This document shows positions 1 to 64,000 of a stretch of DNA of 64,000 bases, piece by piece. Source of the stretch: a virus (taxonomy: Duplodnaviria > Heunggongvirae > Uroviricota > Caudoviricetes); the IMG/VR virus record IMGVR_UViG_3300042445_002023; one strand, written 5' to 3'. Under the pieces are notes generated by a model that did not search any database, was not told the DNA's origin, and worked only from the letters and a program-made list of their open reading frames with translations. How positions within the stretch are numbered: the first letter of the stretch is position 1; the number at the start of each line of letters is the position of its first letter. The translations under genes and the position numbers were made by a program.

Positions 1-350
1 ATACTGCAACAATAGTATTATCATCCGCTCAAAGTGGATACGCAGTAGTTGCTAAAGGTGGACATATAGTAAGTGGTTCTACATCTTGGAATAACTTAGC
101 AGGAACGCCAAGTGGGTTGGTGAGTGGGTCTTCACAAATAACTGCATTAACAACCTATAAGGAAACAGTTAGTGGTAATTCAACCTATTCAATCACTCAT
201 AGTTTGGGTGAAGAATATCCAATAGTTCAAGCATGGAATACTACTAATAAAAGACAAGAAGTTCCCTCAATTATAGAATCAACCTCAGTTAATGCGTTAA
301 CTATAACTTTTGCTGGATTATTTTCTGGACTAATTATAATTAAAAAATAA
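1..350 (+). CDS. C-terminal fragment of a tail fibre-like structural protein; the ORF is open to the window start
   Basis: Frame is open from position 3 with no upstream stop; Ser/Thr/Gly-rich like the adjacent fibre-like genes. Confidence 0.45.
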   Translation, partial: TATIVLSSAQSGYAVVAKGGHIVSGSTSWNNLAGTPSGLVSGSSQITALTTYKETVSGNSTYSITHSLGEEYPIVQAWNTTNKRQEVPSIIESTSVNALTITFAGLFSGLIIIKK

Positions 351-355
351 TATAA

Positions 356-1354
356 ATGGTTTACGATGTTTATTATACCACAGGTGGTGGACCGTGGGTC
401 AATGCAGGTTCTGATATTTGGGTAAATCTTTGGATAGAATTAATAGCACCTAAATTAGATATTAAACCAATTCTACTAATTCATAGAAACAAACCCAAAG
501 GACACGAAGATTACGAATTCCCAATAGAAACTTACTGGCATGGTGAAGATATTCAAAAATTTGAAGAACTATGTAAAGGTGCACGAAGAATTAATATCCT
601 ACATGGACATTATACTCCAATGAAACCAATCGTAGATAATAAAGATAAAATCCATTCAAATATATTACACAATTCAATAGACCACATCCTAAAATCTCAA
701 TTTGGAAGTGATTTACCAATAGGACATCATCCTTATATGAGTTCAGAATGGGAACAAGAGGTTACTGATTGGTGTGAAACTAATATATGGGTAGGATTAT
801 ACGAAATACTTTATAAAAATACTAATATACCAAATTTTTACGAATTTAAATGGAATTTACCACTATCCGAATCTAATAGGTTAGGATTTGCAGCAAGAAG
901 TGAAGGTAGAAAAAATCCACACTATTTAGATAAAATTCCTAGTCTTATTTTTACTAACTCTCAAGAATTTAATGTACTTTGGAAAAATGGGGTAAAAGTA
1001 GATATTTCAAAATCAAAATTATATCATTATACTCCAGATTTTAAAGATACATTTTATGATATGGATTGGGGTATATCACACTCTGCGTTTATATCAGAAC
1101 CCTTTGGATATTCAATATTTGAAGCGGTTGATAAAGGTAAATTACCAATACTACATTCGAGTTGGTGTAAAGATTTAGAATATCCATACCGAGCATCGTC
1201 TAAAACTGAATTTTTTGATATTTATACAAAGATTACTACATTATCTTATTCTGAAAAATTATATTGGTTTAATATTATAAAAAATTATATGATTAAAAAA
1301 TATACAGATAAGAATAAGTGGATTGATTCATTATTAGATATTTATAATAAATAG
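356..1354 (+). CDS. hypothetical protein (332 aa), possible tail fibre-associated protein
   Basis: Long ORF packed tightly between structural genes; no recognisable motif. Confidence 0.5.
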   Translation: MVYDVYYTTGGGPWVNAGSDIWVNLWIELIAPKLDIKPILLIHRNKPKGHEDYEFPIETYWHGEDIQKFEELCKGARRINILHGHYTPMKPIVDNKDKIHSNILHNSIDHILKSQFGSDLPIGHHPYMSSEWEQEVTDWCETNIWVGLYEILYKNTNIPNFYEFKWNLPLSESNRLGFAARSEGRKNPHYLDKIPSLIFTNSQEFNVLWKNGVKVDISKSKLYHYTPDFKDTFYDMDWGISHSAFISEPFGYSIFEAVDKGKLPILHSSWCKDLEYPYRASSKTEFFDIYTKITTLSYSEKLYWFNIIKNYMIKKYTDKNKWIDSLLDIYNK

Positions 1355-1365
1355 GAAACACATAA

Positions 1366-2643
1366 ATGGCAACATTAACATCAGGACAAACCAAAAGTTT
1401 AAATTCATTAGGTGCAGCAACAGGTGTTGCAGCAGGACCAAGAGCATTATCAGCAGCAAAGGGAAATTCAACCGGTCCTATTTCAATGTCATCATTTGCA
1501 ATTGATTCGGTAGGTTCAGTAACTGGTTATACATACGGAGTTGAATCTACAAGTGAAACTTATACATTAGGGTTTAGTGGTGCTGGTGCAAATTTTGATA
1601 GAATTAGTAGTAGAGCAGCAAACTTCACATGGAGTGTTCCTGCTGGGTCATTCATAACATTAGGAACAAATAGTGGTACAACCGCTAGTTTTAGTATATC
1701 ATCAATGAACCCACAAGGGGTAGGTGCACAGACTGTACTACAAACAATTCAAACTCATACTATTAGAGCAATATTTGCAGATGGATATAATACACACGCA
1801 ACTGGGTATAATACTTCTAGAGATAAGACGGTTTATTCCGTAGATTCTTATGATGGTAACTCCGTTGCATTATGTTTAACATCTGATTCACCAATAACAA
1901 TGGCTGATGGTTCTATTAAGGAAGTTGGCCAAATTGAAGAAGGTGATAAATTAAAAGGATTTTCTTTAAGTGGATTATCAATCGATTCAGATGGCACATT
2001 CTATGATTGGTCTACATCTGAATTAAATAAAACTGAAAAAGAAGTAACAGTTGTGAATGTAATATATTCATTTACTGGTAAATATTACAATGTTAATAAT
2101 GGTGAAATCACTGCTACATCAGAACATCCATTATTAGTTAAAGATTCTACTGATAATTTATATAGATTTAAACAAATGTTTAATTTAAATCTTAATGATA
2201 AATTAATTAAATTTGAAAATGGTAATACACAAGAAATAGATATAACATCAATAACAATTGATGAAGAAACATCTGAAATCGTATCATTAGATGTGGAAGC
2301 AGAAGATACCTATTTAGTAAATGGATATATTACCCATAATAAAGGTGGTAACGCATTTACGGATTTAGGAGCTCCTGGTGCACCAACCTCATTAGCATAT
2401 GCATCTCCAAGTTTAAGTTGGGTAGCACCTACTGCAGTTGGAACAGCTGGTATTACTGCATATGATATACAAATATCATCTGGAAATACATTTGCTACAA
2501 ATATAGTAGATAATACGGAATGGAGTACTACAACTATTGAAGTTAATACCCTATTAACTGCAGGTACGTGGTATGCTAGAGTTAGAGCAATTGACCAAGG
2601 TCTTAAAGGTGCTTGGACATCTGCTTATTCATTTGTTAGATAA
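1366..2643 (+). CDS. structural, fibre-like protein with an internal Hint (intein-like) domain and a C-terminal fibronectin type III domain
   Basis: Intein blocks present: CLTSDSPITMADGSIKEVGQIEEGDKL, TSEHPLLV, and VSLDVEAEDTYLVNGYITHN ending in HN. Downstream FN3-like segment ends WYARVRAID. N-terminal part is G/S/T-rich. Confidence 0.65.
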   Translation: MATLTSGQTKSLNSLGAATGVAAGPRALSAAKGNSTGPISMSSFAIDSVGSVTGYTYGVESTSETYTLGFSGAGANFDRISSRAANFTWSVPAGSFITLGTNSGTTASFSISSMNPQGVGAQTVLQTIQTHTIRAIFADGYNTHATGYNTSRDKTVYSVDSYDGNSVALCLTSDSPITMADGSIKEVGQIEEGDKLKGFSLSGLSIDSDGTFYDWSTSELNKTEKEVTVVNVIYSFTGKYYNVNNGEITATSEHPLLVKDSTDNLYRFKQMFNLNLNDKLIKFENGNTQEIDITSITIDEETSEIVSLDVEAEDTYLVNGYITHNKGGNAFTDLGAPGAPTSLAYASPSLSWVAPTAVGTAGITAYDIQISSGNTFATNIVDNTEWSTTTIEVNTLLTAGTWYARVRAIDQGLKGAWTSAYSFVR

Positions 2644-2712
2644 TTTTTTTATCGTTTGGTGAAAATCTATATATTTATATATATAACTAATTAATAAACA
2701 AAATATATCAAA

Positions 2713-2982
2713 ATGGCAGAAAAAATTAAGTTTACGGAAGACGAAGTCGCACAAATTAACAAATTACGAATTGATGTTGGGGCTGTTTTTACTGAATTAG
2801 GACAAATTCATATTGAAAAAAGAAGAAGATTGTCAGAATTAGAAGAAAGAGAAGCAGAATTAACTAAACAACATTCGGATTTAGTTATAACGGAAGAAAC
2901 CTTATTTAAAGGATTAAATGAAAAATACGGAGATGGTGATTACAACCCTACAACGGGAGAATTCACACCAATCGCAGAATAA
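2713..2982 (+). CDS. hypothetical coiled-coil protein (89 aa)
   Basis: Preceded by the late-type motif at 2667-2690; charged heptad-like sequence. Confidence 0.45.
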   Translation: MAEKIKFTEDEVAQINKLRIDVGAVFTELGQIHIEKRRRLSELEEREAELTKQHSDLVITEETLFKGLNEKYGDGDYNPTTGEFTPIAE

Positions 2983-3074
2983 TACTACGTTACGCATATA
3001 TAAAATAATATTTTAGAAAAAGTATCTAATACTTATATGTGTATCATTACACAAACTTAATAGGAGTAAATAAA

Positions 3075-5474
3075 ATGGCAGAAAAAATTGTATCACCTGG
3101 TGTATTCACAAGAGAGAATGATTTATCATTTTTATCACAGGGTATCGGAGAAATTGGAGCAGCAATAGTAGGACCTTTTAGTAAAGGACCAGCATTCTTA
3201 CCAACTATCGTAAATACACAATCAGAATTTGAAGAAATATTCGGTACACCTGATGGAACATACTATACAGGGTACGCAGTACAAAACTATCTAAGAGAAG
3301 CAGGAACAGTTACAATTGTTCGTGTTGGTCACTTAGGTGGTTATTCACAAGTAGCACCAATTGGTATTAAAGTAACATTAGAATCTGGTTCTGCTACAGG
3401 AACATATGCAAGTGGTAGTGAACATATCATCGGTACATTACACGCTACATTAAGTGGTAGTGAATCAACCGGATTTGCTACTGGTTCAATAGTATTTGCA
3501 AACGGGACATCAACTGATAGTTATTTTACAATTAGTGGAAGTAATATTGCATATAATGGTTCAGCATCAATTGACCCTTCAGAAGGAAATGATATTGGTG
3601 ATGTATTTGGAGAATCTCCATTTGGAACTAAAAAAGCATATGTGTATACATACTTTGAAAAAACAGCTACTGATTTAAGTGCATACTTATCTGCAGGTTC
3701 TGGTTCTATTTCATTAGTTCAATTACCAACTCAAGTATTTGGAGCTGATACTAATGGTATTACATACGCAGAAACACCAATGGTTAAATCTCAATTAATT
3801 AGCGGTCAACGCCACGATTTATTTAAATTTGAAACATTAGGTGATGGTAATCCATACAATACCGAATATAAAATAAGTATTTTTAACGTCAAAGCAGCAG
3901 GAGTATCTGGTGCAACTGATTACGCTACATTCTCAATAGTAGTTCGTGGATTTAGTGATACTGATAGAAAAAAATCAGTAAAAGAAACATATAATAACGT
4001 TAACTTAGACCCTGCATCTCCAAACTATATTGCTAAAGTAATTGGTGATAGAACATTAACAATTGATGCAAATGGTAAACAAACTGAAACTGGTGATTAC
4101 GCAAATCGTTCTAAATTAGTTAGAGTAAAAGTTGCAGCTGAAGGTTCATTCCCTATCATAGCAGCACCTTTTGGACATGGTGCATACATCAATCCAATCG
4201 ATGCAACGATAGAAACAATCGTTCCTGCAGTTATATATTCAACGGGTTCTGTTAATAATACAGCATCATCTGCATATAGATACTCTGGTATTGATTTAGA
4301 AACTACTGCAGTAAAAATAAATAATACACAATATTTAAAACCATTACCGGGAACTGAATTTAGTACTGGTAGAAATACTGATTTTACATTTGATGCAGAT
4401 ATTACTGCTATTGTAAGTGGTTCGGTTGGAACATATAATTTTGGTTATTCATTATCAACTGATGATTCGGCCGAAACAATTGCTAAAAGACAATTTACTT
4501 TAGCGTTTCAAGGTGGATTTGATGGTACAACGCCAGCAAAAACAATTAACAAAGGTGTGGATATATCAGCAGGTAATTCACAAGGATTTAACTTAGCAAC
4601 ATCAATTGCAAGTGGTTCGGTTGCATATGTAAAAGCAATCAACGCAGTATCTAACCCTGATGATTTTGATATCAACTTAATCGCAGCACCAGGTATAGTT
4701 CGTAGACATCACTCATATGTATTTGATTACATAAGTGAAATGTGTGAGAATCGTGAAGATGTATTCTTCATTGGTGATGTAGTTGGTTGTGATGGTGGTA
4801 ATGATACAATTGATGAAGCAGTTGCACAAGGTGCAGCAGTAGATTCTAACTATGTAGGTACTTATTACCCGTGGGTTAAGACAATCGATAGAAACACTAA
4901 CAAATTAACTGCAGTACCACCATCAGTATTGATGCCAGGTATTTACGCAGCAAATGATGCGGTTGCAGCAGAATGGTTCGCACCAGCTGGTTTAAATCGT
5001 GGTGGAATCGTAGGAGCAGTTTCAGTATTGAATAGATTAACACACGCAGAGAGAGATACATTATACGAAGGAAAAATAAATCCTATCGCATCTTTCCCTG
5101 GCGAGGGTATCGTGGCATTTGGACAGAAAACATTACAAGAAAAATCATCAGCGTTAGATAGAATCAATGTTAGAAGATTACTTATCAAAGTTAAGAAGTA
5201 TATCGCTTCTACATCAAGATACTTAGTATTCGAACAAAATACTTCTACCACTCGTTCAAGATTCTTAAATACAGTTAATCCTTATTTAGAAGCAATTCAA
5301 CAAAGACAAGGTTTATATGCATTTAGAGTAGTAATGGATGAGAGTAATAACACTCCTGATGTAATTGATAGAAATATATTGGCTGGACAGATTTTCTTAC
5401 AACCAACAAAAACCGCTGAATTCATCGTGTTAGATTTCAACATCTTACCGACTGGAGCATCGTTCTCAGCATAA
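3075..5474 (+). CDS. tail sheath protein
   Basis: C-terminal sheath signature: INPIASFPGEGIVAFGQKTLQ ... SALDRINVRRLLIKVKKYI. AGGAG ribosome-binding site at 3063. Start taken at 3075 rather than the track's 3039. Confidence 0.75.
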   Translation: MAEKIVSPGVFTRENDLSFLSQGIGEIGAAIVGPFSKGPAFLPTIVNTQSEFEEIFGTPDGTYYTGYAVQNYLREAGTVTIVRVGHLGGYSQVAPIGIKVTLESGSATGTYASGSEHIIGTLHATLSGSESTGFATGSIVFANGTSTDSYFTISGSNIAYNGSASIDPSEGNDIGDVFGESPFGTKKAYVYTYFEKTATDLSAYLSAGSGSISLVQLPTQVFGADTNGITYAETPMVKSQLISGQRHDLFKFETLGDGNPYNTEYKISIFNVKAAGVSGATDYATFSIVVRGFSDTDRKKSVKETYNNVNLDPASPNYIAKVIGDRTLTIDANGKQTETGDYANRSKLVRVKVAAEGSFPIIAAPFGHGAYINPIDATIETIVPAVIYSTGSVNNTASSAYRYSGIDLETTAVKINNTQYLKPLPGTEFSTGRNTDFTFDADITAIVSGSVGTYNFGYSLSTDDSAETIAKRQFTLAFQGGFDGTTPAKTINKGVDISAGNSQGFNLATSIASGSVAYVKAINAVSNPDDFDINLIAAPGIVRRHHSYVFDYISEMCENREDVFFIGDVVGCDGGNDTIDEAVAQGAAVDSNYVGTYYPWVKTIDRNTNKLTAVPPSVLMPGIYAANDAVAAEWFAPAGLNRGGIVGAVSVLNRLTHAERDTLYEGKINPIASFPGEGIVAFGQKTLQEKSSALDRINVRRLLIKVKKYIASTSRYLVFEQNTSTTRSRFLNTVNPYLEAIQQRQGLYAFRVVMDESNNTPDVIDRNILAGQIFLQPTKTAEFIVLDFNILPTGASFSA

Positions 5475-5528
5475 ATTTTAAAAAAAAGAGAAACCTTATA
5501 TTTATTAATATAATAGGAGAAAATAAAA

Positions 5529-6017
5529 ATGGCAGAAATATTAGAGTTTAACGAAATGTTCTATACCAACTTTGAACCAAAGATGAAAAATCGTTTCATC
5601 ATGGAAATCGCTGGTATCCCTTCATATCTTATCAAAGCAGGTAACAGACCAAACATTCAGTTTGAAGCTGTAACATTAGAACACATCAACTTAAAAAGAA
5701 AGTTGAAAGGTAAAGGTGAATGGCAAGATTTAGAAATCACATTATATGACCCAATCGTACCATCAGGTGCACAGGCAGTAATGGAGTGGGTTAGAACTTC
5801 ACATGAATCCCTAACAGGACGTGATGGATATGCAGATTTCTACAAAAAAGATATTGATATCTATATGTTAGGACCAGTAGGTGATAAAATTGAAAACTGG
5901 AAACTTAAAGGTGCATTTATCTTAAACGCACAATTTGGTGAATTAGATTGGACATCAAATGACCCTGCAGAGATTACATTAACGTTAGCTTACGATTATG
6001 CAATACTTGAATTCTAA
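5529..6017 (+). CDS. tail tube protein (putative)
   Basis: 162 aa ORF directly after the sheath gene with an AGGAG site; size and position are typical of a tube protein; strong terminator follows. Confidence 0.55.
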   Translation: MAEILEFNEMFYTNFEPKMKNRFIMEIAGIPSYLIKAGNRPNIQFEAVTLEHINLKRKLKGKGEWQDLEITLYDPIVPSGAQAVMEWVRTSHESLTGRDGYADFYKKDIDIYMLGPVGDKIENWKLKGAFILNAQFGELDWTSNDPAEITLTLAYDYAILEF

Positions 6018-6042
6018 TAGAATTAAAATATAAAATTAAGAA

Positions 6043-6069
6043 AGGAGATAGAAATATCTCCTTTTTTTT
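6043..6069 (+). terminator. rho-independent terminator: AGGAGATA-gaaa-TATCTCCT followed by T8
   Basis: Perfect 8-bp stem, 4-nt loop and a T-run, seen directly in the sequence. Confidence 0.75.
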
Positions 6070-6082
6070 CAATTTTTTTTTT

Positions 6083-6110
6083 ATTTATATATTTATATAC
6101 AATAACAAAA
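6083..6110 (+). promoter_or_regulatory. late-type promoter-like motif: TATATATTTATATACAATAACAAAA
   Basis: Conserved copies at 2667-2690, 15859-15885 and 55628-55660; each lies 20-30 nt upstream of an ATG. Confidence 0.5.
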
Positions 6111-6122
6111 TAAAGGTAAAAT

Positions 6123-6878
6123 ATGTCACAATACGAATTCTCAACGGAAATAGTTGGATTACCATCTCAAGGTAAATGCTATCCAGAAACAAATCCATTA
6201 TCAAGTGGTAACATCGAATTAAAATATATGACGGCAAGAGAGGAAGAAATTCTTTCATCTCAAAGTTTGATTAAAAAAGGTGTAGTATTAGATAAATTAT
6301 TCGAAGCAATTATAGTAGATAAGAAAGTAAATCCAGATGATATTCTTTTGGGTGATAAAAACGCTATTATGTTAGCAACTCGTATCTTAGGATATGGACC
6401 AGAATATAAGATTGAAATATTAGATGATAATGATACCAAACAACAAATTACTGTTGATTTAGGTAAAGTTCAAACAAAAGATATTGATTATTCAAAGTTA
6501 AATACTGAAAATCGTTATCAATTTACAACATCAACTGGAAATGTATTAGTTTTTAAACTATTAACACATGGTGATGAAAAACGAATTGATGCTGATGTTA
6601 ACGCTTTAAAAAGATTGAACAAAGATTCAATGGGGAGTGAATTAACCACCCGTTATCGTTATATGATACAATCGGTAGATGGTAAAGAAGACACCAAATC
6701 TATAACTGATTTTATTAATAATAAATTCCTTGCTAGAGATACTAAAGGATTTAGAGAACATGTAAAAAATTTACAACCGGATATCAAAATGGAATTTGAT
6801 TACGAAAACCCTGAAACAGGAGAAATGGAGGTAAGACCTATTACAATGGGTGTTAGCTTTTTTTGGCCTACCGAGTAA
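6123..6878 (+). CDS. hypothetical protein, possible tail assembly chaperone (first ORF of a candidate frameshift pair)
   Basis: Sits between the tube and tape-measure genes; ends at a T7 run; the next ORF overlaps it in the +1 frame. Confidence 0.5.
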   Translation: MSQYEFSTEIVGLPSQGKCYPETNPLSSGNIELKYMTAREEEILSSQSLIKKGVVLDKLFEAIIVDKKVNPDDILLGDKNAIMLATRILGYGPEYKIEILDDNDTKQQITVDLGKVQTKDIDYSKLNTENRYQFTTSTGNVLVFKLLTHGDEKRIDADVNALKRLNKDSMGSELTTRYRYMIQSVDGKEDTKSITDFINNKFLARDTKGFREHVKNLQPDIKMEFDYENPETGEMEVRPITMGVSFFWPTE

Positions 6879-7089
6879 TTATTCTATCCTATTACATAGA
6901 CAAATTTTTGAATTATGTTATCATGGAAATGGGTTCATTCAATCGGATGTATATAGATTACCAGTTCATTTAAGAAATTTTTATTACAAAGAATTGGTAG
7001 ATACAAAGAAACGAGAAAGTGATAATGCAAATAAAGCACAAAAAAATAACCAACCATCAAAAGGACCAGGTGTAAGAGTGAGGAAATAA
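6850..7089 (+). CDS. candidate +1 frameshift extension of the 6123 ORF; basic C-terminus
   Basis: Overlaps the upstream stop; the only start is a GTG with no ribosome-binding site; a terminator hairpin lies exactly at its stop; without it there would be a 265-nt gap in an otherwise compact genome. Confidence 0.3.
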   Translation: MLAFFGLPSNYSILLHRQIFELCYHGNGFIQSDVYRLPVHLRNFYYKELVDTKKRESDNANKAQKNNQPSKGPGVRVRK

Positions 7090-7105
7090 ATTCCTCACTT
7101 TTTTT
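7078..7105 (+). terminator. rho-independent terminator: GTGAGGAA-ataaa-TTCCTCAC followed by T7
   Basis: Perfect 8-bp stem and T-run, seen in the sequence. Confidence 0.7.
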
Positions 7106-7142
7106 ATGTCTTATATTTATAGGAGTATAATAGGAGAACCTT

Positions 7143-7409
7143 ATGAAATTAACAAAAGAAGATAGACAACTTTTTAAAGAAATTTATACTAAACATAAAT
7201 TGAAAGAAGGATTTATTAGTAATTTATTTTTATCTATATTAAGTCGTAATTTAAAAAGTGATAAAAATATAGCTAAAGCAATAAAAGATGCAGACGAATC
7301 AATCGAAACTGCTCGTGAAACTATTGAAAAACGATTCGGTGGCGATAAAGAAGCAGTTAAAAAGGCAATACCTCAATCAGTTAGAAAATATTTAGGATTT
7401 GATTACTAA
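7143..7409 (+). CDS. hypothetical protein (88 aa)
   Basis: AGGAG site at 7130; lies between the chaperone-like gene and the tape measure. Confidence 0.5.
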   Translation: MKLTKEDRQLFKEIYTKHKLKEGFISNLFLSILSRNLKSDKNIAKAIKDADESIETARETIEKRFGGDKEAVKKAIPQSVRKYLGFDY

Positions 7410-7411
7410 TT

Positions 7412-9970
7412 ATGGCAAAAAATAAAACAGCAGAAGAAAAAGAATATCAAGATGCAGTCAAATATACCTCATCTATCATAGGTGATATGAAGAGGGCTAT
7501 TGAAGAAACTGCTGAAGCTTCTGATTTGCGCAATAAAAAAATATTTGAAGAAATAAGTTTAACTAAAAAAGTGTTAAACTCATTAAAGGATGAAAAATCC
7601 TACGAAGAGGCTCTAATTAAATTATCGGCCCAAAAAGGACAAGTCCTACAATCAAATTTTGGTGTTAATGAAAAAATGAAATCAACGTATCTAGCACAAT
7701 TAGATGCAGCAGATGCTATTGTAAAAAAGGAATTAGCTAGATTAAAAATAATAAATGAAACCCAACGAATTGCAGATAATTTACAAAATAAATTTGTAAA
7801 ATCATTAGATTCCATTGGTGAAAAAATAAAAGGTATACCCATAATAGGGGAAACACTATTTAATAGATTTTGGACACCCTTCTCAGATAAAGCAAAAGGA
7901 AGTATAGATGCAGTAAAAAAACGTTTTATGACTCAGTTCAAAACGGGATTTACTCAAGCAACTAATAAGGGTTCTAATATGATGGAATCATTTACTTCCG
8001 GATTAAGTAGAGGATTTGGTTCTGCTAAAAATATGATAATGGGATTGTTAGGACCTCAAGGGATAGCAATATTATCCGTTGTCGCAGTAGTTGCAGCAGT
8101 TGCATTAATTGCATATGCTTTATACAAAGCATTTGAAGTAGGGTTGGAGAGATTTAAAGAAATAGAAGCAGCAGCAAAATCTTTTAGAGAGGAAACCGGA
8201 TTATTAAATTCTCAAACTAGAACTTTACAAGGTAACATAAAAGCAGTATCAACTGAATTCGCAGGATTAGGTGTAAGTGCAGAAGATGTAGGTAAATCTG
8301 CAACCGCGTTTACACAAACATTTGGCGGGCTAGAGCAACCTTCAAGAGAAGTGTTGGGTTCTATGGTTATGTTGAATAAAAACTTTGGTGTTGGGGTAGA
8401 ACAAGGTGCCGAATTAAATAAAGTATTTCAAAATATAGGTGGATTAACTGCCGCACAATCACAAGCACTAATCGGTCAAACTGCTGAAATGGCAAAGATG
8501 GCTGGGGTTGCACCTTCAAAGGTAATAGCAGATATGGCGGAGAGTTCTGAATATGCATATCGTTATTTTAATGGTTCTCCAAAAGAATTAGCTAAAGCAG
8601 CAGTTCAAGCAGCAAAATTAGGAACATCGATTAAAGAAGCAGGTGCAGTTGCAGATAATCTTTTGGATTTTGAAAGTAGTATTACCTCAGAATTAGAAGC
8701 AAGTGCAATATTAGGAACAAACCTAAATCTTTCTCAAGCAAGATATCTAGCAGCTAATAATGACATATTGGGTGCACAACAGGCTGTATTAGACCAAGTA
8801 TCGAGTTTAGGTGATTTAACAAAATTAAATAAATTTGAACAAGATGCTCTTACTAAAGCAACTGGTATGCAAATGGGTGATTTAATAAATCAACAAAGAA
8901 TTAGAGAACAATTTGGTAAATTAAATTCAGAACAATTAGCATCGGCAATGTCCTTAATGGATTCTGGTAGAGATATCACTTCATTATCAAAAGAGGATTT
9001 AGATTTACAAACTAAACGATTATCATCTCAAAAGGATATGCAAGGAGTAATGGATAACCTTGCAAATAGTTCATCTGCTCTTAAAACTGGATTTAGTGAT
9101 ATGTTCGAACCAATAGCAGCATTTGTAATGCCAGTATTAAATGATTTATTTACAATATTAAACGCAGTTCTATTACCGATATTTAGAGTTATAGGATTGG
9201 CGTTTAAAATGGTATTCAAACCACTTAAAGCAGTTTATGATGTTATATCTGCAATTGTCATGCCATTAGTAGCAATCGGTTCTGCAATAACAAATGCATT
9301 ACTTACTCCATTTGAAGCTGCGTTTGATGCATTAGAACCATTGTTTTTAAAAATAGGTGAATTCAAAGAAGTAATGATGAAATTTGCACAACCAATAATT
9401 GGAGTTATTAGTAGTATTGGTAAAATATTTGGTTCATTAGTAGGTGGAGCAATTGGATTTTTTGTAGATTTCTTAGTAAAAGGATTTGGATTGATATATG
9501 ATGTAATTAGTTTTATAGGAGATACAATTTCTAAATATATAGTAGACCCGATTATGTGGGCAGTAAACGGAATAGGGAGTGTATTTAGTTCGATAGGTTC
9601 ATTCTTAGGAATAAGTGATGAAGCAAAAACTGATGGAAGTACCGCAACAACTTCAAGTATTAACGATGGTGTGGTTCAAGATGGTAAAGTAATAGGAACA
9701 AATCCAGCGGATGTTTTATTAGCAACTAAAGACCCTGCTAGTTTATTGGAAACAATTGCTACAGGCTTAGGAACTGGTATTGGTGGATTATTGGGTGGTA
9801 TGATGGGTGGAGGACAAGATAACACTGCAGTTGTTGCTAAATTAGATGAATTAATCTCAGCGGTATATTCTAATAGAGATGTCTATATGGATAAAGAAAA
9901 AGTTTCATCAGCAGTAGTGAAAACAAACGAAAAAAGTGGTGAAAACCGATTTGGATTAATGGGAGCTTAA
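7412..9970 (+). CDS. tail tape measure protein
   Basis: 852 aa with an N-terminal coiled coil, hydrophobic segments (IAILSVVAVVAAVALIAYALY and LPIFRVIGLAFKMVF) and a G-rich C-terminus; position is between the tail chaperones and the baseplate. Confidence 0.65.
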   Translation: MAKNKTAEEKEYQDAVKYTSSIIGDMKRAIEETAEASDLRNKKIFEEISLTKKVLNSLKDEKSYEEALIKLSAQKGQVLQSNFGVNEKMKSTYLAQLDAADAIVKKELARLKIINETQRIADNLQNKFVKSLDSIGEKIKGIPIIGETLFNRFWTPFSDKAKGSIDAVKKRFMTQFKTGFTQATNKGSNMMESFTSGLSRGFGSAKNMIMGLLGPQGIAILSVVAVVAAVALIAYALYKAFEVGLERFKEIEAAAKSFREETGLLNSQTRTLQGNIKAVSTEFAGLGVSAEDVGKSATAFTQTFGGLEQPSREVLGSMVMLNKNFGVGVEQGAELNKVFQNIGGLTAAQSQALIGQTAEMAKMAGVAPSKVIADMAESSEYAYRYFNGSPKELAKAAVQAAKLGTSIKEAGAVADNLLDFESSITSELEASAILGTNLNLSQARYLAANNDILGAQQAVLDQVSSLGDLTKLNKFEQDALTKATGMQMGDLINQQRIREQFGKLNSEQLASAMSLMDSGRDITSLSKEDLDLQTKRLSSQKDMQGVMDNLANSSSALKTGFSDMFEPIAAFVMPVLNDLFTILNAVLLPIFRVIGLAFKMVFKPLKAVYDVISAIVMPLVAIGSAITNALLTPFEAAFDALEPLFLKIGEFKEVMMKFAQPIIGVISSIGKIFGSLVGGAIGFFVDFLVKGFGLIYDVISFIGDTISKYIVDPIMWAVNGIGSVFSSIGSFLGISDEAKTDGSTATTSSINDGVVQDGKVIGTNPADVLLATKDPASLLETIATGLGTGIGGLLGGMMGGGQDNTAVVAKLDELISAVYSNRDVYMDKEKVSSAVVKTNEKSGENRFGLMGA

Positions 9971-9972
9971 TT

Positions 9973-12582
9973 ATGCCAACAATATTAGAATTATTTAAAG
10001 GTTCGAATAAAGATATAACTCCAAAAATATTGGACTTAACTCCCGTGCAAGAATTATTTGCAGGTTCTACACAAGAAAAAAGTGTAAAACCAGATAAACT
10101 AACTTTAATAGAACAAGAACTTAGTGGTATTCGTATAAAAACTAAGGTAGAATTAAATAATCCATTAATATATGGTAACGAAGCAATTCGTATAGCAACT
10201 CGTAGTACATCATCGGTTGAGAAAATGAAACAGGCAACGGGTGGAAGTGCAGGAGATGGTGGATTGATTGGTAAAGGATTAGGTGCAATTACCGGTGGTA
10301 AGTTTGGTAAATTTGTTTTTGGTGGTAAAGTAACATCCCTAAACCAAGCAAGAGATGGTATAAATTCTCGTTTAGGTATTCCACAAAATGTGATACCAAC
10401 TTATGTAAATAATACAGGAGAATTACAAGCAGGATTAGAGCCAGATACAATGATTACTCTTTCAAAAATCAAAAATGATGCAAAGGGTACAATCGTTGGT
10501 AGATTCTTAAAGAATACTGGTGGTGGTAATCCAAAAACAATTGGCAAACAAATAATAGGACAAGGTATCTCATTAGTAAAAGATAAATTGAGAACTACCC
10601 TATTTGGTAATCCAAACTCATTAGGTACTAATACTGCAGGTGCAACTGATAAATACGAATATAGTTCAAAACTACCATATTCAAAACAAATTGATAATGT
10701 TAAATTTAATTCAAAATCAGTAAGTAAAGTAGATAAAGCTGCAACTGATATTACCAAAAAAGTAACTCAATTACAACTTGATGCTAAGAAAAAATTAGGA
10801 GAGGCATCTGCAAATGCAACTGCATCTCTAAAACAAAAATTAAAAAAGACTGCAGACCCATCTGCACTTGACAAACTTATAGAGGAAAAAGCTAAAGAAA
10901 GAGCTGATAATTCTAGACCATATAATGAAAAATATAGTTCATATATAACATCAAATAGTACAGAAACTAATTTAAGAATGCCAACTGCTGAATCTACCGA
11001 TACTGCAGTAAAAGATTCTGCAGAAATTGGTAAGGCTAAAGAAAAGTTAGGAAAAAGTGCTACATCAATAAAAGATAAATTAAAAGGTACTGAATCAAAA
11101 CCAGAAATAGATAAAGCAGTTGAAGCAAAAACTAAAACAACTACTGCAACTCCAACCACTTATAGTGGAAAATTAGGTGATTATACAAACGAAAAAGTAA
11201 GTGAACGTATTGATTTGAAATTAGTATCACCGGTATATGGAATTGATAGAAGAGGTACAAATGGTGTATTTGGTACATCACCCTATGCATTTAAAGATAT
11301 AAAAAATAATACTGGTGCTGTTATGCCTAATGACCCAACTAATACATATAGTGGAGTAGCAGGAGGCCAAAAAATTACTACAATAGAAACGCAATATGGA
11401 ATTACAAGTAATAATGGTGATTTAATTAATAGTTCGTATGGAGTAAGTGGTATTGGTAATGGCGATGATAAAGATTTGGTAACATTTTCAATAGCAGGTG
11501 TAAGTGATTCTAAAAAAGTATATTTTAGAACCCTAATAACAAGTTTAAGTGAAACTGTTTCACCAACTTGGGATTCTGCTAAATTTGTCGGTAATCCATA
11601 TAGTTACTACACATATGGTGGAGTAGAAAGAACCTTATCATTGCAATTAAAAATGTATTGTATGAATTCTAATGAATTATCAACAATGTGGCAACGAATT
11701 CAATTTTTAACAGGTAAAGCATATCCAACTATTGATAAGAGTAATTTAGTAAATCCACCATTTATTGAATTTACATTGGGTAATATGTATCAACGAAAAA
11801 CTGCATTTATAAACTCTCTTTCGTACACATTCCCTGATGATGGTACATGGGAAACTGTAAATGGTAATCAATTACCAAAAATAGTTGAAGTCCAAATGGA
11901 ATTTAAATTTGTTGAAAATGTTGGTTCAGAACTTAAACTTTATGGAACTCCAATTTCTAAAGAGGCGGTTAAAGTAATTAATAAGAGAAAGGCTGAACAA
12001 TCTGGTAATACAAATACTGTAAGTCAAGAACCAAAAACCGGTGGTACTTCAGTAATTACAAAAACAAATACAATCCAAGTAGTTCAACCAACAACACCAC
12101 CACCGCCAATTAATAGTGTGGGGGTAGCACAAACTGAACCACCAAAGACAGAATCAACAAGTGGCGGTATGTTAGGGATGGATTCAACTCCAAAATCATT
12201 AGATACAGGACAGCCGGCAGAAACACCAAAAGAAAGTATTGACCCTGCTTTATTGGCTGCAATTATTAAAAAATCGGAAACCAGGGCAGAAGAACTTCGA
12301 AAAGAGGCGTATACAAACTATAAAGATGAACTTGGTATACCAGATTTGATAGCTGCTAGAATGGCCGATGAGATAGCATTAGGTAGTAAAATTAGTGATG
12401 GTAGTATTGAAAAAGCAACTGAAACTGCATATTACGCACCGGTAACCTATAAAGGACAAACATCAAGTAGAGATATGTGTTTCTTTATAAATAAAGCCGG
12501 AGTTGCCGTAGCAATGAGATACAATACGTGGTTCAGAATGGTTAATAACGGAGTTAACCCACTTAAAGAGCAAGGAATCTAA
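9973..12582 (+). CDS. tail or baseplate structural protein (869 aa), possibly hub-like
   Basis: Large ORF next to the tape measure; K-rich low-complexity centre; no catalytic motif recognised. Confidence 0.45.
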   Translation: MPTILELFKGSNKDITPKILDLTPVQELFAGSTQEKSVKPDKLTLIEQELSGIRIKTKVELNNPLIYGNEAIRIATRSTSSVEKMKQATGGSAGDGGLIGKGLGAITGGKFGKFVFGGKVTSLNQARDGINSRLGIPQNVIPTYVNNTGELQAGLEPDTMITLSKIKNDAKGTIVGRFLKNTGGGNPKTIGKQIIGQGISLVKDKLRTTLFGNPNSLGTNTAGATDKYEYSSKLPYSKQIDNVKFNSKSVSKVDKAATDITKKVTQLQLDAKKKLGEASANATASLKQKLKKTADPSALDKLIEEKAKERADNSRPYNEKYSSYITSNSTETNLRMPTAESTDTAVKDSAEIGKAKEKLGKSATSIKDKLKGTESKPEIDKAVEAKTKTTTATPTTYSGKLGDYTNEKVSERIDLKLVSPVYGIDRRGTNGVFGTSPYAFKDIKNNTGAVMPNDPTNTYSGVAGGQKITTIETQYGITSNNGDLINSSYGVSGIGNGDDKDLVTFSIAGVSDSKKVYFRTLITSLSETVSPTWDSAKFVGNPYSYYTYGGVERTLSLQLKMYCMNSNELSTMWQRIQFLTGKAYPTIDKSNLVNPPFIEFTLGNMYQRKTAFINSLSYTFPDDGTWETVNGNQLPKIVEVQMEFKFVENVGSELKLYGTPISKEAVKVINKRKAEQSGNTNTVSQEPKTGGTSVITKTNTIQVVQPTTPPPPINSVGVAQTEPPKTESTSGGMLGMDSTPKSLDTGQPAETPKESIDPALLAAIIKKSETRAEELRKEAYTNYKDELGIPDLIAARMADEIALGSKISDGSIEKATETAYYAPVTYKGQTSSRDMCFFINKAGVAVAMRYNTWFRMVNNGVNPLKEQGI

Positions 12583-12627
12583 CCCACCTTAATATAGTAA
12601 ACTATCCGGTGAAAAATAAATTAAATT

Positions 12628-12915
12628 ATGTCAAGATATACAAATAATAAAATACAAAAACTCAAAGATGGTAGGGAAGTCTTCAGAACAAAGATATATC
12701 CAAATATACCATTACGAGATACTGATATTTACGCAGTGACCCAGACGGGTGACCGATTGGATACACTTGCACATCAGTTTTACGGAGATGCATCCTTATG
12801 GTGGATTATAGCAACTGCTAACAATATCCACGATGCACCATTCGCAGTAAACGATGGAACAATACTAAGAATACCAGAAAATTATTTAGAAATTTCAAAT
12901 AGTTTTTCAAAATAA
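12628..12915 (+). CDS. LysM-like baseplate protein, resembling tail protein X
   Basis: LysM-like segment GDRLDTLAHQFYGDASLWWIIATANNI...NDGTILRIP. Confidence 0.5.
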   Translation: MSRYTNNKIQKLKDGREVFRTKIYPNIPLRDTDIYAVTQTGDRLDTLAHQFYGDASLWWIIATANNIHDAPFAVNDGTILRIPENYLEISNSFSK

Positions 12916-12922
12916 ATAAATT

Positions 12923-15430
12923 ATGCCAGGTTCATTTCCAAATTTATCAAATATATATCCTGAATTAGAAACTACTCTAAAAAATAGAGCAGGTAACAAT
13001 AACCCGTGGAATGTAAAAGCAAATCCCGGTGTTAGTGGTCTATCTACTTGGATTAGATTATTAGCTGGGGTGGCACCAAATGGGTGTATATTAGAATCAA
13101 TAAATCCAAACGCTACTGATTTCACATCGGTATATGGTTCAAATGGTGGTTCTTACATCGGCCCTGGTGCTATCGGTAGAAATTTTAGTGGTGATGAAAT
13201 ATGGATACCATCTGGTAGAAGTAGAGCACTTAGACCACCACCTATTATAACATCTATGACTATGGATGAAAAAGCTGAAGGTGGTAGTCGATTAGCAACT
13301 ATTAAAATTCGTGCATTTACAAAAGAACAATCTGATTTATTAGCCGGATATTTTTTAGAACCGGGATTTCATGCCTTATGTGAGTGGGGTTGGAATACTC
13401 AAAAATCAAATGCACAAAAAGTTGGAGGCGGTGGAAAGGTAACAAATTGTGATTTAGTTGCATACGACCAATGGTCTACAATTAAAGAAAAAAGAATTAA
13501 ATCTGATTTTACTTATGATGCATTTTTAGGTATTGTAACTGGCGGTGGAATTTCATTTGGAGATAATGAAAGTTATGAATTGGAAGTAAAATTAACATCA
13601 GTTGGTAATGTAGCTGAATATATGCAAACGCATAGAGATGCTAATAACACAAATGAAAATAAAAAAGATAGTGGAAAGACTTTTTCACCACAACAAATTG
13701 AAACACAGGTAGGTGATAAAAAAATAGGTGCCGCACTTTTTATGCAAATGTTTAATCAACTTCCTGGACAAAAAAGGACACCTAAAGTTTATAATTTATG
13801 GAACAATCCACAATGGTCAGATACTGCTAATTTTGTAAACATAGATAAAGTAGTTGGGGAAACTTTAAAAGATGCATTATCAGAGGCAGGTGAATTAAAA
13901 TCATCTTCTGGCGCAGAAGTGGCTATACCCAAAGATTTACCGCTATTATCAGAAGAAAAATTTATTAGATTTGAATTGGCATGTGAAATAATGAATAGTT
14001 ATGTATATGATTTAAAAAGTAAACCAAGTTCATGTGGTAGTTATAAAACTCGTAGTAAACTAATTAATATTAAAAATACTTATATTAGTGGATTTCCACA
14101 TATGTTTTCGACTGACCCTACAAAATTATTTATACCAAATCCAACTACTCCAAATTTTAAATTTTTAGATGCACTATCCGCGGATAAAGAAATAAAAACT
14201 TATTTTGAGTTTGATGCGTTAGATGATTCCAAAAATTTTTCAAATATACACCCTTTAGCAGAACTAACATCATACCCCTGGCTACAACACGTAGATTCAA
14301 GAATAGACCCATCAGATGGTAAGAGTAGGTTAGTTCCATATGCATTTCCAAATACAAGGGGAATAAGTGCAAAATCTCAAGCAGATTCTACATTTATAGC
14401 AGTACAAGAAAAAGCTAGATTTTGGGGATACTTAAAAGATTTATATATAAATTTTAATTTTTTCGTAGAATGTATAAGTAAACCAAATTTTGTAGTTAGA
14501 GATGTTTTTTATGAAATGTTAAATGGTATGTCATCTGCATGTAATTCAATTTGGAAATTTCAAATACAAGAAGTACCTGAACCAACTCCAGATGGTAAAT
14601 ATGAATTAGCAGTAGTTGATTTAAATTTTTTAGGTGATATCTCAAATAATAGTGGTATTGTAACATTTCAATCTAGAGGAGTTAAATCGCCATTTATTAG
14701 TTGTGATTTTTCAGTAGAAGTTCCTGCCGCAATGATGTCATCGGTTGTGAATAATAAATTAAAAGATGATAAGGGTCATACATATGACCATAGTCCTGAA
14801 TTAAATCCCCGTCCGGCTTTAGGAACTGTATTTTCTAGAAGACAAGATTTTGTTGGTACTATCCTAGCAGGAATACAACAAGCAGAAAAGGAAGAAGAAG
14901 AAGGACCACCTGATACATCAAATAACCCACCAAAACGAAAAAGTGCAGATGAATTAGAATTAGAGGCTAAGGTAGCAAATTTTGAATTTTTTGTAAAAAC
15001 AGGTGCAGTATATCCTAAAATTCAAGATAGAGAGGCAAAACTAGATATAACTAAAACCTTTTTTGATAGTGCAGCTAACGATAACACAATTGAAAATGTA
15101 TTAATGGTAGGTTCATGGAATGACACATCAGCCCTAAGACAATGTTTTTTAGTTGATAAGGGTTTAGCCGTTAGTCAAACTTTACAAACGAAAGCTGCTA
15201 ATAATACACAAAATCCACCATTTGGTGTTGCTGATTTTGATTTCAAAGTACATGGTGTAAGTGGATTTAAAGTGGGCGACCAATTTCAAGTAGATGGATT
15301 ACCTGATAAATTCGGTCAACCAAATGTATTTCAAGTAGTGAAAGTAGACCACACATTAGATGGTATGACATGGACAACGGATGTTAAATCTAAATTAAGA
15401 ATAGTAGGTAAAGAAAGTAAACCTAAATAA
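12923..15430 (+). CDS. baseplate or tail structural protein (835 aa)
   Basis: Large ORF in the tail module; no specific motif. Confidence 0.45.
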   Translation: MPGSFPNLSNIYPELETTLKNRAGNNNPWNVKANPGVSGLSTWIRLLAGVAPNGCILESINPNATDFTSVYGSNGGSYIGPGAIGRNFSGDEIWIPSGRSRALRPPPIITSMTMDEKAEGGSRLATIKIRAFTKEQSDLLAGYFLEPGFHALCEWGWNTQKSNAQKVGGGGKVTNCDLVAYDQWSTIKEKRIKSDFTYDAFLGIVTGGGISFGDNESYELEVKLTSVGNVAEYMQTHRDANNTNENKKDSGKTFSPQQIETQVGDKKIGAALFMQMFNQLPGQKRTPKVYNLWNNPQWSDTANFVNIDKVVGETLKDALSEAGELKSSSGAEVAIPKDLPLLSEEKFIRFELACEIMNSYVYDLKSKPSSCGSYKTRSKLINIKNTYISGFPHMFSTDPTKLFIPNPTTPNFKFLDALSADKEIKTYFEFDALDDSKNFSNIHPLAELTSYPWLQHVDSRIDPSDGKSRLVPYAFPNTRGISAKSQADSTFIAVQEKARFWGYLKDLYINFNFFVECISKPNFVVRDVFYEMLNGMSSACNSIWKFQIQEVPEPTPDGKYELAVVDLNFLGDISNNSGIVTFQSRGVKSPFISCDFSVEVPAAMMSSVVNNKLKDDKGHTYDHSPELNPRPALGTVFSRRQDFVGTILAGIQQAEKEEEEGPPDTSNNPPKRKSADELELEAKVANFEFFVKTGAVYPKIQDREAKLDITKTFFDSAANDNTIENVLMVGSWNDTSALRQCFLVDKGLAVSQTLQTKAANNTQNPPFGVADFDFKVHGVSGFKVGDQFQVDGLPDKFGQPNVFQVVKVDHTLDGMTWTTDVKSKLRIVGKESKPK

Positions 15431-15432
15431 CA

Positions 15433-15822
15433 ATGAGTATATTAGATTCATATAATAAGTTGATAAACCCAACAACATCATTACCAAATGATTCATTTGA
15501 TACCTATATTCCTACGCCATCTAAATTAGATTATACTCGTGGATATATCAGTAGATATTTTATAAAAAAAGTAAATGATGTGAATTCACCTATATTTGAA
15601 ATCAATGGAAAAACATATTTAAGATTTCAAACAAACCCCTTATTCAGTCGTTGTTCTTTGAAATGGAGAATATCTGGCCCAAAGGAAACTCAATATAGAG
15701 AAAATGGTGATGTATTTGATGTAAGTGTAAGTGAATCAAATAGAAGGGCAATAAAATTGGTATATGAAAAAATACCTACCTTAAAATTATACCTACCAAA
15801 TTTATTACAATTTTATAAGTGA
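15433..15822 (+). CDS. hypothetical protein (129 aa), probably structural
   Basis: Tightly coupled to the upstream baseplate gene. Confidence 0.45.
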   Translation: MSILDSYNKLINPTTSLPNDSFDTYIPTPSKLDYTRGYISRYFIKKVNDVNSPIFEINGKTYLRFQTNPLFSRCSLKWRISGPKETQYRENGDVFDVSVSESNRRAIKLVYEKIPTLKLYLPNLLQFYK

Positions 15823-15858
15823 TAACAATCATAAAAAAATAATTATCGTTTTTACAAA

Positions 15859-15885
15859 TTATATATATTTATATAAAACACAAAA
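15859..15885 (+). promoter_or_regulatory. late-type promoter-like motif: TTATATATATTTATATAAAACACAAAA
   Basis: Same family; precedes the PhyH-like dioxygenase gene. Confidence 0.45.
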
Positions 15886-15888
15886 GTT

Positions 15889-16665
15889 ATGCAAAAATAC
15901 AAACACCTTACAACGGAAGAACTTCAACAAATGTCATTTGATTGGAGATACCGAGGCTTCACAGTTTTGGAATTATTAACCGAAGCAGAAGTAGATGAAA
16001 TCAACGAAGAATTAGACCGTTTACGTGTAGAACGTAATGAAAAAGAACCAGGAAAATGGCAAGAGTTCGAACCCATTATGTATCCACATAGAGAATCAGA
16101 AAAAATAGCTAAATTATTTTCACATCCAAAAATTTTAGAAGCAGCAGAATTCCTAATGGAAGGTGGAGTTGTTGGATTACAAACTTGGGGTTATTACAAA
16201 CCAAAGGGCGAATTGGGTAGAGACCAACATCAAAATGCATTCTATACTGGTTGTGGACACAATGAAATTATCAACACTGCATTGGCATTAGATAATCACG
16301 ACCCTGAAAATGGTGCAGTATGGAACTATGAAGGTTCACATAGATTACCGGTTTTACCAATCGAAGATAACGAAGAAAGAAAAGCAACAAATACCGATAA
16401 CTGGAGAAGTGAGAGAGGTAAAAGTTGTGTAATGCCAGAAGGGCATGATTTCCGTAAGATAGAAGGGTATTTGAAAAAAGGACAAGTTGCACTTTTACAC
16501 TCACATGTAGTACATGGGTCAGAACCAAATAAAGACCCTAATAGAATGAGAAGAAATTTCTTAGGTGGTTATCTTAAAGAAGGTGCATATTTTCATGCTG
16601 GAAATCAAATGAAAAGAGAGGCAATTGATATGTACGAATTAAGACAAAAGTATTGGGGTGAATAA
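15889..16665 (+). CDS. 2-oxoglutarate/Fe(II)-dependent dioxygenase, PhyH-like
   Basis: HxD motif (DNHDPENGAVWNYEGSH) and a distal His (HSHVVHGSEPN) are consistent with the phytanoyl-CoA dioxygenase fold; late-type motif lies upstream. Confidence 0.5.
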   Translation: MQKYKHLTTEELQQMSFDWRYRGFTVLELLTEAEVDEINEELDRLRVERNEKEPGKWQEFEPIMYPHRESEKIAKLFSHPKILEAAEFLMEGGVVGLQTWGYYKPKGELGRDQHQNAFYTGCGHNEIINTALALDNHDPENGAVWNYEGSHRLPVLPIEDNEERKATNTDNWRSERGKSCVMPEGHDFRKIEGYLKKGQVALLHSHVVHGSEPNKDPNRMRRNFLGGYLKEGAYFHAGNQMKREAIDMYELRQKYWGE

Positions 16666-17389
16666 ATACAAACATTTATATATTTTTGGGTGTTCTCATT
16701 CGTTAAATACCAATTCTATTGACCCTAATTGCAAATCATATGTAGATTTGTTAGCGGATAAGTTAAATATATCAGCTAAAAATGTATACAACTATTCAAT
16801 AAATGGTAGTTCAAACATTGAAAATTTATATTATTTAAATTGTATAAATTCTAAATTAGAATTTCCGCATCCTAATAATGATAAGCAAATAGAACTATAT
16901 GGAGATAGATTACCTCGTGAAATATATGATGATTCACTAATAATTTTTCAATTAACCTATTGGAATAGAATAGCATTTCAGCATTCAATTTTAAAAAAAA
17001 ATGACCTGAATTCAATTGTTCCGTTTTCACCTCATAGAAACTTTAATGAAGAATATCCATATTACGATGCGGAGTTAACTACCTTTTGTAATATATTCAA
17101 TAAAAAATTATCAAATGAAATATTTTTACAACGAAATTCTATTTTATCAACATACTATACTTTAAAAGGTATTGATGATAAAAAAAATAATATATCAACA
17201 TTATTATTATCATGGGATAAATTAATGGGTGATAATATTAGGAAATATATTGAACCGGCTTTAACAAATTTACGAGAATTAACCATAAATAAAGGGTGGA
17301 CTTGTGATTCTGAATTAAATAATGGAGATTGGCATCTTTCACCCAATGGAAATAAGGAGTTTTCAGAGTATATATACCTACAAATATAA
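16658..17389 (+). CDS. hypothetical protein, possibly an SGNH/GDSL-like hydrolase
   Basis: N-terminal IFGCSHS resembles GDSL block I; the assignment is weak. Confidence 0.35.
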   Translation: MNKYKHLYIFGCSHSLNTNSIDPNCKSYVDLLADKLNISAKNVYNYSINGSSNIENLYYLNCINSKLEFPHPNNDKQIELYGDRLPREIYDDSLIIFQLTYWNRIAFQHSILKKNDLNSIVPFSPHRNFNEEYPYYDAELTTFCNIFNKKLSNEIFLQRNSILSTYYTLKGIDDKKNNISTLLLSWDKLMGDNIRKYIEPALTNLRELTINKGWTCDSELNNGDWHLSPNGNKEFSEYIYLQI

Positions 17390-17412
17390 CCAATTGATTA
17401 CCAACATATTAT

Positions 17413-17442
17413 AACTCATTGAAAATCAATGAGTTATTTTTT
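17413..17442 (+). terminator. rho-independent terminator: AACTCATTG-aaaat-CAATGAGTT followed by ATTTTTTG
   Basis: 9-bp perfect stem plus T-run, seen in the sequence; closes the structural module. Confidence 0.7.
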
Positions 17443-17518
17443 GTCTAAAAATAAATGAAAAATAAGCGGTAAAATATTTGGAAATGTGGAAAATAATGTG
17501 TAGTTTAGCTGTATAAGA

Positions 17519-17911
17519 TTGAGAGATAATAAACCTTTAAAATATAAAATTATGAGCCTACCATTTAACCTTAATTCCGTTCTCGCTACCGCCTCCTTAA
17601 TCGAAGGGTTCGATGTAGTTAGAAACGCTTTCCCTGTTGAGGGTCGTTTTACTAAAAGAGTAATTACTTACTCCGATGCAGTGTATGAAGCCCTAAATGA
17701 TGTGGCTGAAGATTATCAAGATTGGCCGGAAGACCAGGGGTTTGGTTCATCTGATATGACTTATGTTCGTAAATCATTCGTTGATTCAATGATTGATATG
17801 GCTAACCTTAGAGGTTATTACGAAACAAAGTTTCAACCCTACCTTAAAGTGGCAGAGTATTCAGAGATTGAAAAGGAAGAGTACGATTTGCGTAGAGAAC
17901 AAGGATTGTAA
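17519..17911 (+). CDS. hypothetical protein
   Basis: ORF only; the true start may be the internal Met at about 17552. Confidence 0.4.
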   Translation: MRDNKPLKYKIMSLPFNLNSVLATASLIEGFDVVRNAFPVEGRFTKRVITYSDAVYEALNDVAEDYQDWPEDQGFGSSDMTYVRKSFVDSMIDMANLRGYYETKFQPYLKVAEYSEIEKEEYDLRREQGL

Positions 17912-17939
17912 TATTATTAAAATTTAAAATATAAACGTT

Positions 17940-18161
17940 ATGATGAATAGAATTGATATTAATGTATTAAAGAAAATTGAAGAGGTGTTTGGTTATTTTG
18001 ATATTGACCAGGCTTTTGGTTCAAATGAGGTGTATCTTCGATTTGGATATTGGAATAGAGTTGATGTGAAAAAGTTACAGGAAATAGTAGGTCAATCGGT
18101 TGAAGAAAAGGATGATTATGATGAGGATTGTGGATATCAATTTTGTTATTCATTAAAATAA
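17940..18161 (+). CDS. hypothetical protein (73 aa)
   Basis: ORF only. Confidence 0.35.
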   Translation: MMNRIDINVLKKIEEVFGYFDIDQAFGSNEVYLRFGYWNRVDVKKLQEIVGQSVEEKDDYDEDCGYQFCYSLK

Positions 18162-18225
18162 ATTTGGAAATCTCAGCTATTCTTCGTATATTAGCTTTGT
18201 AATAAATGATTAAACTATAAACAAT

Positions 18226-18597
18226 ATGAACTCTTCTATTTTTGACAACACCCCCGCTGGTCAATTTATTGATGTGACCGTTTCCCTTAATGGTAAGGTT
18301 AAGACCCGAAATCTTAAATTATGTAAGGTTAAATCCCGCTCAGTTCTCTTTATTTTAGTTGATAAAGAAAATAGGGTAAATACCTTCTTTAAGGTAAAAT
18401 ATGGTGATATAAAGGATTTTTTACCGGCAGTTCATTTACTTCGAATGAAGGATGGTACATTACCTGATAAATGGGAATCGCCGTGGGATACTATCGGTCA
18501 ACCATCTAATTCAGTTCAAAGTTTGGGTAGATTTGCTCAAGCATCAAAACCCTTTCGTTCAACAACAAATTCCGTAGCTGGATTTTCAATGGTATAA
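18226..18597 (+). CDS. hypothetical protein (123 aa)
   Basis: ORF only. Confidence 0.4.
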   Translation: MNSSIFDNTPAGQFIDVTVSLNGKVKTRNLKLCKVKSRSVLFILVDKENRVNTFFKVKYGDIKDFLPAVHLLRMKDGTLPDKWESPWDTIGQPSNSVQSLGRFAQASKPFRSTTNSVAGFSMV

Positions 18598-18599
18598 TT

Positions 18600-18947
18600 A
18601 TGAAAATAGAATCACTTTTACCACCAGTATCGTTTCAATCTATTATATCAGGTCAATGGTATATTGTAACGACTGACCCGAAATTGGGTTGGGTGGAGGT
18701 AGATAGAAAATATGAATGGAGTGAGTTAGAAAAGATGTGGACTAAACGACAGTTTACAAATGATATAAAATCAGTAGTAATACTACCAAAAATAGTAAAA
18801 AAACAAACTTTCTCAGTTGAAGGTAGTAAAGGTAAGATTTATGAGGTGGTAAGTGAGAATGGTAGATGGACATGTAGTTGTCCGGCACATGGATTTGGTA
18901 GAGGTAAGGATTGTAAACATATAATAAATTTAAAACTTAAAAATTAA
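18600..18947 (+). CDS. SWIM zinc-finger protein
   Basis: CxCx(n)CxH motif: WTCSCPAHGFGRGKDCKHI. Confidence 0.5.
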   Translation: MKIESLLPPVSFQSIISGQWYIVTTDPKLGWVEVDRKYEWSELEKMWTKRQFTNDIKSVVILPKIVKKQTFSVEGSKGKIYEVVSENGRWTCSCPAHGFGRGKDCKHIINLKLKN

Positions 18948-18951
18948 AACA

Positions 18952-19167
18952 ATGATAAAAAGTAAAAAAGAAAACAAAGGTATTGAGATTGACCTTACAG
19001 GTCCACAAGGTAATGTATTTTTCTTAATCGGAACTGCCGGTAATCTAGCCAAACAATTGGGATTAGATGCTGCAGCAATCAAAAAAGAAATGATGAGTAG
19101 TGATTATGAAAACGCAGTAAATGTGTTTGATAAAAACTTCGGTTCGTTTGTAACATTATATAGATAA
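18952..19167 (+). CDS. hypothetical protein (71 aa)
   Basis: ORF only. Confidence 0.35.
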   Translation: MIKSKKENKGIEIDLTGPQGNVFFLIGTAGNLAKQLGLDAAAIKKEMMSSDYENAVNVFDKNFGSFVTLYR

Positions 19168-19185
19168 AATTTAAAATATAAAATT

Positions 19186-19671
19186 ATGGGAGTAGATGTA
19201 TCGGGCAGAAAGCCCAAAATAGAAACAGGTGATTATTTCGGTGCTAATTGGTGGGGATGGAGACCAATCCAAGCACTTTCTGAAACTGCAATCGAATTAA
19301 AGGGATTGGGGTTTGATACCACAAATTGGGGTTCAAATGATGGTAAAGGTTTAAAGAATCAACGTGAGTGTAATAAGTTAGCAGATGCAATAGAATTATT
19401 GATATCTGAAAAATATGGTGAACATCTTACGGAAGATGAAGACCGATTATATGTTTGTATGGGTATGTGGTGTGAAGCAGGTACGGGTAAATTTATACCA
19501 AACGAAGTTACCGAAGGATTGGATGACCAATACGAATATGGTGATATTCTATTTACCTCAGTTGTAGCATTAGATGGGTCATTAGTTGAACCATCACATA
19601 GTGTATCGTTAGGTAGATTAAAAGAATGGATTAACTTTCTTCGCAATTGTGGAGGATTTCAAATATGGTAA
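19186..19671 (+). CDS. hypothetical protein (161 aa)
   Basis: ORF only. Confidence 0.4.
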   Translation: MGVDVSGRKPKIETGDYFGANWWGWRPIQALSETAIELKGLGFDTTNWGSNDGKGLKNQRECNKLADAIELLISEKYGEHLTEDEDRLYVCMGMWCEAGTGKFIPNEVTEGLDDQYEYGDILFTSVVALDGSLVEPSHSVSLGRLKEWINFLRNCGGFQIW

Positions 19672-19684
19672 ATAAATAAAATAA

Positions 19685-19945
19685 ATGGATAAAATTAAAA
19701 AGTACAAAAAACAAATCTTCACTTTCATAACAATATGGTTGTTATTACAATTTGGAGTGTATCCTAGTCTAACAATGGCAGATACTTTCGCTAATATAGT
19801 AGGTGGTATTGCCCTTTTACTATTACTTATTTGGGGTGGTTTAGCATTATATGATTGGGTTTGGAGTCCTGATGAATCAGTAGACGAAGTTAAACCAATT
19901 GAACCTACAAATGTAAAACCAAAACGTAAACCTAAAACAAAATAA
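19685..19945 (+). CDS. small membrane protein, possible NfeD-like partner of the SPFH protein
   Basis: Two hydrophobic helices (FTFITIWLLLQFGVY and IVGGIALLLLLIWGGLALY); stop overlaps the start of the SPFH gene. Confidence 0.4.
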   Translation: MDKIKKYKKQIFTFITIWLLLQFGVYPSLTMADTFANIVGGIALLLLLIWGGLALYDWVWSPDESVDEVKPIEPTNVKPKRKPKTK

Positions 19946-19946
19946 T

Positions 19947-20858
19947 ATGGCAGTATATGATACGGATTATCAAGCTCTAAGACAAAAAGAGATTGAAGAA
20001 TATAAATTAAACAAACAATTAAAAATCAAAAAAATGATTAAAGCAATTAGTGCAGGTGTATTAGGATTTATCCTATTAGTAGTATTATTCAATTCATGTG
20101 AAAGAATTGATGCAGGATATGTTGGTGTTAAAGTAAACCAATATGGTGATAACAAAGGGGTGGATGATGTAGTAGCAGTTACCGGTATGGTATTCTATAA
20201 TCCAATTACAACTAAGATTTATGAGTTCCCTACATTCATTCAACATAAGGAATACAAAGGTGAAAATTCATTCATTGTAAATAGTAAGGATGGTTCTGAA
20301 TTTAACGTATCTCCGATTATGAACTATTCAGTTCAGAGGGATAAAGTTCCGGCAATATTTTCTAAGTATCGTAGACCTTTGGAAGATATTGAGGAAGGCT
20401 TTTTAAAAACAGCAGTGTATGATGCATTCAGATTAGCAACTAACAAATATACCGCAGATGAGTTAATCTCAAATAGAGCAATATTTGAAATTGAAGTTCG
20501 TAGGTTATTAGATGGACAATTATTAAAAGAGGGATTTACAATTAATCAGTTCACATCGAATTTGATTTATCCAGAAACATTCAAACGTTCAATCGAAGCT
20601 AAGAACAACGCAGTTCAAGCAGCATTAAGAGCAGAGAACGAAGTGAAAACTGCTGAAGCACAAGCGAAGATTAAAGTAGCAACTGCGGAAGGTAATGCAC
20701 AGGCAATGTTAACCTCTGCAAAGGCAGAAGCGGAATCAAATCGAATGAAGCAAGTAACTCTAACACCATTGTTGTTACAATTGGAATATATTAACAAATG
20801 GGATGGTAAATTACCGGTCTATGGGCAAGTTCCACAAATGTTTAAAAATATCCAATAA
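19947..20858 (+). CDS. SPFH/band-7 (prohibitin or HflK/C-like) membrane protein
   Basis: N-terminal transmembrane segment (ISAGVLGFILLVVLF) then a band-7-like body and an Ala/Glu-rich coiled coil (AEAQAKIKVATAEGNAQAMLTSAKAEAESNRMKQ). Confidence 0.55.
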   Translation: MAVYDTDYQALRQKEIEEYKLNKQLKIKKMIKAISAGVLGFILLVVLFNSCERIDAGYVGVKVNQYGDNKGVDDVVAVTGMVFYNPITTKIYEFPTFIQHKEYKGENSFIVNSKDGSEFNVSPIMNYSVQRDKVPAIFSKYRRPLEDIEEGFLKTAVYDAFRLATNKYTADELISNRAIFEIEVRRLLDGQLLKEGFTINQFTSNLIYPETFKRSIEAKNNAVQAALRAENEVKTAEAQAKIKVATAEGNAQAMLTSAKAEAESNRMKQVTLTPLLLQLEYINKWDGKLPVYGQVPQMFKNIQ

Positions 20859-20987
20859 AATTAGATATGAAAATAATCTATATGGAACAAACCATTATGT
20901 TATTGGTACAACAAAATCCAAAAATGGTAGATAAATTAATCCAAACAGGTATAATCAAAGAACATAAGGATAAGAAATATTTGGTCA

Positions 20988-21314
20988 TTGAAGAAAAAAC
21001 AGAAACAAGTGAGTAGTAACGAAAAGAAAAGTGAATTTTATATTGGAGATGCGAGTTATCTGACAATGAAAACGAGCACCATTATTGAAATGAGAGACCA
21101 TTTGAGGTTAATAGTTGGTGATGATGACCGTATATCATTAGATGTATCAATCAAAGCAGATTTTGAAGGAATACCACCTGAATATCATCAAATCTTTTGT
21201 CAAATGATGAGTGTAAGGTATGGGGGTATAGTAAATGTTTGGGATAACACCCAACCATTTGCAAAACCGGATGTAAAAAATAAAAAATGGTATCAATTTT
21301 GGAAATCTAACTAA
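20988..21314 (+). CDS. hypothetical protein
   Basis: ORF only; start uncertain; a 49-aa ORF at 20867-21015 is an alternative. Confidence 0.3.
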   Translation: MKKKQKQVSSNEKKSEFYIGDASYLTMKTSTIIEMRDHLRLIVGDDDRISLDVSIKADFEGIPPEYHQIFCQMMSVRYGGIVNVWDNTQPFAKPDVKNKKWYQFWKSN

Positions 21315-21333
21315 TTTTTCGTATCTTTGTAAA

Positions 21334-22596
21334 ATGATTATAGTAGAAACCGAACAAGAAGTTCAAGAGTTTTTAAACTATTGGGGTAATCATACCTCAA
21401 TAGTTTTTCCTATATGGGCTGATTTGGAAAAGCATCCAATGAATACCTATATATCGTTTCTCTATGTCCGATTCGAAACAAAGGGAGAATGGGTAATTCC
21501 ATTTGACCATACCGATTGTGAACCGATTACAATTGACCTTAGTGAATCTACACAACCTAAAAAAGTGTGGAATAAGAAGGGATTGCTACAAACGAATTTG
21601 GGTATTCAATCCCTATATGATTTGGAAACTGAATCCTTTTTCCTCCATAATAAAACAATCCCATATAACACCCTTTTAGAACCTGCCCTGAACTTTTATA
21701 CTCGTTTGGGTATAAGAGATGATTTGGGTAAAAGTTTCCCTATAATGAAGTGGGTAGAGGTATTAAACCTTATTAGTAAAGATATCCCTTATACAACAAA
21801 CGATTTGTGGATTGATGATACGATGATTCCTATCCTTTCAGATATTGAACGAATGGGACTCCACGTCGACTACAAAAAATTTATTGATAGATGGCCTTCC
21901 AATACTAAACACCTCCATAATGAAATCATTTGGACAGAATACAATCCCTATACCCTAACCTCCCGTCCCTCCAATCGACATGGTGGCATCAATTTCGGTG
22001 CATTGAATAAGAAGGATGGTTCGAGAGAAGTTTTTATTCCCCGTGATGGAACGATGTTTTTAGGGATGGATTACGATGCGTATCACGTTCGAATTATTGG
22101 CAAGTTGATTGGGTATGACCTTCCAACCACTTCCGTCCACCAATGGTTGGCAGACCAATATGGTTGTTCCTATGAGGACTCAAAGGCTCGAACCTTTAGG
22201 ATTCTTTATGGTGGAGTGAGTGAGGAGGATAGGAGTATCCCATTTTTCCAAAAGGTTGATGAGTTCATTCAAAAACTCCATATCGGTTCATTGGAGAGAG
22301 GATGGATACAAACCGGAAAGGGGCGTAAAATCCCTATCGAATGGATTGAAGGGCTAACCCCACAAAAGGCATTCAATTATCTCCTTCAAGCAACCGAAAC
22401 GGAATTTAATATGGAAGTCATCCACAAATTAAAAGCATCCGACCTTCCACTACCGGTTCTATATCTCTATGATTCATTCCTCTTTGAGTATCCTCTGAAT
22501 TGGGGGATGGAGTCTGCAAAGGGGATTAAAATCGTGCTCGAAAGTTTTGGCTTCCCAATTAAGGCGAGTTGGGGCATGGATTACTCTAAAATTTAA
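21334..22596 (+). CDS. hypothetical protein (420 aa)
   Basis: Long ORF immediately after a TTTTCGTATCTTTG promoter-like motif; no motif recognised. Confidence 0.5.
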   Translation: MIIVETEQEVQEFLNYWGNHTSIVFPIWADLEKHPMNTYISFLYVRFETKGEWVIPFDHTDCEPITIDLSESTQPKKVWNKKGLLQTNLGIQSLYDLETESFFLHNKTIPYNTLLEPALNFYTRLGIRDDLGKSFPIMKWVEVLNLISKDIPYTTNDLWIDDTMIPILSDIERMGLHVDYKKFIDRWPSNTKHLHNEIIWTEYNPYTLTSRPSNRHGGINFGALNKKDGSREVFIPRDGTMFLGMDYDAYHVRIIGKLIGYDLPTTSVHQWLADQYGCSYEDSKARTFRILYGGVSEEDRSIPFFQKVDEFIQKLHIGSLERGWIQTGKGRKIPIEWIEGLTPQKAFNYLLQATETEFNMEVIHKLKASDLPLPVLYLYDSFLFEYPLNWGMESAKGIKIVLESFGFPIKASWGMDYSKI

Positions 22597-22627
22597 TATT
22601 TATATACTAAACGAGAAAAGTTAGTAT

Positions 22628-23293
22628 ATGAGAAAAAATTTAGGAACAATAGTGGGGATTACGTTAATGACGTTGATGCTATCATTCGTTACAATTGTAA
22701 CATTCGCACAAGATGTAGTGGTTTTAAAACACACAAATTACACCTCACACTTTAGTAAATCAAAAAGATATCCTGTCTTAGTAGAATGGTGGGAAACCAA
22801 AGCAAAAATTGGTTGTCCAAATCCAATTCCACGTAAAGATAATTTTAAACCCGACCCCCTTTTACCAAACGAAACCAATATTGGAAACGATTATGTAGGA
22901 AGTGGATTTGATAGAGGTCATCTAATGCCGGCAAAATCAAATCAATGTCAAACTCCGGCGATACAAGATGAAAGTTTCTATTATTCAAATATGGTAGCAC
23001 AATACCATAGATTAAATGCGGGAGATTGGAAATCCTTAGAAACCCTAACAAGAGATGTTGCTCTAATATCAGATTCCGTTCATGTGTGGGCAGGAAATGT
23101 GGGTGAGTTAAAAAAGATAGGAAAGATTTCCGTACCGACACAATGTTGGAAAGTTTTTTATGTAGTTAGAAATAAAGAATGGTTTGCGTTTTTATTTGAG
23201 AACGACTTATCTAAACCAGATGGTATAAATAATAATAAAGTAGAGGTTTCGGATATTGAAAAACTAACAGGGTTTAAATTCAAACAAAAATAA
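22628..23293 (+). CDS. secreted non-specific DNA/RNA endonuclease of the Serratia-nuclease (DRGH) family
   Basis: N-terminal signal peptide (LGTIVGITLMTLMLSFVTIVTFAQD) and the active-site motif GSGFDRGHLMPAKSN. Confidence 0.6.
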   Translation: MRKNLGTIVGITLMTLMLSFVTIVTFAQDVVVLKHTNYTSHFSKSKRYPVLVEWWETKAKIGCPNPIPRKDNFKPDPLLPNETNIGNDYVGSGFDRGHLMPAKSNQCQTPAIQDESFYYSNMVAQYHRLNAGDWKSLETLTRDVALISDSVHVWAGNVGELKKIGKISVPTQCWKVFYVVRNKEWFAFLFENDLSKPDGINNNKVEVSDIEKLTGFKFKQK

Positions 23294-23304
23294 GGAAAAA
23301 CAAA

Positions 23305-23922
23305 ATGGCAATAGTATTAACAAACGGAATAATAACTGAATTAAAAACATCTACAAGTGGTAAGAATTTAGCATTTGGTGATTTTGTTGGTAAAGCAATT
23401 ATATCAGGTTCGGTAGTATCATCACCAACTACAACACAATTATTAACCAATTCTGACTTTAGTTCCGGAACAACGGGATGGACAGCAAGTGGTGGATTTG
23501 GAACATGGGATTTTTATTCATCAAATCAAGCTGCAGTTTTAAATGGAGTATTGTACTTCACATATGTAAGTAGAACAGTTAGTCAATCTGTAAATGTTAG
23601 TAGTTATGTTTCTACTGCAAATTCTTTTACTGGAATTGTTAATATTAAACGTGAGAACAACGGCCCAAATAATAATGATACTTATAATTTTACATTATTA
23701 TTTAAAAACTCCGGTGGAACAACCCTTGTAACAAAAACAACAAATCAAAGTATCGCTCCTTTGAACTATACCGATGTAACATTGACTTTAGATAGAAGTG
23801 AAATTCCGGCAACATTTGATACAATAGCATCCGTAGAAGTTCGAATAACCGGACAAGATGTAGGAAACTGGAATGGTAATCACGGCCCATGGGTTGATTA
23901 TGTACAACTAAATGTATCTTAA
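23305..23922 (+). CDS. hypothetical S/T-rich protein (205 aa)
   Basis: ORF with AGGA site; rich in predicted beta structure. Confidence 0.4.
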   Translation: MAIVLTNGIITELKTSTSGKNLAFGDFVGKAIISGSVVSSPTTTQLLTNSDFSSGTTGWTASGGFGTWDFYSSNQAAVLNGVLYFTYVSRTVSQSVNVSSYVSTANSFTGIVNIKRENNGPNNNDTYNFTLLFKNSGGTTLVTKTTNQSIAPLNYTDVTLTLDRSEIPATFDTIASVEVRITGQDVGNWNGNHGPWVDYVQLNVS

Positions 23923-24039
23923 CATAAAAACAACTTACGGGATATAATTCGGAATATGGATATTTATATAAATAAGCAAAGATAAATTAGGAAAACCGAA
24001 ATATTTTTTGTATATTTGTAATGGGTAAAAAAAATAAAA

Positions 24040-26283
24040 ATGACTTCAAATCAATTTTTCAATAAATTATTACGTGAACTTTCTTATAGGAGTACCGAAG
24101 GGTATCCTATACTCGCTAAAAAAGAACATCAAGACCTAATATCAGATATTCTATCAGAATGGGGTTTGAGTTCAATGGAATCGGAACTAATCCAAAATTT
24201 AACCGAAGGTGGAGAAGAAGATGCTCAATACAAACACGTTGGACAGGGATTCTATGTAAAAGTAAGTGATGAAGGTAAAGAAGGTGCACAGAAATTTAAA
24301 AAAGATGATAATGGAAAATATTCACCGGTAAGTGATGATGAATATGAAAAACAAAAAAATAAAGCTGGTGAAGAGGGCGGACCAACTAACAATCCAAACG
24401 CTAAACCACAGGAAAAAGGTAACGGGGAAGAAGGTCAAGCGGTAGGGGGTGAACAACCACCTGCAGAACCGGAAAAGGGAACTTCATTACAAGACCCTCA
24501 ATCTCAAGAACGATTTAAGAAAGAGAAAGAAGCATCGGAGAAAGCAGCTAGAGAATCCAATCGAAAATATTCTAAAAAAGACCAATCTGCTATAAATGAT
24601 TTTCAAAGAAGAATTGGTGAAAATACCCAATTTCTAAATGCACAACAACAGGAATTAGTAAATGAAGCATTAAGTAGAATTGAAAATCTTTATGATGAGA
24701 ATTCATCAGATGAATTAAAAAAAGAGAGTGCACAATGGTTAGTGGATAATATGAAATTCTCTACCAATGATAACGGAACTAAAGCATATTTTAATGCATT
24801 GGGTGGAAATCGAAAAATCATTTCAGGAAAAGCAGGAACTGCATCAGCAGCAGAATTAGTTAATAGAGTAAAACAACACGCGGAAGTAAGAGAACATAAT
24901 CAAAAGGGTATTAAGGATAAATTATCATCCGCAGCTAAACCGGATTTAGGTAAAGAAAACGAAGCAAATCCAAAAAAATATAAACAAGTAAAGGAATTTT
25001 TCCAAAGTAATCCAATTTTAAGTAGAGTAAATGAATCATTATGGGGATTCTTTTCAGTTATGGATGAGAGTGGAAATCCTAAAATGCCGAGTAATAAATA
25101 CTCAAAAGAATATTTGGAACAAAGTTTTAAAAATCCGGCATTAGATAGAACAATTCAAGTCGCAACTGACATGTCTAAGAATGGTGAAATTGATGAAAAA
25201 TTTGTTTCTGCGTTACAAAATCATAAAAATAGATTACAAAGTCTATTAGATAAATACGAATCACCATCTGAAGAATTAGCTACAGCAATTGATGAGTCTT
25301 ATAATCAAATGATGGTTGATTTACACGAGGCAGATGCAGATGCTGCTTCTGCGGTAATGAAACAATTAGCTGAAAATCGTTTATATGAAACCCTATTGGC
25401 AAGAGGAGAAGAAGTGTACTTACCATCTAAGGGTAATTTCCCAGCAGGAGATGTTATTATGAAAGATGGTAGTGGTATGGTTTCATTGATTAGTTGTAAG
25501 TTTGGTAAATCAGGTAGAACGTATGGTTGCCCTGCAAATGCAAAAGCTATTCAATCGGTACATCCAGACCCAAACAAAAGAGAAATGACTGGTCAGTATT
25601 TAGGAGAAGGTGGTCATTTATTAGTATTAAATGATGAACTATATAGAGGAGATACTAAAGAGGAAACTATCGATAAAACTAAAAAATTCGTAATAAATTC
25701 ATTAGGTGAAATTGGATTAACAGGGGTATTCGATGAAAAAGAATTAAATGAATATGCTACTATTATAGCAGAATACACATCTGAAATTGAAAAAATAAAA
25801 CAGGAAATGGCATCAACTTCATTTCCTAGTAAAGATAAATATTGGGAAGAGTTTGGTAAAAGGTTGGCTGGAATCGATAAGGAATATGCGACTAGGATGG
25901 GTAAAATAATGACCGAAGAAAAAATTGAAAAATTAATAGGTAAAAATAATGTAGGTAATGCTCGTAATAAAAAAGGAGAAGTACCTGTTGAAGTTGCACT
26001 TTGTATGATTAACGATGCGAATAGTATTAGAACTTCAGATGGATACGGATTAGAACATAATAAACAATATTATGATGATAATGGTGAACCACATTTTGTA
26101 ACTGATAAAGGTACAAATGAACCTAATGATTATTCGATTACATATAGAACTAGAAGAACTGCAGGTAGAGCAGGAGGTGGGCCACAATATTCATTCACAG
26201 GTGATGGGAAAGTTCCAGATACAATGGTAGATAATGAAAATACTGCATACGATACCGAAAGTGGTGATGATTTAGATGACTAG
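24040..26283 (+). CDS. large acidic hypothetical protein (747 aa)
   Basis: Long ORF with low-complexity K/E/D-rich segments; no motif. Confidence 0.5.
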   Translation: MTSNQFFNKLLRELSYRSTEGYPILAKKEHQDLISDILSEWGLSSMESELIQNLTEGGEEDAQYKHVGQGFYVKVSDEGKEGAQKFKKDDNGKYSPVSDDEYEKQKNKAGEEGGPTNNPNAKPQEKGNGEEGQAVGGEQPPAEPEKGTSLQDPQSQERFKKEKEASEKAARESNRKYSKKDQSAINDFQRRIGENTQFLNAQQQELVNEALSRIENLYDENSSDELKKESAQWLVDNMKFSTNDNGTKAYFNALGGNRKIISGKAGTASAAELVNRVKQHAEVREHNQKGIKDKLSSAAKPDLGKENEANPKKYKQVKEFFQSNPILSRVNESLWGFFSVMDESGNPKMPSNKYSKEYLEQSFKNPALDRTIQVATDMSKNGEIDEKFVSALQNHKNRLQSLLDKYESPSEELATAIDESYNQMMVDLHEADADAASAVMKQLAENRLYETLLARGEEVYLPSKGNFPAGDVIMKDGSGMVSLISCKFGKSGRTYGCPANAKAIQSVHPDPNKREMTGQYLGEGGHLLVLNDELYRGDTKEETIDKTKKFVINSLGEIGLTGVFDEKELNEYATIIAEYTSEIEKIKQEMASTSFPSKDKYWEEFGKRLAGIDKEYATRMGKIMTEEKIEKLIGKNNVGNARNKKGEVPVEVALCMINDANSIRTSDGYGLEHNKQYYDDNGEPHFVTDKGTNEPNDYSITYRTRRTAGRAGGGPQYSFTGDGKVPDTMVDNENTAYDTESGDDLDD

Positions 26284-26356
26284 TATCAGTAAATAAGTCT
26301 TTCGATTTCGTTTTTTATACTTATTGTAGAGAGTATAAAAAAATAGGAGAGAATCG

Positions 26357-26767
26357 ATGCAAACACAATTATTGTGTACCTTTACAAAAAGAGATGAGTT
26401 ACAAACCATACTAGAAAAAATTAGACAAACATATACAATTGTTTATAATTACATATACGTGCTTCAGAATAAATCTAACTTAGATGAATTATATATTACA
26501 TACAATATAGATACTCAATATAAACCATCTACTCCACTAAAAGATACTATTTTAGTACATAGAAAAAAACAATCTAATACCTTATATACAATCAACGCCC
26601 TAAATGAATTAGTTAAAGAGGAAAATGGTGGTAAATTAGATAAGAGTTTTGAGATAGATTGGGAAAAATTTAGAAACACTATTATAGTGACAAATACCGA
26701 AGGAACTAAGAAACTTAGTACAAGAATTTTTGAAGTGATAGAAACTTCTGAAAATACTCCTCAATAA
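26357..26767 (+). CDS. hypothetical protein (136 aa)
   Basis: AGGAG site upstream. Confidence 0.45.
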   Translation: MQTQLLCTFTKRDELQTILEKIRQTYTIVYNYIYVLQNKSNLDELYITYNIDTQYKPSTPLKDTILVHRKKQSNTLYTINALNELVKEENGGKLDKSFEIDWEKFRNTIIVTNTEGTKKLSTRIFEVIETSENTPQ

Positions 26768-26770
26768 ATT

Positions 26771-26800
26771 TGGTAATACGAAATATTATTCGTATCTTTG
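26771..26800 (+). promoter_or_regulatory. early/middle promoter-like motif: TGGTAATACGAAATATTATTCGTATCTTTG
   Basis: TATCTTTG matches the Bacteroidetes sigA -7 consensus TAnnTTTG. An upstream TACGAA-N6-TTCGTA palindrome is present. The motif family recurs at 21316-21329, 27324-27342, 29011-29043, 38528-38556, 47746-47780, 53393-53440 and 54703-54733. Confidence 0.55.
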
Positions 26801-26827
26801 AATTAATAAAAATAAATAAAGGTTATA

Positions 26828-27298
26828 ATGGCAAAAAACACACCCCCACAATCAAGTGGCCCTAAGATTATAGGCCAACAGGTGAAGAATCAACTTCAAA
26901 TGAACATCGCTCCTAAATTGGAGACTAAAGATGATGAGGTTGCATTTATCAAATATGATAATCCCAAAATCATAGAACAGGTCGAAAAAGAATATCCAGA
27001 AATGACGGATGAGTTTAAACGACTTATGTTTACTCAATACGAATTGTTTTGTCTAAAACAATCAAACTACGGCCCAAACAATATTTCGGTTGGTACTAAA
27101 TTAGAAACTGCTGAGGATAAGAAATTATCACTAACGGGATTATGGTTTAGAATGAACGATAAAATCCAAAGATTAAAACAATTGGTAGTCCTAAGTAAAG
27201 AGGATTCAGTTGGGGAATCAATAGAAGATACCTTTCAAGACCTATCAGTATATGGAATTATTGCACAAATAGTTTCTAATGGTAAATGGGCAAAATAA
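26828..27298 (+). CDS. hypothetical protein (156 aa)
   Basis: Preceded by the full early motif at 26771-26800. Confidence 0.45.
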   Translation: MAKNTPPQSSGPKIIGQQVKNQLQMNIAPKLETKDDEVAFIKYDNPKIIEQVEKEYPEMTDEFKRLMFTQYELFCLKQSNYGPNNISVGTKLETAEDKKLSLTGLWFRMNDKIQRLKQLVVLSKEDSVGESIEDTFQDLSVYGIIAQIVSNGKWAK

Positions 27299-27369
27299 AC
27301 GATAGAATATTTGGATATATCAGATAATAATCGTATCTTAGCTTAATAATAAAACATAAAACTTAAAAT

Positions 27370-28992
27370 ATGAAGTATAGTAAAAAAGAATATTGTGAAA
27401 ATTGTAACGCTATATTAGGTTATGAATGTACCTATACCTTACCAATTGATAACAATTCAAAAGGTATTTTAACAATTGAACACTGGGATGGTAATCCTAA
27501 TAATAATTTATCAGATAATCTTTTAACATTATGTGGTAATTGTGCACAATACAAGACAAATTTATATCAAGATTGGCAGACACCGGGTAGAAACTTAAAA
27601 AAAGTAGAAGGTAGTAGTTGGATAGACCCTATCGATTTTATATGGAAAGATTGGATTGCATATTGTAATTCACCTCTATTTCCAAAAATAACAAATAATA
27701 TTGGTATTATTGTTGGTAAAACTGGTCAAGGTAAAACATTTACGATTACTAAATATATGATACCAGAATGGTCAAAACCAAAACATAATCTTCAATTAGT
27801 GATAGTATCGGCACCACAATGTGGTATTTTAGATGAAATTGATTTTTTATTATGTGCACAAACAAATAAATGGTTTTTTTCAGATAACCCTCAACGTACA
27901 CTTGAACTTTTAGAAGATGGTCATCGTGTAATCCATATTTCAACTCACAAAGGATTGGTAAGTAAGAATGGAAAGAATCTTATAAAATATTGTAAGAAAA
28001 GTAACGTAAAACATGCGATAATTATCGATGAGGCCCACACGTGGTTATGTACTAATCCAGAAGTTTATAAAAAGGTAGTAGGTTGGAATACCGATGGTTA
28101 TTCTGCATGCCTCTATAATTTATTATCTGAAATTACACGTTACAATCCATATGTATTTGGTTTAACCGCAACACCAAATGGTGAACAAACTGGAAAAGTA
28201 GCAATCAATAATTCAAAAACTACTTTTCAAATTATAAATAAAAGTTGTCCTGTGCAACTTTTACTACCAAAACAGGCATGGATTAAAGAACATGGATATT
28301 TGAATTTAGAAAAGGTAGAAGAAACATTTGATAAAGTAAAAGAAAGAATTATTGAAATTGAAAACTCAAAATTAATTACAGGAGTTAAGAAAACACTTTT
28401 GTTATCATGTGCTATTAGTGGATATGATAATCCATATGAAGTAGATTCCGTATTGGAAAGGGTAAATCAAATTTATTTAGATTTGGGAATGGAAGGTGAT
28501 TTTAAAACATGTGTTATGACAAGTGGTAGAAATGAATCTTACTCTCCCGATGGAAGTATTGAACAAGAAAATGAAACTTCATTAAAACGAAAATTAAATA
28601 ATAACGAAGACCCTTTATCCGTAATTCTTGTCGTTCATAAAGGAACTATGGGAATGAATATTCCTACTATGAGTGGAGTAATGGTTTTAAAGAGAACTGA
28701 TAAAGATGATGGTGACGGGCTATCACTTACTGAATTCGCAAGACAATTAATAGGTCGGTTGGTTCGAATAAATGTACTTAATCAGAAATCGTTGAAAGAG
28801 CAATATAATTATGATTTTTCTGAATACTATCAAACATTATCGGATGAAGAAAAGATAAATGCAATTGAAGCTAATTCATTCTTTGTAGATATTCCGGCTA
28901 ATAATGAAATGTGGGAATTAGCTATACAAGAATTCAGACAAACATATGTTAATAACGTTGAATTTGCAATTGAATCGTTGAATAAATTATAA
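27370..28992 (+). CDS. DEAH-box superfamily-2 helicase or ATPase with an N-terminal Cys4 zinc finger
   Basis: Walker A (IGIIVGKTGQGKTFT), DEAH motif (IIDEAHTW), and an N-terminal CENCN...CGNC cluster. Confidence 0.6.
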   Translation: MKYSKKEYCENCNAILGYECTYTLPIDNNSKGILTIEHWDGNPNNNLSDNLLTLCGNCAQYKTNLYQDWQTPGRNLKKVEGSSWIDPIDFIWKDWIAYCNSPLFPKITNNIGIIVGKTGQGKTFTITKYMIPEWSKPKHNLQLVIVSAPQCGILDEIDFLLCAQTNKWFFSDNPQRTLELLEDGHRVIHISTHKGLVSKNGKNLIKYCKKSNVKHAIIIDEAHTWLCTNPEVYKKVVGWNTDGYSACLYNLLSEITRYNPYVFGLTATPNGEQTGKVAINNSKTTFQIINKSCPVQLLLPKQAWIKEHGYLNLEKVEETFDKVKERIIEIENSKLITGVKKTLLLSCAISGYDNPYEVDSVLERVNQIYLDLGMEGDFKTCVMTSGRNESYSPDGSIEQENETSLKRKLNNNEDPLSVILVVHKGTMGMNIPTMSGVMVLKRTDKDDGDGLSLTEFARQLIGRLVRINVLNQKSLKEQYNYDFSEYYQTLSDEEKINAIEANSFFVDIPANNEMWELAIQEFRQTYVNNVEFAIESLNKL

Positions 28993-29119
28993 AAATTCTT
29001 TGATTAATTATATACGAAAATCGGAAATTCGTATATTTATATACACACACCGCGAGTAGGAAAGACTCGTAAATAAAACCATAAAACAACTTAATTTTAA
29101 ACACTTAAACGGAGAAAAA

Positions 29120-29956
29120 ATGGCATTAGACATTAACGCAATTAGAGGTAGACTAAACAAACTACAAAACACACAAAAGAAAACGGATGCATTGTGGAAA
29201 CCAACACCTGGCAAATCCCAAGTCCGTATCGTCCCTTACAAGTTCAACAAAGATAATCCTTTTATCGAACTTTATTTTCACTACAACGTAAATAACAAAA
29301 CTTATCTATCTCCAATTTCATTTGGTAGACCTGACCCTATTGTTGAGTTTGCAGACAAACTTAAAAGAATGGGTGATAAGGAAGATTGGAAAGCAGCAAA
29401 GGCAATGGAGCCTAAGTTGAGAACCTTCGTTCCTGTTATTGTTCGCGGTCAAGAAAGTGAAGGAGTTAAATTTTGGGGATTTGGCAAGACAGTTTATCAA
29501 GAAATTTTGGGTTACATTGCTGACCCCGATTACGGAGATATTACTGACCCAAATGCCGGTAGAGATTTAACAGTTGATTACATTTCTGCGGAAGATGCAG
29601 GTACATCGTATCCTACGACTACACTGCGTGTTAAACCAAATCAAACACCATTGGCAGAAGGTGGAGACCTTCAGAAATTCTTAGATAATCAAACTGAGAT
29701 TACTGAATTGTATTCCGAACTTTCTTACGCTGAATTAAAGAATGTATTAGAAGGATGGTTAAATCCATCTGCAACATCGGAAGATGATGATACAACTTCA
29801 GTAGTAGAGGAAACCCTTTCAACCAACACTACATCTAAGGCTACACCAAGTGTATCACATGATTTAGGCGGTTCAATCGAAACTCCATCACAACCACCAG
29901 TTTCTAAAAAGACTGATGATGTAGCTGCAGCATTCGATGATTTATTTAACAATTAA
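29120..29956 (+). CDS. single-stranded DNA-binding protein (gp32-like, putative)
   Basis: Acidic C-terminal tail ending DDVAAAFDDLFNN, typical of SSB tails; lies directly upstream of the recombinase. Confidence 0.45.
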   Translation: MALDINAIRGRLNKLQNTQKKTDALWKPTPGKSQVRIVPYKFNKDNPFIELYFHYNVNNKTYLSPISFGRPDPIVEFADKLKRMGDKEDWKAAKAMEPKLRTFVPVIVRGQESEGVKFWGFGKTVYQEILGYIADPDYGDITDPNAGRDLTVDYISAEDAGTSYPTTTLRVKPNQTPLAEGGDLQKFLDNQTEITELYSELSYAELKNVLEGWLNPSATSEDDDTTSVVEETLSTNTTSKATPSVSHDLGGSIETPSQPPVSKKTDDVAAAFDDLFNN

Positions 29957-29968
29957 TAACCAAATTTT

Positions 29969-31090
29969 ATGGCAAAACAGGAATTGGATTTAGCCGATAT
30001 TCTAGCGAGTGAGCTAAATAAACAATCTAAAGACCAAAAAGTAGCATTCTTCTTAGATGATGATGCGACTCCTACAAACGTAGAGGGTTGGGTATCAACC
30101 GGATGTGCTACATTAGATGTTGCGATTTCAAATCGTCCTTATGGTGGATTGCCTGTTGGTAGAATTGTTGAGATAACAGGATTAGAACAAAGTGGAAAAT
30201 CATTAGTATCTGCACACATCCTTGCTGAAACACAAAAGCAAGGTGGTGTTGCAGTGTTAATAGATACTGAAACTGCAGTGAGTAGAGAATTTCTTGAAGC
30301 AATCGGTGTGGATGTAAAGAAATTACTTTATGTATCAGCAGACTCAGTTGAACAAATTTTTGATTTTACTGAAACTATTATTGAGAAAGTTAGACAGACA
30401 GACAAAGACAGGTTAGTAGTAATTGTAACCGATTCAGTAGCAGCAGCATCCACTAAAACGGAGTTGGCTTCTGATTATGGTAAAGATGGCTATGCAACTG
30501 ACAAAGCAATCATCATCTCAAAGGCGATGAGAAAGATTACCAATATGATTGGTAGACAAAAAATCTTATTAGTATATACAAACCAACTTCGTCAGAAAAT
30601 GAACGCAATGCCGTTCGGTGACCCGTGGACTACATCCGGTGGTAAAGCCTTAGCATTCCATGCTTCGGTTAGATTACGTTTGAAAGGAATGGGACAGATT
30701 AAGATGAAGGTAAATGGTAACGATAAAATCGTTGGTATGAAAGTAAGAGCTCAAGTCGTTAAGAATAGAATGGGCCCACCATTAAGATGTGCCGATTTTG
30801 ATATCTTCTTTGATAGAGGAATCGATAACTATGGTTCGTGGTTAGTTGTAATGAAAGATAATAAAATCGTTAAACAAGCAGGTGCTTGGTATGAATATAC
30901 TGATACTGAAAGTGGCGAAGTTATTAAATTCCAATCTAAAGATTTCATTACTTTGATGGAAAGTAGGGTTGACGTTAGAGAACAAATATATAAAAAGATT
31001 TGTGAATCTACGATATTACAATACAAATCAGATACATTAGATATCGAAAATATGGAAATCGATGAATCAGGTGCAGGAATGGATGATTAA
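29969..31090 (+). CDS. RecA/UvsX-family recombinase
   Basis: Walker A (GLEQSGKSL), a RecA-like core (VVIVTDSVAA; LVYTNQLRQKM), and a size of 373 aa. Confidence 0.65.
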   Translation: MAKQELDLADILASELNKQSKDQKVAFFLDDDATPTNVEGWVSTGCATLDVAISNRPYGGLPVGRIVEITGLEQSGKSLVSAHILAETQKQGGVAVLIDTETAVSREFLEAIGVDVKKLLYVSADSVEQIFDFTETIIEKVRQTDKDRLVVIVTDSVAAASTKTELASDYGKDGYATDKAIIISKAMRKITNMIGRQKILLVYTNQLRQKMNAMPFGDPWTTSGGKALAFHASVRLRLKGMGQIKMKVNGNDKIVGMKVRAQVVKNRMGPPLRCADFDIFFDRGIDNYGSWLVVMKDNKIVKQAGAWYEYTDTESGEVIKFQSKDFITLMESRVDVREQIYKKICESTILQYKSDTLDIENMEIDESGAGMDD

Positions 31091-31105
31091 TTTAAAAACA
31101 ACACA

Positions 31106-32149
31106 TTGAAAGCAATATACAAAAACATTTTAGAATCGGTAGAAAAAGAACACACTAGCAATTCTATTAAAACTAGAAATTCTAGAGTTCTGATAATTGA
31201 TGGATTAAATACATTCATCCGTTGCTGGTCATCCATTCCCACAATGAATGATGATGGCGACCATTTAGGTGGTGTAACGGGTGTCTTAAAATCAATAGGT
31301 TACGCAATCCGTCAGGTTCAACCGACTCGTGTTATTGTAGTTTTCGATGGTAAAGGTGGCTCCCAAAGTAGAAAAAAGAGATTTTCGGGTTATAAGGCAG
31401 ATAGAGACCCAAACAAACTTAGAGTGAATCGTCAATATGCCGGTATGATGAATATCGAGGATGAACGCGAATCAATGAAAAGACAATTTGTTTGGTTGAA
31501 CGAAATGCTAAATTATCTACCTGTAACCAACATGATATATGATGGTGTAGAGGCAGATGATGTTATGGCCTATATCACTACACAACTACTTAAAGAGGAT
31601 GAACAAGCGGTGGTTATGTCAACTGATAAGGATTTCCTTCAATTGGTTAACGAAAAAACCATCGTTTGGTCACCCACCAAAAAGAAAATCTATAATAGGA
31701 ACGTTGTTAAGGAAGAATTCGGTATCGAATCAAAGAATCTACTTTTATATAGGGTATTGGATGGTGATAAATCGGATAACATACCAGGAGTTAATGGATG
31801 TGGTGTAAAAACCCTCGTAAAGAGGTTTCCAGAACTGACTGAGGATGTTAAATTATCTGTTGATGACTTATTCCGCCTATGTGAAGAAAAGAGAGGTAAG
31901 ATTAAGATATACGATGATATCCTTTCTGCAAGAGAGCAGATTCTTATGAATAGAGAATTGATGCAATTAGATGACCCCGATATATCAGGTATTATAAAAA
32001 TGAATATATTGAGTAAATTTAACGAACCAAACGACCAATTAAATAAATTAGATTTTATGAAGGTATGTTTAAAGTATAAAGCGGTAAACAACTTTGGTGA
32101 TATCAATGATTGGTTAAAAACAACATTTGGAAATATTATTACAAAATAA
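31106..32149 (+). CDS. 5'-3' exonuclease / flap endonuclease (RNase H-like)
   Basis: Shows the conserved acidic motifs of the PolI 5'-exonuclease/FEN family: LIIDGLNTF, DGKGGSQSRKKRFSGYKADR, EADDVMAYI and STDKDFLQL. Confidence 0.7.
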   Translation: MKAIYKNILESVEKEHTSNSIKTRNSRVLIIDGLNTFIRCWSSIPTMNDDGDHLGGVTGVLKSIGYAIRQVQPTRVIVVFDGKGGSQSRKKRFSGYKADRDPNKLRVNRQYAGMMNIEDERESMKRQFVWLNEMLNYLPVTNMIYDGVEADDVMAYITTQLLKEDEQAVVMSTDKDFLQLVNEKTIVWSPTKKKIYNRNVVKEEFGIESKNLLLYRVLDGDKSDNIPGVNGCGVKTLVKRFPELTEDVKLSVDDLFRLCEEKRGKIKIYDDILSAREQILMNRELMQLDDPDISGIIKMNILSKFNEPNDQLNKLDFMKVCLKYKAVNNFGDINDWLKTTFGNIITK

Positions 32150-32171
32150 CAATTAAACATGGAGGAAAACT

Positions 32172-32402
32172 ATGAAGTGTATTAAAACAATTAAGGAAGG
32201 AAAATCCTATACGTTAGGAGAAATTAAAAGAGTGACTGATATCGAGGCAGATGAGAGAGTAAAAGGTGGGCATTGGAAATTTGTTCCAAAGAGCGAATGG
32301 AAATCATCCAAAGGAAAGAGTAAGACCGAAGTGATTACCGAAGAAGTCGAAACTCAAGTTGAAGAAATTAAAACAAAAACAAAGAAGGAAAAAAATAAAT
32401 AA
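32172..32402 (+). CDS. hypothetical lysine-rich protein (76 aa)
   Basis: GGAGG site upstream; stop overlaps the helicase start. Confidence 0.4.
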   Translation: MKCIKTIKEGKSYTLGEIKRVTDIEADERVKGGHWKFVPKSEWKSSKGKSKTEVITEEVETQVEEIKTKTKKEKNK

Positions 32403-33763
32403 TGCAAGATATAGACAACTTATCGAAATACGGACAGTCTTTCCAATCTAAAGTTGTATCTGCATTATTAACCGATAATAAATTCTTAGACCAAATATCA
32501 GAAATTGTTACACCCAAATTTTTTGAATCGGATGCGAACAAATGGATAGTTAGTGAAATTGTTAACTATCATACTGAATATAGACAAGCACCCACAATGG
32601 ATGCTTTCAAAGTAAGTTTATCGAAATTAGATAACAAAGGATTACAAACAACGATTGTAGAACAATTACGCCATATCTACACACAAGTAGGTAACGTAAC
32701 TGATTTAGCCTACATTAAAACGGAATTTACATCCTTTTGTAAAAATCAAAACTTAAAACAAGTAATTCTACAATCAGTAGATTTATTAAAGGCAGGAAGT
32801 TACGATAAAATCAAAGACCTCGTAGATAGGGCAATGAAGGTTGGAGTTGAAAACGATTTAGGACATGATTATGTTTTAGATTTTGATGCACGTTCAACTG
32901 ATGAAAAGAGAGATACCGTCCCAACTGATTGGAAACCCATTACTGATTTAATGGATGGAGGATTAGGACCAGGAGAATTAGGAGTAGTAGTTGCACCATC
33001 TGGTGTTGGTAAGACATGGATTTTAACCGCATTAGGTGCATCGGCAGTTAAAGCAGGATTAAGTGTAGTTCATTATACAATGGAGTTATCAGAACACTAT
33101 GTAGGTGCAAGATACGATACAGTCTTTACTCATATCCCATCTGCAGATTTGAGAGATAGAAAAGAGGATGTTAAAGCAAAAATCAAAGGATTAAAAGGAA
33201 AATTACTTATTAAATATTATCCACCGAAGGGGGTAAGTGTTAAGAAGTTGCAAATGCATATTGAAAAAATGATTGCAGCCGGAAACCGACCTGACCTGAT
33301 TATTGTGGATTACGCAGATTTACTTCTTTCCCATTCAAATAAAACGGATTCAACTTATGCCGAACAAGGTGGTGTTTACATTGACCTTAGAGGTATGGGT
33401 GGTGAATTGAGAATTCCAATATGGACTGCTTCTCAAACAAATCGTTCTGCGATAGATTCAGATGTAATTGAAGCAGATAAGATTGCAGATTCATATGCAA
33501 AGGTTATGAATGCGGATTTCATTATGAGTTGGAGTAGAAAATCAAAAGACAAATTGAATAACACTGCAAGGGCTCACATTATGAAAAACCGATTCGGACC
33601 AGATGGAATTACATTTCCTTGTAAGATGGATACAAACACAGGATTTATTGAAGTATATGATGCAGCTTCCGCTGATGGAATCATTGCTTCAAAGGAATCT
33701 AACAATGGACAAATGGTTCAAAAACAACTTCTGCATAAAAAGTATGTAGAAAATATGGGATAA
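32402..33763 (+). CDS. DnaB-like replicative DNA helicase
   Basis: Walker A (VVVAPSGVGKTW), Walker B (LIIVDYADLL), DnaB-like N-terminal domain. Confidence 0.65.
   Translation: MQDIDNLSKYGQSFQSKVVSALLTDNKFLDQISEIVTPKFFESDANKWIVSEIVNYHTEYRQAPTMDAFKVSLSKLDNKGLQTTIVEQLRHIYTQVGNVTDLAYIKTEFTSFCKNQNLKQVILQSVDLLKAGSYDKIKDLVDRAMKVGVENDLGHDYVLDFDARSTDEKRDTVPTDWKPITDLMDGGLGPGELGVVVAPSGVGKTWILTALGASAVKAGLSVVHYTMELSEHYVGARYDTVFTHIPSADLRDRKEDVKAKIKGLKGKLLIKYYPPKGVSVKKLQMHIEKMIAAGNRPDLIIVDYADLLLSHSNKTDSTYAEQGGVYIDLRGMGGELRIPIWTASQTNRSAIDSDVIEADKIADSYAKVMNADFIMSWSRKSKDKLNNTARAHIMKNRFGPDGITFPCKMDTNTGFIEVYDAASADGIIASKESNNGQMVQKQLLHKKYVENMG
33720..33759 (+). repeat. 40-bp direct repeat, copy 1 (the 3' end of the helicase gene)
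   Basis: AAAAACAACTTCTGCATAAAAAGTATGTAGAAAATATGGG occurs again exactly at 34873-34912. Confidence 0.9.
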
Positions 33764-33766
33764 GTT

Positions 33767-34873
33767 ATGAAATTATTACTAGGAGATTGTTTAGATAAAC
33801 TTAAAGAATTAGATGATAATTCGGTGGATAGTATTGTTACTGACCCGCCATATGGACTTGCATTTATGGGCAAACACTGGGATTATGATGTTCCATCACA
33901 GCAGATATGGGAAGAATGCCTTCGTGTTCTAAAACCAGGAGGTCATATCCTTTCATTCGCGGGTAGTAGAACTTATCACAGAATGGCTGTAAGAATTGAA
34001 GATGCAGGGTTTGAGATTAGAGACCAGATTATGTGGATATATGGTTCAGGGTTTCCTAAATCACATAACATAGGACATAAGTTAGAAGAATGGCAAGGTT
34101 GGGGAACTGCTCTTAAACCGGCACATGAACCTATTGTAATGGCAAGAAAACCTTTGAGTGAAAGCACAGTAGCAGAGAATGTTTTAGAATGGGGAACTGG
34201 TGGGATAAACATAGATGGTTGCAGGATTGAACTTAATGGTGATTATAAATCAAAAGCAAATGGTAGACCCTCATTGACAGGATTAGATGATGGTTATGAT
34301 AGTAGTAACGCTAACATAGCAGATACAATAGGCAGATTTCCAGCAAATGTAATCTTTGATGAAGAAGCAGGTAGGTTATTGGATGAACAAAGTGGAGTAT
34401 CAAAATCACCAGGAGGTAGTGGGGATAAATCAATGGGAGAATTGGGCAAAAACGGTAAATATGGAAACTATGCATTAGATGTTAAAGCTGCAAATTTAGG
34501 TGGATTGGGAGATGTTGGTGGTGCTAGTAGATTTTTCTACTGTCCTAAAACATCAAAGAGTGATAGAAACGAAGGAAGTAATAACACACACCCGACTGTC
34601 AAACCAACGGATTTGATGCTATACCTTATTCGTTTGGTTACTAAAAACGATGGAACGATATTAGACCCGTTTATGGGAAGTGGAAGTACTGGTAAAGCAG
34701 CAATTAGAGGTGGTTTTGATTTTATTGGTATTGAAAGAGAAAAAGAATACTTTGAAATTTCGAAAACAAGAATTGAATATGAAAAAAACAGACCGGTTAG
34801 CAAACCAATAAAAGGAAACCGTGTAGAAGTGAAACCGGAAGTGAAAGAAAAAATAAATCAATTTTTTGAGTAA
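33767..34873 (+). CDS. DNA N6-adenine/N4-cytosine methyltransferase, beta class
   Basis: Motif IV (IVTDPPYGLAF) lies before motif I (LDPFMGSGSTGKAA); the gene is flanked by 40-bp direct repeats. Confidence 0.7.
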   Translation: MKLLLGDCLDKLKELDDNSVDSIVTDPPYGLAFMGKHWDYDVPSQQIWEECLRVLKPGGHILSFAGSRTYHRMAVRIEDAGFEIRDQIMWIYGSGFPKSHNIGHKLEEWQGWGTALKPAHEPIVMARKPLSESTVAENVLEWGTGGINIDGCRIELNGDYKSKANGRPSLTGLDDGYDSSNANIADTIGRFPANVIFDEEAGRLLDEQSGVSKSPGGSGDKSMGELGKNGKYGNYALDVKAANLGGLGDVGGASRFFYCPKTSKSDRNEGSNNTHPTVKPTDLMLYLIRLVTKNDGTILDPFMGSGSTGKAAIRGGFDFIGIEREKEYFEISKTRIEYEKNRPVSKPIKGNRVEVKPEVKEKINQFFE

Positions 34874-34912
34874 AAAACAACTTCTGCATAAAAAGTATGT
34901 AGAAAATATGGG
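34873..34912 (+). repeat. 40-bp direct repeat, copy 2
   Basis: Identical to 33720-33759; duplicates the last 12 codons and the stop of the helicase gene. Confidence 0.9.
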
Positions 34913-34913
34913 G

Positions 34914-34946
34914 TAACCCTATTATAATAAAGGGGTTAGCTTTTTG
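34914..34946 (+). terminator. possible rho-independent terminator: TAACCCT ... AGGGGTTA followed by TTTTT
   Basis: Imperfect hairpin plus T-run immediately after the second repeat copy. Confidence 0.4.
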
Positions 34947-35079
34947 TTAGTATGGGATAATAAAAAAGAAAAAAAATATTAAAAAAAATCATTTCTTTTT
35001 TTCATATATACAATAGTTATACTCACCAACAAGATATTTTGTTGGAGTAATTTTTAACAATTTAACAAACAAACAATTT

Positions 35080-35250
35080 ATGGCAACATCAACTGAATTA
35101 TTCGAACAAATGAAGGATTTATTTACTCAATTCGAAGCAGAACACAACGGAGCAACTAAAGCATCCAAATCAAGAGCAAGAAAAGCGATTGGAGAATTAA
35201 AAAAACTTATTACAGATTATAGAAAATTATCAGTAGAAGAGAACAAATAA
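35080..35250 (+). CDS. small basic protein (56 aa), histone-H1-like or nucleoid-associated (not in the supplied track)
   Basis: ATG at 35080, in-frame TAA at 35248; sequence KASKSRARKAIGELKKLITDYRK. Confidence 0.3.
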   Translation: MATSTELFEQMKDLFTQFEAEHNGATKASKSRARKAIGELKKLITDYRKLSVEENK

Positions 35251-35263
35251 AAAAAGTTACAAA

Positions 35264-36277
35264 ATGAGCAAACTATTTACTGAAAGAATTCCATTCAAAC
35301 CTTTTGAATTTCCGATATATTATACTGAGGGATGGTTAAAACAAGCACAGGCATTTTGGTTACATACCGAAATCCCAATGCAAGGTGATATTAAGGATTG
35401 GAATGAAACTCTAACTGATTCTGAAAAGAATTTAGTAGGTAACATCCTTTTAGGATTTGCTCAGACTGAGTGTGCCGTATCTGATTATTGGACTAATATG
35501 GTTACCCAATGGTTTCCAAAACATGAAATCCGTCAGATGGCAATGATGTTTGGTTCTCAAGAAACAATTCACGCAATTGCATATTCGTATCTAAATGAAA
35601 CTTTAGGATTAGATGATTTTGAAGCATTTTTACACGAACCTGCAATTGCAGAAAAGTTTGAATTATTAACAAAAACTACTTCGGATTGGACACATGAGGA
35701 TTTGGCAACAAACCCAATTGCAAGAAAAGAAGTTGGTAGAAGTTTAGCAATATTCTCAGCATTTTCAGAGGGTGTATCCCTTTATTCATCATTTGCAGTT
35801 CTTTACTCATTCCAAATGAGAAATAAATTAAAAGGAATTGGACAACAAATGAAGTGGAGTGTAAGAGATGAATCCCTACATAGTAGAATGGGATGTCAAT
35901 TATTCAGACATATGTGTGATGAATTTCCAGAATTATTAGAAGATGCTAAAGTATCAATTTATGAAGCAGCAAAACTAATAATGGAATTAGAACATAGATT
36001 TATTGATAAGATGTTTGAACAGGGTGATTTAGAGAATATGAAAAAAGATGACCTAAAACACTTTATTATTAAACGAATTAATGAGAAACTTGCAGAGTTA
36101 GGATACAATCCAATGCCTGGCGGTGATGATTATTTTGAATTCAATAAAAAGAAAGCAGCTGAATTGGATTGGTTCTATCACCTAACTGGAGGTTTAACTC
36201 ATACGGATTTCTTCGCAATGAGACCTACTGATTATTCAAAAGCAGGTGAGGGTGAGAATTGGGATGACTTATTTTAA
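35264..36277 (+). CDS. nrdB: ribonucleotide reductase class I small subunit
   Basis: Di-iron ligand motifs: SVRDESLH and an EEAIH-like HAIAYSY region; 337 aa; lies directly upstream of the large subunit. Confidence 0.7.
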   Translation: MSKLFTERIPFKPFEFPIYYTEGWLKQAQAFWLHTEIPMQGDIKDWNETLTDSEKNLVGNILLGFAQTECAVSDYWTNMVTQWFPKHEIRQMAMMFGSQETIHAIAYSYLNETLGLDDFEAFLHEPAIAEKFELLTKTTSDWTHEDLATNPIARKEVGRSLAIFSAFSEGVSLYSSFAVLYSFQMRNKLKGIGQQMKWSVRDESLHSRMGCQLFRHMCDEFPELLEDAKVSIYEAAKLIMELEHRFIDKMFEQGDLENMKKDDLKHFIIKRINEKLAELGYNPMPGGDDYFEFNKKKAAELDWFYHLTGGLTHTDFFAMRPTDYSKAGEGENWDDLF

Positions 36278-36290
36278 ATAAAACAATATT

Positions 36291-38072
36291 ATGGCAAAAA
36301 ATCAAGGTGAAGAATTTGGATGGGAACTTGGTGTCGATTTTCCGGAGTGGGGTAATACCGAAGTATATGTTAAAACCATATCAAAGGGTTACTTGATTGA
36401 GGGAGAAACACCGAAAGATGCGTATTGGAGAGTGTCTACAAAAGTAGCACAGAGATTAGGCCAACCGCAACTAGCATCTAAATTTTTCGATTATATATGG
36501 AGAGGATGGTTATGTTTAGCTACACCGGTATTATCAAACACAGGTACTGATAGGGGATTACCTATTAGTTGTTTTGGTATAGATGTAGCAGATTCCATTT
36601 TTGATATAGGTTCAAAGAATTTAGAATTAATGCTATTAGCAAAGCATGGTGGTGGAGTTGGTATTGGTATAAACCAAATCAGACCAGCAGGTGCAAAGAT
36701 TACCGGTAATGGTACATCTGATGGAGTAGTTCCATTTGCTAAAATATATGACTCAACTATTCTTGCAACGAATCAAGGTTCGGTAAGAAGAGGTGCAGCA
36801 TCAGTAAACTTAAACATCGAACATAAAGATTTTGAAGATTGGTTGGAGATTAGAGAACCGAAGGGTGATGTTAATCGTCAATGTTTAAATCTTCATCAAT
36901 GTGCAGTTGTGGGTGATAAGTTTATGAGAAAACTACAAGATGGAGAATCTGAGGCTAGAAGAAAATGGAGTAAACTACTTCAGAAAAGAAAAGCAACAGG
37001 TGAACCTTATATCTTATTTAAGGGTAATGTTAATAAGCAAAACCCATCTATGTACAAACAAAATGGATTGAAAGTTTTTATGACTAATATCTGTTCTGAA
37101 ATTGTATTACATACCGATGAATCACATTCATTCGTTTGTTGCCTAAGTTCTTTAAACTTAGCAAAATATGATGAGTGGAAGGATACGGATTTGATTTACA
37201 CATCAACTTATTTCTTAGATGGAGTTCTTTCAGAATTCATACAAAAGGCTAAGAATATGAAAGGATTTGAAAATGCAGTTCGTTCAGCAGAAAAAGGTAG
37301 AGCATTGGGGTTAGGTGTATTAGGATGGCATACTTACCTACAACAAAGAGGAATTCCATTTGAAGGAATGCCTGCTCAATTTGAAACTCGTAAGATATTT
37401 TCTCAAATGAAAATTGAATCTGAAAGAGCAAGTAGAGATATGGCATCTGAATATGGTGAACCACTTTGGTGTAGAGATAGTGGTTTCCGTAATACTCACT
37501 TACGTGCAATCGCACCAACAGTTTCTAACTCTAAATTGAGTGGAGATGTAAGTTCTGGTATTGAGCCGTGGGCAGCAAATGTATTTACGGAACAAACTTC
37601 AAAAGGAACATTCATTCGTAGAAATTCTGAATTAGAAAAACTACTTAAAAAAGTGGGAATCAATACCAAAGAAATTTGGGATAAGATTTTAGAAGATGGT
37701 GGTTCTATTCAAGATATAGCAGAATTAGATAATTGGTGTTTTGTAAATGGTAAAGCAATTCTTTGTGAAGAGGTATTACCTGAAGACAAACATAAAACAT
37801 TTAATGTTAAGGATGTATTTAAAACATTCAAAGAAATTAACCAATTAGATTTAGTAAGACAGGCGGGTATTAGACAACAATATATAGACCAATCAGTTTC
37901 ACTAAACTTAGCATTCCCTGCAATTGCAGAACCTAAATGGATTAATCAGGTAACAATGGAGGCTTGGAAACAAGGAGTTAAGACATTGTACTACATGAGA
38001 ACGGAATCCGTATTAAGAGGCGATATTGCTACAAAGGCAATGGACCCTGAATGTGTAAGTTGTGAAGGATAA
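36291..38072 (+). CDS. nrdA: ribonucleotide reductase class I large subunit, lacking the ATP cone
   Basis: Active-site NICSEI motif and a C-terminal redox Cys pair (ECVSCEG). Confidence 0.7.
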   Translation: MAKNQGEEFGWELGVDFPEWGNTEVYVKTISKGYLIEGETPKDAYWRVSTKVAQRLGQPQLASKFFDYIWRGWLCLATPVLSNTGTDRGLPISCFGIDVADSIFDIGSKNLELMLLAKHGGGVGIGINQIRPAGAKITGNGTSDGVVPFAKIYDSTILATNQGSVRRGAASVNLNIEHKDFEDWLEIREPKGDVNRQCLNLHQCAVVGDKFMRKLQDGESEARRKWSKLLQKRKATGEPYILFKGNVNKQNPSMYKQNGLKVFMTNICSEIVLHTDESHSFVCCLSSLNLAKYDEWKDTDLIYTSTYFLDGVLSEFIQKAKNMKGFENAVRSAEKGRALGLGVLGWHTYLQQRGIPFEGMPAQFETRKIFSQMKIESERASRDMASEYGEPLWCRDSGFRNTHLRAIAPTVSNSKLSGDVSSGIEPWAANVFTEQTSKGTFIRRNSELEKLLKKVGINTKEIWDKILEDGGSIQDIAELDNWCFVNGKAILCEEVLPEDKHKTFNVKDVFKTFKEINQLDLVRQAGIRQQYIDQSVSLNLAFPAIAEPKWINQVTMEAWKQGVKTLYYMRTESVLRGDIATKAMDPECVSCEG

Positions 38073-38091
38073 ACAAAAAGGAAAAAACAAA

Positions 38092-38355
38092 ATGGTAACA
38101 GTTAAGAAATTTTCAGCAGTGTGGTGTGGCCCTTGTAGAGCATTAGCTCCGGTTATTAATGAAATAAAAAATCAATTTTCAAATGTTAAATTTGAAGATT
38201 ACGATGTAGATATCGCATATGATGAGGCAACAAAGTACGGAATTCGTTCAGTACCGACCGTAATCATTGAAAAAGATGGTAAAGAAATAAATCGCTTTAC
38301 TGGAATGTCTTCGAAGATGGCATATATAAACGCAATAAATGAATGTATCCAATAA
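38092..38355 (+). CDS. thioredoxin
   Basis: WCGPC active site; start taken at the ATG at 38092 rather than the track's GTG at 38062. Confidence 0.7.
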   Translation: MVTVKKFSAVWCGPCRALAPVINEIKNQFSNVKFEDYDVDIAYDEATKYGIRSVPTVIIEKDGKEINRFTGMSSKMAYINAINECIQ

Positions 38356-38524
38356 TAGACGAGGGGAAAATCATCCTAAGGCTAAACTAACAAACGAGCA
38401 AGTTATATCAATAAGAGACCTTTTTAAGAAAGGGTTTTCAGTTAATGTTATAGCAAGAAACTTTAAAGTTAGTAAGTGGAATATTTCAGAAATTGTAAAA
38501 CGTCAAACGTGGACACACATTTGA
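38339..38524 (+). CDS. small helix-turn-helix-like protein (61 aa); possible remnant of a homing-endonuclease DNA-binding module
   Basis: The segment NHPKAKLTNEQVISIRDLFKKGFSVNVIARNFKVSKWNISEIVKR resembles the helix-turn-helix modules of free-standing endonucleases; sits in the RNR/thioredoxin neighbourhood. Confidence 0.3.
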   Translation: MNVSNNRRGENHPKAKLTNEQVISIRDLFKKGFSVNVIARNFKVSKWNISEIVKRQTWTHI

Positions 38525-38527
38525 TTT

Positions 38528-38556
38528 GGAAATACGGAATATTTTTCGTATCTTTG
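38528..38556 (+). promoter_or_regulatory. early/middle promoter-like motif: GGAAATACGGAATATTTTTCGTATCTTTG
   Basis: Same motif family; 35 nt upstream of methyltransferase paralog 1. Confidence 0.5.
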
Positions 38557-38590
38557 ATAAAATATAAACTGAATAAAATAATAAAAGGTT

Positions 38591-39823
38591 ATGTATATAG
38601 AGTATTTTGATAAATTTTATGGTATGACACCATATCTTTATATCGGTAAGGAAGAGTGGTCTCACATTAAAAAAACATACCAAAGAGAAGACGTTAAGGA
38701 ATCTCTTGCCAAAGTATGTATGACATATGAATTACCATATGCAGATATTTCTGAAGAGGATGCAAGAAAAGAGTATCTTAAATTAAAAGGAACTCGTTAT
38801 CACGAACTTCTAACCGAAGGTGAGTGGTTTCCTCGTAAGGCATCTGAAACCCGTTATCCATTAGGATTTCAAGGTAAACAACAATATGTAAGAAGGCTGA
38901 ATACTGGTAATGGGGCATCGAATCATTTTCAACAAGCAAATAGATGGAGCGTAGATGGGACAGTATCGCCTGGCCCATTCCGTACTTGGAATAACCCTGA
39001 TTTTATGTTTTCACTAATCGGTGGAATGTATACCCTAAAATTTGATGAGGTTAGTAAAAATACCCTAAGAACTTGTCTATCTTTAAGAAAGTATATTTGT
39101 TCTCAGTTCAAACCAAACGTAGCAAAGGCACTTTATGATTTCGTTCAAGCAAAGAATGTATTAGATATTTCTGCTGGATGGGGTGATAGATTATGTGGAT
39201 TTTTCGCATCAGAATATGGTGAGCATTATGTAGGTATTGACCCGCGTAAAGAAAATCATCCAATATACGAAAAACAAGCCGAATTCTATAAAAAGAATAA
39301 TGGTTTTTTTGAAACTGATAAGAGGGCAACCTTTCATTGTTCTCCCGCAGAGGATATGGATTATAGTGAGTATACCGATTACTTTGATATTGTATTCAGT
39401 TCGCCACCATATTTCAACGTAGAGAGATATTCATATGATGATACTCAAAGTTGGATTCGATATAAAAATATTGATGCATGGAATAAATTATTCTTACATG
39501 CAACGATTGAAAAAGTATGGCCTACTATCCGTAAGGGTGGGTATCTAGCAGTTAATATCGCAGATGTATATGCATCCTCAAAGGGTGATGGCAAAGGTCA
39601 ACAGGAAATCACTAACCCAATGAACGATTTTATTTCCACATTAGAAGGTGCAGAGTATCAAGGATGTTTAGGTATGGAAATGGCTAAGAGGCCAGGTTCA
39701 ATTGGAGCAGGTGCAATGATTGAGGGAGATGAAGACCGATATTCCGAAGAAGAAAAGCAAAAGGCAATTGAAAATGCCGGTAAAACTTTCTGCGAACCGG
39801 TATGGGTATTTAGGAAAATGTAA
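38591..39823 (+). CDS. SPPY-motif methyltransferase-like protein, paralog 1 (putative DNA amino-methyltransferase with an unrecognised N-terminal domain)
   Basis: Motif I-like DISAGWGDRLCGFFAS...HYVGIDP, then motif IV FSSPPYFN about 75 aa later; paralogous to 39828 and 48533. Confidence 0.5.
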   Translation: MYIEYFDKFYGMTPYLYIGKEEWSHIKKTYQREDVKESLAKVCMTYELPYADISEEDARKEYLKLKGTRYHELLTEGEWFPRKASETRYPLGFQGKQQYVRRLNTGNGASNHFQQANRWSVDGTVSPGPFRTWNNPDFMFSLIGGMYTLKFDEVSKNTLRTCLSLRKYICSQFKPNVAKALYDFVQAKNVLDISAGWGDRLCGFFASEYGEHYVGIDPRKENHPIYEKQAEFYKKNNGFFETDKRATFHCSPAEDMDYSEYTDYFDIVFSSPPYFNVERYSYDDTQSWIRYKNIDAWNKLFLHATIEKVWPTIRKGGYLAVNIADVYASSKGDGKGQQEITNPMNDFISTLEGAEYQGCLGMEMAKRPGSIGAGAMIEGDEDRYSEEEKQKAIENAGKTFCEPVWVFRKM

Positions 39824-39827
39824 TTTA

Positions 39828-41048
39828 ATGATAAAAGAATATTTCAAAAAGTTTTATGGAATGACCCCCTATATCAATATTGATAAGGAGGAGTGGAAAC
39901 ATATACTAAATACATTTGAAAAGGAAGAGATAGTAGAAACATTATCAGAAGTATTACATACTTATCCACCACCTATTCCTATTATTACAGAACAAGAAAC
40001 GATTGATGCATATAAAAAGTTAAAGGGTACTTGGTGGCCGGATATTTTAGTGGAGGGAGAATGGTTTCCGCGTAATGAAAGGGAATCTGCATATCCACTT
40101 ACATTTGATAGTAGTAATTATTACTTTAAAAGAACGAATGTTGGTAATAACGCATCCAACCCATTCCATATAGAAAATCGATGGAAGGTAGATTGGTCAA
40201 GAACACCATCAGGTTGGAAGACATGGCAGACAGTTAATGGTATAAAAACCATAGTTCGGGCATTCTTCACATTAGAACAAGTCCTAACTGATGTAAATAA
40301 GGAAACACTAAAGATGGCAACTACATTACGAAAGTATGTGGCATCACAATTCAAACCTGTAATTGCTAAAGCATTTTATGATAGATTCCAAAGTGAGAAT
40401 ATATTAGATTTTTCAGCAGGTTGGGGAGATAGATTATGTGGATTCTTTGCAAGTGAAACGGGTAAACATTATGTTGGTATAGACCCTAATTTAGATAATC
40501 ACCCAAATTATGAAAACCAAATAGAATTTTATCAGAAACACAAAACGTTTTTTGAGAATCCTAAAACTGTGGAACTGATAAAGTTACCGGCAGAAGATGT
40601 GGATTATTCCAAATATGAAAACTTTTTTGATACAATCTTCACTTCACCTCCATACTTCAATACTGAAAAGTATTCCACACATGATACTCAAAGTTATTTA
40701 CGCTATAAAAAGATAGATGATTGGAATACCAATTTCCTACATAAAACAATTAAAAAAATAATCCCTACCTTAAAGAAGGGTGGGTTATTAGCAGTTAATA
40801 TTGCAGATGTATTTTCAGCACCAGATAAGGGGTATGTTGATATTGTAAATGCTATGAATGACTTTATTAAATCAGAGGGATTAGAATATATGGGTTGTAT
40901 TGGAATGGAAATGACAAAAAGGTTTAATTCCGGCGGTGCAGGAAATGCTAAATCTGAATATTTTGCAGAAGAACTCAAAGAAAAAACAGAACTCAATAAA
41001 AATAATGCATTTGGTGAACCCATTTGGATTTGGAAAAAAATAAAATAA
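39828..41048 (+). CDS. SPPY-motif methyltransferase-like protein, paralog 2
   Basis: DFSAGWGDRLCGFFAS...HYVGIDP and FTSPPYFN; start placed at the ATG at 39828, directly after the paralog 1 stop, to match the paralog 1 N-terminus (MIKEYFKKFYGMTPY against MYIEYFDKFYGMTPY). Confidence 0.5.
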   Translation: MIKEYFKKFYGMTPYINIDKEEWKHILNTFEKEEIVETLSEVLHTYPPPIPIITEQETIDAYKKLKGTWWPDILVEGEWFPRNERESAYPLTFDSSNYYFKRTNVGNNASNPFHIENRWKVDWSRTPSGWKTWQTVNGIKTIVRAFFTLEQVLTDVNKETLKMATTLRKYVASQFKPVIAKAFYDRFQSENILDFSAGWGDRLCGFFASETGKHYVGIDPNLDNHPNYENQIEFYQKHKTFFENPKTVELIKLPAEDVDYSKYENFFDTIFTSPPYFNTEKYSTHDTQSYLRYKKIDDWNTNFLHKTIKKIIPTLKKGGLLAVNIADVFSAPDKGYVDIVNAMNDFIKSEGLEYMGCIGMEMTKRFNSGGAGNAKSEYFAEELKEKTELNKNNAFGEPIWIWKKIK

Positions 41049-41054
41049 AATAAT

Positions 41055-41753
41055 ATGACAGTTATAGAAGCAACATCTCCGGGAGATGCATGGGTAAAGG
41101 TATCTAAACACCTTATTGCCAATGGCGTAAAGGTAGGCGATTTAACCGAAGAGTTAAACGTAATGACAGAAATCACCGAATTTAAATCTGATGAATGGTT
41201 CGACCCACATTTTAGAGAAATTATGGGAGATGATAGAATTGATTACGCAAAGACCGTAACCTTCTTAGAACCACAACCAAAGGTATCGGATAACCCATTC
41301 TTTGTAGCCGAAGAGGGATTGGAATACAAATTCATTAAAGACCACTGGCATGATTCATATTGGGGTAGAATGATTGCATGGCAAGGAACATTTAATCAAG
41401 TAGAAAATGTAATTAAAATCCTTAAAACTGGTAAAGCAGTTAAGAGATGTGAATTGATTATCTTTGACCCGAGCAGAGATGCTAGGAATCCATACTCACA
41501 ACCTTGTATGTTAGGGATTGATATTAAACCTCGTGGTGGTAAAATCTACCTAACATCAATCATTCGTTCAAATAGAGTATCCAAATCAGGTTACGCAGAT
41601 TACACTGCATTGGTTGAGATGGGTAAGTTCTTAGCGAGAGAAAGTGGTATGGAGTTAGGGAAAGTTTCAGTTTTAGCTTGTTCTTGTCATATCGGTAAAA
41701 TGAATGATGAAACGAAAAAGACTCATAAGTTATTAGAAGTATTAAATAAATAA
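41055..41753 (+). CDS. thymidylate-synthase-fold enzyme (232 aa); could be a dUMP/dCMP hydroxymethylase or a TS-like pyrimidine-modifying enzyme
   Basis: A candidate nucleophile segment, SQPCMLGIDIKPRGGKIYLTSIIRSNRVS, is similar to the ThyA active site PCH...YQRSxD; shorter than a canonical ThyA. Confidence 0.45.
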   Translation: MTVIEATSPGDAWVKVSKHLIANGVKVGDLTEELNVMTEITEFKSDEWFDPHFREIMGDDRIDYAKTVTFLEPQPKVSDNPFFVAEEGLEYKFIKDHWHDSYWGRMIAWQGTFNQVENVIKILKTGKAVKRCELIIFDPSRDARNPYSQPCMLGIDIKPRGGKIYLTSIIRSNRVSKSGYADYTALVEMGKFLARESGMELGKVSVLACSCHIGKMNDETKKTHKLLEVLNK

Positions 41754-41754
41754 T

Positions 41755-42177
41755 ATGAAAAAAGAACAACAAGAGTTCGTAGCATTTGAACCACAAAAAG
41801 TAAATAGATTTTTAATTGAATTTAATTCCCCATTTGTTATCCCAACATATGCGGTCCATAAAATGAGTGAATTAAAAGTAGTTTGTGTTTATGATGATGG
41901 GTGGGTAAATTGGGGTGATTTAACAATTGAGATGTATGAAACTTCAGAAATTCCAATTGCTTCAATTATTTGCAAGGGATTAGCAGAAAATAAATCTAAA
42001 CAAACTAATACAATTTCGTTTCAATTATTAGAATTAAATGTAGTAGGAGATATTATTCAACGTTGGGAAATCAATGCAAAGATAAAGGATATAGCATTTG
42101 GAAAATATGATTGGTTAAATGATGAGTTGAAAATGATAGAAATGAATTTAAAAGACGTAGAAGCTGATATAAAATAA
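41755..42177 (+). CDS. hypothetical protein (140 aa)
   Basis: Tightly coupled ORF inside the candidate modification cluster. Confidence 0.45.
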   Translation: MKKEQQEFVAFEPQKVNRFLIEFNSPFVIPTYAVHKMSELKVVCVYDDGWVNWGDLTIEMYETSEIPIASIICKGLAENKSKQTNTISFQLLELNVVGDIIQRWEINAKIKDIAFGKYDWLNDELKMIEMNLKDVEADIK

Positions 42178-42182
42178 ATAAT

Positions 42183-43688
42183 ATGTGTGGAATTGTAGCA
42201 ACGATTGGATATAAAAGAGATGATGTGAATGTAATGCTCGAAGCAATTGAGCATCGTGGTAGAGATAATCGTGGTATTAAAGAATTCCAATATAACGATA
42301 AACATATTATCTTAGGACATAACCGATTATCAATCAACGATACTTCACCATTGGGTAATCAACCTATGGAATGGGATGGAGTTGAATTGGTAGTCAATGG
42401 TGAGATTTGGAACTATCCTCAATTGCGTAAAGAATACGAAGGAAGGGGGTATCACTTTAAATCTAATTCAGATTCAGAAATTATTCTATATCTTTACAAG
42501 GAAGGTGAATTAAAGAGATTAGAGGGTATGTTCTCATTCATTATATACGATAATGATAAGTTGATACTATCGAGGGACTGGGTGGGTAAATTGCCCCTTT
42601 ATATTCACAATACAAACAACTATATCATCGCTAGTGAATTGAAATCCATTACAACACAGGTAAAGAGTTCAGATATTAAGTTTGTACCTAAGAATTCATT
42701 GGTAGAAATTGATTTAAATACTGATACGATTGTAGTTCATAAAGATTATTATTTTCAATTCTCAAACGAACCTACTATACCGGCATCACATGAAGAAGTT
42801 GGTGAAACTACATTTAAGTTATTAGAAACTGCAGTAGATAAAAGATTATTATCAGATGTACCAATTGCTACATCACTAAGTGGTGGGATTGATTCTGCAA
42901 TCATTACCTACCTACTATCACAACGTATACCAAACCTAAAAGCATACACAATTGCATTTGATGAAACCTCAAAGGATTTACAAAAGGCAAGAGTATGTGC
43001 GGAGTATTTAGGAGTGGAGTTAGTTGAAGTATTTGTTCCTAAAGATGAAGAAATAATTAAACAAAGATTTTTAGATTCAATTAGAGTAATCGAATATCCA
43101 TCGACCGTTCAAATGGAAGTGGGTATCCTACAATCCTTTATTGCAGAACAAATGGCAAGAGATGGTATTAAGGTAGCATTTAGTGGTGAGGGTTCTGATG
43201 AATCCTATGGTTCGTATGGTACATTCCGTATGTTCAGTAAGAAACCAGATTGGAGTGATGTTCGTAAAAAGTTATTTGAAAAACAATACTATGGTAACCT
43301 ATTAAGAGGTAATACTATCTTTATGAATTATGGAACAATCGAATTAAGATGCCCATTCTTTGATACCGAATTTTTAAACTATACTACTAATTTAACCGAT
43401 GAATACTTATCTAAAGGAGGTCAATGGAAATTACCACTTGCTAATGCATTCAGAGGTAAACTGCCTGATGAGATTTTAGACCAGGAAAAAAGAGCATTTC
43501 AAAAAGGAACAAATTTTAAACAATACATCGAAGAAATCATTTTAAAAGATGAATCTATTAATTTTAAGAAAAGAAAAAATATGATTCATGTCATTGGTGA
43601 TAACTTTGAAAAAATACACGGGTTCTCTCATAGAAAAATGAAAGGAGAATTAACGTCAAACTCAGGAGGAATATATCAATGGATTTAA
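42183..43688 (+). CDS. asparagine-synthetase-like enzyme: class II glutamine amidotransferase fused to a PP-loop ATP pyrophosphatase
   Basis: N-terminal Met-Cys-Gly (MCGIV) nucleophile and PP-loop motif SLSGGIDSA; 501 aa. Confidence 0.65.
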   Translation: MCGIVATIGYKRDDVNVMLEAIEHRGRDNRGIKEFQYNDKHIILGHNRLSINDTSPLGNQPMEWDGVELVVNGEIWNYPQLRKEYEGRGYHFKSNSDSEIILYLYKEGELKRLEGMFSFIIYDNDKLILSRDWVGKLPLYIHNTNNYIIASELKSITTQVKSSDIKFVPKNSLVEIDLNTDTIVVHKDYYFQFSNEPTIPASHEEVGETTFKLLETAVDKRLLSDVPIATSLSGGIDSAIITYLLSQRIPNLKAYTIAFDETSKDLQKARVCAEYLGVELVEVFVPKDEEIIKQRFLDSIRVIEYPSTVQMEVGILQSFIAEQMARDGIKVAFSGEGSDESYGSYGTFRMFSKKPDWSDVRKKLFEKQYYGNLLRGNTIFMNYGTIELRCPFFDTEFLNYTTNLTDEYLSKGGQWKLPLANAFRGKLPDEILDQEKRAFQKGTNFKQYIEEIILKDESINFKKRKNMIHVIGDNFEKIHGFSHRKMKGELTSNSGGIYQWI

Positions 43689-44518
43689 AACTAAAAGGAT
43701 TAACCGAAGATACCCCATTAGAACTTTATCACATTAAGGGTAGAGAAGTATGGGTAAAGAGGGATGACTTGATGGGCGATGGTATGATATTACCGCCGTG
43801 GGGTAAATTAGCAGCATTATTTGAATTGGTTAAAAAATATATTGATAAATCAAAACCACTGGTTCACCTTTCCGTAGATGGTAGTTGGACAGCATGGGCA
43901 TTGAGTGCAATATGTGAGGAATTGGGAATTGAATTTTATGCAGCACACCCTGATTCTAAAAAGATATCACAGGAATATTTGAGAATGATTAAGGAAATGC
44001 ATCCTAAAACAAACCTATATCCAATTAGACCTAATATGATGCAGATTATGTATAATTCGTTAAAGAAAGATGCAAGAGAAAGGGGATGGCAAATGTTACC
44101 TTACGCTTTTGACCACGATTTCTATAAAGATTATCTTGCAGATAGAATTCAACCCCTTGCCCATTTTGATAATTTAGTAGTATCATCTGGTAGTGGTGTA
44201 ACTCTTGCAGGATTAGCAAGAGGATATTATAGAGAGGAACTTAAAGAGTTTTTTCCACAAGTTAAAAAGAAGATTTGGACAACATGTGTATCATCGGTTA
44301 GTTCAATCAATAAAACACTTAAAAAGAGTGGGATTCCAATTCCCCTAAATATACGAAAATCAGAGTATCTATTTGAGAATAGATTAGATGGTTACGAAAC
44401 CCCATTCCCTTGCAACCAATTTTGGGATGTAAAGCAATGGAAGTGGTTAGAAGAAAACATAGACCAAATCGAAGGAACTATTCTATTCTGGAATATTGGT
44501 GGAATTTACAAATTTTAA
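43679..44518 (+). CDS. PLP-dependent fold-type II enzyme of the ACC deaminase / D-cysteine desulfhydrase family
   Basis: Collinear matches to the D-cysteine desulfhydrase family: TPLELYHIKGREVWVKRDDL (family: TPLEYL...REIFIKRDDV), VVSSGSGVTLAGLA, and LFWNIGG; overlaps the upstream stop by 10 nt. Confidence 0.55.
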   Translation: MDLKLKGLTEDTPLELYHIKGREVWVKRDDLMGDGMILPPWGKLAALFELVKKYIDKSKPLVHLSVDGSWTAWALSAICEELGIEFYAAHPDSKKISQEYLRMIKEMHPKTNLYPIRPNMMQIMYNSLKKDARERGWQMLPYAFDHDFYKDYLADRIQPLAHFDNLVVSSGSGVTLAGLARGYYREELKEFFPQVKKKIWTTCVSSVSSINKTLKKSGIPIPLNIRKSEYLFENRLDGYETPFPCNQFWDVKQWKWLEENIDQIEGTILFWNIGGIYKF

Positions 44519-44530
44519 AAAAATAAAATA

Positions 44531-44773
44531 ATGGCAGGTGATATAAAAAAGAAGAGTTCATTTAAACCACATAAGATATCTTTACCAAAAGAAGGTAGTT
44601 TAAAAGCTGAAAAATGGTTCAATCGTAGAGAGGAAGAACTGCGTAAAAAACAAATAAAACAAGAGTTACTTAATCAAGGAATTGATATAAATAAAAAACC
44701 ACCATTTGTAATTAAAGATGGGATACCTCATAAAATAGTTGATGGTAAATTAGTTCCATTAAAAAAACTATAA
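44531..44773 (+). CDS. hypothetical basic protein (80 aa)
   Basis: ORF only. Confidence 0.4.
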   Translation: MAGDIKKKSSFKPHKISLPKEGSLKAEKWFNRREEELRKKQIKQELLNQGIDINKKPPFVIKDGIPHKIVDGKLVPLKKL

Positions 44774-44840
44774 TTAAAACAAAAATGTAAAATTGGGTGT
44801 TAAATCCAATTTATTTTATATTTATAAACAAATAACAAGG

Positions 44841-45206
44841 ATGTCCAATATGATAAAGTTAAAGAATCTAATTACCGAATTCGGCGGAAAACAATTTAAA
44901 GGAGCTGAAGGAATCCCTGCTAATAAATCTTTGGAAAAAATTAGTAAGACTGAAAAGTTAAATATAATCAAAGGTAAAGGTAATATTATTGATTTTATCG
45001 TTCCTGATGAATATAAAGGTAAAAGAAACTTTTGGCAAGTAATATCTACCGGTAGTATTAAAAAATCCTCATCTGGTAAGATTGTTATGTTAATGGGTGG
45101 TGGTCTGATAAATTCTCCATCATTTGATACCATTGATGATTTGATTGATGGTGTGAATTGGAAATCAATGGAAGAGAGAAGAAGATTTAATGAATCAATA
45201 AAATAA
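44841..45206 (+). CDS. hypothetical protein (121 aa)
   Basis: Start taken at the ATG at 44841 after AAGGA; the track began at 44793. Confidence 0.4.
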   Translation: MSNMIKLKNLITEFGGKQFKGAEGIPANKSLEKISKTEKLNIIKGKGNIIDFIVPDEYKGKRNFWQVISTGSIKKSSSGKIVMLMGGGLINSPSFDTIDDLIDGVNWKSMEERRRFNESIK

Positions 45207-45233
45207 TAAAATTACACATAAAAAGTTACAGAT

Positions 45234-47741
45234 TTGTACAAAAACATATATTATCAAAGGGAACGAAATCTCATTCACCTTTGGGATTCTCATTTAGGTT
45301 ACCGAACCTTCCCATACACCAGATACGCATACGAAAGAGCAGAGAGAGGTGAAGCCCGTTCTATTTATGGTGATAAATTAACTAAGATTTATAAATTCAA
45401 AGGGGATGACCCAAATTTATTTGAATCGGATGTACCCGAAACAACACGTGTTTTAGTCGATACTTATACCGATTCCGATATTCCATCAGATACCATCGTA
45501 ACAATGACATTTGATATTGAGGTGGAAATGGAAAGTGGATTACCTGATACCGAAAAAGCTGAAAACGAACTTACCGCTATTGGTCTACAAGATAATATCA
45601 CCAATCAATATTGGGTATTGATTATGGATAAGAAAGGTAAGATGGTGGAACGAAAAACCGATAAGGCAATCATTCTACCATTCAGAGATGAAAGGGATAT
45701 GTGTATGAAGTTCTTAGAACTTTATGAAGGTATTGCACCGGATATTTTAACTGGTTGGAACATTGATAATTTTGATATTCCGTATCTATTCAACCGAATG
45801 AAACGCATCTTAGGTGAATCTCAAGCAAAGAGGTTATCACCTATTGGTCAAGCATTTTATTCTCCATATCGTCAAAGATGGTTCTTTGCAGGAGTAAGTT
45901 GTTTGGATTACCTATCACTCTATAAGAAATTTAACTACAACGAATTACCTAACTATCGATTAGATACCATTGGTACGATTGAATTAGGTAAGGGTAAGAT
46001 TGAATATCAAGGTTCATTGGATGATTTATTTAATGAAGACATTGAAAAGTTCATTGAGTATAACTTAGTCGATGTTGAGATTGTTGTGGAGTTGGATAAG
46101 AAATTACAATTCATTGATTTATGTAGAGGTATCTGCCACGCAGGACACGTTCCCTATGAGGACTTCGTTTATTCATCTAAGTATTTAGAGGGTGCATTGT
46201 TATGTTTCCTTAAACGTAAGGGATTAGTTGCTCCGAATAAACCATCAGACCGTAAGGAAATGATGCAGGCATTGAGAGATAATGAACAAGAAAAGTTTAT
46301 CGGTGCGTATGTAAAAGACCCGATTGTGGGTAAGTATGATTGGGTATATGATTTGGATTTAACATCTCTATATCCATCAATCATCATGACAATCAACATT
46401 TCTCCTGAAACCAAAGTTGCTAAAATTGCAGATTGGGATGTTCAGAAATATATGAAGAGGGAGGTTGATTACTATCAAATGGGTGATAATAAAATCTCAC
46501 GTGATAATTTAGAAAAGTATATTAAAGAGGCAGATTTAACAATATCATCAAATGGTGTGTTATATCGTAAAGATAAAATAGGATGTATTCCTGAAATTTT
46601 AGATATTTGGTTCAATGAAAGGGTGGAGTTTAGAAAGTTGGAAAAGAAGTACGGCCAGGAGGGTAATAAAGAAAAATATGCCTTTTACGGCAAAAGACAG
46701 TTGGTTCAAAAAATTCTACTTAACTCTCTTTATGGTGTGCTTGGTCTTCCTGCCTTTCGGTTTTATGATGTTGATAATGCGGAGGCAGTTACGACTACGG
46801 GTCAGACGGTTATTAAGAACTCTGCGAATATGGGAAACATCAAATACAATAAAGAGTTAGGTACTACTGATGTGGATTCTAACATTTACATTGATACGGA
46901 TTCAGTATTTTTTTCTGCAGTACCACTTTTAGATTTCCGTCATCCAAATTGGAAGGAAATGCCAGATAGTGAAGTTGCAGTATTGGTAGATGGAATCGCA
47001 GGTGAAATGCAAGATTATCTAAATAAGTTTTATGATATTCTTTCAGATAAGTTTTTCAATGTTCAAAATCACCGATTAGAAATTAAAAAGGAATACGTTG
47101 CTAGGGCAGGTATTTGGATTGCAAAAAAGAGATACGCACAATGGATTATTTCAAACAATGGTGTTGCCGTAGATAGATTGGATGTAAAGGGATTGGATGT
47201 TAGAAGGTCATCATTCCCTAAGGCGTTTCAAGATTGTATGGGGACGGTTCTAATAGATATCTTAAAAGGTAAAACTGAAGAGGAATTAACAGCATTTGTT
47301 CTTGCGTTTAAAAAGAGTATGGTAAGTAGACCGATACATGAAATTGCAAAGAACTCAGCAGTTAAAAACCTTTCAAAATATTCACCAAAGAAAAGACAAT
47401 TATTCCATATGGAAAAAGGTGCACCTGCTCACGTTAAAGCAGCAATTCTATATAATGATTGTTTAACCCACTTTAAAGCCCCATTCAAATATTCACCAAT
47501 GAAAGATGGTGATAAAATCAAATGGGTCTATCTTAAAAATAATCCATTAGGAATTGATGGATTGGGATTCACAGGATATGATGACCCACAAGAAATAGTT
47601 GATTTCATTACAACTTATACCGACCATAATCGAATCTTCGAAGCGGAATTAAAAGGTAAGTTACAAGATTTCTATAACGCCTTAGGTTGGGGTGAAGTAA
47701 TGAGTGAACAAAAAAATGCAGAAAAATTCTTTTCTTTTTAA
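45234..47741 (+). CDS. family B DNA polymerase
   Basis: Exo I (FDIEV), motif A (DLTSLYPSII) and motif C (YIDTDSVFF). Confidence 0.8.
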   Translation: MYKNIYYQRERNLIHLWDSHLGYRTFPYTRYAYERAERGEARSIYGDKLTKIYKFKGDDPNLFESDVPETTRVLVDTYTDSDIPSDTIVTMTFDIEVEMESGLPDTEKAENELTAIGLQDNITNQYWVLIMDKKGKMVERKTDKAIILPFRDERDMCMKFLELYEGIAPDILTGWNIDNFDIPYLFNRMKRILGESQAKRLSPIGQAFYSPYRQRWFFAGVSCLDYLSLYKKFNYNELPNYRLDTIGTIELGKGKIEYQGSLDDLFNEDIEKFIEYNLVDVEIVVELDKKLQFIDLCRGICHAGHVPYEDFVYSSKYLEGALLCFLKRKGLVAPNKPSDRKEMMQALRDNEQEKFIGAYVKDPIVGKYDWVYDLDLTSLYPSIIMTINISPETKVAKIADWDVQKYMKREVDYYQMGDNKISRDNLEKYIKEADLTISSNGVLYRKDKIGCIPEILDIWFNERVEFRKLEKKYGQEGNKEKYAFYGKRQLVQKILLNSLYGVLGLPAFRFYDVDNAEAVTTTGQTVIKNSANMGNIKYNKELGTTDVDSNIYIDTDSVFFSAVPLLDFRHPNWKEMPDSEVAVLVDGIAGEMQDYLNKFYDILSDKFFNVQNHRLEIKKEYVARAGIWIAKKRYAQWIISNNGVAVDRLDVKGLDVRRSSFPKAFQDCMGTVLIDILKGKTEEELTAFVLAFKKSMVSRPIHEIAKNSAVKNLSKYSPKKRQLFHMEKGAPAHVKAAILYNDCLTHFKAPFKYSPMKDGDKIKWVYLKNNPLGIDGLGFTGYDDPQEIVDFITTYTDHNRIFEAELKGKLQDFYNALGWGEVMSEQKNAEKFFSF

Positions 47742-47815
47742 AATAAATTTGGATAATTCAAAAATTATTCGTATCTTTACACTTACAATAAATTAAAACA
47801 ATAAAAAAAAACAAC

Positions 47816-48529
47816 ATGGAAAAAGGTAAATTAGGTCGTTTCGTACAAAAGTACAATCTTGCAGGTTTAGTAGAATCTGTAAAGTGGGAAACAAAAGACA
47901 ACTCATTAACAACTGCATTCATTTCTGATGACAAATCAGTATTGGGTAAAGTAACAATGACAGATTTTGGTTATAGTGATACAACATTTGGTGTATATGA
48001 TACATCTAAGTTGACTAAAATGTTATCAGTATTAGGAGAATCAATTGATTTTGAAATTTCTGATGTAGATGGTAAAGCGGTATCATTAAAGTTTAAAGAT
48101 GGTTCAACTTCAATCAATTATATGTTGGCTGACCTTTCGGTTATCCCAAATGTACCTGATTTGAAACAATTACCAACTTTCAACATTAAAATTAAGTTAG
48201 ACGAAAACTTTATTACAAAGTTCATCCGTGCTAAATCGGCGTTGACAGATGAGAACAATTTCACATTTGTTGCAAAAGATGGTAAGTGTCAAATTATCTT
48301 AGGTCATTCAAACATTAACACTAATAGAATTTCTATTGATGTTGATTGTGAGTGTGAAGGTAGTATTAACCCAATCTCATTCTCAGCAACTTACTTAAAG
48401 GAAATCTTAGTTGCAAACAAAGAAGCTAAAGATGCTATCTTAGAAATTTCATCACAAGGATTATCTCACATTCATTTTGAAGTAGATGCCTATACATCCG
48501 ATTACTATTTAGTGGAAATCGCTAACTAA
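47816..48529 (+). CDS. sliding clamp (gp45-like, putative)
   Basis: 237 aa ORF between the polymerase and clamp-loader genes, preceded by the early motif; no strong motif, assigned from size and context. Confidence 0.35.
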   Translation: MEKGKLGRFVQKYNLAGLVESVKWETKDNSLTTAFISDDKSVLGKVTMTDFGYSDTTFGVYDTSKLTKMLSVLGESIDFEISDVDGKAVSLKFKDGSTSINYMLADLSVIPNVPDLKQLPTFNIKIKLDENFITKFIRAKSALTDENNFTFVAKDGKCQIILGHSNINTNRISIDVDCECEGSINPISFSATYLKEILVANKEAKDAILEISSQGLSHIHFEVDAYTSDYYLVEIAN

Positions 48530-48532
48530 GAT

Positions 48533-50167
48533 ATGAGTAAACACTATTACGAAAGGTCTAAATTTTCTGAATTCCAATCCAATACAACTTATCATCGGTT
48601 ATTAGAAATGACTGATGATGAGTTTATTAGTTGGGCAAAGTTACTACGCATAGAAGTAACTAAACAATGGGATACCGATGGTGTTCCTCCTGTTATCGGA
48701 AAAGATAAGAATGATATAATCGATTCATTCAAAAAGTTAAAAACAAATGATTGTGATTTCCTTCAAAAAGATTTGACGGGAGATGATAACTCATTGGGTA
48801 TTTTACAAAACTTCAATAAAGATGCATCAGCCGTAAATCAATTCTTTCCAACTATGTTGAAAACCAAAATATCAATCGGTAAATCAGCAGAAGGTGGATT
48901 ATCTATTTATGACCATTTCTCAGACCCGAAATTAGAAGATACCTTCGTTCATATAATGAAGAGGGCGGTTAAGAAAGATTCTATGTATTCGTGGTCACGT
49001 TCTATTGTGAATAAGAAAGATGAGAATGAATTTTGGGATGGTGAAACTGGAATTGAATTTATACAAAAAGTACATGAAGGTAAAGTGTTCGTTGGTAAGT
49101 ACGAAAACATAGGTATTGTTCTTGCGAAAGTAAAGGAGGATACCTTAGATAATTATGGTACTATCAATGAACAATATATTGGATTTGGTAATCTATACCT
49201 AACTGCTGAACAAGTACAAGAATGTAAGGATAAGGGATGGTTATCACATACTCAATTATCTAATATTAAAACGATTGAACCATCTACCACTTTAAAAGAT
49301 GGGACGGTTAAAAAGTTTTTCTATCTGATTCGTTGGTATGATAAGACAATTGGTATCTTTCCAAAGATATTACAAGTGTTTCGTTTAAGTTGTGGTCAAC
49401 CTGCAGTGAATTTCCCTGCACTAACTGCTAAGTGGTTATACGAACATTACACTTCACATATTGAACAATCAGACCCCCTACACATTTATGATTCATCAAG
49501 TGGATGGGGTGGCAGAATATTAGGTGCAATGAGTTCTCGTAAGAAAACCCATTACATTGGAACTGACCCGAACCCTGATAACTTTATACCGGAATTAGGT
49601 ATTTCACGTTATGAGTATGTGGCTGATTTCTATAACAAAAATTGTGTAGATGATTACTCAGAAACATTTGGTAAGTTCTTTGAGGTTCAAAAACAATCAA
49701 ACACTTATGAGTTATTTCAAGATGGCTCGGAGTTGATTCAACATAATCCTAAGTTTCAAAAGTATGCAGGTAAATTGGATTTAGCATTCACATCACCCCC
49801 ATATTTTAATAGAGAACAATATTCACAAGATGAGAATCAATCATTCAAAGCATATGGTGAATATGAGGATTGGAGACAAAACTTCTTACGTCCTACTCTA
49901 ACTACCATTTATGATTATCTTAAAAATGATAGATACATTCTATGGAACATAGCCGATATTAAAATTGGTAAGGATACCTATTATGCATTGGAACAAGATT
50001 CTATTGATATTCTAACCGGATTAGGTTGTGAGTATAAAGGTAGATTGAAGATGTTAATGACCCGAATGGTAGGATTAGACCCATCTAAAACCGGTATTAA
50101 AAACGCAGTTAAACACGATGGTAAAGCGTATAAGTTTGAACCCATTTTTGTATTTTACAAACCATAA
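48533..50167 (+). CDS. SPPY-motif methyltransferase-like protein, paralog 3, with an extra N-terminal extension of about 300 aa
   Basis: SSSGWGGRILGAM...HYIGTDP and AFTSPPYFN; C-terminal block YILWNIADI aligns with LAVNIADV in paralogs 1 and 2. Confidence 0.5.
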   Translation: MSKHYYERSKFSEFQSNTTYHRLLEMTDDEFISWAKLLRIEVTKQWDTDGVPPVIGKDKNDIIDSFKKLKTNDCDFLQKDLTGDDNSLGILQNFNKDASAVNQFFPTMLKTKISIGKSAEGGLSIYDHFSDPKLEDTFVHIMKRAVKKDSMYSWSRSIVNKKDENEFWDGETGIEFIQKVHEGKVFVGKYENIGIVLAKVKEDTLDNYGTINEQYIGFGNLYLTAEQVQECKDKGWLSHTQLSNIKTIEPSTTLKDGTVKKFFYLIRWYDKTIGIFPKILQVFRLSCGQPAVNFPALTAKWLYEHYTSHIEQSDPLHIYDSSSGWGGRILGAMSSRKKTHYIGTDPNPDNFIPELGISRYEYVADFYNKNCVDDYSETFGKFFEVQKQSNTYELFQDGSELIQHNPKFQKYAGKLDLAFTSPPYFNREQYSQDENQSFKAYGEYEDWRQNFLRPTLTTIYDYLKNDRYILWNIADIKIGKDTYYALEQDSIDILTGLGCEYKGRLKMLMTRMVGLDPSKTGIKNAVKHDGKAYKFEPIFVFYKP

Positions 50168-50169
50168 TT

Positions 50170-51522
50170 ATGATTAATATAGTATCAAGAGAACCTCAAT
50201 TATTTTCCTTATTCGGTAAATCTAAATTTAAACAATTAGAACTAACACCGGAGTATAAAGTACTCAATCTTACGCATGAAGGTGAGGAATTTCAGATTAA
50301 GTTATTTAGTGATTTCGATGAAAATAATATTGTGTGGATGACACGCGATGATAGAGGTCAGGAAATTACAAATCATAATTTCTTTGCTACTAATCAAGAT
50401 TCCATTTTTATTAACCCACCTGAAAATGCAACTTTCATTTTAGATAGATGGCAATTTGTAGGGGTATGGGTTAAACTATTTAGAGTGTTTGGTATTGGGT
50501 TTGTAAAACAACTTGAAAAAGTATATAAGGAACGTAATTGTAGAATAGCGTTTGGATTATCATATTTTGAACCTTGTGATTATGAAGCAGACCACTATGT
50601 GGGATGTATTAATGATTACGATTTTGATTATATCAAAATGGCTGATTATCCATTATTTGAAGGATTGAAAAATACTAAGGTAAATACATTCAATTCACTT
50701 TGGAATTACATTTATGATATTCTTGCATTTGAGGTATCACCAAATAACTGGCAACAAATCCTAAATGGTGAAGAAACGTTTTACGATTGGTTACATAGAT
50801 TGGTAGAACCAATTAAAGATAGGGAAAAAGTATTTGGAATGTTGGGTGGTAAACCACGTTATCATAGATTATATTTTATTAATAACATTATAGAAAATGG
50901 GTTGATTGATAAGGGATATGTAACTATGAATAAGTTCTTTTTCAAAGAATATTCAGAAATGGTAAGAACTAAAAATCCAAATACTGATGGAACTAATTTA
51001 ATCAAATCCGAAGTATACAAGTATTGGAATAGTGATTTTTATAAACCAATATCACACTACGATAAGATTTACGACCCATTAGGAGAGCATAAACGATTTG
51101 AATATTCAACTGAAAATATTGTCAATAAAGATTACAACAAAAGTTATATTGAAGTGGTGGGTGAAACTCATATACTATTTAATAAATTATTTGATTTTTG
51201 GTCTGAAAAAACATATCATGGATTATTCTTTGAAAAATTATATATTTCAGTAGGTTCAAATAAATTTTATAGAGAATTTGAGAAATTGGGAGGCCATACC
51301 TTTATAAAAGAATTGGGAATCAATCCTTTATTTTTAGAAACTGAAGACCCGATTAAACAAATGGATTATGTAATTGAAGCATTAGGGAATATATCACTGG
51401 AAGATGCTAAAAGAATTTATTTAGAAAATTTACCTAAAATTAAACATAATAAGAAATTAATTTTAGATTGGATTTATAATGAAATGAATTATTTTAGAGA
51501 GTTTATCCTTATTAAGAAATAA
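50170..51522 (+). CDS. hypothetical protein (450 aa)
   Basis: Starts 3 nt after the paralog 3 stop; no motif. Confidence 0.45.
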   Translation: MINIVSREPQLFSLFGKSKFKQLELTPEYKVLNLTHEGEEFQIKLFSDFDENNIVWMTRDDRGQEITNHNFFATNQDSIFINPPENATFILDRWQFVGVWVKLFRVFGIGFVKQLEKVYKERNCRIAFGLSYFEPCDYEADHYVGCINDYDFDYIKMADYPLFEGLKNTKVNTFNSLWNYIYDILAFEVSPNNWQQILNGEETFYDWLHRLVEPIKDREKVFGMLGGKPRYHRLYFINNIIENGLIDKGYVTMNKFFFKEYSEMVRTKNPNTDGTNLIKSEVYKYWNSDFYKPISHYDKIYDPLGEHKRFEYSTENIVNKDYNKSYIEVVGETHILFNKLFDFWSEKTYHGLFFEKLYISVGSNKFYREFEKLGGHTFIKELGINPLFLETEDPIKQMDYVIEALGNISLEDAKRIYLENLPKIKHNKKLILDWIYNEMNYFREFILIKK

Positions 51523-51543
51523 AACAAATAATATTTATACATA

Positions 51544-52131
51544 ATGACATCGAAAGAATACGTTATATGGCTTAAAGGTTTTGTAGAAGCCTGCCACGAA
51601 TACGCACCAACTCCAAAACAATGGGATGCGTTAAAAGATAAATTGGTAGAGGTTAAGGATGAAGAACCAATAGGATTTCCGTTTGGAGTTCCTAATACTG
51701 CACCAATACAAACATTACCATTTATCCAACCATATAACCCATATAACCCATATCAAATAAATTGTGGTAGTGGTTCATCTGGAACAATAACAACAACACC
51801 TGGTCAAAGTTCTATTACATACGCAACACCACAATTTGTAACATCAACTCCATCAGCAACTGCATATGGGTATCCAAGTGGGAGTACAATGAGTTATACT
51901 AATTCAACATGGAAACCGGAACACGGCCCAAATTCTCCAACTATACAAAATATAAACAAATCATTAGGCGAATCATTAGAGGAATTAGAAAATGATTTCT
52001 TTGGTGCAATTGATGATGGTGGTTGGACACCTGAATTGGAGCAACAATTTTGGTCTGAACAACCTCCTGAACCATTTGCAACACCTGAGGAATTAGCAAA
52101 ATATAATACGGATACAACACAAAATAAATAA
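51544..52131 (+). CDS. hypothetical protein (195 aa) with an acidic C-terminus; possible clamp-loader small subunit
   Basis: Lies directly upstream of the clamp loader; low-complexity PYNPYNPYQ segment; assignment is speculative. Confidence 0.3.
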   Translation: MTSKEYVIWLKGFVEACHEYAPTPKQWDALKDKLVEVKDEEPIGFPFGVPNTAPIQTLPFIQPYNPYNPYQINCGSGSSGTITTTPGQSSITYATPQFVTSTPSATAYGYPSGSTMSYTNSTWKPEHGPNSPTIQNINKSLGESLEELENDFFGAIDDGGWTPELEQQFWSEQPPEPFATPEELAKYNTDTTQNK

Positions 52132-52132
52132 T

Positions 52133-53080
52133 ATGGCATTTTTCGAAGAAAATATAAAAGAAGAAACCCCCAACACACTTTGGGTTGAAAAATATCGTCC
52201 TAAGAAATTAGAGGATTATGTTGGCAATGACCATTTAAAACAAAAGATTCGCGATTATATTGAAAGTGGAGATGTCCCACATTTACTTTTATTTGGTAAA
52301 GCGGGAACAGGTAAAACCACTCTTGCAAAGTTGATTGTTAATTCAATCAATTGTGATTTTATGATACTAAACGCATCTGATGAAAACAATGTGGATACTG
52401 TCCGTAATAAAGTAAAATCATTTGCATCTACAATTGGGTTTAAAGATATAAAAATTGTTATCTTAGATGAGTTTGATTATATGACTCCTCAGGCTCAAGC
52501 AATCCTTAGAAATCTAATGGAAACATTTAGTAAACATTGTCGATTCATTTTGACTTGTAACTATGTGGAGAAAATCATTGACCCGATACAAAGTAGATGC
52601 CAAACCTTTCAGATTATACCACCCACTAAAAAAGATGTGGCAGTACAAATTAGTAAAATATTAACAGAGGAACGAATCCAATTTGAATTAAAAGAATTAG
52701 TTCCAATAGTAGATTCATCATATCCAGATATTCGTAAAATTATTAATACCTGTCAACTTAATTCCTCAAAGGGAATATTAAAAATTGATAGTAGTAGTAT
52801 ATCTGATGCAGATGTTAGAGTAAAAATTATAGATATTCTTAAATCAAAGGATGATAAGAGAAATCGTTATGTAAATCTAAGACAAGCAGTTGCAGATTCT
52901 CGTATACAAGATTTTACTGAATTATACACCCATCTTTACGAAAAGGTAAACGATTATGCAGTGGGTAATACTTCTGCCGTAATTATGATTCTCGCACAAG
53001 GACAATACAAAGATGCTATGATTGTAGATAAGGAGATTTGTTTTATGGCAACTCTTATCGAAATAAACGATGTGATATGA
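52133..53080 (+). CDS. clamp loader AAA+ ATPase subunit (gp44/RFC-like)
   Basis: Walker A (LLFGKAGTGKTTLAKL), Walker B (VILDEFD), SRC-like motif (QSRCQTF). Confidence 0.7.
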   Translation: MAFFEENIKEETPNTLWVEKYRPKKLEDYVGNDHLKQKIRDYIESGDVPHLLLFGKAGTGKTTLAKLIVNSINCDFMILNASDENNVDTVRNKVKSFASTIGFKDIKIVILDEFDYMTPQAQAILRNLMETFSKHCRFILTCNYVEKIIDPIQSRCQTFQIIPPTKKDVAVQISKILTEERIQFELKELVPIVDSSYPDIRKIINTCQLNSSKGILKIDSSSISDADVRVKIIDILKSKDDKRNRYVNLRQAVADSRIQDFTELYTHLYEKVNDYAVGNTSAVIMILAQGQYKDAMIVDKEICFMATLIEINDVI

Positions 53081-53391
53081 TAGAGTTGGTTAATGATAAT
53101 CTTAAAGAAATTATTAATAACCATTCTAAGGTATTCATAATGTTCTACGCAGATTGGTGTCCTGATTGTGCAAAGATAAAACCTCACTTTGAAAGATTAT
53201 CTACATATTATGAAAATATATCATTTGTGTATATCAATGCAGATGAATCACCAAAGAGTAGGAGCATTATCAATTTAACGAATATACCTACGTTTCTAGG
53301 AGTCTTTGAGGGAAATATAGTAGAAACACCCCTAATAGGAAGTAAACCTGAAAAAATCGAAGAATACCTTCAAAAAATAGTATCCTTATAA
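53077..53391 (+). CDS. thioredoxin-fold protein
   Basis: WCPDC CxxC motif; start taken at the ATG that overlaps the upstream stop (ATGA). Confidence 0.55.
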   Translation: MIELVNDNLKEIINNHSKVFIMFYADWCPDCAKIKPHFERLSTYYENISFVYINADESPKSRSIINLTNIPTFLGVFEGNIVETPLIGSKPEKIEEYLQKIVSL

Positions 53392-53441
53392 TTTGGTAAT
53401 ACGGATATATTTTCGTATATTTAAGGATAAATACGGATATA

Positions 53442-53651
53442 ATGATAACATACGACCCTAAAAACCCACTAACTGACGATGATTTAAAGAAATTATCAGA
53501 GGATGATTTTTTCTCTTATTTAGACCAACTAGCCTTACATAAGCGTAAAGATAAAAAAGTAGTAGGTGAGTGGAAAAAGAAAGGCCACGAAGTTCTTAGA
53601 AAAAGTGGTGTAACTAAGTTAAAGACCAATAGAGGACAATGGTTCGATTAA
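53442..53651 (+). CDS. hypothetical protein (69 aa)
   Basis: Preceded by a long early motif with an internal direct repeat. Confidence 0.4.
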   Translation: MITYDPKNPLTDDDLKKLSEDDFFSYLDQLALHKRKDKKVVGEWKKKGHEVLRKSGVTKLKTNRGQWFD

Positions 53652-53671
53652 TAAATTAAACAAAAAAAAAT

Positions 53672-53980
53672 ATGTCAACAGAAGTACAATTAGCAAAACC
53701 ATTAGGAGATAGAGTCCTAATTAAAGTAGAGTCAGGAGAAAAAAAGATTGGTGGAATCATCATACCAGACACTGTTCAAGATGGTGATAACAAATTTGGT
53801 ATAATTGTTTCAGTAGGGAATGGTATTTATACCCAAAATGGAGCTAAAATTCCAATGGAAGTATCAGTAGGTGATAAAGTATTATTACCGCATGGTGGAA
53901 TGAATATTCAAAAAATTAAATTAGATGATACTGAATATTTCTTATGTAGAGAAATGGATTTATTAATGGTTATAAAATAA
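53672..53980 (+). CDS. groES: co-chaperonin GroES (Cpn10) homolog
   Basis: LAKPLGDRVLIKVESGEKKIGGIIIPDTVQD...GIIVSVGNG matches the GroES consensus along its length. Confidence 0.7.
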   Translation: MSTEVQLAKPLGDRVLIKVESGEKKIGGIIIPDTVQDGDNKFGIIVSVGNGIYTQNGAKIPMEVSVGDKVLLPHGGMNIQKIKLDDTEYFLCREMDLLMVIK

Positions 53981-53986
53981 AATAAT

Positions 53987-54253
53987 ATGGCACAAATTTT
54001 AGGAGCAGGTGGTCAACCAATTGGTGGACAAAATGATGAAGTTGAAATCCCATTAGAAAAAACAACATCAATCGCATGTAACAAATGTGGTGGTGAAGTT
54101 TTTGTACAAGGATTTGGATTTAGAAAAATATCTAAGTTATTAACAGGTAAACCAAAGGATGAAGTTCTACCAGTAGAATTATTTCTATGTGGTGAATGTG
54201 GCGAGGTACTTAATGAAGTACTACCTCCTGGTTTAAAAGTAGAACAAGAATAA
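53987..54253 (+). CDS. zinc-ribbon protein (88 aa)
   Basis: CNKCGG ... CGECG. Confidence 0.45.
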   Translation: MAQILGAGGQPIGGQNDEVEIPLEKTTSIACNKCGGEVFVQGFGFRKISKLLTGKPKDEVLPVELFLCGECGEVLNEVLPPGLKVEQE

Positions 54254-54702
54254 TGGCGAAATCACTATTCGACCATATAAAGGCAATTACAACCGAACAA
54301 GACCCAAAATATTGGGATAAGTTGGATGATGCTGATAAAAAGACTTGGTCTAATTATATGGTACATCGTTTCATCTCAATGAATCCAGATTGGATATCTG
54401 TTATTTCAGAGATACAACCTTATACTGAAATATTAGAACCCAAACAATTATATCTAGCACTAATTGGTATTATCCCAAAAGGGAAATATTACCTTAGATA
54501 TGTAAAAGGTAAGAAAGAAGATACCTACGAAAAATGGTTAGTTGAATTGGTTGCAAAGGATTATCAATGTTCTACAAAACAGGCTGAAGAGTATTTAGAA
54601 ATCTTATATTCAACAAAAGAAGGTAGGGAACATATTAAGTATACCTGTGAGAGATATGCAATCGAACCAAAAGAAATTACAAAATTAAAATTAAAAATAT
54701 AG
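54253..54702 (+). CDS. hypothetical protein (149 aa)
   Basis: ORF only. Confidence 0.4.
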   Translation: MAKSLFDHIKAITTEQDPKYWDKLDDADKKTWSNYMVHRFISMNPDWISVISEIQPYTEILEPKQLYLALIGIIPKGKYYLRYVKGKKEDTYEKWLVELVAKDYQCSTKQAEEYLEILYSTKEGREHIKYTCERYAIEPKEITKLKLKI

Positions 54703-54733
54703 TTGGTAATATCGAATAATTTTCGTATCTTTA
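54703..54733 (+). promoter_or_regulatory. early/middle promoter-like motif: TTGGTAATATCGAATAATTTTCGTATCTTTA
   Basis: Same motif family; upstream of the PD-(D/E)XK nuclease. Confidence 0.45.
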
Positions 54734-54752
54734 TAGTATAAAAAAACAAATA

Positions 54753-55610
54753 ATGGCAAGAGTAAGTTATAGTCAATATGGAATGTGGACAAGTTGTCAA
54801 CAACAATTCAAACTAAGTTATATAGATAAATTAGGTGAATCATCTGCAAACATCCATACAATCTTTGGTTCGGCAATGCACGAAACCATTCAACATTTTC
54901 TTTCCGTTATGTATGGGGTATCCAAAAAACAGGCACTTCTATTAGATGTAGAGGGTATGTTAAAGGAAAAGTTAGTAGAACATTTTACTACTGAAAAGGC
55001 TAAAATGACTGAAGGTACTCCATGTACTCAAATTGAATTAGAGGAATTCTTTGGCGATGGTAGACAAATTCTACATTATTTTAAAACTAAGTTAGATAAA
55101 CTTTATACTAAAAGTGGGTTTGAATTAGTTTCAATTGAGTTACCCCTAAACGCAGAAGTAAGACCGGGGGTTAATTTTGTTGGGTTTATTGATATTGTAT
55201 TGAAGGAAGTATCAAGTGGTAAAATTATTATCATTGATTTAAAAACATCAACACGAGGTTGGAATCAATATCAAAAAGCAGATAAGGTTAAAACATCTCA
55301 GATGCTTCTATATAAGAAGTTTTATTCAGAAAAGTATAATGTTCCATTAGATAAGATTGAGGTTGAATACCAAATCCTAAAAAGAAAGGTATCAGATACG
55401 ACTGAATTCACAATACCACGTATATCTAAGTTTGTTCCAGCCAATGGAAAACCCTCAGTCAATGCAGCTTGGAAAGGATTTATGGAGTTTGTTGACTCCG
55501 TATATAATGAAGAAGGTGTAGTAAAACAAGTTGATTTCCCTACCAATAAATCAAAATCTTGTGATTGGTGTGAATTCAAAACCCGAAAAATTTGTCCTAT
55601 TTGGTCATAA
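54753..55610 (+). CDS. PD-(D/E)XK nuclease, Cas4/RecB-like, with a C-terminal Cys cluster
   Basis: FVGFIDIVL...IIIDLKTS core and the C-terminal cluster CDWCEFKTRKICP. Confidence 0.55.
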   Translation: MARVSYSQYGMWTSCQQQFKLSYIDKLGESSANIHTIFGSAMHETIQHFLSVMYGVSKKQALLLDVEGMLKEKLVEHFTTEKAKMTEGTPCTQIELEEFFGDGRQILHYFKTKLDKLYTKSGFELVSIELPLNAEVRPGVNFVGFIDIVLKEVSSGKIIIIDLKTSTRGWNQYQKADKVKTSQMLLYKKFYSEKYNVPLDKIEVEYQILKRKVSDTTEFTIPRISKFVPANGKPSVNAAWKGFMEFVDSVYNEEGVVKQVDFPTNKSKSCDWCEFKTRKICPIWS

Positions 55611-55627
55611 ATTTTATCTTTTTTATA

Positions 55628-55660
55628 TTTGTATATATTTATATACATAACAAAAAAAAG
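55628..55660 (+). promoter_or_regulatory. late-type promoter-like motif: TTTGTATATATTTATATACATAACAAAAAAAAG
   Basis: Same family as 6083; precedes the glycosyltransferase cluster. Confidence 0.5.
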
Positions 55661-55667
55661 GAGAGTT

Positions 55668-55862
55668 ATGACAAATACAAAACTGACTACGGTCAAAATC
55701 GTAAAAGATGTTTATTCAAAATTCAAACAATTATCGTTTGAATCAAACATCACACTACAAAAATTAGTTAATCGTTCTTTAAACAAATACATTGAAGACG
55801 AAACATTTAGAACTCAGATTAATGAGTATTCAGAATTACACGCAAGTGGTTCACAATTTTAA
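55668..55862 (+). CDS. hypothetical small protein (64 aa)
   Basis: AAGGAG site; preceded by the late-type motif. Confidence 0.4.
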   Translation: MTNTKLTTVKIVKDVYSKFKQLSFESNITLQKLVNRSLNKYIEDETFRTQINEYSELHASGSQF

Positions 55863-55879
55863 TTTTTAATTTTAAGTAA

Positions 55880-57274
55880 ATGACAGAAGTAAGAAAGAAA
55901 AAGAAAATTCTTTTATTATCCGATGATTTCAGAATGTCCTCTGGTATAGCAACTGTATCAAAAGAATTAATTTTTGGTACATTGGATAAGTACGATTGGA
56001 TACAATTAGGTGCAGCAGTAGAACATCCTGAAAAAGGTAGAGAAATTGATTTAGGTGATGATGCTAGAAAAATTAGTGGTGTATTTGATGCTTCAGTTAA
56101 AATCGTTCCGTGGAGTGGTTATGGTGATGCTGATATTTTACGCGAGTTAATAATGAGACATCAACCTGATGCAATCCTACACTTTACCGACCCTCGTTAT
56201 TGGAGATGGTTGTATGATATGGAAGCAGAATTACGTGAAAACGTACCTATTTTCTTTTATCATATTTGGGATGATTTACCAGACCCTCAATATAATAGAG
56301 ATTATTATGAGAGTTGTGATTGGTTAGGATGTATTTCTAAACAAACATATGGTATTGTACGAAGAGTAGGACAAAGAACTGATTCACCAACATTCAAACC
56401 CCTTGAAGATTGGCAAGTATCATATGTACCGCATGGTATTAACTCAAATACCTTCAAACCTGCTGAAGTACCTGATGAATTCCGTAAAAGAGTATTAGGT
56501 GATAAAGATTATAAATTTGTCCTATTTTGGATGAATCGTAATATCAAACGAAAACAACCATCCGATGTCATTTGGGCATATAAACGCTTTGTAGATTCTT
56601 TACCAATTGAAGATAGAGATAAGACTTGCCTAATTATGCATACCCAAGCGGTTGACCAAAACGGAACGGATTTGTTTAAAGTAAAGGAAACCATTTGTCC
56701 TGATTACGAAGTTAAGTTCTCAGAAACTAGAATTTCACAAGAGGAATTAAATTGGTATTATAACTTATCAGATGTTACTATTAACATTGCAGGTAACGAA
56801 GGATTTGGATTAACAACTGCAGAATCAGTAATGGCCGGAACTCCTATTATTGTAAACGTTACGGGTGGATTACAAGACCAATGTGCATTTACATTAGATG
56901 GTAAAGAATTAACGGCAGAAGATTATGTGAAAATCGGTTCGGTACATGATTGGAGAGTATGGGCAGATAAGTTAGGACATGGAGAATGGGTTAACCCAGT
57001 ATTCAGTAAAGTTCAAACACTTGTAGGTTCAGTTCCAACGCCATATATTATTGATGATAAGGTTGATATTTACGAAGTTGCTGATGCAATGAAGTATTGG
57101 TATGATATTCCTAAGAAAGACCGTAAAAAGAGAGGTTTAGCGGGCAGGGAATGGATGTTAAACGAAGGTGGATTAAATCATACAAATATGTGTAAAACTC
57201 TTTCTGATGGTATGGAAACAGCTTTCCAAAATTGGAGACCTAAAGATAGATTTGGATTATATAAATTAAAATAA
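55880..57274 (+). CDS. glycosyltransferase, GT-B fold, family 4-like
   Basis: E-x7-E region NEGFGLTTAESVMAGTPIIV. Confidence 0.6.
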   Translation: MTEVRKKKKILLLSDDFRMSSGIATVSKELIFGTLDKYDWIQLGAAVEHPEKGREIDLGDDARKISGVFDASVKIVPWSGYGDADILRELIMRHQPDAILHFTDPRYWRWLYDMEAELRENVPIFFYHIWDDLPDPQYNRDYYESCDWLGCISKQTYGIVRRVGQRTDSPTFKPLEDWQVSYVPHGINSNTFKPAEVPDEFRKRVLGDKDYKFVLFWMNRNIKRKQPSDVIWAYKRFVDSLPIEDRDKTCLIMHTQAVDQNGTDLFKVKETICPDYEVKFSETRISQEELNWYYNLSDVTINIAGNEGFGLTTAESVMAGTPIIVNVTGGLQDQCAFTLDGKELTAEDYVKIGSVHDWRVWADKLGHGEWVNPVFSKVQTLVGSVPTPYIIDDKVDIYEVADAMKYWYDIPKKDRKKRGLAGREWMLNEGGLNHTNMCKTLSDGMETAFQNWRPKDRFGLYKLK

Positions 57275-57275
57275 T

Positions 57276-57701
57276 ATGAAAGTTAATATAAAAAGGTTAC
57301 AAGAAAATGCAATACTCCCATTTTACGCAAAAGAAAGTGATGCGGGCATGGATTTGGTAGCAACATCAATTAAAGAGAATACTACATTTCAAATAACATA
57401 CGGATTGGGTATAGCATTAGAAATACCAGATGGGTTTATGGGTTTAATTTTCCCGCGTTCATCTATTAGAAATACGGAACTTATTTTAAGCAATTCAGTT
57501 GGAGTAGTTGATGCTGGATATAGAGGAGAACTTCAAGCAACATTCGTTAAATCTAATGGACTTGATTCCCTAGCATATAAAGTGGGAGATAGAGTGTGTC
57601 AACTTATAATCATACCACACCCAATCGTAGAATGGACAGAAGTAAATGAATTAAATAATACCGAAAGAGGAGCCGGAGGTTTCGGTTCAACAGGAAAATA
57701 A
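57276..57701 (+). CDS. dut: dUTP pyrophosphatase (dUTPase)
   Basis: Contains the five conserved dUTPase sequence blocks (AGMDLVA, PRSSI, GVVDAGYRGE, RGAGGFGSTGK). Confidence 0.75.
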   Translation: MKVNIKRLQENAILPFYAKESDAGMDLVATSIKENTTFQITYGLGIALEIPDGFMGLIFPRSSIRNTELILSNSVGVVDAGYRGELQATFVKSNGLDSLAYKVGDRVCQLIIIPHPIVEWTEVNELNNTERGAGGFGSTGK

Positions 57702-57711
57702 AAAATAAAAT

Positions 57712-58998
57712 ATGAGCAAACCATTATTAGTATTTCAAGCACCAGTTTTTACAAGGAGTGGATATGGTGACCATAGTAGAGATTTACTTCAGAGTTTATT
57801 TGATTTAGATAAATATGATGTGAAAGTAGTACCAACTCGTTGGGGTTCTACACCACAAAATCAACTCGATGGTGTGAGTGAATTTAGTAAAAAAGTATTG
57901 AGTAGTGTCATTACAACGTTAGATAGAGAACCGGATGTATATATTCAGGTTACAGTTGCTAATGAATTTAAAAAAATGGGTAAATACAATATTGGTATTA
58001 CCGCAGGAGTTGAAACTACTTTAGCACCAAAGGATTTTATTGATGGTTGTAATAGAATGGATTTAGTTTTAGTACCATCTAACTTTACAAAAGAGGTATT
58101 ACAAAAAACTTCGTTTTCTGAAGTGGATAAAGCATCAGGTCAAAAAATTAGAGATATAAGTGTTCAAACTCCAATTGAAGTTCTTTTCGAAGGAGTTGAT
58201 TTAGATATTTTTTTAAATAGAACTAATCAAGAAACTGATGTTCTTATTAATACTGAAAAATTAGATAAAAAAATTGAAACTGATTTTAATTTCTTATTTG
58301 TAGGTCATTGGTTGAGTGGAGATTTAGGACAAGACAGAAAAGATGTAGGAATGTTAATTAAAACATTTTGTACTATTTTTAAATCCGTTCCAAAAAATAA
58401 ACAACCCGGTTTGATATTAAAAACATCTATGGCTGGATTTAGTATTATCGATAGAGAAGAGATTAGTGAAAAAATTAAAACCATAACAAAAGAATATGGT
58501 GAAAACTGTCCACCTATTTATTTATTATTTGGAGATATGAAATCAAGCGAAATAGCAAATTTATATCATCATCCAAAAGTAAAGGCTATGTTATCATTTA
58601 CTAAGGGTGAAGGGTATGGTAGACCACTTGCAGAGTTTGCTACAACGGGTAAACCTATTATAGTTTCAAAATGGAGTGGATTGACTGATTTTTTACCTGA
58701 AACTAATACTATTTATTTGGATGGAGAATTAACAAATGTCCACCCATCAGCAGCAAACCAATTCTTAATGGCGGAATCACAATGGTTCTCCGTAAATTAT
58801 TCAACTGCAGCACAAAAAATAATGGATGTATTTAAAAATTATAATAAATATTTAGATAGTTCAAAGGGATTACAATCAAATATTAAAAATAATTTTTCAT
58901 TAACAAAAATGACAGAAGTATTTGGCAATTTACTTAACAAATATGTTAAAGTTACAACTCGTGTTGAATTAAAATTACCTAAACTAAACAAATTATAA
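57712..58998 (+). CDS. glycosyltransferase, GT-B fold, family 4-like
   Basis: GEGYGRPLAEFATTGKPIIVS. Confidence 0.6.
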   Translation: MSKPLLVFQAPVFTRSGYGDHSRDLLQSLFDLDKYDVKVVPTRWGSTPQNQLDGVSEFSKKVLSSVITTLDREPDVYIQVTVANEFKKMGKYNIGITAGVETTLAPKDFIDGCNRMDLVLVPSNFTKEVLQKTSFSEVDKASGQKIRDISVQTPIEVLFEGVDLDIFLNRTNQETDVLINTEKLDKKIETDFNFLFVGHWLSGDLGQDRKDVGMLIKTFCTIFKSVPKNKQPGLILKTSMAGFSIIDREEISEKIKTITKEYGENCPPIYLLFGDMKSSEIANLYHHPKVKAMLSFTKGEGYGRPLAEFATTGKPIIVSKWSGLTDFLPETNTIYLDGELTNVHPSAANQFLMAESQWFSVNYSTAAQKIMDVFKNYNKYLDSSKGLQSNIKNNFSLTKMTEVFGNLLNKYVKVTTRVELKLPKLNKL

Positions 58999-58999
58999 A

Positions 59000-59521
59000 A
59001 TGCAATTCTATACTAATCAGTATAAAGAAATATTAAAACCGGAACGAAGAATTAGTAAATCACTAATTTTACCTAGAAACGTTTATCGTATTTCTACATA
59101 TGTTGATGGTGTACCACCAACAAAAGTTGGGATGGAAAGTAGATATGTATTTGTAATTGGTAAAATTGATAACAAAATTCATTGTCTTTTATTGAATCAC
59201 GTCTTGCCTGCTAATTTTATTACATTTTTAAATAAACTTAGAGATAAAACAAAACCAATTGAAAAAGACCAACCCTTAAGCGAATTACTTAAACTAATGG
59301 CTAAAGATGGACAACAATTATTTGAAACACATGTAAAAAGAAATAGAACAATCTATTCACATAAATTAGACAATTATAGAACTTACTTTTTAGATAAAAT
59401 TCAAAATGTTTGGGAAATTAGATTTGAAGATGGATTTTTACAAGAAATATTTAAAGAAGGAAATACTGCTTCAGATAGACGAGAAGTTATTAAAAAAGAA
59501 ATAAACGAAAAAGATGGCTAG
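59000..59521 (+). CDS. hypothetical protein (173 aa)
   Basis: ORF inside the glycosylation cluster. Confidence 0.4.
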   Translation: MQFYTNQYKEILKPERRISKSLILPRNVYRISTYVDGVPPTKVGMESRYVFVIGKIDNKIHCLLLNHVLPANFITFLNKLRDKTKPIEKDQPLSELLKLMAKDGQQLFETHVKRNRTIYSHKLDNYRTYFLDKIQNVWEIRFEDGFLQEIFKEGNTASDRREVIKKEINEKDG

Positions 59522-60140
59522 TATAAGTTACGCAGTTACAGTTTGTAATGAAATTGATGAGTTGACACAACTTCTTAATTTTTTACAATTACATATTAGA
59601 GAAGAAGATGAAATTGTTATTCAATATGATGAAGCATCGGTTACTAAAGATGTAACGGATTATCTTAATTTAATCAATGTAATACATTCCAATCACAAAG
59701 TGGTTGGATTTTCATTAAATAACGATTTTGCATCATTCAAAAATAATCTTAAATCACATTGTTCAAAGGATTATATTTTTCAAATAGATGCTGATGAGAT
59801 TCCACATGAATATCTAATAGAAATATTAGGGGAAGTGTTGGATAGTAATAATGTAGATATTGTATTTGTCCCGCGAATCAATACGGTCGAAGGTTTAACT
59901 CAATCTCATATTCAAAAGTGGGGTTGGAATGTAAACGAAACCCAATGGGTAAACTTTCCTGATTATCAGACAAGAATATATAAGAATACGGATGATGTTA
60001 CATGGATGGGGAAAGTACATGAAAGAATTACTGGATACAATACATTCTCAAATTTTCCAGCAGAAGAACAATTTTGTTTATATCATCATAAACAAATAGA
60101 AAGACAGGAAAAACAAAACTCTTTCTATGCAACCATCTAA
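59514..60140 (+). CDS. GT-A (family 2-like) glycosyltransferase
   Basis: DxD-type motif QIDADEIP; N-terminal Rossmann-like beta strand (YAVTVCNE). Confidence 0.45.
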   Translation: MASISYAVTVCNEIDELTQLLNFLQLHIREEDEIVIQYDEASVTKDVTDYLNLINVIHSNHKVVGFSLNNDFASFKNNLKSHCSKDYIFQIDADEIPHEYLIEILGEVLDSNNVDIVFVPRINTVEGLTQSHIQKWGWNVNETQWVNFPDYQTRIYKNTDDVTWMGKVHERITGYNTFSNFPAEEQFCLYHHKQIERQEKQNSFYATI

Positions 60141-61014
60141 AATAACATTCGTATATAACCACGCTCCAAATGAAACGTGGTCAACTCCTTTATCATTATT
60201 AAATGAATTCCAAAAGAGAGGATGGGAAACTGAAATAGTTTCAATAACTGCAACTGATGATTCTCAATTACAATTATGGATTCAACAAGATATTCCAACT
60301 GATATTGTATTATTTATGGATTGGGGTAGAATTGATTCTAAGTGGTTAGATAAATCATTAAAACCAAATACATTTTGGATACAAGAAAGTGGAGATGACC
60401 CACAAAACTTTGTAAGAAACTATCCAAAAGCAAGTAGGTTTCATTATACAATAACACCGGATAAAGTATCGGCAGAAGAATATAGAAAAAGAGGTATAAC
60501 TGCTGATTGGGTTTCCCATTGGGCAGATACGGCAGTTCAATTTCCAATGAATGAAAGACCTCAATATGTTGCGGTTACAAGTAGAGGAAGAGGTGGTTCT
60601 GAATTTTTAGATTACCTTACGGAATGGGGTGAGGGTCTAATTGGAAACCGAAACGGAATGAATGCAATAGAACATACTGAATTTTTGAATAGTGGTTTAA
60701 TGGTTATTCAGAATAGTAGATGGGGAGAAATAACTCGTAGATTATTTGAAGGAATGGCATGTGGTAAGATGGTTATAACTGATAGATTAAGAGAATCAAC
60801 TGGTCTTTCTGAAATGTTTATAGAGGGTGAAGAAATAGTTTATTATGATAATATGTTAGATTGTATTGAAAAGATAAATTATTATAATGAAAATAGAGAT
60901 GAACTTAATCGTATTGCCTTAAACGGAATGAATAAGGTTTTAAATAACCATACTCAAATACAACGAGTAGATAAGTTAATAACGGAATTTAATAATTTTA
61001 AAAAAATTAAATAA
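60127..61014 (+). CDS. glycosyltransferase with a GT-B C-terminal domain
   Basis: RLFEGMACGKMVITD resembles the GT1/GT4 C-terminal motif. Confidence 0.4.
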   Translation: MQPSKITFVYNHAPNETWSTPLSLLNEFQKRGWETEIVSITATDDSQLQLWIQQDIPTDIVLFMDWGRIDSKWLDKSLKPNTFWIQESGDDPQNFVRNYPKASRFHYTITPDKVSAEEYRKRGITADWVSHWADTAVQFPMNERPQYVAVTSRGRGGSEFLDYLTEWGEGLIGNRNGMNAIEHTEFLNSGLMVIQNSRWGEITRRLFEGMACGKMVITDRLRESTGLSEMFIEGEEIVYYDNMLDCIEKINYYNENRDELNRIALNGMNKVLNNHTQIQRVDKLITEFNNFKKIK

Positions 61015-61238
61015 TGGCATTATTAAAATTAGATTGTCAATCAAGCGTTAAAGCACAAGGAAAATTTGTCACTCAAATAATACATTTTGTAGGTGGAGAA
61101 AAACGAACTTTTGAAAATATAGAATCAGATTATATTAAGCAAGGTCAGTTTACTAAACTTATGACAAGTGATGGTAGAATGATTTTAGTAAACGATAAGA
61201 ACGTATTATGTATAGAAGTATTCCAACAACCAGAATAA
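61014..61238 (+). CDS. hypothetical protein (74 aa)
   Basis: ORF only. Confidence 0.35.
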   Translation: MALLKLDCQSSVKAQGKFVTQIIHFVGGEKRTFENIESDYIKQGQFTKLMTSDGRMILVNDKNVLCIEVFQQPE

Positions 61239-61242
61239 AAAT

Positions 61243-61833
61243 ATGAATTATTTAAATAGATGGGATATTATTAATATCTTAATTAAAAAAAACAATTATA
61301 AATCTTATTTAGAAGTTGGAACACAAGACCCCAATTCAAATTTCAATAAAATAGAAATTGAAAATAAAGTATCGGTAGACCCATTTCCAAAAGGAGAAGT
61401 AACATTTGTTGGTACATCTGATGAATACTTTCAATCAATATTAGAAGATGTAAAATTTGATATTATTTTTATAGATGGATTACATCACGATGACCAAGTA
61501 TTAAGAGATATTGAAAACTCTTTAACTCATTTATCGGATAGTGGAATTATTGTATGTCATGATTGTTTACCAACAACCGAACATATGCAAGAAAGAAACG
61601 ACCATGGCGGTATATGGTTGGGTGATGTTTGGAAAGCAATTGCAGAATTGAGAGTTGAAAGAATTGATTTAGACATTAAAGTAATTGATTCCGATTTGGG
61701 GTGTGGATTGATTAAACCAGGAACAAACATACCATATATGACTAATGAAAATTATTTAACATATAGTTATTATAATTTACACAAATGGCAACTTATGAAT
61801 ATAATATCAGTAGAGGATTTCTTAAAATTATAA
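61243..61833 (+). CDS. class I SAM-dependent methyltransferase, TylF/MycF-like (sugar O-methyltransferase family)
   Basis: IIFIDGLHHDDQVLRDIEN ... GIIVCHDC, matching the Methyltransf_24-like signature. Confidence 0.5.
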   Translation: MNYLNRWDIINILIKKNNYKSYLEVGTQDPNSNFNKIEIENKVSVDPFPKGEVTFVGTSDEYFQSILEDVKFDIIFIDGLHHDDQVLRDIENSLTHLSDSGIIVCHDCLPTTEHMQERNDHGGIWLGDVWKAIAELRVERIDLDIKVIDSDLGCGLIKPGTNIPYMTNENYLTYSYYNLHKWQLMNIISVEDFLKL

Positions 61834-61836
61834 TAT

Positions 61837-62832
61837 ATGAAAGTTTTAATTACAGGAGTAGCAGGATTATTGGGTAGTAGATTAGCAGATTGGTTAGTAG
61901 AAACTCATCCAGAAATAGAAGTAGTAGGTATCGATGATTTGAGTGGTGGTTATAGAGAAAACATAAACGAAAAAGTTGAATTTTGGCAAATGAATTTGGT
62001 AACACATCCAATTGAAAATTGCTTTGAAGTTCATAAATTTGATTATGTATTTCATTTTGCAGCATATGCAGCAGAAGGGTTATCGCCATTCATTAGACAA
62101 TACAATTATGAAAATAATTTAGTAGCAACTGCAAGAATAGTTAATCAATGTATTAAGCACGATGTTAAAAGATTGGTATTTACCTCAACTCTTGCAGTAT
62201 ACGGACATGGTTATGGTGGAATATTTGATGAAAACCAAATACCAAAACCAATCGACCCATATGGAGTTGCAAAGTATGGTTGTGAAATGGATATACAAAT
62301 TGCAGGTGAACAACATGGATTAGATTGGTGTATTATCAGACCTCATAATGTATATGGTATTAAACAAAATATTTGGGACAAATATCGTAATGTATTGGGG
62401 ATTTGGATGTACCAACATTTGAATGGAGAACCAATGACTATATTTGGAGATGGTGAACAAACTAGAGCATTTAGTTATATAGATGATATCGTTGAACCAC
62501 TATGGAACTCAGCAATAAGACCAGAAGCATCCAAAGAAATCATTAATTTGGGTGGAATTGAAGAGTGGAGTATCAACGATGCAAATAAAATTTTGAAAAA
62601 AATAATTGGTGGTGGGGAAGTGGTTTATAAAGAGGGTAGACATGAAGTTAAACATTCTATACCTACGTTTCAAAAATCAATTGATATCTTAGGATTTGAA
62701 CATAAAACTCAGTTTGAAAATGGATTGAATGATATGTGGAAATGGGCAAAAGAACAACCTAAAAGAGAAAGATTTGTCTGGTCGTCCTATGAGTTAGATA
62801 ATGGAATTTATTCCTTTTGGAAAACAAAATAA
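61837..62832 (+). CDS. NAD-dependent sugar-nucleotide epimerase/dehydratase (SDR family)
   Basis: Rossmann motif VLITGVAGLLGSRL and catalytic YxxxK (YGVAKYGCE). Confidence 0.65.
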   Translation: MKVLITGVAGLLGSRLADWLVETHPEIEVVGIDDLSGGYRENINEKVEFWQMNLVTHPIENCFEVHKFDYVFHFAAYAAEGLSPFIRQYNYENNLVATARIVNQCIKHDVKRLVFTSTLAVYGHGYGGIFDENQIPKPIDPYGVAKYGCEMDIQIAGEQHGLDWCIIRPHNVYGIKQNIWDKYRNVLGIWMYQHLNGEPMTIFGDGEQTRAFSYIDDIVEPLWNSAIRPEASKEIINLGGIEEWSINDANKILKKIIGGGEVVYKEGRHEVKHSIPTFQKSIDILGFEHKTQFENGLNDMWKWAKEQPKRERFVWSSYELDNGIYSFWKTK

Positions 62833-62850
62833 TAAATAAAAAACCCAATT

Positions 62851-63495
62851 ATGAAATATACTGCAGTTATACCAACAATGTTAAAATCACCGAGATTGAA
62901 AAAATTGGTTGAGGATTTACAAACTCATGAGTTAGTAGATGAAATCATAATTATCGATAATTCTGGAAATTTAGAACCTAGTTTAGAACCACATCCAAAA
63001 CAAAAATATATTTGTGAAGGTAAAAATATCGGATGTAATCCGGCATGGAATAAGGGTGTAAAGTTAGCTTCAAATGAGTTGATTGCTATTTGTAATGATG
63101 ATATAAATTTTAATCCAATTATTTTAGAAGTATTGGATAATGAAATATTGGATACACATGGTATCATCGGTATGGGAGAAGGAAATTTTAATGAAAATTT
63201 TAACTATGATGGGAATCCATATTTAGAAGAATGGTATTCCGGTGTAAATGATAGTGGATGGGGTAGTTTGATGTTTTTAAAGAAATCAATGTGGGTGCAT
63301 ATACCTGATGATTTAATAGTATGGTATGGTGATAACTTTATAAAAGAAATAAATCCTGTAAAAAAATCAATTTTAAGAGGATTTAGAGTAGAAACCGAAA
63401 TGAGTACTACTTGTGATTTACCAGAACTAAGTGAATTGAAAAAACAAGACGGAATAAATTGGATTAATCATTTGTCAGCAAAATTCGGAAATTAA
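62851..63495 (+). CDS. GT-A (family 2-like) glycosyltransferase
   Basis: IIIIDNSGN ... CNDDINF, a DxD-like motif. Confidence 0.45.
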   Translation: MKYTAVIPTMLKSPRLKKLVEDLQTHELVDEIIIIDNSGNLEPSLEPHPKQKYICEGKNIGCNPAWNKGVKLASNELIAICNDDINFNPIILEVLDNEILDTHGIIGMGEGNFNENFNYDGNPYLEEWYSGVNDSGWGSLMFLKKSMWVHIPDDLIVWYGDNFIKEINPVKKSILRGFRVETEMSTTCDLPELSELKKQDGINWINHLSAKFGN

Positions 63496-63506
63496 AAATA
63501 TAAGTT

Positions 63507-64000
63507 ATGAAAAAATTACCAATTAGTATAGGGATATTAGCCTGGAATAGTGGGCAAGTCCTTGTAGATACACTAACTACCTATTACGAAAATGGGCTAT
63601 TCGATATGGTAAACGATGTTACGATTCTATTTCAAGAAGTAACTCCACAAGATATTGAAATTGCAACTCATTTTGGTTTAGATTTTATAGGTTTACAAAA
63701 GAATATAGGAATTGGTCAAGCGTTTATTAGATTGACAGAATCTGCTCAAAGTGATAATATTTTGGTATTAGAACACGATTGGAATCTGATAGAGAATAAA
63801 GAAACTACCTATGAAAGATTAGAATCTGGACTAGAATTATTAGGTGGTAGTGTTGATGTTGTAAGATATAGACATAGAGCACAACCAGGCAATCCACATT
63901 TTTCATTTAGAAATATAGGAAAAGAATTAACTTATTATGATGATGAAATTGAATGTACATCACCACATCTTTTAGATTCATTACATTGGTTAGACCCTAA
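63507..64000 (+). CDS. partial ORF (N-terminus) of a probable glycosyltransferase; continues past the window
   Basis: ISIGILAWNSGQVLVDTL resembles a GT-A N-terminus; the ORF is still open at the window end. Confidence 0.35.
   Translation, partial: MKKLPISIGILAWNSGQVLVDTLTTYYENGLFDMVNDVTILFQEVTPQDIEIATHFGLDFIGLQKNIGIGQAFIRLTESAQSDNILVLEHDWNLIENKETTYERLESGLELLGGSVDVVRYRHRAQPGNPHFSFRNIGKELTYYDDEIECTSPHLLDSLHWLDP

What the first reader, a model, noticed from the sequence alone, without database searches (positions are those of the whole stretch)
1873..2340. Mini-intein-sized Hint domain inside a tail fibre-like structural protein, with a non-nucleophilic +1 residue
Residues 170-325 of ORF 1366-2643 carry the intein/Hint blocks. 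Block A is CLTSDSPITMADGSIKEVGQIEEGDKL, which begins with Cys. Block B is TSEHPLLV, with the conserved Thr-x-x-His. The C-terminal block is VSLDVEAEDTYLVNGYITHN, ending in His-Asn. The residue after the terminal Asn is Lys (HN|KGG), not Cys, Ser or Thr. That makes canonical protein splicing unlikely. It suggests instead a bacterial-intein-like (BIL) autoprocessing domain, which could cleave the G/S/T-rich N-terminal part from the C-terminal FN3 domain during fibre maturation.
Basis: seen in the sequence. Interest (0 to 1): 0.7.

Follow-up and report, generated by a model that had tools for sequence, protein, structure and literature searches.

The report
Self-processing Hint domain in phage tail-module protein
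A predicted tail-region protein of an uncultured 229-kb aquatic phage carries a conserved intein-like (Hint) self-processing domain that cannot splice the usual way because lysine follows it, and this domain is always encoded next to a glycosyltransferase-like gene, a pairing I could not find described anywhere.

Summary
ORF 1366-2643 (425 aa) has three parts: an all-beta N-domain (aa 1-169), a 156-aa Hint domain (aa 170-325, nt 1873-2340) and an FN3 domain (aa 326-425). NCBIfam intein_Nterm matches aa 170-258 above its curated cutoff. The AlphaFold2 model superposes on the C. thermocellum bacterial intein-like (BIL) domain (TM 0.80) and on other Hint folds. Cys170, Thr251-x-x-His254, His324-Asn325 and Lys326-Gly327 are invariant in 121 homologs. 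The Hint segment evolves at least as slowly as its flanks. There is no homing endonuclease, and no Hint-less allele with contiguous flanks was found. It therefore fits a fixed type-A BIL-like autoprocessing module better than a mobile intein.

- The motif HN|KG persists in orthologs that have only 1-9 residues after the Asn, so releasing the FN3 domain cannot be the conserved purpose.
- All 28 distinct short tails contain a Lys. This points to amine chemistry at the thioester.
- A gene with a GT-B glycosyltransferase fold (356-1354) lies next to the N-domain+Hint gene in every locus examined (80/80 and 79/80 IMG/VR loci). It is absent beside 5/5 Hint-less N-domain genes.

Whether the products are cleaved or ligated cannot be decided computationally. 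I rate this a new variant of a known kind.

The parts
356..1354 (+). 332-aa partner protein with a GT-B (GT4-like) glycosyltransferase fold. It sits immediately upstream, with an 11-nt gap.
   Evidence: AlphaFold2 model pLDDT 81.7, pTM 0.81. Foldseek against PDB: tll1591 7fg9, BshA 6d9t, MshA 3c4q, WaaG, PimA, TM about 0.6-0.65. Invariant E248-x7-E256, R181 and K186. No Pfam, NCBIfam or PDB sequence hit. Always adjacent to N-domain+Hint genes.
1366..2643 (+). Whole ORF of 425 aa: N-domain, Hint domain, FN3 domain.
   Evidence: 607 homologs in the protein database, and the 120 listed are all about 415-430 aa.
1366..1872 (+). N-extein, aa 1-169. It has a G/S/T/N-rich N-terminus with a conserved ...SLxxL(G/A)xATG motif, then an all-beta sandwich domain ending ...YSVDSYDGNSVAL.
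   Evidence: Secondary structure of the model. Only 152 cluster representatives among 1.84 billion carry this domain. It also occurs alone, fused directly to other domains, or at the C-terminus of FN3 arrays.
1873..2340 (+). Hint (type-A BIL-like) autoprocessing domain, aa 170-325.
   Evidence: dN/dS 0.34 against 0.41 and 0.55 for the flanks.
1873..1875 (+). Cys170 codon: block A nucleophile for the N-S acyl shift. It is the only Cys in the protein.
   Evidence: Invariant in 121/121 homologs and 115/115 diverse Hint copies.
2116..2127 (+). Thr251-Ser-Glu-His254: block B TxxH.
   Evidence: T251 and H254 invariant in 121/121 homologs. TxxHP present in 86/115 diverse copies.
2335..2340 (+). His324-Asn325: block G, the site of Asn cyclisation.
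   Evidence: Invariant in 121/121 homologs. HN present in 111/115 diverse copies.
2341..2346 (+). Lys326-Gly327: the +1 and +2 residues.
   Evidence: K326 and G327 invariant in 121/121 homologs. K at +1 in 98/115 diverse copies, and G at +2 in 93/98 of those.
2341..2640 (+). C-extein, aa 326-425: linker KGGNAFTDLGAPGAP followed by an FN3 domain.
   Evidence: fn3 Pfam hit in 36/62 homologs. Titin FN3 hits with the family profile. Weak similarity to FN3 domains of actinophage minor tail proteins.
2713..2982 (+). 89-aa ORF between the Hint gene and the sheath gene. Included as syntenic context.
   Evidence: Counterparts of 92, 97 and 82 aa in L001, L009 and L015. 30% identity to the L009 copy, E 4e-11.
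3039..5474 (+). Tail sheath. Context that places the cassette in the tail module.
   Evidence: Pfam Phage_sheath_1 and 1C, phrog_23. 47% identity to Microcystis phage Mel-JY01.
5529..6017 (+). Tail tube, gp19-like. Context.
   Evidence: Pfam Phage_T4_gp19.

Best explanation
Residues 170-325 form a domesticated, catalytically competent Hint domain of the type-A bacterial-intein-like (BIL) kind. It is fixed in a tail-module accessory protein of a distant T4-like aquatic myovirus.

Inferred mechanism:
1. Cys170, helped by Thr251 and His254, converts the Leu169-Cys170 peptide bond into a thioester.
2. Asn325, helped by His324, cyclises and breaks the Asn325-Lys326 bond. The 17-kDa Hint domain thereby excises itself.
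3. The +1 residue is Lys, so no (thio)ester branched intermediate can form. The thioester is resolved either by an amine or by water.

My preferred reading is amine attack by Lys326. This could be its alpha-amine, freed by Asn cyclisation, as proposed for type-A BILs. It could instead be its epsilon-amine, as in ciliate BUBL BIL2. Either route joins the 17-kDa N-domain to the KG tail and FN3 domain to give a 27.6-kDa product. Simple hydrolysis would compete and give separate 17-kDa and 10-kDa pieces.

The module travels as a two-gene cassette with a GT-B glycosyltransferase-fold gene. That enzyme probably acts in the same maturation pathway, for example by glycosylating the N-domain or the conserved KGxN(S/T) tail.

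Shown here: the fold, the catalytic residues, their conservation, the domain architectures and the gene linkage. Inferred: every chemical step, presence in the virion, and the role of the glycosyltransferase.
For: - Hint fold and intein motifs.
- All catalytic residues plus K326 and G327 are invariant in 121 homologs down to 58% identity.
- In 115 unique, much more diverse copies: Cys1 115/115, HN 111/115, Lys at +1 98/115.
- The Hint segment is at least as constrained as its flanks. Pairwise identity is 73% against 66-67%. dN/dS is 0.34 against 0.41 and 0.55.
- No endonuclease is present (156 aa). No Hint-less allele with contiguous N-domain and FN3 appeared among the 152 representatives.
- HN|KG is retained with tails of only 1-9 aa in complete genes inside long contigs. 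One of these is the syntenic ortholog P0218.
- 28/28 distinct short tails contain a Lys, against 4.8% Lys in the Hint domains.
- Chemical precedents: type-A BIL splicing by aminolysis without a +1 nucleophile (PMC4031507), and BUBL BIL2 Lys isopeptide formation (PMC8616854).
- The GT-B partner is adjacent in the window, L001, L004, L007, L009, L010 and L015, in 80/80 close and 79/80 diverse IMG/VR loci, and in 4/4 MAG contigs that had room.
- The partner is absent beside 5/5 Hint-less N-domain genes.
Against: - No experiment exists for this family.
- Characterised type-A BILs give mostly cleavage products.
- The window protein misses the Pfam gathering thresholds for Intein_splicing and PT-HINT.
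- The AlphaFold2 model has low confidence at both junctions (aa 162-173 and 327-333, pLDDT below 50), so active-site geometry could not be checked.
- Ligating the N-domain to a 4-9-residue tail has no obvious benefit.
- The linkage to the glycosyltransferase may partly reflect shared ancestry of the sampled phages rather than function.
- The Lys-in-tail pattern was noticed after the fact, and the tails are not phylogenetically independent.
- Some diverse copies lack the block B His (29/115 lack TxxHP).
Confidence: 0.62

Rival explanations
1. Cleavage only. The Hint domain acts as a self-cleaving linker. N-terminal thioester hydrolysis and Asn cyclisation release the N-domain, the Hint domain and the FN3 domain as separate polypeptides in fixed 1:1 stoichiometry, with no ligation.
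For: Characterised type-A BILs yield mainly cleavage products. Hint-less relatives encode the N-domain as a stand-alone 150-168-aa protein ending at the same point, with LamG lectin proteins encoded by separate genes nearby. The domain after the Hint is freely exchangeable: FN3, LamG or none.
Against: It does not explain why His-Asn and Lys-Gly are kept when only 1-9 residues follow. Hint domains that only cleave their N-terminus, such as hedgehog and type-B BILs, do not keep block G. It also does not explain why every short tail holds a Lys. Other Hint-less relatives fuse the N-domain directly to a C-terminal domain (P0178 type), so a joined product is equally natural.
Confidence: 0.25
2. Hedgehog-like transfer. 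The Leu169 thioester is resolved by a non-protein nucleophile or by another virion protein. The N-domain is thereby attached covalently to a glycan, lipid or partner subunit, with the neighbouring GT-B enzyme supplying or modifying the acceptor.
For: Hedgehog Hint domains transfer their N-terminal domain to cholesterol (established knowledge; the fold match to 1at0 is). BUBL BIL2 conjugates its N-extein to other proteins. The GT-B gene is obligately adjacent. Some loci sit in sugar-modification clusters.
Against: There is no direct evidence. It does not need the conserved Asn or the +1 Lys. GT-B enzymes transfer sugars from nucleotide donors and are not known to act on thioesters.
Confidence: 0.07
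3. A canonical or degenerating mobile intein: a selfish element that splices out, or a decaying remnant that no longer does anything.
For: It has the intein blocks A, B and G and mini-intein size. The Hint segment has lower G+C (26%) than its flanks (38%). The domain is present in some N-domain proteins and absent in others.
Against: The +1 Lys is invariant. There is no endonuclease. No Hint-less allele with contiguous exteins was found. The insertion is at a domain boundary of a variable accessory protein, not in a conserved enzyme site. The catalytic residues and the whole domain are under purifying selection. GC3 is uniformly low (10-15%) across all segments, so the G+C difference reflects amino-acid composition. 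The classical intein hosts in the window (RNR, DNA polymerase B, DnaB-like helicase, RecA) carry no Hint.
Confidence: 0.04

Closest known systems
Type-A bacterial intein-like (BIL) domains, e.g. Clostridium thermocellum BIL4, PDB 2lwy (Amitai 2003, Dassa 2004, Aranko 2013, as summarised in PMC4031507)
   Same: Mini Hint fold (best structural match, TMt 0.80, rmsd 2.8). N-terminal Cys, block B TxxH and C-terminal His-Asn are present. There is no +1 nucleophile and no endonuclease. It sits in a variable, non-housekeeping protein and is fixed rather than mobile.
   Different: It is found in phage tail-module proteins rather than bacterial secreted proteins. The +1 residue is an almost universal Lys-Gly rather than variable residues. 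The C-extein may be only 1-9 residues. It is always paired with a GT-B gene. Sequence similarity to 2lwy is marginal (E 0.41 with the family profile).
BUBL BIL2 of Tetrahymena thermophila (PDB 6y75, 6tmm)
   Same: Hint fold (TMt 0.70) and a weak profile hit (E 0.009). It is reported to form an isopeptide bond between the N-extein C-terminus and a Lys epsilon-amine of the C-extein, without ATP (PMC8616854). That chemistry would explain the conserved Lys seen here.
   Different: BIL2 is flanked by ubiquitin-like domains in a eukaryote. Here the flanks are an Ig-like beta sandwich and an FN3, LamG or very short tail in phages. Use of Lys as the nucleophile is untested here.
Pretoxin HINT (Pfam PF07591) of bacterial polymorphic toxins
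   Same: This is the best-scoring Pfam Hint family for most homologs (47/62, best E 4.3e-7). It too is a fixed autoproteolytic Hint placed between a delivery part and a C-terminal module that is swapped between relatives.
   Different: The C-terminal modules here are FN3, LamG or nothing, not toxins. There are no immunity genes. The window protein itself does not hit PT-HINT at E<=1.
C-terminal Hint domains of jumbo-phage tail or virion proteins: Erwinia phage vB_EamM_Y3 gp110, pEa_SNUABM_5 gp108, and three phage NCTB proteins. These are known only as GenBank annotations such as 'putative phage tail protein, contains intein domain', and as phrog_38766 'virion structural protein'.
   Same: Closest phage relatives of the Hint domain (25-32% identity). 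They start with Cys1 after a Gly-rich stretch and end in His-Asn plus a short Lys-containing tail. They lie in tail-fibre gene clusters.
   Different: Their N-exteins are different (collagen-like fibre proteins). The +1 residue is Ala, Thr or Lys. No GT-B partner is adjacent. No paper in the searched library discusses them.
Peptidase_S74 intramolecular chaperone domains of phage tail fibres and spikes
   Same: They are self-cleaving C-terminal modules in the same tail-fibre gene clusters. Hint-less N-domain genes lie directly after S74 fibre genes in 4 of 5 loci.
   Different: The fold and chemistry are unrelated: Ser-Lys dyad proteolysis after trimerisation (established knowledge), with no thioester and no possibility of ligation.

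Membership tests
Hint (hedgehog/intein) superfamily | Hint beta-fold | tested here: met
   Foldseek of the AlphaFold2 model: 2lwy TMt 0.80, Prp8 intein 6mwy 0.75, hedgehog 1at0 0.73, BIL2 0.70, DnaB mini-intein 0.64-0.68.
Hint (hedgehog/intein) superfamily | Block A nucleophile (Cys/Ser) at position 1 and block B TxxH | tested here: met
   Cys170 and T251-x-x-H254 are invariant. TIGR01445 matches aa 170-258 at 28.4 bits, above the 24.5 cutoff.
Canonical class-1 intein | Cys, Ser or Thr at +1 to accept the N-extein by trans-(thio)esterification | tested here: not met
   +1 is Lys in 121/121 homologs and in 98/115 diverse copies. Thr occurs at +1 in only 3/115.
Canonical class-1 intein | Terminal His-Asn (block G) | tested here: met
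   H324 and N325 are invariant. The Pfam Intein_splicing alignment ends at N325.
Canonical class-1 intein | Insertion in a host protein whose intein-less alleles have contiguous exteins, with sporadic mobile distribution and often a homing endonuclease | tested here: not met
   No N+FN3 allele without the Hint was found among the 152 representatives. The C-extein differs between relatives. The domain is 156 aa with no endonuclease. It is present in all 120 listed homologs and all 160 IMG/VR loci.
Type-A BIL domain | Hint domain with C-terminal His-Asn but no +1 nucleophile (definition in PMC4031507) | tested here: met
Type-A BIL domain | Sequence membership in the BIL-A clade | tested here: inconclusive
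   The family profile hits 2lwy only at E 0.41 over aa 242-311. The structure match is the best of all. No BIL-specific profile was available.
Type-A BIL domain | Autocleavage or splicing activity | not testable with these tools
   This needs expression and mass spectrometry.
Type-B BIL / hedgehog-type Hint (N-terminal reaction only) | No block G His-Asn | tested here: not met
   His-Asn is conserved, so the domain is not of this type.
Pretoxin HINT (PF07591) | Match to the Pfam model above the gathering score | tested here: inconclusive
   The window protein gives no hit at E<=1. 47/62 homologs hit at E<0.01, best 4.3e-7. A divergent relative, P0216, scores 24.9 bits, below the 27.7 cutoff.
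Pretoxin HINT (PF07591) | Located upstream of a C-terminal toxin module in a polymorphic toxin locus | tested here: not met
   The C-terminal parts are FN3, LamG, Gly_rich_2 or a short tail, and the loci are phage tail modules.
BUBL-type BIL | Flanked by ubiquitin-like domains | tested here: not met
   The flanks are a beta sandwich and an FN3 domain.
BUBL-type BIL | Lys epsilon-amine of the C-extein resolves the thioester to give an isopeptide | not testable with these tools
   The only evidence is indirect: universal Lys at +1 or within short tails.
GT-B / GT4 retaining glycosyltransferases (partner gene 356-1354) | Two-Rossmann GT-B fold | tested here: met
   Model pTM 0.81. The top 50 Foldseek PDB hits are nearly all GT-B glycosyltransferases, TM about 0.6-0.65.
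GT-B / GT4 retaining glycosyltransferases (partner gene 356-1354) | Sequence membership (Pfam Glycos_transf_1) and the EX7E motif | tested here: inconclusive
   There is no Pfam or NCBIfam hit. E248-PFGYSIF-E256 is conserved and reads as an EX7E motif, but that reading is mine and is not a model match.

The most novel reading that the evidence does not exclude
This phage Hint clade performs lysine-directed protein ligation. The thioester at the end of the N-domain is attacked by the epsilon-amine of the conserved Lys at +1, or by the Lys in the short tail, either within one chain or between neighbouring subunits. The result is a branched or cross-linked isopeptide product that cannot be encoded genetically. 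The dedicated GT-B enzyme acts on the same substrate, so the two-gene cassette would be a previously unrecognised maturation system for phage tail accessory proteins.
Probability: 0.2. Interest if true: 0.85.

Novelty: new variant of a known kind. Interest (0 to 1): 0.62.

Why it matters
Hint domains are known as mobile inteins, hedgehog processing domains, bacterial BILs and pretoxin domains. A fixed, selected Hint module in phage virion-module proteins has so far been noted only in database annotations.

This clade is abundant. More than 590 loci carry the partner gene in IMG/VR, and 607 homologs of the Hint protein are in the protein database. It also carries two unexplained signatures: an almost universal Lys-Gly after the terminal Asn, and an obligate glycosyltransferase-fold neighbour.

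If the Lys is the acceptor, this would be a second natural example of Hint-catalysed isopeptide or amine ligation, after ciliate BUBL. It would also supply compact, cysteine-poor ligation modules for protein engineering. If the glycosyltransferase modifies the product, it would extend virion glycosylation, known from mycobacteriophages (cited in PMC12619734), to aquatic myoviruses.

Even the ordinary outcome, self-cleavage, would add a second autoprocessing strategy for tail accessory proteins beside S74 chaperone domains.

Tried and rejected
- Canonical intein: rejected. The +1 residue is Lys, there is no endonuclease, no Hint-less contiguous allele was found, and the C-exteins vary.
- Close cultured relatives: none. 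tblastn of the whole protein against 50,697 phage records found only two Hint-only hits. The N-domain gave no hit at E<=1. The FN3 domain gave only weak hits to actinophage minor tail proteins.
- Synteny with Mel-JY01, the nearest cultured phage by sheath similarity: its 333-aa gene upstream of the sheath is unrelated to the partner gene, and it has no Hint gene there.
- PHROGs, for the window protein and its partner: no family.
- PDB sequence search with the single protein: nothing useful. For the partner, also nothing.
- Single-sequence locus scans with divergent partner genes: these found only self matches or nothing, so I used a profile of divergent partners instead.
It was redone with permitted rows.
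- Bacterial and archaeal genomes: only 5 short MAG contigs carry the partner, and they look like phage contigs. No host was identified.
- G+C dip of the Hint segment as a sign of recent insertion: rejected, because GC3 is uniformly low.
- Identity of the N-domain fold: not resolved. There is only a weak Big_2 hint in one relative.
- Literature searches for Hint or BIL domains in phage tail proteins: nothing relevant.
Full report
**1. The observation**

ORF 1366-2643 on the + strand encodes 425 aa. An AGGAAA ribosome-binding-like site lies 9-14 nt upstream of the ATG.
- Cys170 corresponds to nt 1873.
- Thr251-Ser-Glu-His254 is the block B motif.
- ...YITHN ends at Asn325, which is nt 2340.
- Lys326-Gly-Gly follows.

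Cys170 is the only cysteine in the protein.

Independent methods agree that aa 170-325 form a Hint domain:
- NCBIfam TIGR01445 (intein N-terminal splicing region) aligns aa 170-258 to the full model at 28.4 bits. The curated cutoff is 24.5.
- Pfam Intein_splicing aligns aa 179-325 end to end, but below threshold.
- 47 of 62 homologs hit Pfam PT-HINT and 36 of 62 hit fn3.
- A family profile finds the KlbA intein, the Tetrahymena BUBL BIL2 and the C. thermocellum BIL domain among PDB sequences.
- An AlphaFold2 model (mean pLDDT 77) superposes on 2lwy (BIL, TMt 0.80, rmsd 2.8 Å), the Prp8 mini-intein (0.75), hedgehog 1at0 (0.73) and BIL2 (0.70).

The C-terminal 100 aa are an FN3 domain. The N-terminal 169 aa are an all-beta domain preceded by a G/S/T-rich stretch.

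**2. Where it sits**

The window is part of IMG/VR contig IMGVR_UViG_3300042465_005116, which is 229,287 bp (L017). The phage is a distant T4-like myovirus with low G+C (32.5%).

Tail sheath, gp19-like tube and a baseplate hub protein follow the ORF. RecA/UvsX, a DnaB-like helicase, ribonucleotide reductase, DNA polymerase B and a clamp-loader-type AAA ATPase lie further on.

The nearest cultured relative by sheath similarity is Microcystis phage Mel-JY01 at 47%. That phage lacks this gene.

On a 289-kb relative, the same gene order is preceded by three Peptidase_S74 tail-fibre genes. The gene is therefore in the tail module. That it is a virion or fibre component is an inference.

**3. The Hint domain is fixed and under selection, not mobile**
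- 607 database homologs were found. All but one of the 120 listed are about 415-430 aa; the exception (P0006, 384 aa, 91% of the query covered) looks truncated.
- In 121 sequences down to 58% identity, the following are invariant: Cys170, Thr251, His254, His324, Asn325, Lys326 and Gly327.
- The Hint segment is at least as conserved as its flanks. Mean pairwise identity is 73% against 66-67%. Median Nei-Gojobori dN/dS is 0.34 against 0.41 for the N-domain and 0.55 for the FN3 domain, over 79 loci. The absolute values are inflated by AT-biased, saturated synonymous sites.
- The lower G+C of the Hint segment (26% against 38%) is not a sign of recent insertion, because GC3 is 10-15% throughout.
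- There is no endonuclease domain.
- A Hint HMM finds no other Hint in the window, including in the classical intein hosts.

**4. The wider family**

An N-domain profile, searched against 1.84 billion cluster representatives, finds only 152 proteins. Their architectures are:
- N-Hint-FN3.
- N-Hint-LamG lectin.
- N-Hint-FN3-LamG-Gly_rich_2.
- N-Hint followed by only 4-9 residues.
- One protein with two Hint domains in tandem.
- The N-domain alone (150-168 aa).
- The N-domain fused directly to a Cys-rich domain.
- The N-domain at the C-terminus of FN3 arrays.

The stand-alone and short-tail forms are complete genes inside contigs. P0218 is the key case. It lies in the same syntenic slot as the window gene: partner gene, then the Hint gene, then a 97-aa gene, sheath, tube and baseplate. 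It ends HN|KGTF*. Release of an FN3 domain therefore cannot be the conserved purpose of the module.

Across 115 unique complete Hint copies from these diverse sources:
- Position 1 is Cys in 115.
- His-Asn is present in 111.
- The +1 residue is Lys in 98, Val in 8, Thr in 3 and Ala in 2.
- Gly follows the Lys in 93 of 98.

Among 28 distinct C-terminal tails of 12 residues or fewer, all 28 contain a Lys. This includes the non-KG tails VHDK, VHGK, VHAK, TFHDK, APVDQKH, AVMVAKK and TDIVAQAEKT. Lys makes up 4.8% of the Hint domains. This pattern was noticed after the fact, and the tails are not independent lineages. I treat it as suggestive only.

**5. A conserved partner gene**

ORF 356-1354 (332 aa) ends 11 nt before the Hint gene. 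It has no Pfam, NCBIfam, PHROG or PDB sequence match. Its AlphaFold2 model (pLDDT 81.7, pTM 0.81) is a GT-B glycosyltransferase fold. The top Foldseek hits are tll1591, BshA, MshA, WaaG and PimA at TM about 0.6-0.65. It has an invariant Glu-x7-Glu motif, by my reading.

Homologs at 35-47% identity lie next to an N-domain+Hint gene in every context examined:
- L001, L004 (the 484-kb phage LR756508, where the order is reversed and the sheath is 77 kb away), L007, L009, L010 and L015.
- Scanning IMG/VR from the partner side gave 591 loci.
- In the 80 closest loci, the Hint gene follows at a gap of 11-22 nt in all 80.
- In 80 diverse loci (35-41% identity to the LR756508 partner), 79 have an N-domain+Hint gene ending HN|KG directly downstream. 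The remaining one is cut off by the contig end.
- About 14 of these diverse loci also carry a second Hint-bearing gene just upstream of the partner gene. L010 has N+Hint genes on both sides.
- The few hits in bacterial or archaeal assemblies are short MAG contigs with the same cassette.

By contrast, five Hint-less N-domain loci have no partner homolog. Four of these five lie directly after a Peptidase_S74 fibre gene. The collagen-like fibre proteins with C-terminal Hint domains in phage NCTB, Erwinia phage Y3 and pEa_SNUABM_5 also have no partner homolog nearby.

Some cassettes sit in clusters of Glyco_transf_7, radical SAM, methyltransferase and UDP-glucose dehydrogenase genes. The window itself also encodes a GT4 enzyme and a nucleotide-sugar epimerase/dehydratase.

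One caveat applies. The sampled loci share ancestry, so part of this linkage may be inherited synteny rather than functional coupling.

**6. Mechanism**

The following is shown: the fold, all residues needed for an N-S acyl shift (Cys1, TxxH) and for Asn cyclisation (His-Asn), their conservation, and the absence of a +1 nucleophile.

[quoted passage not shown] The proposed route is thioester formation, Asn cyclisation, and attack of the freed amino group on the thioester (PMC4031507). This domain behaves like a type-A BIL.

Retention of His-Asn-Lys-Gly where almost nothing follows argues that the C-terminal reaction is coupled to the N-terminal one, not independent of it. The ubiquitous Lys argues for an amine acceptor. 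There is a precedent for a Lys epsilon-amine acceptor in BUBL BIL2 (PMC8616854).

I therefore favour self-excision with amine-mediated joining of the N-domain to the Lys-Gly tail and FN3 domain, in competition with hydrolysis. The pure cleavage model is the main rival.

The role of the glycosyltransferase-fold partner is inferred only from linkage. Mycobacteriophage capsid and tail-tube subunits are glycosylated at their C-termini (cited in PMC12619734). This makes glycosylation of the N-domain end or of the KGxN(S/T) tail a reasonable guess.

**7. Comparison with known families, and novelty**

The domain meets the descriptive criteria of type-A BILs. It fails the criteria for canonical inteins (+1 nucleophile, contiguous Hint-less alleles). 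It fails the context criterion for pretoxin HINT. It is not of the hedgehog or type-B kind.

Its nearest phage relatives are Hint domains at the C-termini of jumbo-phage fibre or virion proteins. These are known only through annotations: 'putative phage tail protein, contains intein domain' and phrog_38766 'virion structural protein'. UniProt holds uncultured-phage homologs labelled merely 'Fibronectin type III' or 'Hint domain containing protein'.

Full-text searches found no paper that treats Hint or BIL domains in phage tail proteins, the Lys-Gly signature or the glycosyltransferase pairing. The library is incomplete, so earlier work cannot be excluded.

I rate it a new variant of a known kind. 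Interest is 0.62: an abundant, clearly selected but uncharacterised autoprocessing cassette with a directly testable and possibly unusual chemistry.

Noticed in passing
window 356-1354: The 332-aa ORF just upstream has no sequence-family match but folds as a GT-B glycosyltransferase. Its homologs are always adjacent to N-domain+Hint genes: 80/80 and 79/80 IMG/VR loci, plus L001, L004, L007, L009, L010 and L015. They are absent beside Hint-less N-domain genes.
   Followed up: yes
L010:3864-4886 and 6001-7047; L098-L105, L108-L110, L114, L173 (IMG/VR): Some cassettes have two Hint-bearing genes flanking the GT-B gene. The upstream copies end HN|VHDK*, HN|VHGK*, HN|VHAK*, HN|TFHDK* or HN|EVGK*. 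Three upstream copies (in L109, L110 and L178) have lost the Asn and end in ...GYLCRQ* or ...GYLCHQ*.
   Followed up: partly
protein P0227 (448 aa): An N-domain protein with two Hint domains in tandem, joined as ...FVVHN|K|CFVGDT.... The second copy ends ...ILVHSEI with no Asn, and it hits Pfam AXH, Hom_end_hint and Vint.
   Followed up: no
L183:4017-5453 (Erwinia phage vB_EamM_Y3 gp110); L184:4035-5468; L002 (phage NCTB, three genes): Cultured jumbo phages have tail-fibre-region or virion proteins that end in a Hint domain after a Gly-rich stretch; Y3 gp110 also carries collagen-like Gly-X-Y repeats. Examples are Y3 ...TTG|CIVFG...LVHN|TDIVAKAEKL* and NCTB GGGGGGC|...LVHN|APVDQKH*. They are annotated 'contains intein domain' but are not discussed in any paper found.
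   Followed up: partly
L005:3742-6817, L012:2552-5492, L014:3616-4967, L185:40-5240: Hint-less versions of the N-domain lie immediately downstream of Peptidase_S74 tail-fibre genes, often overlapping them. These versions are either stand-alone (150-168 aa) or at the C-terminus of FN3 arrays.
   Followed up: partly
L004:4433-5152 and 5167-6465 (LR756508.1): In the 484-kb uncultured phage, the Hint-bearing 432-aa protein ends FHN|KH* and has Gln in place of the block B His. It sits next to a Hint-less 239-aa paralog of its own N-terminal part.
   Followed up: no
L007 and L010: Short-tail N+Hint cassettes are embedded in clusters of Glyco_transf_7N/7C+LamG proteins, Methyltransf_24, radical SAM enzymes and a UDP-glucose/GDP-mannose dehydrogenase.
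   Followed up: no
window 55880-57274, 61837-62832, 42183-43688: The window also encodes a GT4 glycosyltransferase (Glycos_transf_1 / GT4-conflict), an NAD-dependent sugar epimerase/dehydratase and an asparagine synthase.
   Followed up: no
window 33767-34873, 39720-41048, 48533-50167: Three ORFs have N6/N4 DNA methylase domains. Two of them carry the domain only at the C-terminus of longer proteins.
   Followed up: no
window 7412-15430 and 24040-26283: Four large ORFs (747-869 aa) downstream of the baseplate hub gene have no Pfam or PHROG match at all.
   Followed up: no
window 1873-2340: The Hint-coding segment has 26% G+C against 38% in both flanks of the same gene. GC3 is uniformly 10-15%, so the dip reflects amino-acid composition rather than recent insertion.
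   Followed up: yes
L178-L182: The only cellular-genome hits to the partner gene are short contigs binned into Pelagibacter, Flavobacteriales and Pacearchaeota MAGs. They carry the same phage cassette and are probably mis-binned phage DNA. The host remains unknown.
   Followed up: partly

Follow-up and report, generated by a model that had tools for sequence, protein, structure and literature searches.

A conserved AT-only motif on the gene strand

We identified a short AT-only motif, TATTTATA, often lengthened to TATATATTTATATA, that recurs on the gene strand ahead of tail and sugar-cluster genes in a 64,000-nt stretch of phage DNA (hereafter the window). It is kept nearly letter for letter in hundreds of diverged contigs of related phages and in two cultured phages, a retention that points to a late-gene promoter of the lineage. 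The lineage is a clade of large (~160-300 kb) T4-related myophages of Bacteroidota. We consider it probable, from the sequence evidence, that the motif is the late-class promoter of these phages and is read with a phage-supplied factor.

The exact 14-mer TATATATTTATATA occurs four times in the window, always on the + strand (starting at 2668, 6086, 15862 and 55632). These are the four clear copies reported in the initial annotation, and the case for them is stronger than was stated there. On a weight matrix of 45 columns, trained on relatives alone, they score 29-42 bits; scores in shuffled sequence are mostly under 17 bits, though one shuffle gave 23.4. Matrix matches above 11 bits on the minus strand are solely mirror images of near-palindromic + strand sites. 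At ≤2 mismatches, the window holds 24 matches to the 14-mer versus 8.5 ± 3.9 in dinucleotide shuffles, none of which reached 24. The genome has a G+C content of 32%.

The unit under selection is the 8-mer TATTTATA, or the 8-9-mer (A)TATTTATA, and not the full 14-mer plus tail. The AACAAAA tail that had been included in the motif follows 25 of 99 distinct 14-mer sites in relatives, versus 6 of 55 ordinary gene starts; it is simply an A-rich leader. Abundance of the 9-mer by itself is not significant (12 copies versus 7.6 ± 2.9, with 11% of shuffles reaching 12), so the case for the motif lies in its strand (the 9-mer splits 12:0 in the window), position and conservation, not in this count. Distances to the start codon range from 4 to 78 nt over the sites listed below, and a T-rich or GTTTTT element lies 8-10 bp upstream of the strong TATATATTTATATA copies.

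Sites in the structural block

The sites in this block and the intrinsic terminators near them are:

1339-1346, + strand: TATTTATA core, 19 nt 5' of gene 1366-2643 (g1366), within the 3' end of gene 356-1354
2668-2681, + strand: exact TATATATTTATATA, 31 nt 5' of the 89-aa gene 2713-2982 (g2713) that precedes the sheath gene; 41.6 bits
3030-3037, + strand: variant core TACTTATA, 37 nt 5' of the probable sheath start, ATG 3075, with AGGAG
5497-5506, + strand: variant TATATTTATT (TATTTATT at 5499), 22 nt 5' of the tail tube gene 5529-6017
6038-6067, + strand: intrinsic terminator (13-pair stem and T run) after the tube gene, directly 5' of the 6086 copy
6086-6099, + strand: exact TATATATTTATATA, 23 nt 5' of the baseplate-hub gene 6123-6878 (g6123); 38.9 bits
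7074-7102, + strand: intrinsic terminator after gene 6850-7089, 5' of the 7114 copy
7114-7121, + strand: TATTTATA core, 21 nt 5' of gene 7143-7409 (g7143); kept in 9/10 relatives
15862-15875, + strand: exact TATATATTTATATA, 13 nt 5' of the PhyH-family dioxygenase gene 15889-16665; 29 bits
17411-17437, + strand: intrinsic terminator closing the structural block; the first early-type promoter comes after it

Across 80 loci whose sheath proteins are 62-92% identical, the 14-mer (≤1 mismatch) was found 123 times on the gene strand versus twice on the opposite strand, at the same two syntenic places and between flanks low in information. Before g2713 it is present at ≤2 mismatches in 45 of 46 relatives (30 exact), and before the hub gene in all 69 (50 exact). 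The core TATTTATA, or its forms TAyTTATA and TATTTATw, precedes the orthologues of g1366 (29/29 distinct relatives, 14-21 nt ahead of the start), g2713 (37/37 distinct upstream sequences), the sheath gene (TAyTTATA in 50/51 distinct relatives), the tube gene, g6123 (48/50) and g7143 (9/10). It was seen zero times or once before g356, g6850, g7412, g9973, g12628, g12923 and g15433. Presence before some genes and not their neighbours is the pattern expected of operon heads.

Two of these conserved sites, 1339-1346 and 3030-3037, had been overlooked; for the latter, the JGI annotation places the sheath start at the position equivalent to 3075. Among the copies first described as weaker, those before the tube gene and at 7114 are kept in relatives, the tube site as TATATTTAT, which the majority of 51 distinct relatives carry at an unchanging offset, with TATAAT-AGGAG after it; the copy at 23961 is kept in the two close relatives available for comparison. 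A CGTTTGG element upstream of the 2668 copy ends 8 nt before the 14-mer. Gene 6123-6878, at first taken for a chaperone, is by homology the baseplate hub, with a weak match to Pfam T4_baseplate.

Terminators are followed by motif copies in the window (6038-6067 by 6086, and 7074-7102 by 7114), and the same order recurs in the cultured phages immuto and Mel-JY01. Gene 7143-7409 is the first of a block that extends over tape-measure-like and baseplate genes up to ~15.8 kb; downstream of 7114, motif and terminator are next met at 15862 and 17411-17437, respectively.

In the complete genome of Flavobacterium phage immuto, [AC]TATTTATA is found at 28 places on the gene strand versus 3 on the opposite strand, with an ORF start within 50 nt downstream at 24 of the 28 sites. 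The core precedes the terminase, portal, sheath, tube, hub, tape-measure and lysis genes. Virion-gene blocks, 44% of the genome, hold 19 of the 28 sites but only 6 of 48 early-type promoters; the remaining motif sites stand ahead of the lysis cassette and sugar cluster. In Mel-JY01, ATATTTAT[AG]T is found 18 times versus 3 on the opposite strand, ahead of the genes for portal, tube and hub, of the one that follows the major capsid gene and of the one that precedes the sheath. Hub orthologues carry TATATTTATATA (immuto) and ATATTTATGT (Mel-JY01) at the same place.

Early-type promoters and sites outside the structural block

Early promoters are of the host type, TTTG-N20-TAnnTTTR (TTTG at -33, second box at -7), and are absent from the structural block; this split in gene class between motif and early promoters is seen both in the window and in the complete immuto genome. 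The motif had been described as lacking the TAnnTTTG box, which is half true: the 14-mer holds TAtaTTTA, one letter off, and early promoters themselves use TAnnTTTA (those at 47748 and 53392) or, throughout immuto, TAtaTTTAG. The core has another geometry, with TA directly on TTT (TA-TTT-ATA) and not TA-nn-TTT, and the form CTATTTATA, found at 12 of the 28 immuto sites, makes a TAnnTTT match impossible. A -33 TTTG in register with the core was found at none of the four strong copies.

The further sites in the window, of which those at 22597, 23961, 44819 and 51532 are candidates, are:

22597-22604, + strand: TATTTATA, 23 nt 5' of the nuclease gene 22628-23293; a single close relative has TATTTATG
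23961-23968, + strand: TATTTATA, 71 nt 5' of gene 24040-26283; an early-type TATATTTG box lies downstream of the motif; kept in two close relatives (the two compared)
29030-29043, + strand: cgTATATTTATATA, the "hybrid" site, 78 nt 5' of the gp32-like SSB gene 29120-29956; 18.2 bits
29052-29070, + strand: conserved hairpin (CGAGU-AGGAAAG-ACUCG) with which the predicted SSB leader opens, 8-10 nt past the motif
44819-44826, + strand: TATTTATA, 14 nt 5' of ATG 44841, an in-frame start of the small gene that lies before the DNA polymerase gene
51532-51539, + strand: TATTTATA, 4 nt 5' of the ATG of gene 51544-52131; if it acts as a promoter, its mRNA would have little or no leader
55600-55631, + strand: perfect host-type promoter TTTG-N20-TATATTTG abutting the 55632 copy, a tandem of early and late types
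55632-55645, + strand: exact TATATATTTATATA, 22 nt 5' of gene 55668-55862; 35.2 bits

Gene 55668-55862 encodes a 64-aa ribbon-helix-helix-like protein and heads a glycosyltransferase and sugar-nucleotide cluster. Its site has TATTTATA in 57 of 58 relatives (exact 14-mer in 31 of 58) and is syntenic in immuto at 48955, which supports the earlier suggestion that the sugar cluster is probably co-regulated with the tail genes. An early-type match at the 55600-55631 position is found in 17 of 58 relatives. The dioxygenase, whose gene matches PhyH in Pfam (5e-15), had likewise been proposed to be expressed together with the tail genes, but this is not general: the TATTTATA motif is present in 19 of 59 relatives, and the other 40 have TTTG-N20-TATATTTA, an early-type promoter, instead. 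The PhyH site is lineage-specific.

At the SSB "hybrid", the core is fused to an inverted repeat typical of early promoters. Its score is low, but TATTTATA is kept there in 49 of 61 distinct relatives, several of which carry an early TATATTTG box ~11 nt upstream. The leader hairpin shows compensatory changes at 5 of 6 pairs in an alignment (a single-sequence fold was also made), and its position is consistent with a transcript that begins shortly after the box. The motif does stand upstream of structural and glycosylation genes as first described, but it is not restricted to them, since it also precedes the SSB gene and perhaps further genes of the replication module. "Late" may consequently mean "middle plus late" or "continuous".

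A proposed late-class promoter

The promoter reading rests on an orientation that strictly follows the genes, a location 14-40 nt ahead of their start codons, placement directly after intrinsic terminators, near-perfect non-coding conservation between drifting flanks, and the gene-class split from early promoters. Both this reading and the "late" or "structural" class assigned earlier fit all of the sequence evidence, if indirectly; from it we infer that the motif is an active promoter, that it fires late, where its transcripts start and that the phage encodes a factor. The recognised element would be a -10-like 8-bp box, TATTTATA, with the extended form aTATTTATAt: a single TATA-like box, variant of the host's own -10/-7 element. 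Transcription would start a few bases past it, giving short A-rich leaders of ~10-35 nt. Units driven in this way may comprise the gene before the sheath followed by sheath and tube, the hub, the tape-measure and baseplate block, and the glycosyltransferase cluster; the gp32-like SSB gene would use the motif as a second promoter, and early host-type promoters would serve the replication and small-gene modules. The reader would be host RNA polymerase with a phage-supplied specificity factor replacing the normal sigma contacts, so that no canonical -33 element is needed. No candidate for a phage-specific sigma, as first proposed, was found: a gp55 profile matched nothing in the window, immuto or Mel-JY01 (best E 0.09; of the phage's own genome, which has ~150 kb more, the search covered the window), and PHROGs gave no sigma match among the ORFs tested.

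Host sigma-A could itself be the reader, given TAtaTTTA in the 14-mer and the promoter replacement at the PhyH site. The motif would then be an "extended -7" promoter for the host primary sigma, its long perfect box TA-TA-TATTTA-TATA making good the lack of a -33 TTTG. Its activity would be late or persistent because it escapes a phage-induced block on recognition of the -33 element, in the way that extended -10 promoters withstand T4 AsiA; or else the sites would simply be strong constitutive promoters. This account, which we hold possible although unlikely, is favoured by the TAnnTTTA and TAtaTTTAG boxes of the early promoters, by the tandem of both types at 55600-55645 and, in relatives, before SSB, by a T-rich tract roughly where a -33 element would fall, and by the negative gp55 searches. 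However, the TA of the conserved TATTTATA is shifted 2 nt relative to TAnnTTT, and a TA in the host register is missing at the CTATTTATA sites of immuto and at the sheath, g1366 and g7143 sites of the window. The 3' ATA is invariant, as are letters that the host box leaves open, and so clean a gene-class split is unexpected for a mere strength variant.

The near-palindromic 14-mer with its TATATA arms, and the small RHH-like gene (weak PHROG Arc-like match, E 2e-4) conserved beside one copy, in immuto too, would suit an operator of a phage DNA-binding regulator such as the protein of 55668-55862, with nearby AT-rich sequences as the real promoters. We find this quite improbable: a palindromic operator would not give strand asymmetries of 123:2, 28:3 and 18:3, the conserved 8-mer is not palindromic, spacing to start codons and upstream terminators suits a promoter, and a second promoter-like element is not conserved at most sites. 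We give very little credence to a function at the RNA level, with the motif serving highly expressed late mRNAs as a 5' leader or translation-initiation element, despite A-rich leaders, a motif always near start codons (4-40 nt), and the fact that Shine-Dalgarno pairing is largely absent in Bacteroidota and A/U-rich leaders are preferred. Within the window the start codon lies anywhere from 13 to 78 nt away, and spacing varies by 8-20 nt within single orthologue groups; at the sheath, tube, g7143 and sugar-cluster sites a separate AGGAG stands between motif and ATG; the SSB motif lies before a structured leader; and copies stand immediately after terminators, where a new transcript must start. 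A chance cluster of low-complexity sequence in AT-rich intergenic DNA accords with 32% G+C and the unexceptional 9-mer count, but no shuffle reached the 14-mer count, the copies are all on one strand, and conservation at orthologous positions over hundreds of diverged contigs and two cultured phages refutes it; we assign it almost no weight.

Comparison with known promoter systems

The late-class promoter that we propose shares with Bacteroidota primary-sigma promoters (-33 TTTG / -7 TAnnTTTG) an AT-rich box in which TTT is followed by A or G; the 14-mer holds TAtaTTTA, and the two kinds occur in tandem and interchange at one locus. It differs from them in lacking a -33 TTTG at 19-21 nt, in placing TA on TTT, in its invariant 3' ATA and in the class of genes served.

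The T4 late box has the consensus TATAAATA and is recognised by gp55 together with gp33 and the gp45 sliding clamp. T4 late genes have an 8-bp TATA box at -10, followed by AT-rich sequence, and lack a -35 element (PMC2988020). Six of the eight letters are common to this box and TATTTATA (TATttATA versus TATaaATA); both are AT-only variants of a host -10-type element that lie ahead of virion genes with AT-rich sequence downstream, and, under our proposal, both supply an extra promoter to a single-strand-binding protein gene. The phage is T4-related in its sheath, tube, gp32-like SSB, UvsX, gp41, B-family polymerase and clamp loader, and it has a PCNA/gp45-fold clamp. Unlike T4, it has a box with different letters, strong copies with 14 invariant letters and an upstream T-rich or GTTTTT element, and a host polymerase of the Bacteroidota type. 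A gp55 homologue was undetected in the window and two complete related genomes, and immuto has the motif without homologues of the window's clamp or clamp-loader genes. Our best reading is that the motif would work like the T4 late TATA box; on these two grounds, it is not a member of the T4 system.

For KVP40, 44RR, S-PM2 and Aeh1, late consensus sequences with small departures from TATAAATA were predicted in silico (PMC2988020). These phages all keep gp55, whereas the present clade has a different box and no recognisable gp55; like the present clade, they show a lineage-wide in-silico consensus before late genes.

A strand-specific promoter-type motif ahead of probable late genes

On comparative sequence evidence, a motif with the core TATTTATA is a real, strongly conserved and strand-specific promoter-type element, and in a large clade of phages it marks probable late (virion, lysis and glycosylation) units as well as the SSB gene. 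The initial annotation had listed four clear copies, and its coordinates were right: each contains the exact 14-mer TATATATTTATATA on the + strand (at 2668, 6086, 15862 and 55632). With up to two mismatches allowed, the 14-mer occurs 24 times in the window against 8.5 ± 3.9 times in shuffles, none of which reached 24. A weight matrix derived from related contigs only gave 29-42 bits for the four sites, 18 for the copy at the SSB gene that had been called a hybrid, and 9.6 for the site at 7110, where shuffled sequence seldom scores above 17 bits.

A search with the sheath protein returned 80 viral contigs (sheath identity 62-92%). In them the 14-mer, with at most one mismatch, has 123 gene-strand occurrences and two on the opposite strand, at positions that match the window: ahead of the small pre-sheath gene and after the tube gene. 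We anchored the comparison on orthologous start codons and scored the best 14-mer match within 120 nt upstream; at most two mismatches were found at 45/46 loci for gene 2713 and at 69/69 loci for gene 6123 (genes are named by their start in the window). Neighbouring genes had nothing better than three to four mismatches, except for sheath and tube, which have a degenerate match at a fixed offset. Alignment of the degenerate sites yielded the 8-mer TATTTATA as common denominator (extended, aTATTTATAt). Among distinct sequences, this core lies upstream of g1366 in 29/29, g2713 in 37/37, g6123 in 48/50 and g7143 in 9/10; the sheath gene has TAyTTATA in 50 of 51 distinct sequences, and the tube gene TATTTATw in most relatives. 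It was seen zero or one time before g356, g6850, g7412, g9973, g12628, g12923 and g15433. For the sites at 22597 and 23961 the relatives numbered only one or two and were near-identical. A further candidate copy is at 44819. Two conserved sites had been missed by the initial annotation:

1339-1346, + strand: core inside the end of the preceding gene, before g1366
3030-3037, + strand: variant core (TAyTTATA) 37 nt upstream of the probable sheath start (3075)

By count alone, the window shows no excess of the short core. All 12 ATATTTATA 9-mers in the window are on the + strand, and an ORF start follows within 50 nt in 9 of them (generous background, 25%). The AACAAAA tail of the original description lacks conservation: it is found at 25/99 sites, against 6/55 ordinary gene starts. 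A (C)GTTTTT or T-rich element lies 8-10 nt upstream of the strong copies and is missing at the tube gene, g1366 and many sites of the cultured Flavobacterium phage immuto. Just 5' of the window, on the same contig, TATATTTATA stands ahead of a 1295-aa tail-fibre-like gene. The distance from TATTTATA to the ATG is 4 nt at one place in the window (51532-51546) and 1 nt at immuto gp002 (1337-1348); if these two boxes are promoters, their mRNAs would be leaderless or nearly so.

The motif in complete genomes of cultured relatives

All credible genes of the window are on the + strand, in DNA of 32% G+C. PHROGs and Pfam profiles identified a T4-type sheath (3039/3075-5474), tube, baseplate hub and wedge proteins; a gp32-like SSB, UvsX, a gp41-type helicase, ribonucleotide reductase and a B-family DNA polymerase; and clamp-loader subunits, a PhyH dioxygenase and a glycosyltransferase/sugar-nucleotide cluster. 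An Rfam scan of the window matched no family. Three paralogous large proteins (38591-41048 and 48533-50167) have a C-terminal DNA-methylase-like domain (phrog_12517/498), with Pfam N6_N4_Mtase just under its cut-off; with a methyltransferase at 33767-34873, they suggest that the phage DNA is heavily modified. The window belongs to a phage known from metagenome contigs of 212 kb and 229 kb. A nucleotide search of the window's first 20 kb against phage genomes found no match, and relatives were therefore collected via proteins. The closest cultured ones are immuto (160 kb) and 'Microcystis' phage Mel-JY01 (190 kb), both syntenic with the window in the tail module, the SSB-helicase block and the nuclease-glycosyltransferase block.

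The complete immuto genome has [AC]TATTTATA 28 times on the gene strand versus 3 times on the other. These sites precede the genes for terminase, portal, sheath, tube, hub and tape measure, the gene after the capsid gene, the tail-fibre genes, the lysis cassette and the sugar cluster. The virion-gene blocks, 44% of the genome, hold 19 of the 28 motif sites and only 6 of the 48 early promoters (GTTGC-N19-TAtaTTTAG). At corresponding places in Mel-JY01, ATATTTAT[AG]T occurs 18 times on the + strand versus 3 on the other, and one minus-strand copy is correctly upstream of a minus-strand gene. Early promoters of the form CTTGCA-N17-19-TAnnTTTG number 13 on the gene (+) strand of this phage versus 2 on the other:

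PP395634.1 (L358-L362), e.g. 63039, 69085, 83371, 143093: Mel-JY01 early promoters of Bacteroidota form

Operon context in the window

Intrinsic terminators stand directly before two copies of the motif (6038-6067, then 6086; 7074-7102, then 7114). A third, at 17411-17437, marks the end of the structural block, and the first early promoter comes after it; within that block we found no early-type box. This context of terminators, strand, ORF-start proximity and split between promoter classes points to a promoter.

The sugar cluster (55668-64000) runs about 5 kb past the window (locus L082), all behind a single late-type promoter. Its genes encode several glycosyltransferases, an epimerase, methyltransferases, WbqC, an aminotransferase-like protein and a hexapeptide acetyltransferase, with an embedded dUTPase and, at the head, a 64-aa ribbon-helix-helix-like protein. 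We compared 58 distinct relatives with glycosyltransferases 72-99% identical. The small head gene has TATTTATA upstream in 57 of them and the full 14-mer in 31/58, mostly with GTTTTTT ahead, and immuto has a box at the syntenic spot (48955, before gp182/gp181). In the window the 14-mer adjoins a promoter of the other class:

55600-55631, + strand: perfect early-type promoter TTTG-N20-TATATTTG, abutting the sugar-cluster 14-mer

The motif predicts joint expression of this large sugar-biosynthesis and glycosyltransferase cluster and the virion genes. This would agree with glycosylation of virion proteins, a possible role of the cluster.

The initial annotation had also placed the dioxygenase under common expression with the tail genes. 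At the PhyH gene (15823-15888, loci L099-L178), the late-type motif is present in 19 of 59 relatives, while the other 40 have, at this very position, an early-type TTTG-N20-TATATTTA with an inverted repeat in the spacer; co-expression with the tail genes would therefore be confined to this sub-lineage. The locus is a case of turnover between late-type and early-type promoters.

The SSB gene has TATTTATA in 49/61 relatives, several of them with an early box about 11 nt further upstream. A hairpin in its leader starts 8-10 nt after the box, with compensatory changes in 5 of 6 pairs (alignment A1, 30 relatives):

29044-29122, + strand: conserved SSB leader, with the hairpin at 29052-29070 and an A-rich AAAACC/TTAAAC stretch after it

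The position and covariation of the hairpin support a transcript 5' end right after the box. No Rfam family matches it. Its role may be that of a translational operator, of the kind known from T4 gene 32. T4 gene 32 has multiple promoters and a structured leader, and the SSB gene is reminiscent of this arrangement.

Early promoters and the host-type box

The early promoters of the window follow the pattern TTTG-N20-TAnnTTT(G/A), and the spacer often contains an inverted repeat:

18162-18225, 26768-26827, 27299-27369, 38525-38590, 47742-47815, 53392-53441, 54703-54752: early promoters with common TTTGgaAATACGaAatATTtTTCGTATcTTT(G/A)

Because this is the Bacteroidota form, the host is most probably a member of that phylum. 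The spacer between the -33 and -7 boxes is filled by an 8-bp inverted repeat (ATACGAAA...TTTCGTAT). 'Promoter-early stem-loops' are known in T4-type phages, and the repeat recalls these, or it may be an operator. We rejected the argument that a motif working across host phyla (Mel-JY01 on Microcystis) implies a phage-encoded reader: the early promoters of Mel-JY01 are of Bacteroidota type, and its host record therefore cannot carry that argument. The recorded cyanobacterial host, at odds with this promoter form, is questionable.

The main alternative to reading by a phage-redirected polymerase is that the host primary sigma factor reads the motif unaided, as an 'extended -7' box. TATTTA or TTTA is found in the early -7 box and the motif alike, the motif sequence overlaps early boxes, and promoter types swap at the PhyH site. 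The motif nevertheless differs from the host box in that its TA sits directly on TTT, an invariant ATA follows, and there is no in-register -33 TTTG. The conserved core thus does not match the Bacteroidota sigma-A -7 box TAnnTTTG. Only the 14-mer form mimics TAnnTTTA; in immuto, 12/28 sites are CTATTTATA. The last letter of the box is A, and an invariant TA comes next. A TTTG (or TTG) 19-21 nt upstream is absent at 2668, 6086 and 15862, and the TTTG near 55632 is part of the separate, complete promoter ending at 55631. A sigma-70 consensus scan was uninformative here (90 hits versus 97 expected). We regard unaided reading by the host sigma factor as unlikely.

Candidates for a proposed phage factor that would read the motif

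T4 gp55 matches phrog_234 at 3e-69. None of about 70 window ORFs matched this family in PHROGs, nor was any of their PHROGs hits annotated as a sigma factor or as a co-activator of late transcription. A profile built from 120 gp55 homologues had no match among the ORFs, in all six frames, of the window, all loci, immuto and Mel-JY01 (best E 0.09); tblastn with T4 gp55 was negative, and Pfam gave no gp55-like match on uncharacterised ORFs. The window phage does encode replication-clamp components:

47816-48529, + strand: predicted sliding clamp, 237 aa, just after the polymerase gene (predicted structure and Foldseek)
52133-53080, + strand: clamp-loader subunit (phrog_168, 6e-82)
54253-54702, + strand: small clamp-loader subunit (phrog_225, 3e-17)

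The clamp was identified by fold search only; the protein is otherwise unannotated (no Pfam match, a PHROG without assigned function). Its model has a modest pLDDT of 60 (75-87 in the C-terminal half) and retrieved PCNA structures at E ~1e-9 in Foldseek, so at the confidence of this model it is a sliding clamp of PCNA/gp45 fold. Homologues of the clamp and the two clamp-loader genes were not found in immuto. A search for C-terminal clamp-binding peptides in common with the C-terminus of the polymerase showed no clear pattern, and PDB sequence searches with proteins 47816, 26357 and 51544 returned nothing.

Two families of small zinc-ribbon proteins, conserved among the three phages, are candidates, unranked, for polymerase-associated factors. 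One comprises window 53987-54253, immuto gp193 (L087:43121-43339) and Mel-JY01 77524-77769, the other immuto gp086 (L089:10436-11011) and Mel-JY01 13184-13822. In Mel-JY01 one family is encoded between the clamp-loader genes; in the window its gene directly precedes that of the small clamp-loader subunit. PHROGs and Pfam gave no informative hit on these proteins.

Discussion

Late promoters are familiar elements in phages. We found nothing relevant on TATTTATA phage promoters or Flavobacterium phage late promoters in full-text open-access literature, and within that literature the consensus appears undescribed so far. The motif is common to an environmental clade that is very abundant, since homologues of the clamp protein alone number 2237 in the protein collection. 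It provides a ready marker of operon heads and late genes in poorly annotated genomes of 160-300 kb, and a defined DNA bait for isolating the putative factor that would redirect Bacteroidota RNA polymerase. To our knowledge, very little is known of phage-directed regulation of this polymerase.

We tentatively raise a wider possibility, itself doubtful: an abundant group of large T4-related phages from aquatic habitats, comprising the window phage, the Immutovirus phages, Mel-JY01 and metagenomic relatives in the thousands, would run a T4-style late programme from a single TATA box with a specificity factor not recognisably similar to gp55, and in immuto without a sliding clamp. If true, Bacteroidota RNA polymerase would be served by a new late protein that resembles a sigma factor or appropriates one, with its recognition sequence TATTTATA already defined and a cultured phage-host pair at hand.

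A T4 late promoter has an 8-bp TATA box one helical turn before the start, AT-rich sequence downstream and no -35 element (PMC2988020); gp55 reads it, and gp33 and the sliding clamp activate it (PMC2988020; PMC7892883). As judged by PHROGs, tblastn and the 120-sequence profile, membership in this system fails on its defining protein, gp55, for which no homologue was found in the window, immuto or Mel-JY01. The phages studied here also differ from it in that immuto has the motif without homologues of the window's clamp and clamp-loader genes, and in the box itself, which is TATTTATA and not TATAAATA; the latter occurs five times on the gene strand, never with an ORF start within 50 nt. The motif is probably a late-class promoter, read by host polymerase that a phage factor would redirect, because TATTTATA is identical to TATAAATA at six of eight positions, the same gene classes are served, and the window phage has replication proteins of T4 type together with a clamp loader and a predicted clamp. 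The motif also stands to the host -7 box much as TATAAATA stands to the E. coli -10 hexamer.

Follow-up and report, generated by a model that had tools for sequence, protein, structure and literature searches.

Intergenic sites of an uncultured phage share the -33/-7 architecture of Bacteroidota promoters

T4-like phages have a MotA/AsiA middle promoter class that uses appropriated sigma, and the PeSL mobile promoter cassettes of T4-type phages are repeated intergenic promoter copies. The published promoter of the Bacteroidota has the -33/-7 elements TTTG/TAnnTTTG, in which T-12, A-11, T-8, T-7, T-6, and G-5 are nearly invariant and ~5 nt separate the -7 element from the start site (PMC6847099, PMC2483708, PMC7366714). 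In the F. johnsoniae study, the -7 element was refined to TAHHTTTG and the -33 element was weak (PMC6847099).

We analyzed a window of 64 kb from a genome that is probably 150 to 290 kb long. Judged by its sequence, the phage is an uncultured T4-like, immuto-related jumbo myophage. It carries a T4-type replication module (UvsX, gp32-like SSB, DnaB-type helicase, family B polymerase, and clamp loader), and by tail sheath the cultured phages nearest to it are Microcystis phage Mel-JY01, for which the cyanobacterium Microcystis elabens is the recorded host, and Flavobacterium phage immuto. It falls within the divPolA1 group around immuto (PMC11348598), with a tail sheath identity of 39% and a divPolA1 match at E 1e-38 (gene 21334-22596 against immuto gp001, 28% identity), and it has the SSB-UvsX-exonuclease-DnaB-RNR synteny common to that group. 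The regular polymerase of immuto is family A, whereas that of the window phage is family B.

A bipartite motif in intergenic DNA

A preliminary description of this DNA had reported a recurrent intergenic motif. We found that such a motif is present and highly non-random, but its description needed several corrections. The literal 30-mer consensus given for it had no matches at three or fewer mismatches. When eight sites were aligned on TCGTAT, we obtained a 35-nt matrix with a fixed register, AAATTTGGwAAT-N12-TTCGTATmTTwr. The motif is bipartite, with TTTGG, 19 variable bases, and TCGTAT(C/A)TT(T/A)(G/A). Leave-one-out scores of the eight-site matrix were 28 to 45 bits, compared with 14.5 bits for the best score in 50 shuffles, and site 23984, on which the matrix was not trained, was recovered at 31 bits.

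With a matrix of the phage family and a cutoff of 5 bits, the window yielded ten sites on the + strand, which is the gene strand, and none on the minus strand. All ten are intergenic, the intergenic share of the window being 5.9%, and all lie 5 to 45 nt upstream of a start codon (Table 1). Seven of the eight copies listed previously are among them; the other, 29011-29043, is built differently. The earlier count of at least eight had missed 18160, 23984, and the weak site 17474. The copy at 27324-27342 had been called degenerate, yet its core is not (34 bits), and the copy at 21316-21329 covers only the 3' portion of a complete site, 21295-21329. Just upstream of the weak site, at 17411-17437, is a terminator-like hairpin with a T-run.

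Table 1. Putative promoter sites in the 64-kb window and the genes that follow them
Positions	Strand	Feature	Downstream gene	Score or basis
17474..17508	+	weak candidate promoter, TTTGG ... TGTGTAGTTTAG	ORF 17552-17911	17.3 bits family matrix, 10.4 bits window matrix
18160..18194	+	putative promoter AAATTTGGAAATCTCAGCTATTCTTCGTATATTAG	ORF 18226-18597, 32 nt downstream	32.8 bits; leave-one-out 30.7 bits
21295..21329	+	putative promoter	divPolA1-like gene 21334-22596	matrix
23984..24018	+	putative promoter AAATTAGGAAAACCGAAATATTTTTTGTATATTTG	747-aa ORF 24040-26283	31-33 bits, outside original eight training sites
26766..26800	+	putative promoter	DUF1599 gene 26828-27298	best-scoring
27307..27341	+	putative promoter, -7 box TATCTTAG, no palindrome	ResIII/HNH helicase gene 27370-28992	matrix
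29011..29043	+	variant site	SSB gene 29120-29956	not recovered by matrix
38522..38556	+	putative promoter, left arm ATACGGA (6/7)	methyltransferase-like paralogue 38591-39823	
47745..47779	+	putative promoter right after polB	ORF 47816-48529	
53389..53423	+	putative promoter, left arm ATACGGA	small ORF 53442-53651, then Cpn10	
54699..54733	+	putative promoter	PD-(D/E)XK nuclease gene 54753-55610	

The genes and blocks behind the ten copies are those of DNA replication and nucleotide metabolism, for example, divPolA1, DUF1599, the helicase, the methyltransferase-like gene, the gene after polB, the Cpn10 block, and the nuclease. The helicase had been placed behind the 26766 copy; the gene there encodes a DUF1599 protein, and the helicase follows 27307. 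For ORF 47816, the clamp label is positional only; a site in the same position, after polB, was found in most of 80 related loci. The repeat of ATACGGATAT reported near 53389 does have two copies, at 53399 and 53431 (53431-53440, not 53430), which are not tandem because they lie 32 nt apart. In L002, a relative with 98% identity, the repeat is imperfect, and L009 lacks it.

Correspondence with Bacteroidota promoters

Written as TTTG-N20-TAnnTTTG, the bipartite motif is the -33/-7 promoter sequence of the primary sigma factor of Bacteroidota. The 3' part had already been taken for a Bacteroidota -7 box, correctly so, as T28, A29, T32, and T33 are essentially invariant in the family. The 5' TTGG had gone unrecognized as the -33 element, TTTG, which here lies at the canonical spacing of 20 nt. 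Since TTTGG stands at the -33 spacing, the whole 35 nt make up a single complete promoter sequence and not a promoter with something added. The elements are exactly 20 nt apart in 10 of 10 window sites. TTTGG is found in eight, the exceptions being GTTGG (54699) and TTAGG (23984), and the -7 box is a full TAnnTTTG at four sites, ends in TTTA at three, and has TTAG at three.

We then compared 80 related IMG/VR loci with PolB identities of 54 to 99%. On the gene strand, they contain 215 distinct sites, compared with none on the opposite strand. The blocks that are conserved correspond exactly to TTTGG and TTCGTATaTTTG; the spacer sequence drifts at orthologous sites. At -33 (positions 4 to 7), TTTG is present at 86%, 100%, 92%, and 93%, and the next G at 95%; at -7, the values are 99% for T28, 100% for A29, 100% for both T32 and T33, 82% for T34, and 71% for G35. 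A G occupies the "nn" positions (30 and 31) at ~1%, which agrees with the refined TAHHTTTG of F. johnsoniae (PMC6847099). Upstream of polB, a promoter copy is present in L002, L006, L009, and L066 and absent from the window, where the neighboring gene differs too. This variable copy and the intergenic repetition resemble PeSL, but unlike in PeSL, no associated conserved stem-loop was found.

We scanned 185,579 species genomes for exact matches to TTTGG-N15-TTCGTATMTTTG, with no control pattern alongside, and obtained at least 120 loci. Among the matches listed, 114 of 120 (95% of this sample) were from Bacteroidota, with one from a cyanobacterium and one from Gastranaerophilales. The genes downstream of the matches listed are diverse, and the genomes have 40 to 60% GC. 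We also counted TTTG-Nx-TAHHTTTG in 842 kb of Bacteroidota DNA taken from the matches listed. There was a sharp peak at x=20, with 67 sites beyond the selected matches; x=19 gave 23 sites and x=21 gave 10, over a background of 3 to 6. These independent host sites share the preferences of the phage sites (G8, 69%; S15, 73%; R16, 75%; G27, 50%). The previous argument that the motif points to a Bacteroidota host is supported.

We consider it probable that the copies are host-type promoters for the Bacteroidota primary sigma factor, of an early or middle class placed before replication genes. Each copy would be read by the host primary RNA polymerase holoenzyme of the Bacteroidota type (sigma-ABfr), with TTTG(G) at motif positions 4 to 8 acting as the -33 element and TA-nn-TTTG (TCGTATCTTTG) at positions 28 to 35 as the -7 element. 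Further preferred bases are G at -32, T-S-R-R at ~-26 to -23, and TTCG at -16 to -13. Initiation by RNA polymerase at the sites, its position, and its temporal class are what we infer. The start is predicted ~5 nt past the last G of the -7 box, and the predicted leaders are ~0 to 40 nt long, A-rich, and without a Shine-Dalgarno sequence. At site 21295, 4 nt separate the final G of the -7 box from the ATG, which predicts an mRNA that is leaderless or nearly so. Because this jumbo myophage is T4-like and related to immuto, its sites most probably represent the early or middle host-sigma-dependent class. As in T4-like phages, multiple putative host-sigma promoters precede replication and nucleotide metabolism genes; in contrast to T4-like phages, the consensus is that of Bacteroidota and not TTGACA/TATAAT, no MotA box was seen, and the temporal class is a prediction.

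The phage sites are like the sigma-ABfr promoters of B. fragilis, F. johnsoniae, and B. thetaiotaomicron in their elements, their 20-nt spacing, the lack of G at the variable -7 positions, their location on the coding strand upstream of genes, and the shared G8, S15, R16, and G27. They are unlike them in being carried by a phage and in lying much nearer the consensus than the average host promoter. Two other differences count against our explanation: 6 of 10 window -7 boxes end in A or have TTAG, not TTTG, and the -33 element is nearly invariant here, whereas it is weak, barely detectable, in F. johnsoniae. The cyanobacterial host recorded for Mel-JY01, the closest cultured relative, also counts against it, as does the fact that the motif can be read as TTGnnn-17-TAnnnT, a loose sigma-70 shape. 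The related sites of immuto (TTGG-N-TTTCkTATATTwA) read (C/T)TTGG-N-TTTC(G/T)TATATT(A/T)A on the gene strand and go with the shared divPolA1, synteny, and tail sheath (PMC11348598), but most immuto boxes have A as their last base, and CT frequently replaces CG before TA.

The motif provides a host-phylum call, Bacteroidota, from sequence alone for this phage and at least 80 related uncultured jumbo-phage contigs, a call that may be at odds with the cyanobacterial host on record for Mel-JY01. It also marks the probable early or middle transcription units of these phages. The ~215 natural near-consensus Bacteroidota promoter sequences, which include the preferred bases at -32, -25, and -16 to -13, could serve as parts for Bacteroidota genetics. 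The promoter type is an ordinary one, and no new mechanism is revealed.

Palindromes, activators, and sigma-70

The 5' inverted repeat had been proposed as an operator. In one form of this idea, a dyad, ATACGAA-N6-TTCGTAT, over the spacer and -7 box would bind a dimeric phage or host regulator that represses or times a subset of the promoters. The left arm is indeed matched at six or more of seven bases in 3 of 10 window sites, with ~0.2 expected from the family column frequencies; site 26766 has a near-perfect 20-bp dyad, ATACGAAATA/TTATTCGTAT, in its spacer, and 29013 has 8-bp arms. Further ATACGrA promoters are present in close relatives (L002, L006, and L009, upstream of polB). However, the arm is found in only 17 of 215 family sites, and the TACGAA/TTCGTA palindrome is limited to three or four window sites, with exact TACGAA-N4-12-TTCGTA in two places, 26777 and 29013, where the loops are unequal (6 and 9). 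In two copies, the DNA dyad is interrupted by G at position 16. In the orthologous sites of L009, L033, and L053, TTTGG and TCGTAT are kept and the left arm is gone; the L009 orthologue of 38522 has ATGTGAA in place of ATACGGA. Inverted repeats in the family spacers show no excess, with a mean longest stem of 3.72 compared with 3.97 in a column-shuffled null. Moreover, the left arm C-G-R-R is an allowed variant of the T-S-R-R spacer preference that is also seen in host promoters. The small HTH-like ORF 38339-38524, which had been put forward as a candidate regulator, ends at one ATACGrA-type site; its hit is below Pfam's threshold, and the ORF is conserved in 40 loci, both in those with palindromic promoters and in those without. 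Because the palindrome is limited to a few window sites and lost in relatives and there is no family-wide excess, the operator idea is weak, and we consider it unlikely.

A narrower version, to which we likewise give a low probability, is that the close clade of the window has its own regulator and that a subset of the host-type promoters gained the 20-bp dyad as its operator. The subset would comprise 26766, 38522, and 53389 and perhaps 54699, 23984, and the SSB site 29011, and the promoter's own TTCGTAT would be one half-site. If true, such a regulator would create a separately timed subclass among otherwise constitutive host-sigma promoters.

The extra bases (G-32, S-25, and TCG at -15 to -13) could instead be read by a phage activator, an appropriated sigma (as in the MotA/AsiA middle class of T4), or a phage sigma or RNA polymerase. 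Typical host promoter sets are far less conserved than these 35 nt, whose conservation extends to relatives with 54% PolB identity; this favors a phage-specified class. Against this, independent promoters on Bacteroidota chromosomes show these extra preferences too, and the bipartite shape with host-optimal spacing fits recognition by regions 4 and 2 of a host sigma factor. No homologue of RNA polymerase, sigma, MotA, or AsiA was found among the scanned ORFs of the 64-kb window, most of the genome lying beyond it. We regard a phage-specified class as quite improbable.

It is very improbable that these are ordinary sigma-70-type promoters (-35 TTGnnn, 17 bp, -10 TAnnnT) of an AT-rich or cyanobacterial host outside the Bacteroidota: TTGGwA-N17-TATmTT fits such a reading and Mel-JY01 was recorded on Microcystis, but T at 100%, 100%, and 82% and G at 71% for -8, -7, -6, and -5 are the Bacteroidota signature and not that of sigma-70 (PMC6847099), 114 of the 120 genome matches listed are Bacteroidota, and the next cultured relative infects Flavobacterium. 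Membership in the canonical class (TTGACA-17-TATAAT) was rejected on poor hexamer fit and no enrichment over shuffles (96 compared with 95.3 expected and 81 compared with 105.2 expected), with one motif copy (18164, 9/12) among the listed hits.

A second motif before structural genes

The structural genes in the window carry a different AT-rich motif, TATATTTATATA, and in having such a separate motif the phage is like T4-like phages. Its sequence differs from that of the T4-type late promoter, TATAAATA, which is gp55 dependent, and the window yielded no gp55 homologue. We observed TATATTTATA seven times on the + strand and never on the - strand, always in intergenic DNA and mostly before structural genes. 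The variant site upstream of the SSB gene has the arms TATACGAA (29011-29018) and TTCGTATA (29028-29035); TTTGG is missing at the right spacing, so that there is no -33 element at N20. Its -7-like box, TATATTTA (29032-29039), is fused to TATATTTATATA, and the site may be a hybrid of the two motifs.

Motif 1 in the window

As written in the preliminary description, the literal 30-mer consensus had no match in the window at up to three mismatches, so a position matrix was needed. The window has just two exact copies of the inverted repeat TACGAA-N4-12-TTCGTA, and TATCTTTG by itself is mildly enriched there (10 observed versus 5.4 expected). Anchored on TCGTAT, the eight places previously described aligned as a motif of about 35 nt in fixed register, AAATTTGG-wAAT-N12-TTCGTAT(C/A)TT(T/A)(G/A), hereafter motif 1. 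We trained a window matrix on eight copies and used 50 shuffles as the control. Leave-one-out scores were 28 to 45 bits versus a top score of 14.5 bits in the shuffles, and the matrix recovered an untrained ninth site and a weak tenth. After retraining on relatives, exactly 10 window sites scored above 5 bits, and there were none on the minus strand of the window. All ten are intergenic, where intergenic sequence makes up 5.9% of the window, and every site ends 5 to 45 nt before a start codon.

Seven of the eight copies claimed earlier are within this set, but that at 29011-29043 is built differently, and three copies had been overlooked. The copy placed at 21316-21329 is real but represents only the 3' end of a full site. 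The direct repeat of ATACGGATAT at 53399 and 53431 is present; among related phage loci, it is decayed in L002 and missing from L009, and on this ground we rejected it as a conserved feature. A terminator scan of the window gave no enrichment. One convincing terminator, at 17411-17437, adjoins a motif 1 site, and no other does.

Positions of motif 1 and motif 2 in the window
Feature	Position	Strand	Remarks
motif 1	17474	+	weak, tenth; retrained matrix
motif 1	18160	+	retrained matrix
motif 1	21295-21329	+	upstream of ORF 21334-22596 (divPolA1 homologue)
motif 1	23984	+	untrained, 31 bits
motif 1	26766	+	carries ATACGAA-N6-TTCGTAT
motif 1	27307	+	retrained matrix
motif 1	38522	+	left arm ATACGGA (6/7)
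motif 1	47745	+	retrained matrix
motif 1	53389	+	left arm ATACGGA (6/7)
motif 1	54699	+	retrained matrix
motif 2	2670	+	intergenic
motif 2, near-copy	5497		
motif 2	6088	+	intergenic
motif 2	7112	+	intergenic
motif 2	15864	+	intergenic
motif 2, near-copy	23958		
motif 2	29032	+	intergenic
motif 2	44817	+	intergenic
motif 2	55634	+	intergenic

Promoter architecture of motif 1 in phages and bacteria

The primary sigma factor of Bacteroidota recognizes a -33/-7 architecture of TTTG and TAnnTTTG (PMC2483708, PMC7366714). In F. johnsoniae, the -7 element has been refined to TAHHTTTG, in which T-12, A-11, T-8, T-7, T-6, and G-5 hardly vary and from which the start site is about 5 nt away (PMC6847099). 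In motif 1, TTTG occupies alignment positions 4 to 7 and TA-nn-TTTG positions 28 to 35, with 20 nt between them. Judged by sequence, these are the -33 and -7 elements recognized by the primary sigma factor of Bacteroidota. The earlier reading of the 3' part as a Bacteroidota -7 box thus holds, but the 5' TTGG had not been recognized as the -33 element; with it, the whole of motif 1 would be one promoter. Canonical sigma-70 promoters were rejected: scans of the window for TTGACA/TATAAT were not above shuffles (96 versus 95 expected and 81 versus 105 expected), and only one motif 1 copy (18164, 9/12) was among the matches listed.

We then searched for the exact pattern TTTGG-N15-TTCGTATMTTTG in one genome per species across 185,579 species and found at least 120 loci. 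Among the matches listed, a sample of unspecified order from a scan without a control pattern, 114 of 120 were in Bacteroidota and 6 in other phyla. This count includes Kapaibacterium and Melioribacteraceae, which we take to be Bacteroidota from their GTDB placement. The Bacteroidota among the matches listed were mostly Prevotella, Alistipes, Bacteroidaceae, and Muribaculaceae, with Sphingobacterium, Cytophagales, and Saprospiraceae also represented; the matches listed preceded a wide range of unrelated genes, and their genomes had 40 to 60% GC. In 842 kb of Bacteroidota DNA around these matches, we counted TTTG-Nx-TAHHTTTG by spacing. Counts peaked at x=20, with 67 sites beyond the selected matches, compared with 23 at x=19, 10 at x=21, and a background of 3 to 6. 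Host sites independent of the scanned pattern prefer G8 (69%), C or G at 15 (73%), a purine at 16 (75%), T24/T25 (64%), and G27 (50%). Thus, the "extra" bases of the phage motif are host-promoter preferences and not phage-specific additions.

A near-identical element, TTTGGCATTkCGCTCGCTTATTCGTATCTTTG, was seen upstream of unrelated genes in many Bacteroidales genomes (L087, L099, L100, L111, L124, L134, L140, L148, L156, and some 15 further genome loci, with two copies in L156). It resembles a promoter unit repeated at dispersed locations.

A PolB-based search of IMG/VR yielded 80 related loci (54 to 99% identity, contigs of up to 288 kb). The window matrix had matches in all loci but L069, exclusively on the gene strand, and two rounds of retraining gave 215 distinct sites and no minus-strand match. 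The family profile has T5, T28, A29, T32, and T33 at 99 to 100%, G7, G8, and G27 at 93 to 95%, T34 at 82%, and G35 at 71%; G accounts for about 1% at the two variable positions of the -7 element. The spacer is rich in A and T; its position 15 is C or G in 91% of sites and is followed by two purines. At orthologous sites downstream of polB and upstream of the methyltransferase-like gene and the nuclease gene, TTTGG and TCGTAT.TTT. are kept while the spacer drifts, the pattern expected of a bipartite sigma-recognized promoter.

A motif 1 promoter lies directly upstream of polB in the close relatives L002, L006, L009, and L066 (9940-9980), and this copy is absent in the window (45100-45233). There, the gene upstream of polB differs from that in the relatives, and homology is regained from the TTG start codon of polB. 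Gains and losses of promoter copies seem to accompany exchanges of gene cassettes.

We infer initiation, timing, and strength at motif 1 sites from sequence. Host RNA polymerase with the Bacteroidota primary sigma factor would bind the -33 and -7 elements and start about 5 nt past the -7 box, and the replication and nucleotide-metabolism blocks would be transcribed early or in mid-infection from short, A-rich leaders without a Shine-Dalgarno sequence. The divPolA1 mRNA is predicted to be leaderless or nearly so, because its -7 box ends with a G positioned 4 nt before the ATG. Motif 1 is a phage-borne set of promoters of an already known type. It would allow the host phylum to be called for a large clade of uncultured jumbo phages and would provide a transcription-unit map for them and a collection of natural near-consensus Bacteroidota promoters.

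Palindromes and a second motif

The preliminary description also proposed that an inverted repeat in the motif could be an operator. A clade-specific regulator is unlikely and unsupported. The dyad at 26766 can be extended to 20 bp, the variant site at 29011 has 8-bp arms and a 9-nt loop, and the left arm is commoner in the window than the roughly 0.2 per ten sites expected from family column frequencies. However, the arm is present with at least 6 of 7 bases in only 17 of the 215 family sites and is lost at orthologous sites in the related loci L009, L033, and L053. The loop length varies between copies, and inverted repeats in de-replicated spacers showed no excess (3.72 versus 3.97 in the column-shuffled null). 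The left arm is a C-G-R-R variant of the T-S-R-R spacer preference, by chance complementary to the invariant TTCG. We therefore rejected the palindrome as a family-wide feature.

The suggested regulator, an HTH-like 61-amino-acid ORF at 38339-38524, has a weak HTH_38 match below the Pfam threshold and contains the motif GENHPKAKLT. Conservation of this ORF extends to 40 related loci (49 to 100% identity), where it always lies immediately before the promoter that serves the methyltransferase-like gene. Because it is present with or without palindromes, a co-occurrence link to palindromic promoters was rejected.

The site at 29011-29043 precedes the SSB gene. Its extended -7 region (TTCGTATATTTA) is intact, but it lacks TTTG at N20 and runs directly into TATATTTATATA, which belongs to a second motif. 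This motif 2, TATATTTATA(TA), occurs seven times on the plus strand of the window and never on the minus strand. It lies mostly in front of structural genes, often preceded by a T-run or hairpin, and may represent a class of late promoters. Within the window, we saw no gp55-like factor. As a possible hybrid, the SSB site may serve both transcription programs; in T4, gene 32 has middle as well as late promoters. The SSB gene also has an unusually long predicted leader of about 70 nt (29044-29119), with a CGAGT...ACTCG hairpin and then an A-rich stretch, reminiscent of the T4 gene 32 translational operator.

The phage, its relatives, and the host question

Every gene in the window is on the plus strand, and the GC content is 32.5%; no tRNA genes or Rfam families were found in it. 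PHROG and Pfam scans identified structural genes (tail sheath, baseplate hub), a T4-type replication block (gp32-like SSB, UvsX, 5'-3' exonuclease, DnaB-type helicase, family B polymerase, both clamp-loader subunits), ribonucleotide reductase, thioredoxin, Cpn10, a PD-(D/E)XK nuclease, several methyltransferase-like paralogues, and glycosyltransferases. PDB sequence searches with the putative clamp (47816) and the 747-amino-acid ORF (24040) gave no significant match, so the "clamp" label stays a guess from position.

Megablast with 9 kb of the window found no DNA-level match among GenBank phages, and a PolB search of species genomes found no binned relatives or prophages. By protein, the nearest record is Microcystis phage Mel-JY01 (PolB, 51%; tail sheath, 47% identity), followed for the tail sheath by an uncultured 484-kb phage, Flavobacterium phage vB_FspM_immuto (39%), and Rhodothermus phage RM378. 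Immuto shares the SSB-recombinase-exonuclease-helicase-RNR gene order with the window phage, and ORF 21334-22596 is homologous to immuto gp001 (28% identity, E 1e-38). The latter is the divergent PolA (divPolA1) of a group of 155- to 190-kb phages centred on immuto; the regular polymerase in this group is from family A, B, or C (PMC11348598). We place the window phage in this group, within a PolB-bearing branch.

In Mel-JY01, the closest cultured relative (PP395634.1, 53198-95738), TTGC/TTTGG-N-TTCGTAnnTTTG sites number 10 on the gene strand versus 1 on the other. These read as Bacteroidota-type promoters, the same as those of the window. The recorded host is Microcystis elabens, a cyanobacterium, and a literature search for Mel-JY01 found no paper. 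Given these sites, the recorded host may deserve re-examination.

Besides a clear DNA methyltransferase gene (33767-34873), the window also has three paralogous methyltransferase-like ORFs, 38591-39823, 39729-41048, and 48533-50167 (phrog_12517/498/67). In our ORF calls, the first two of these three share about 95 nt.
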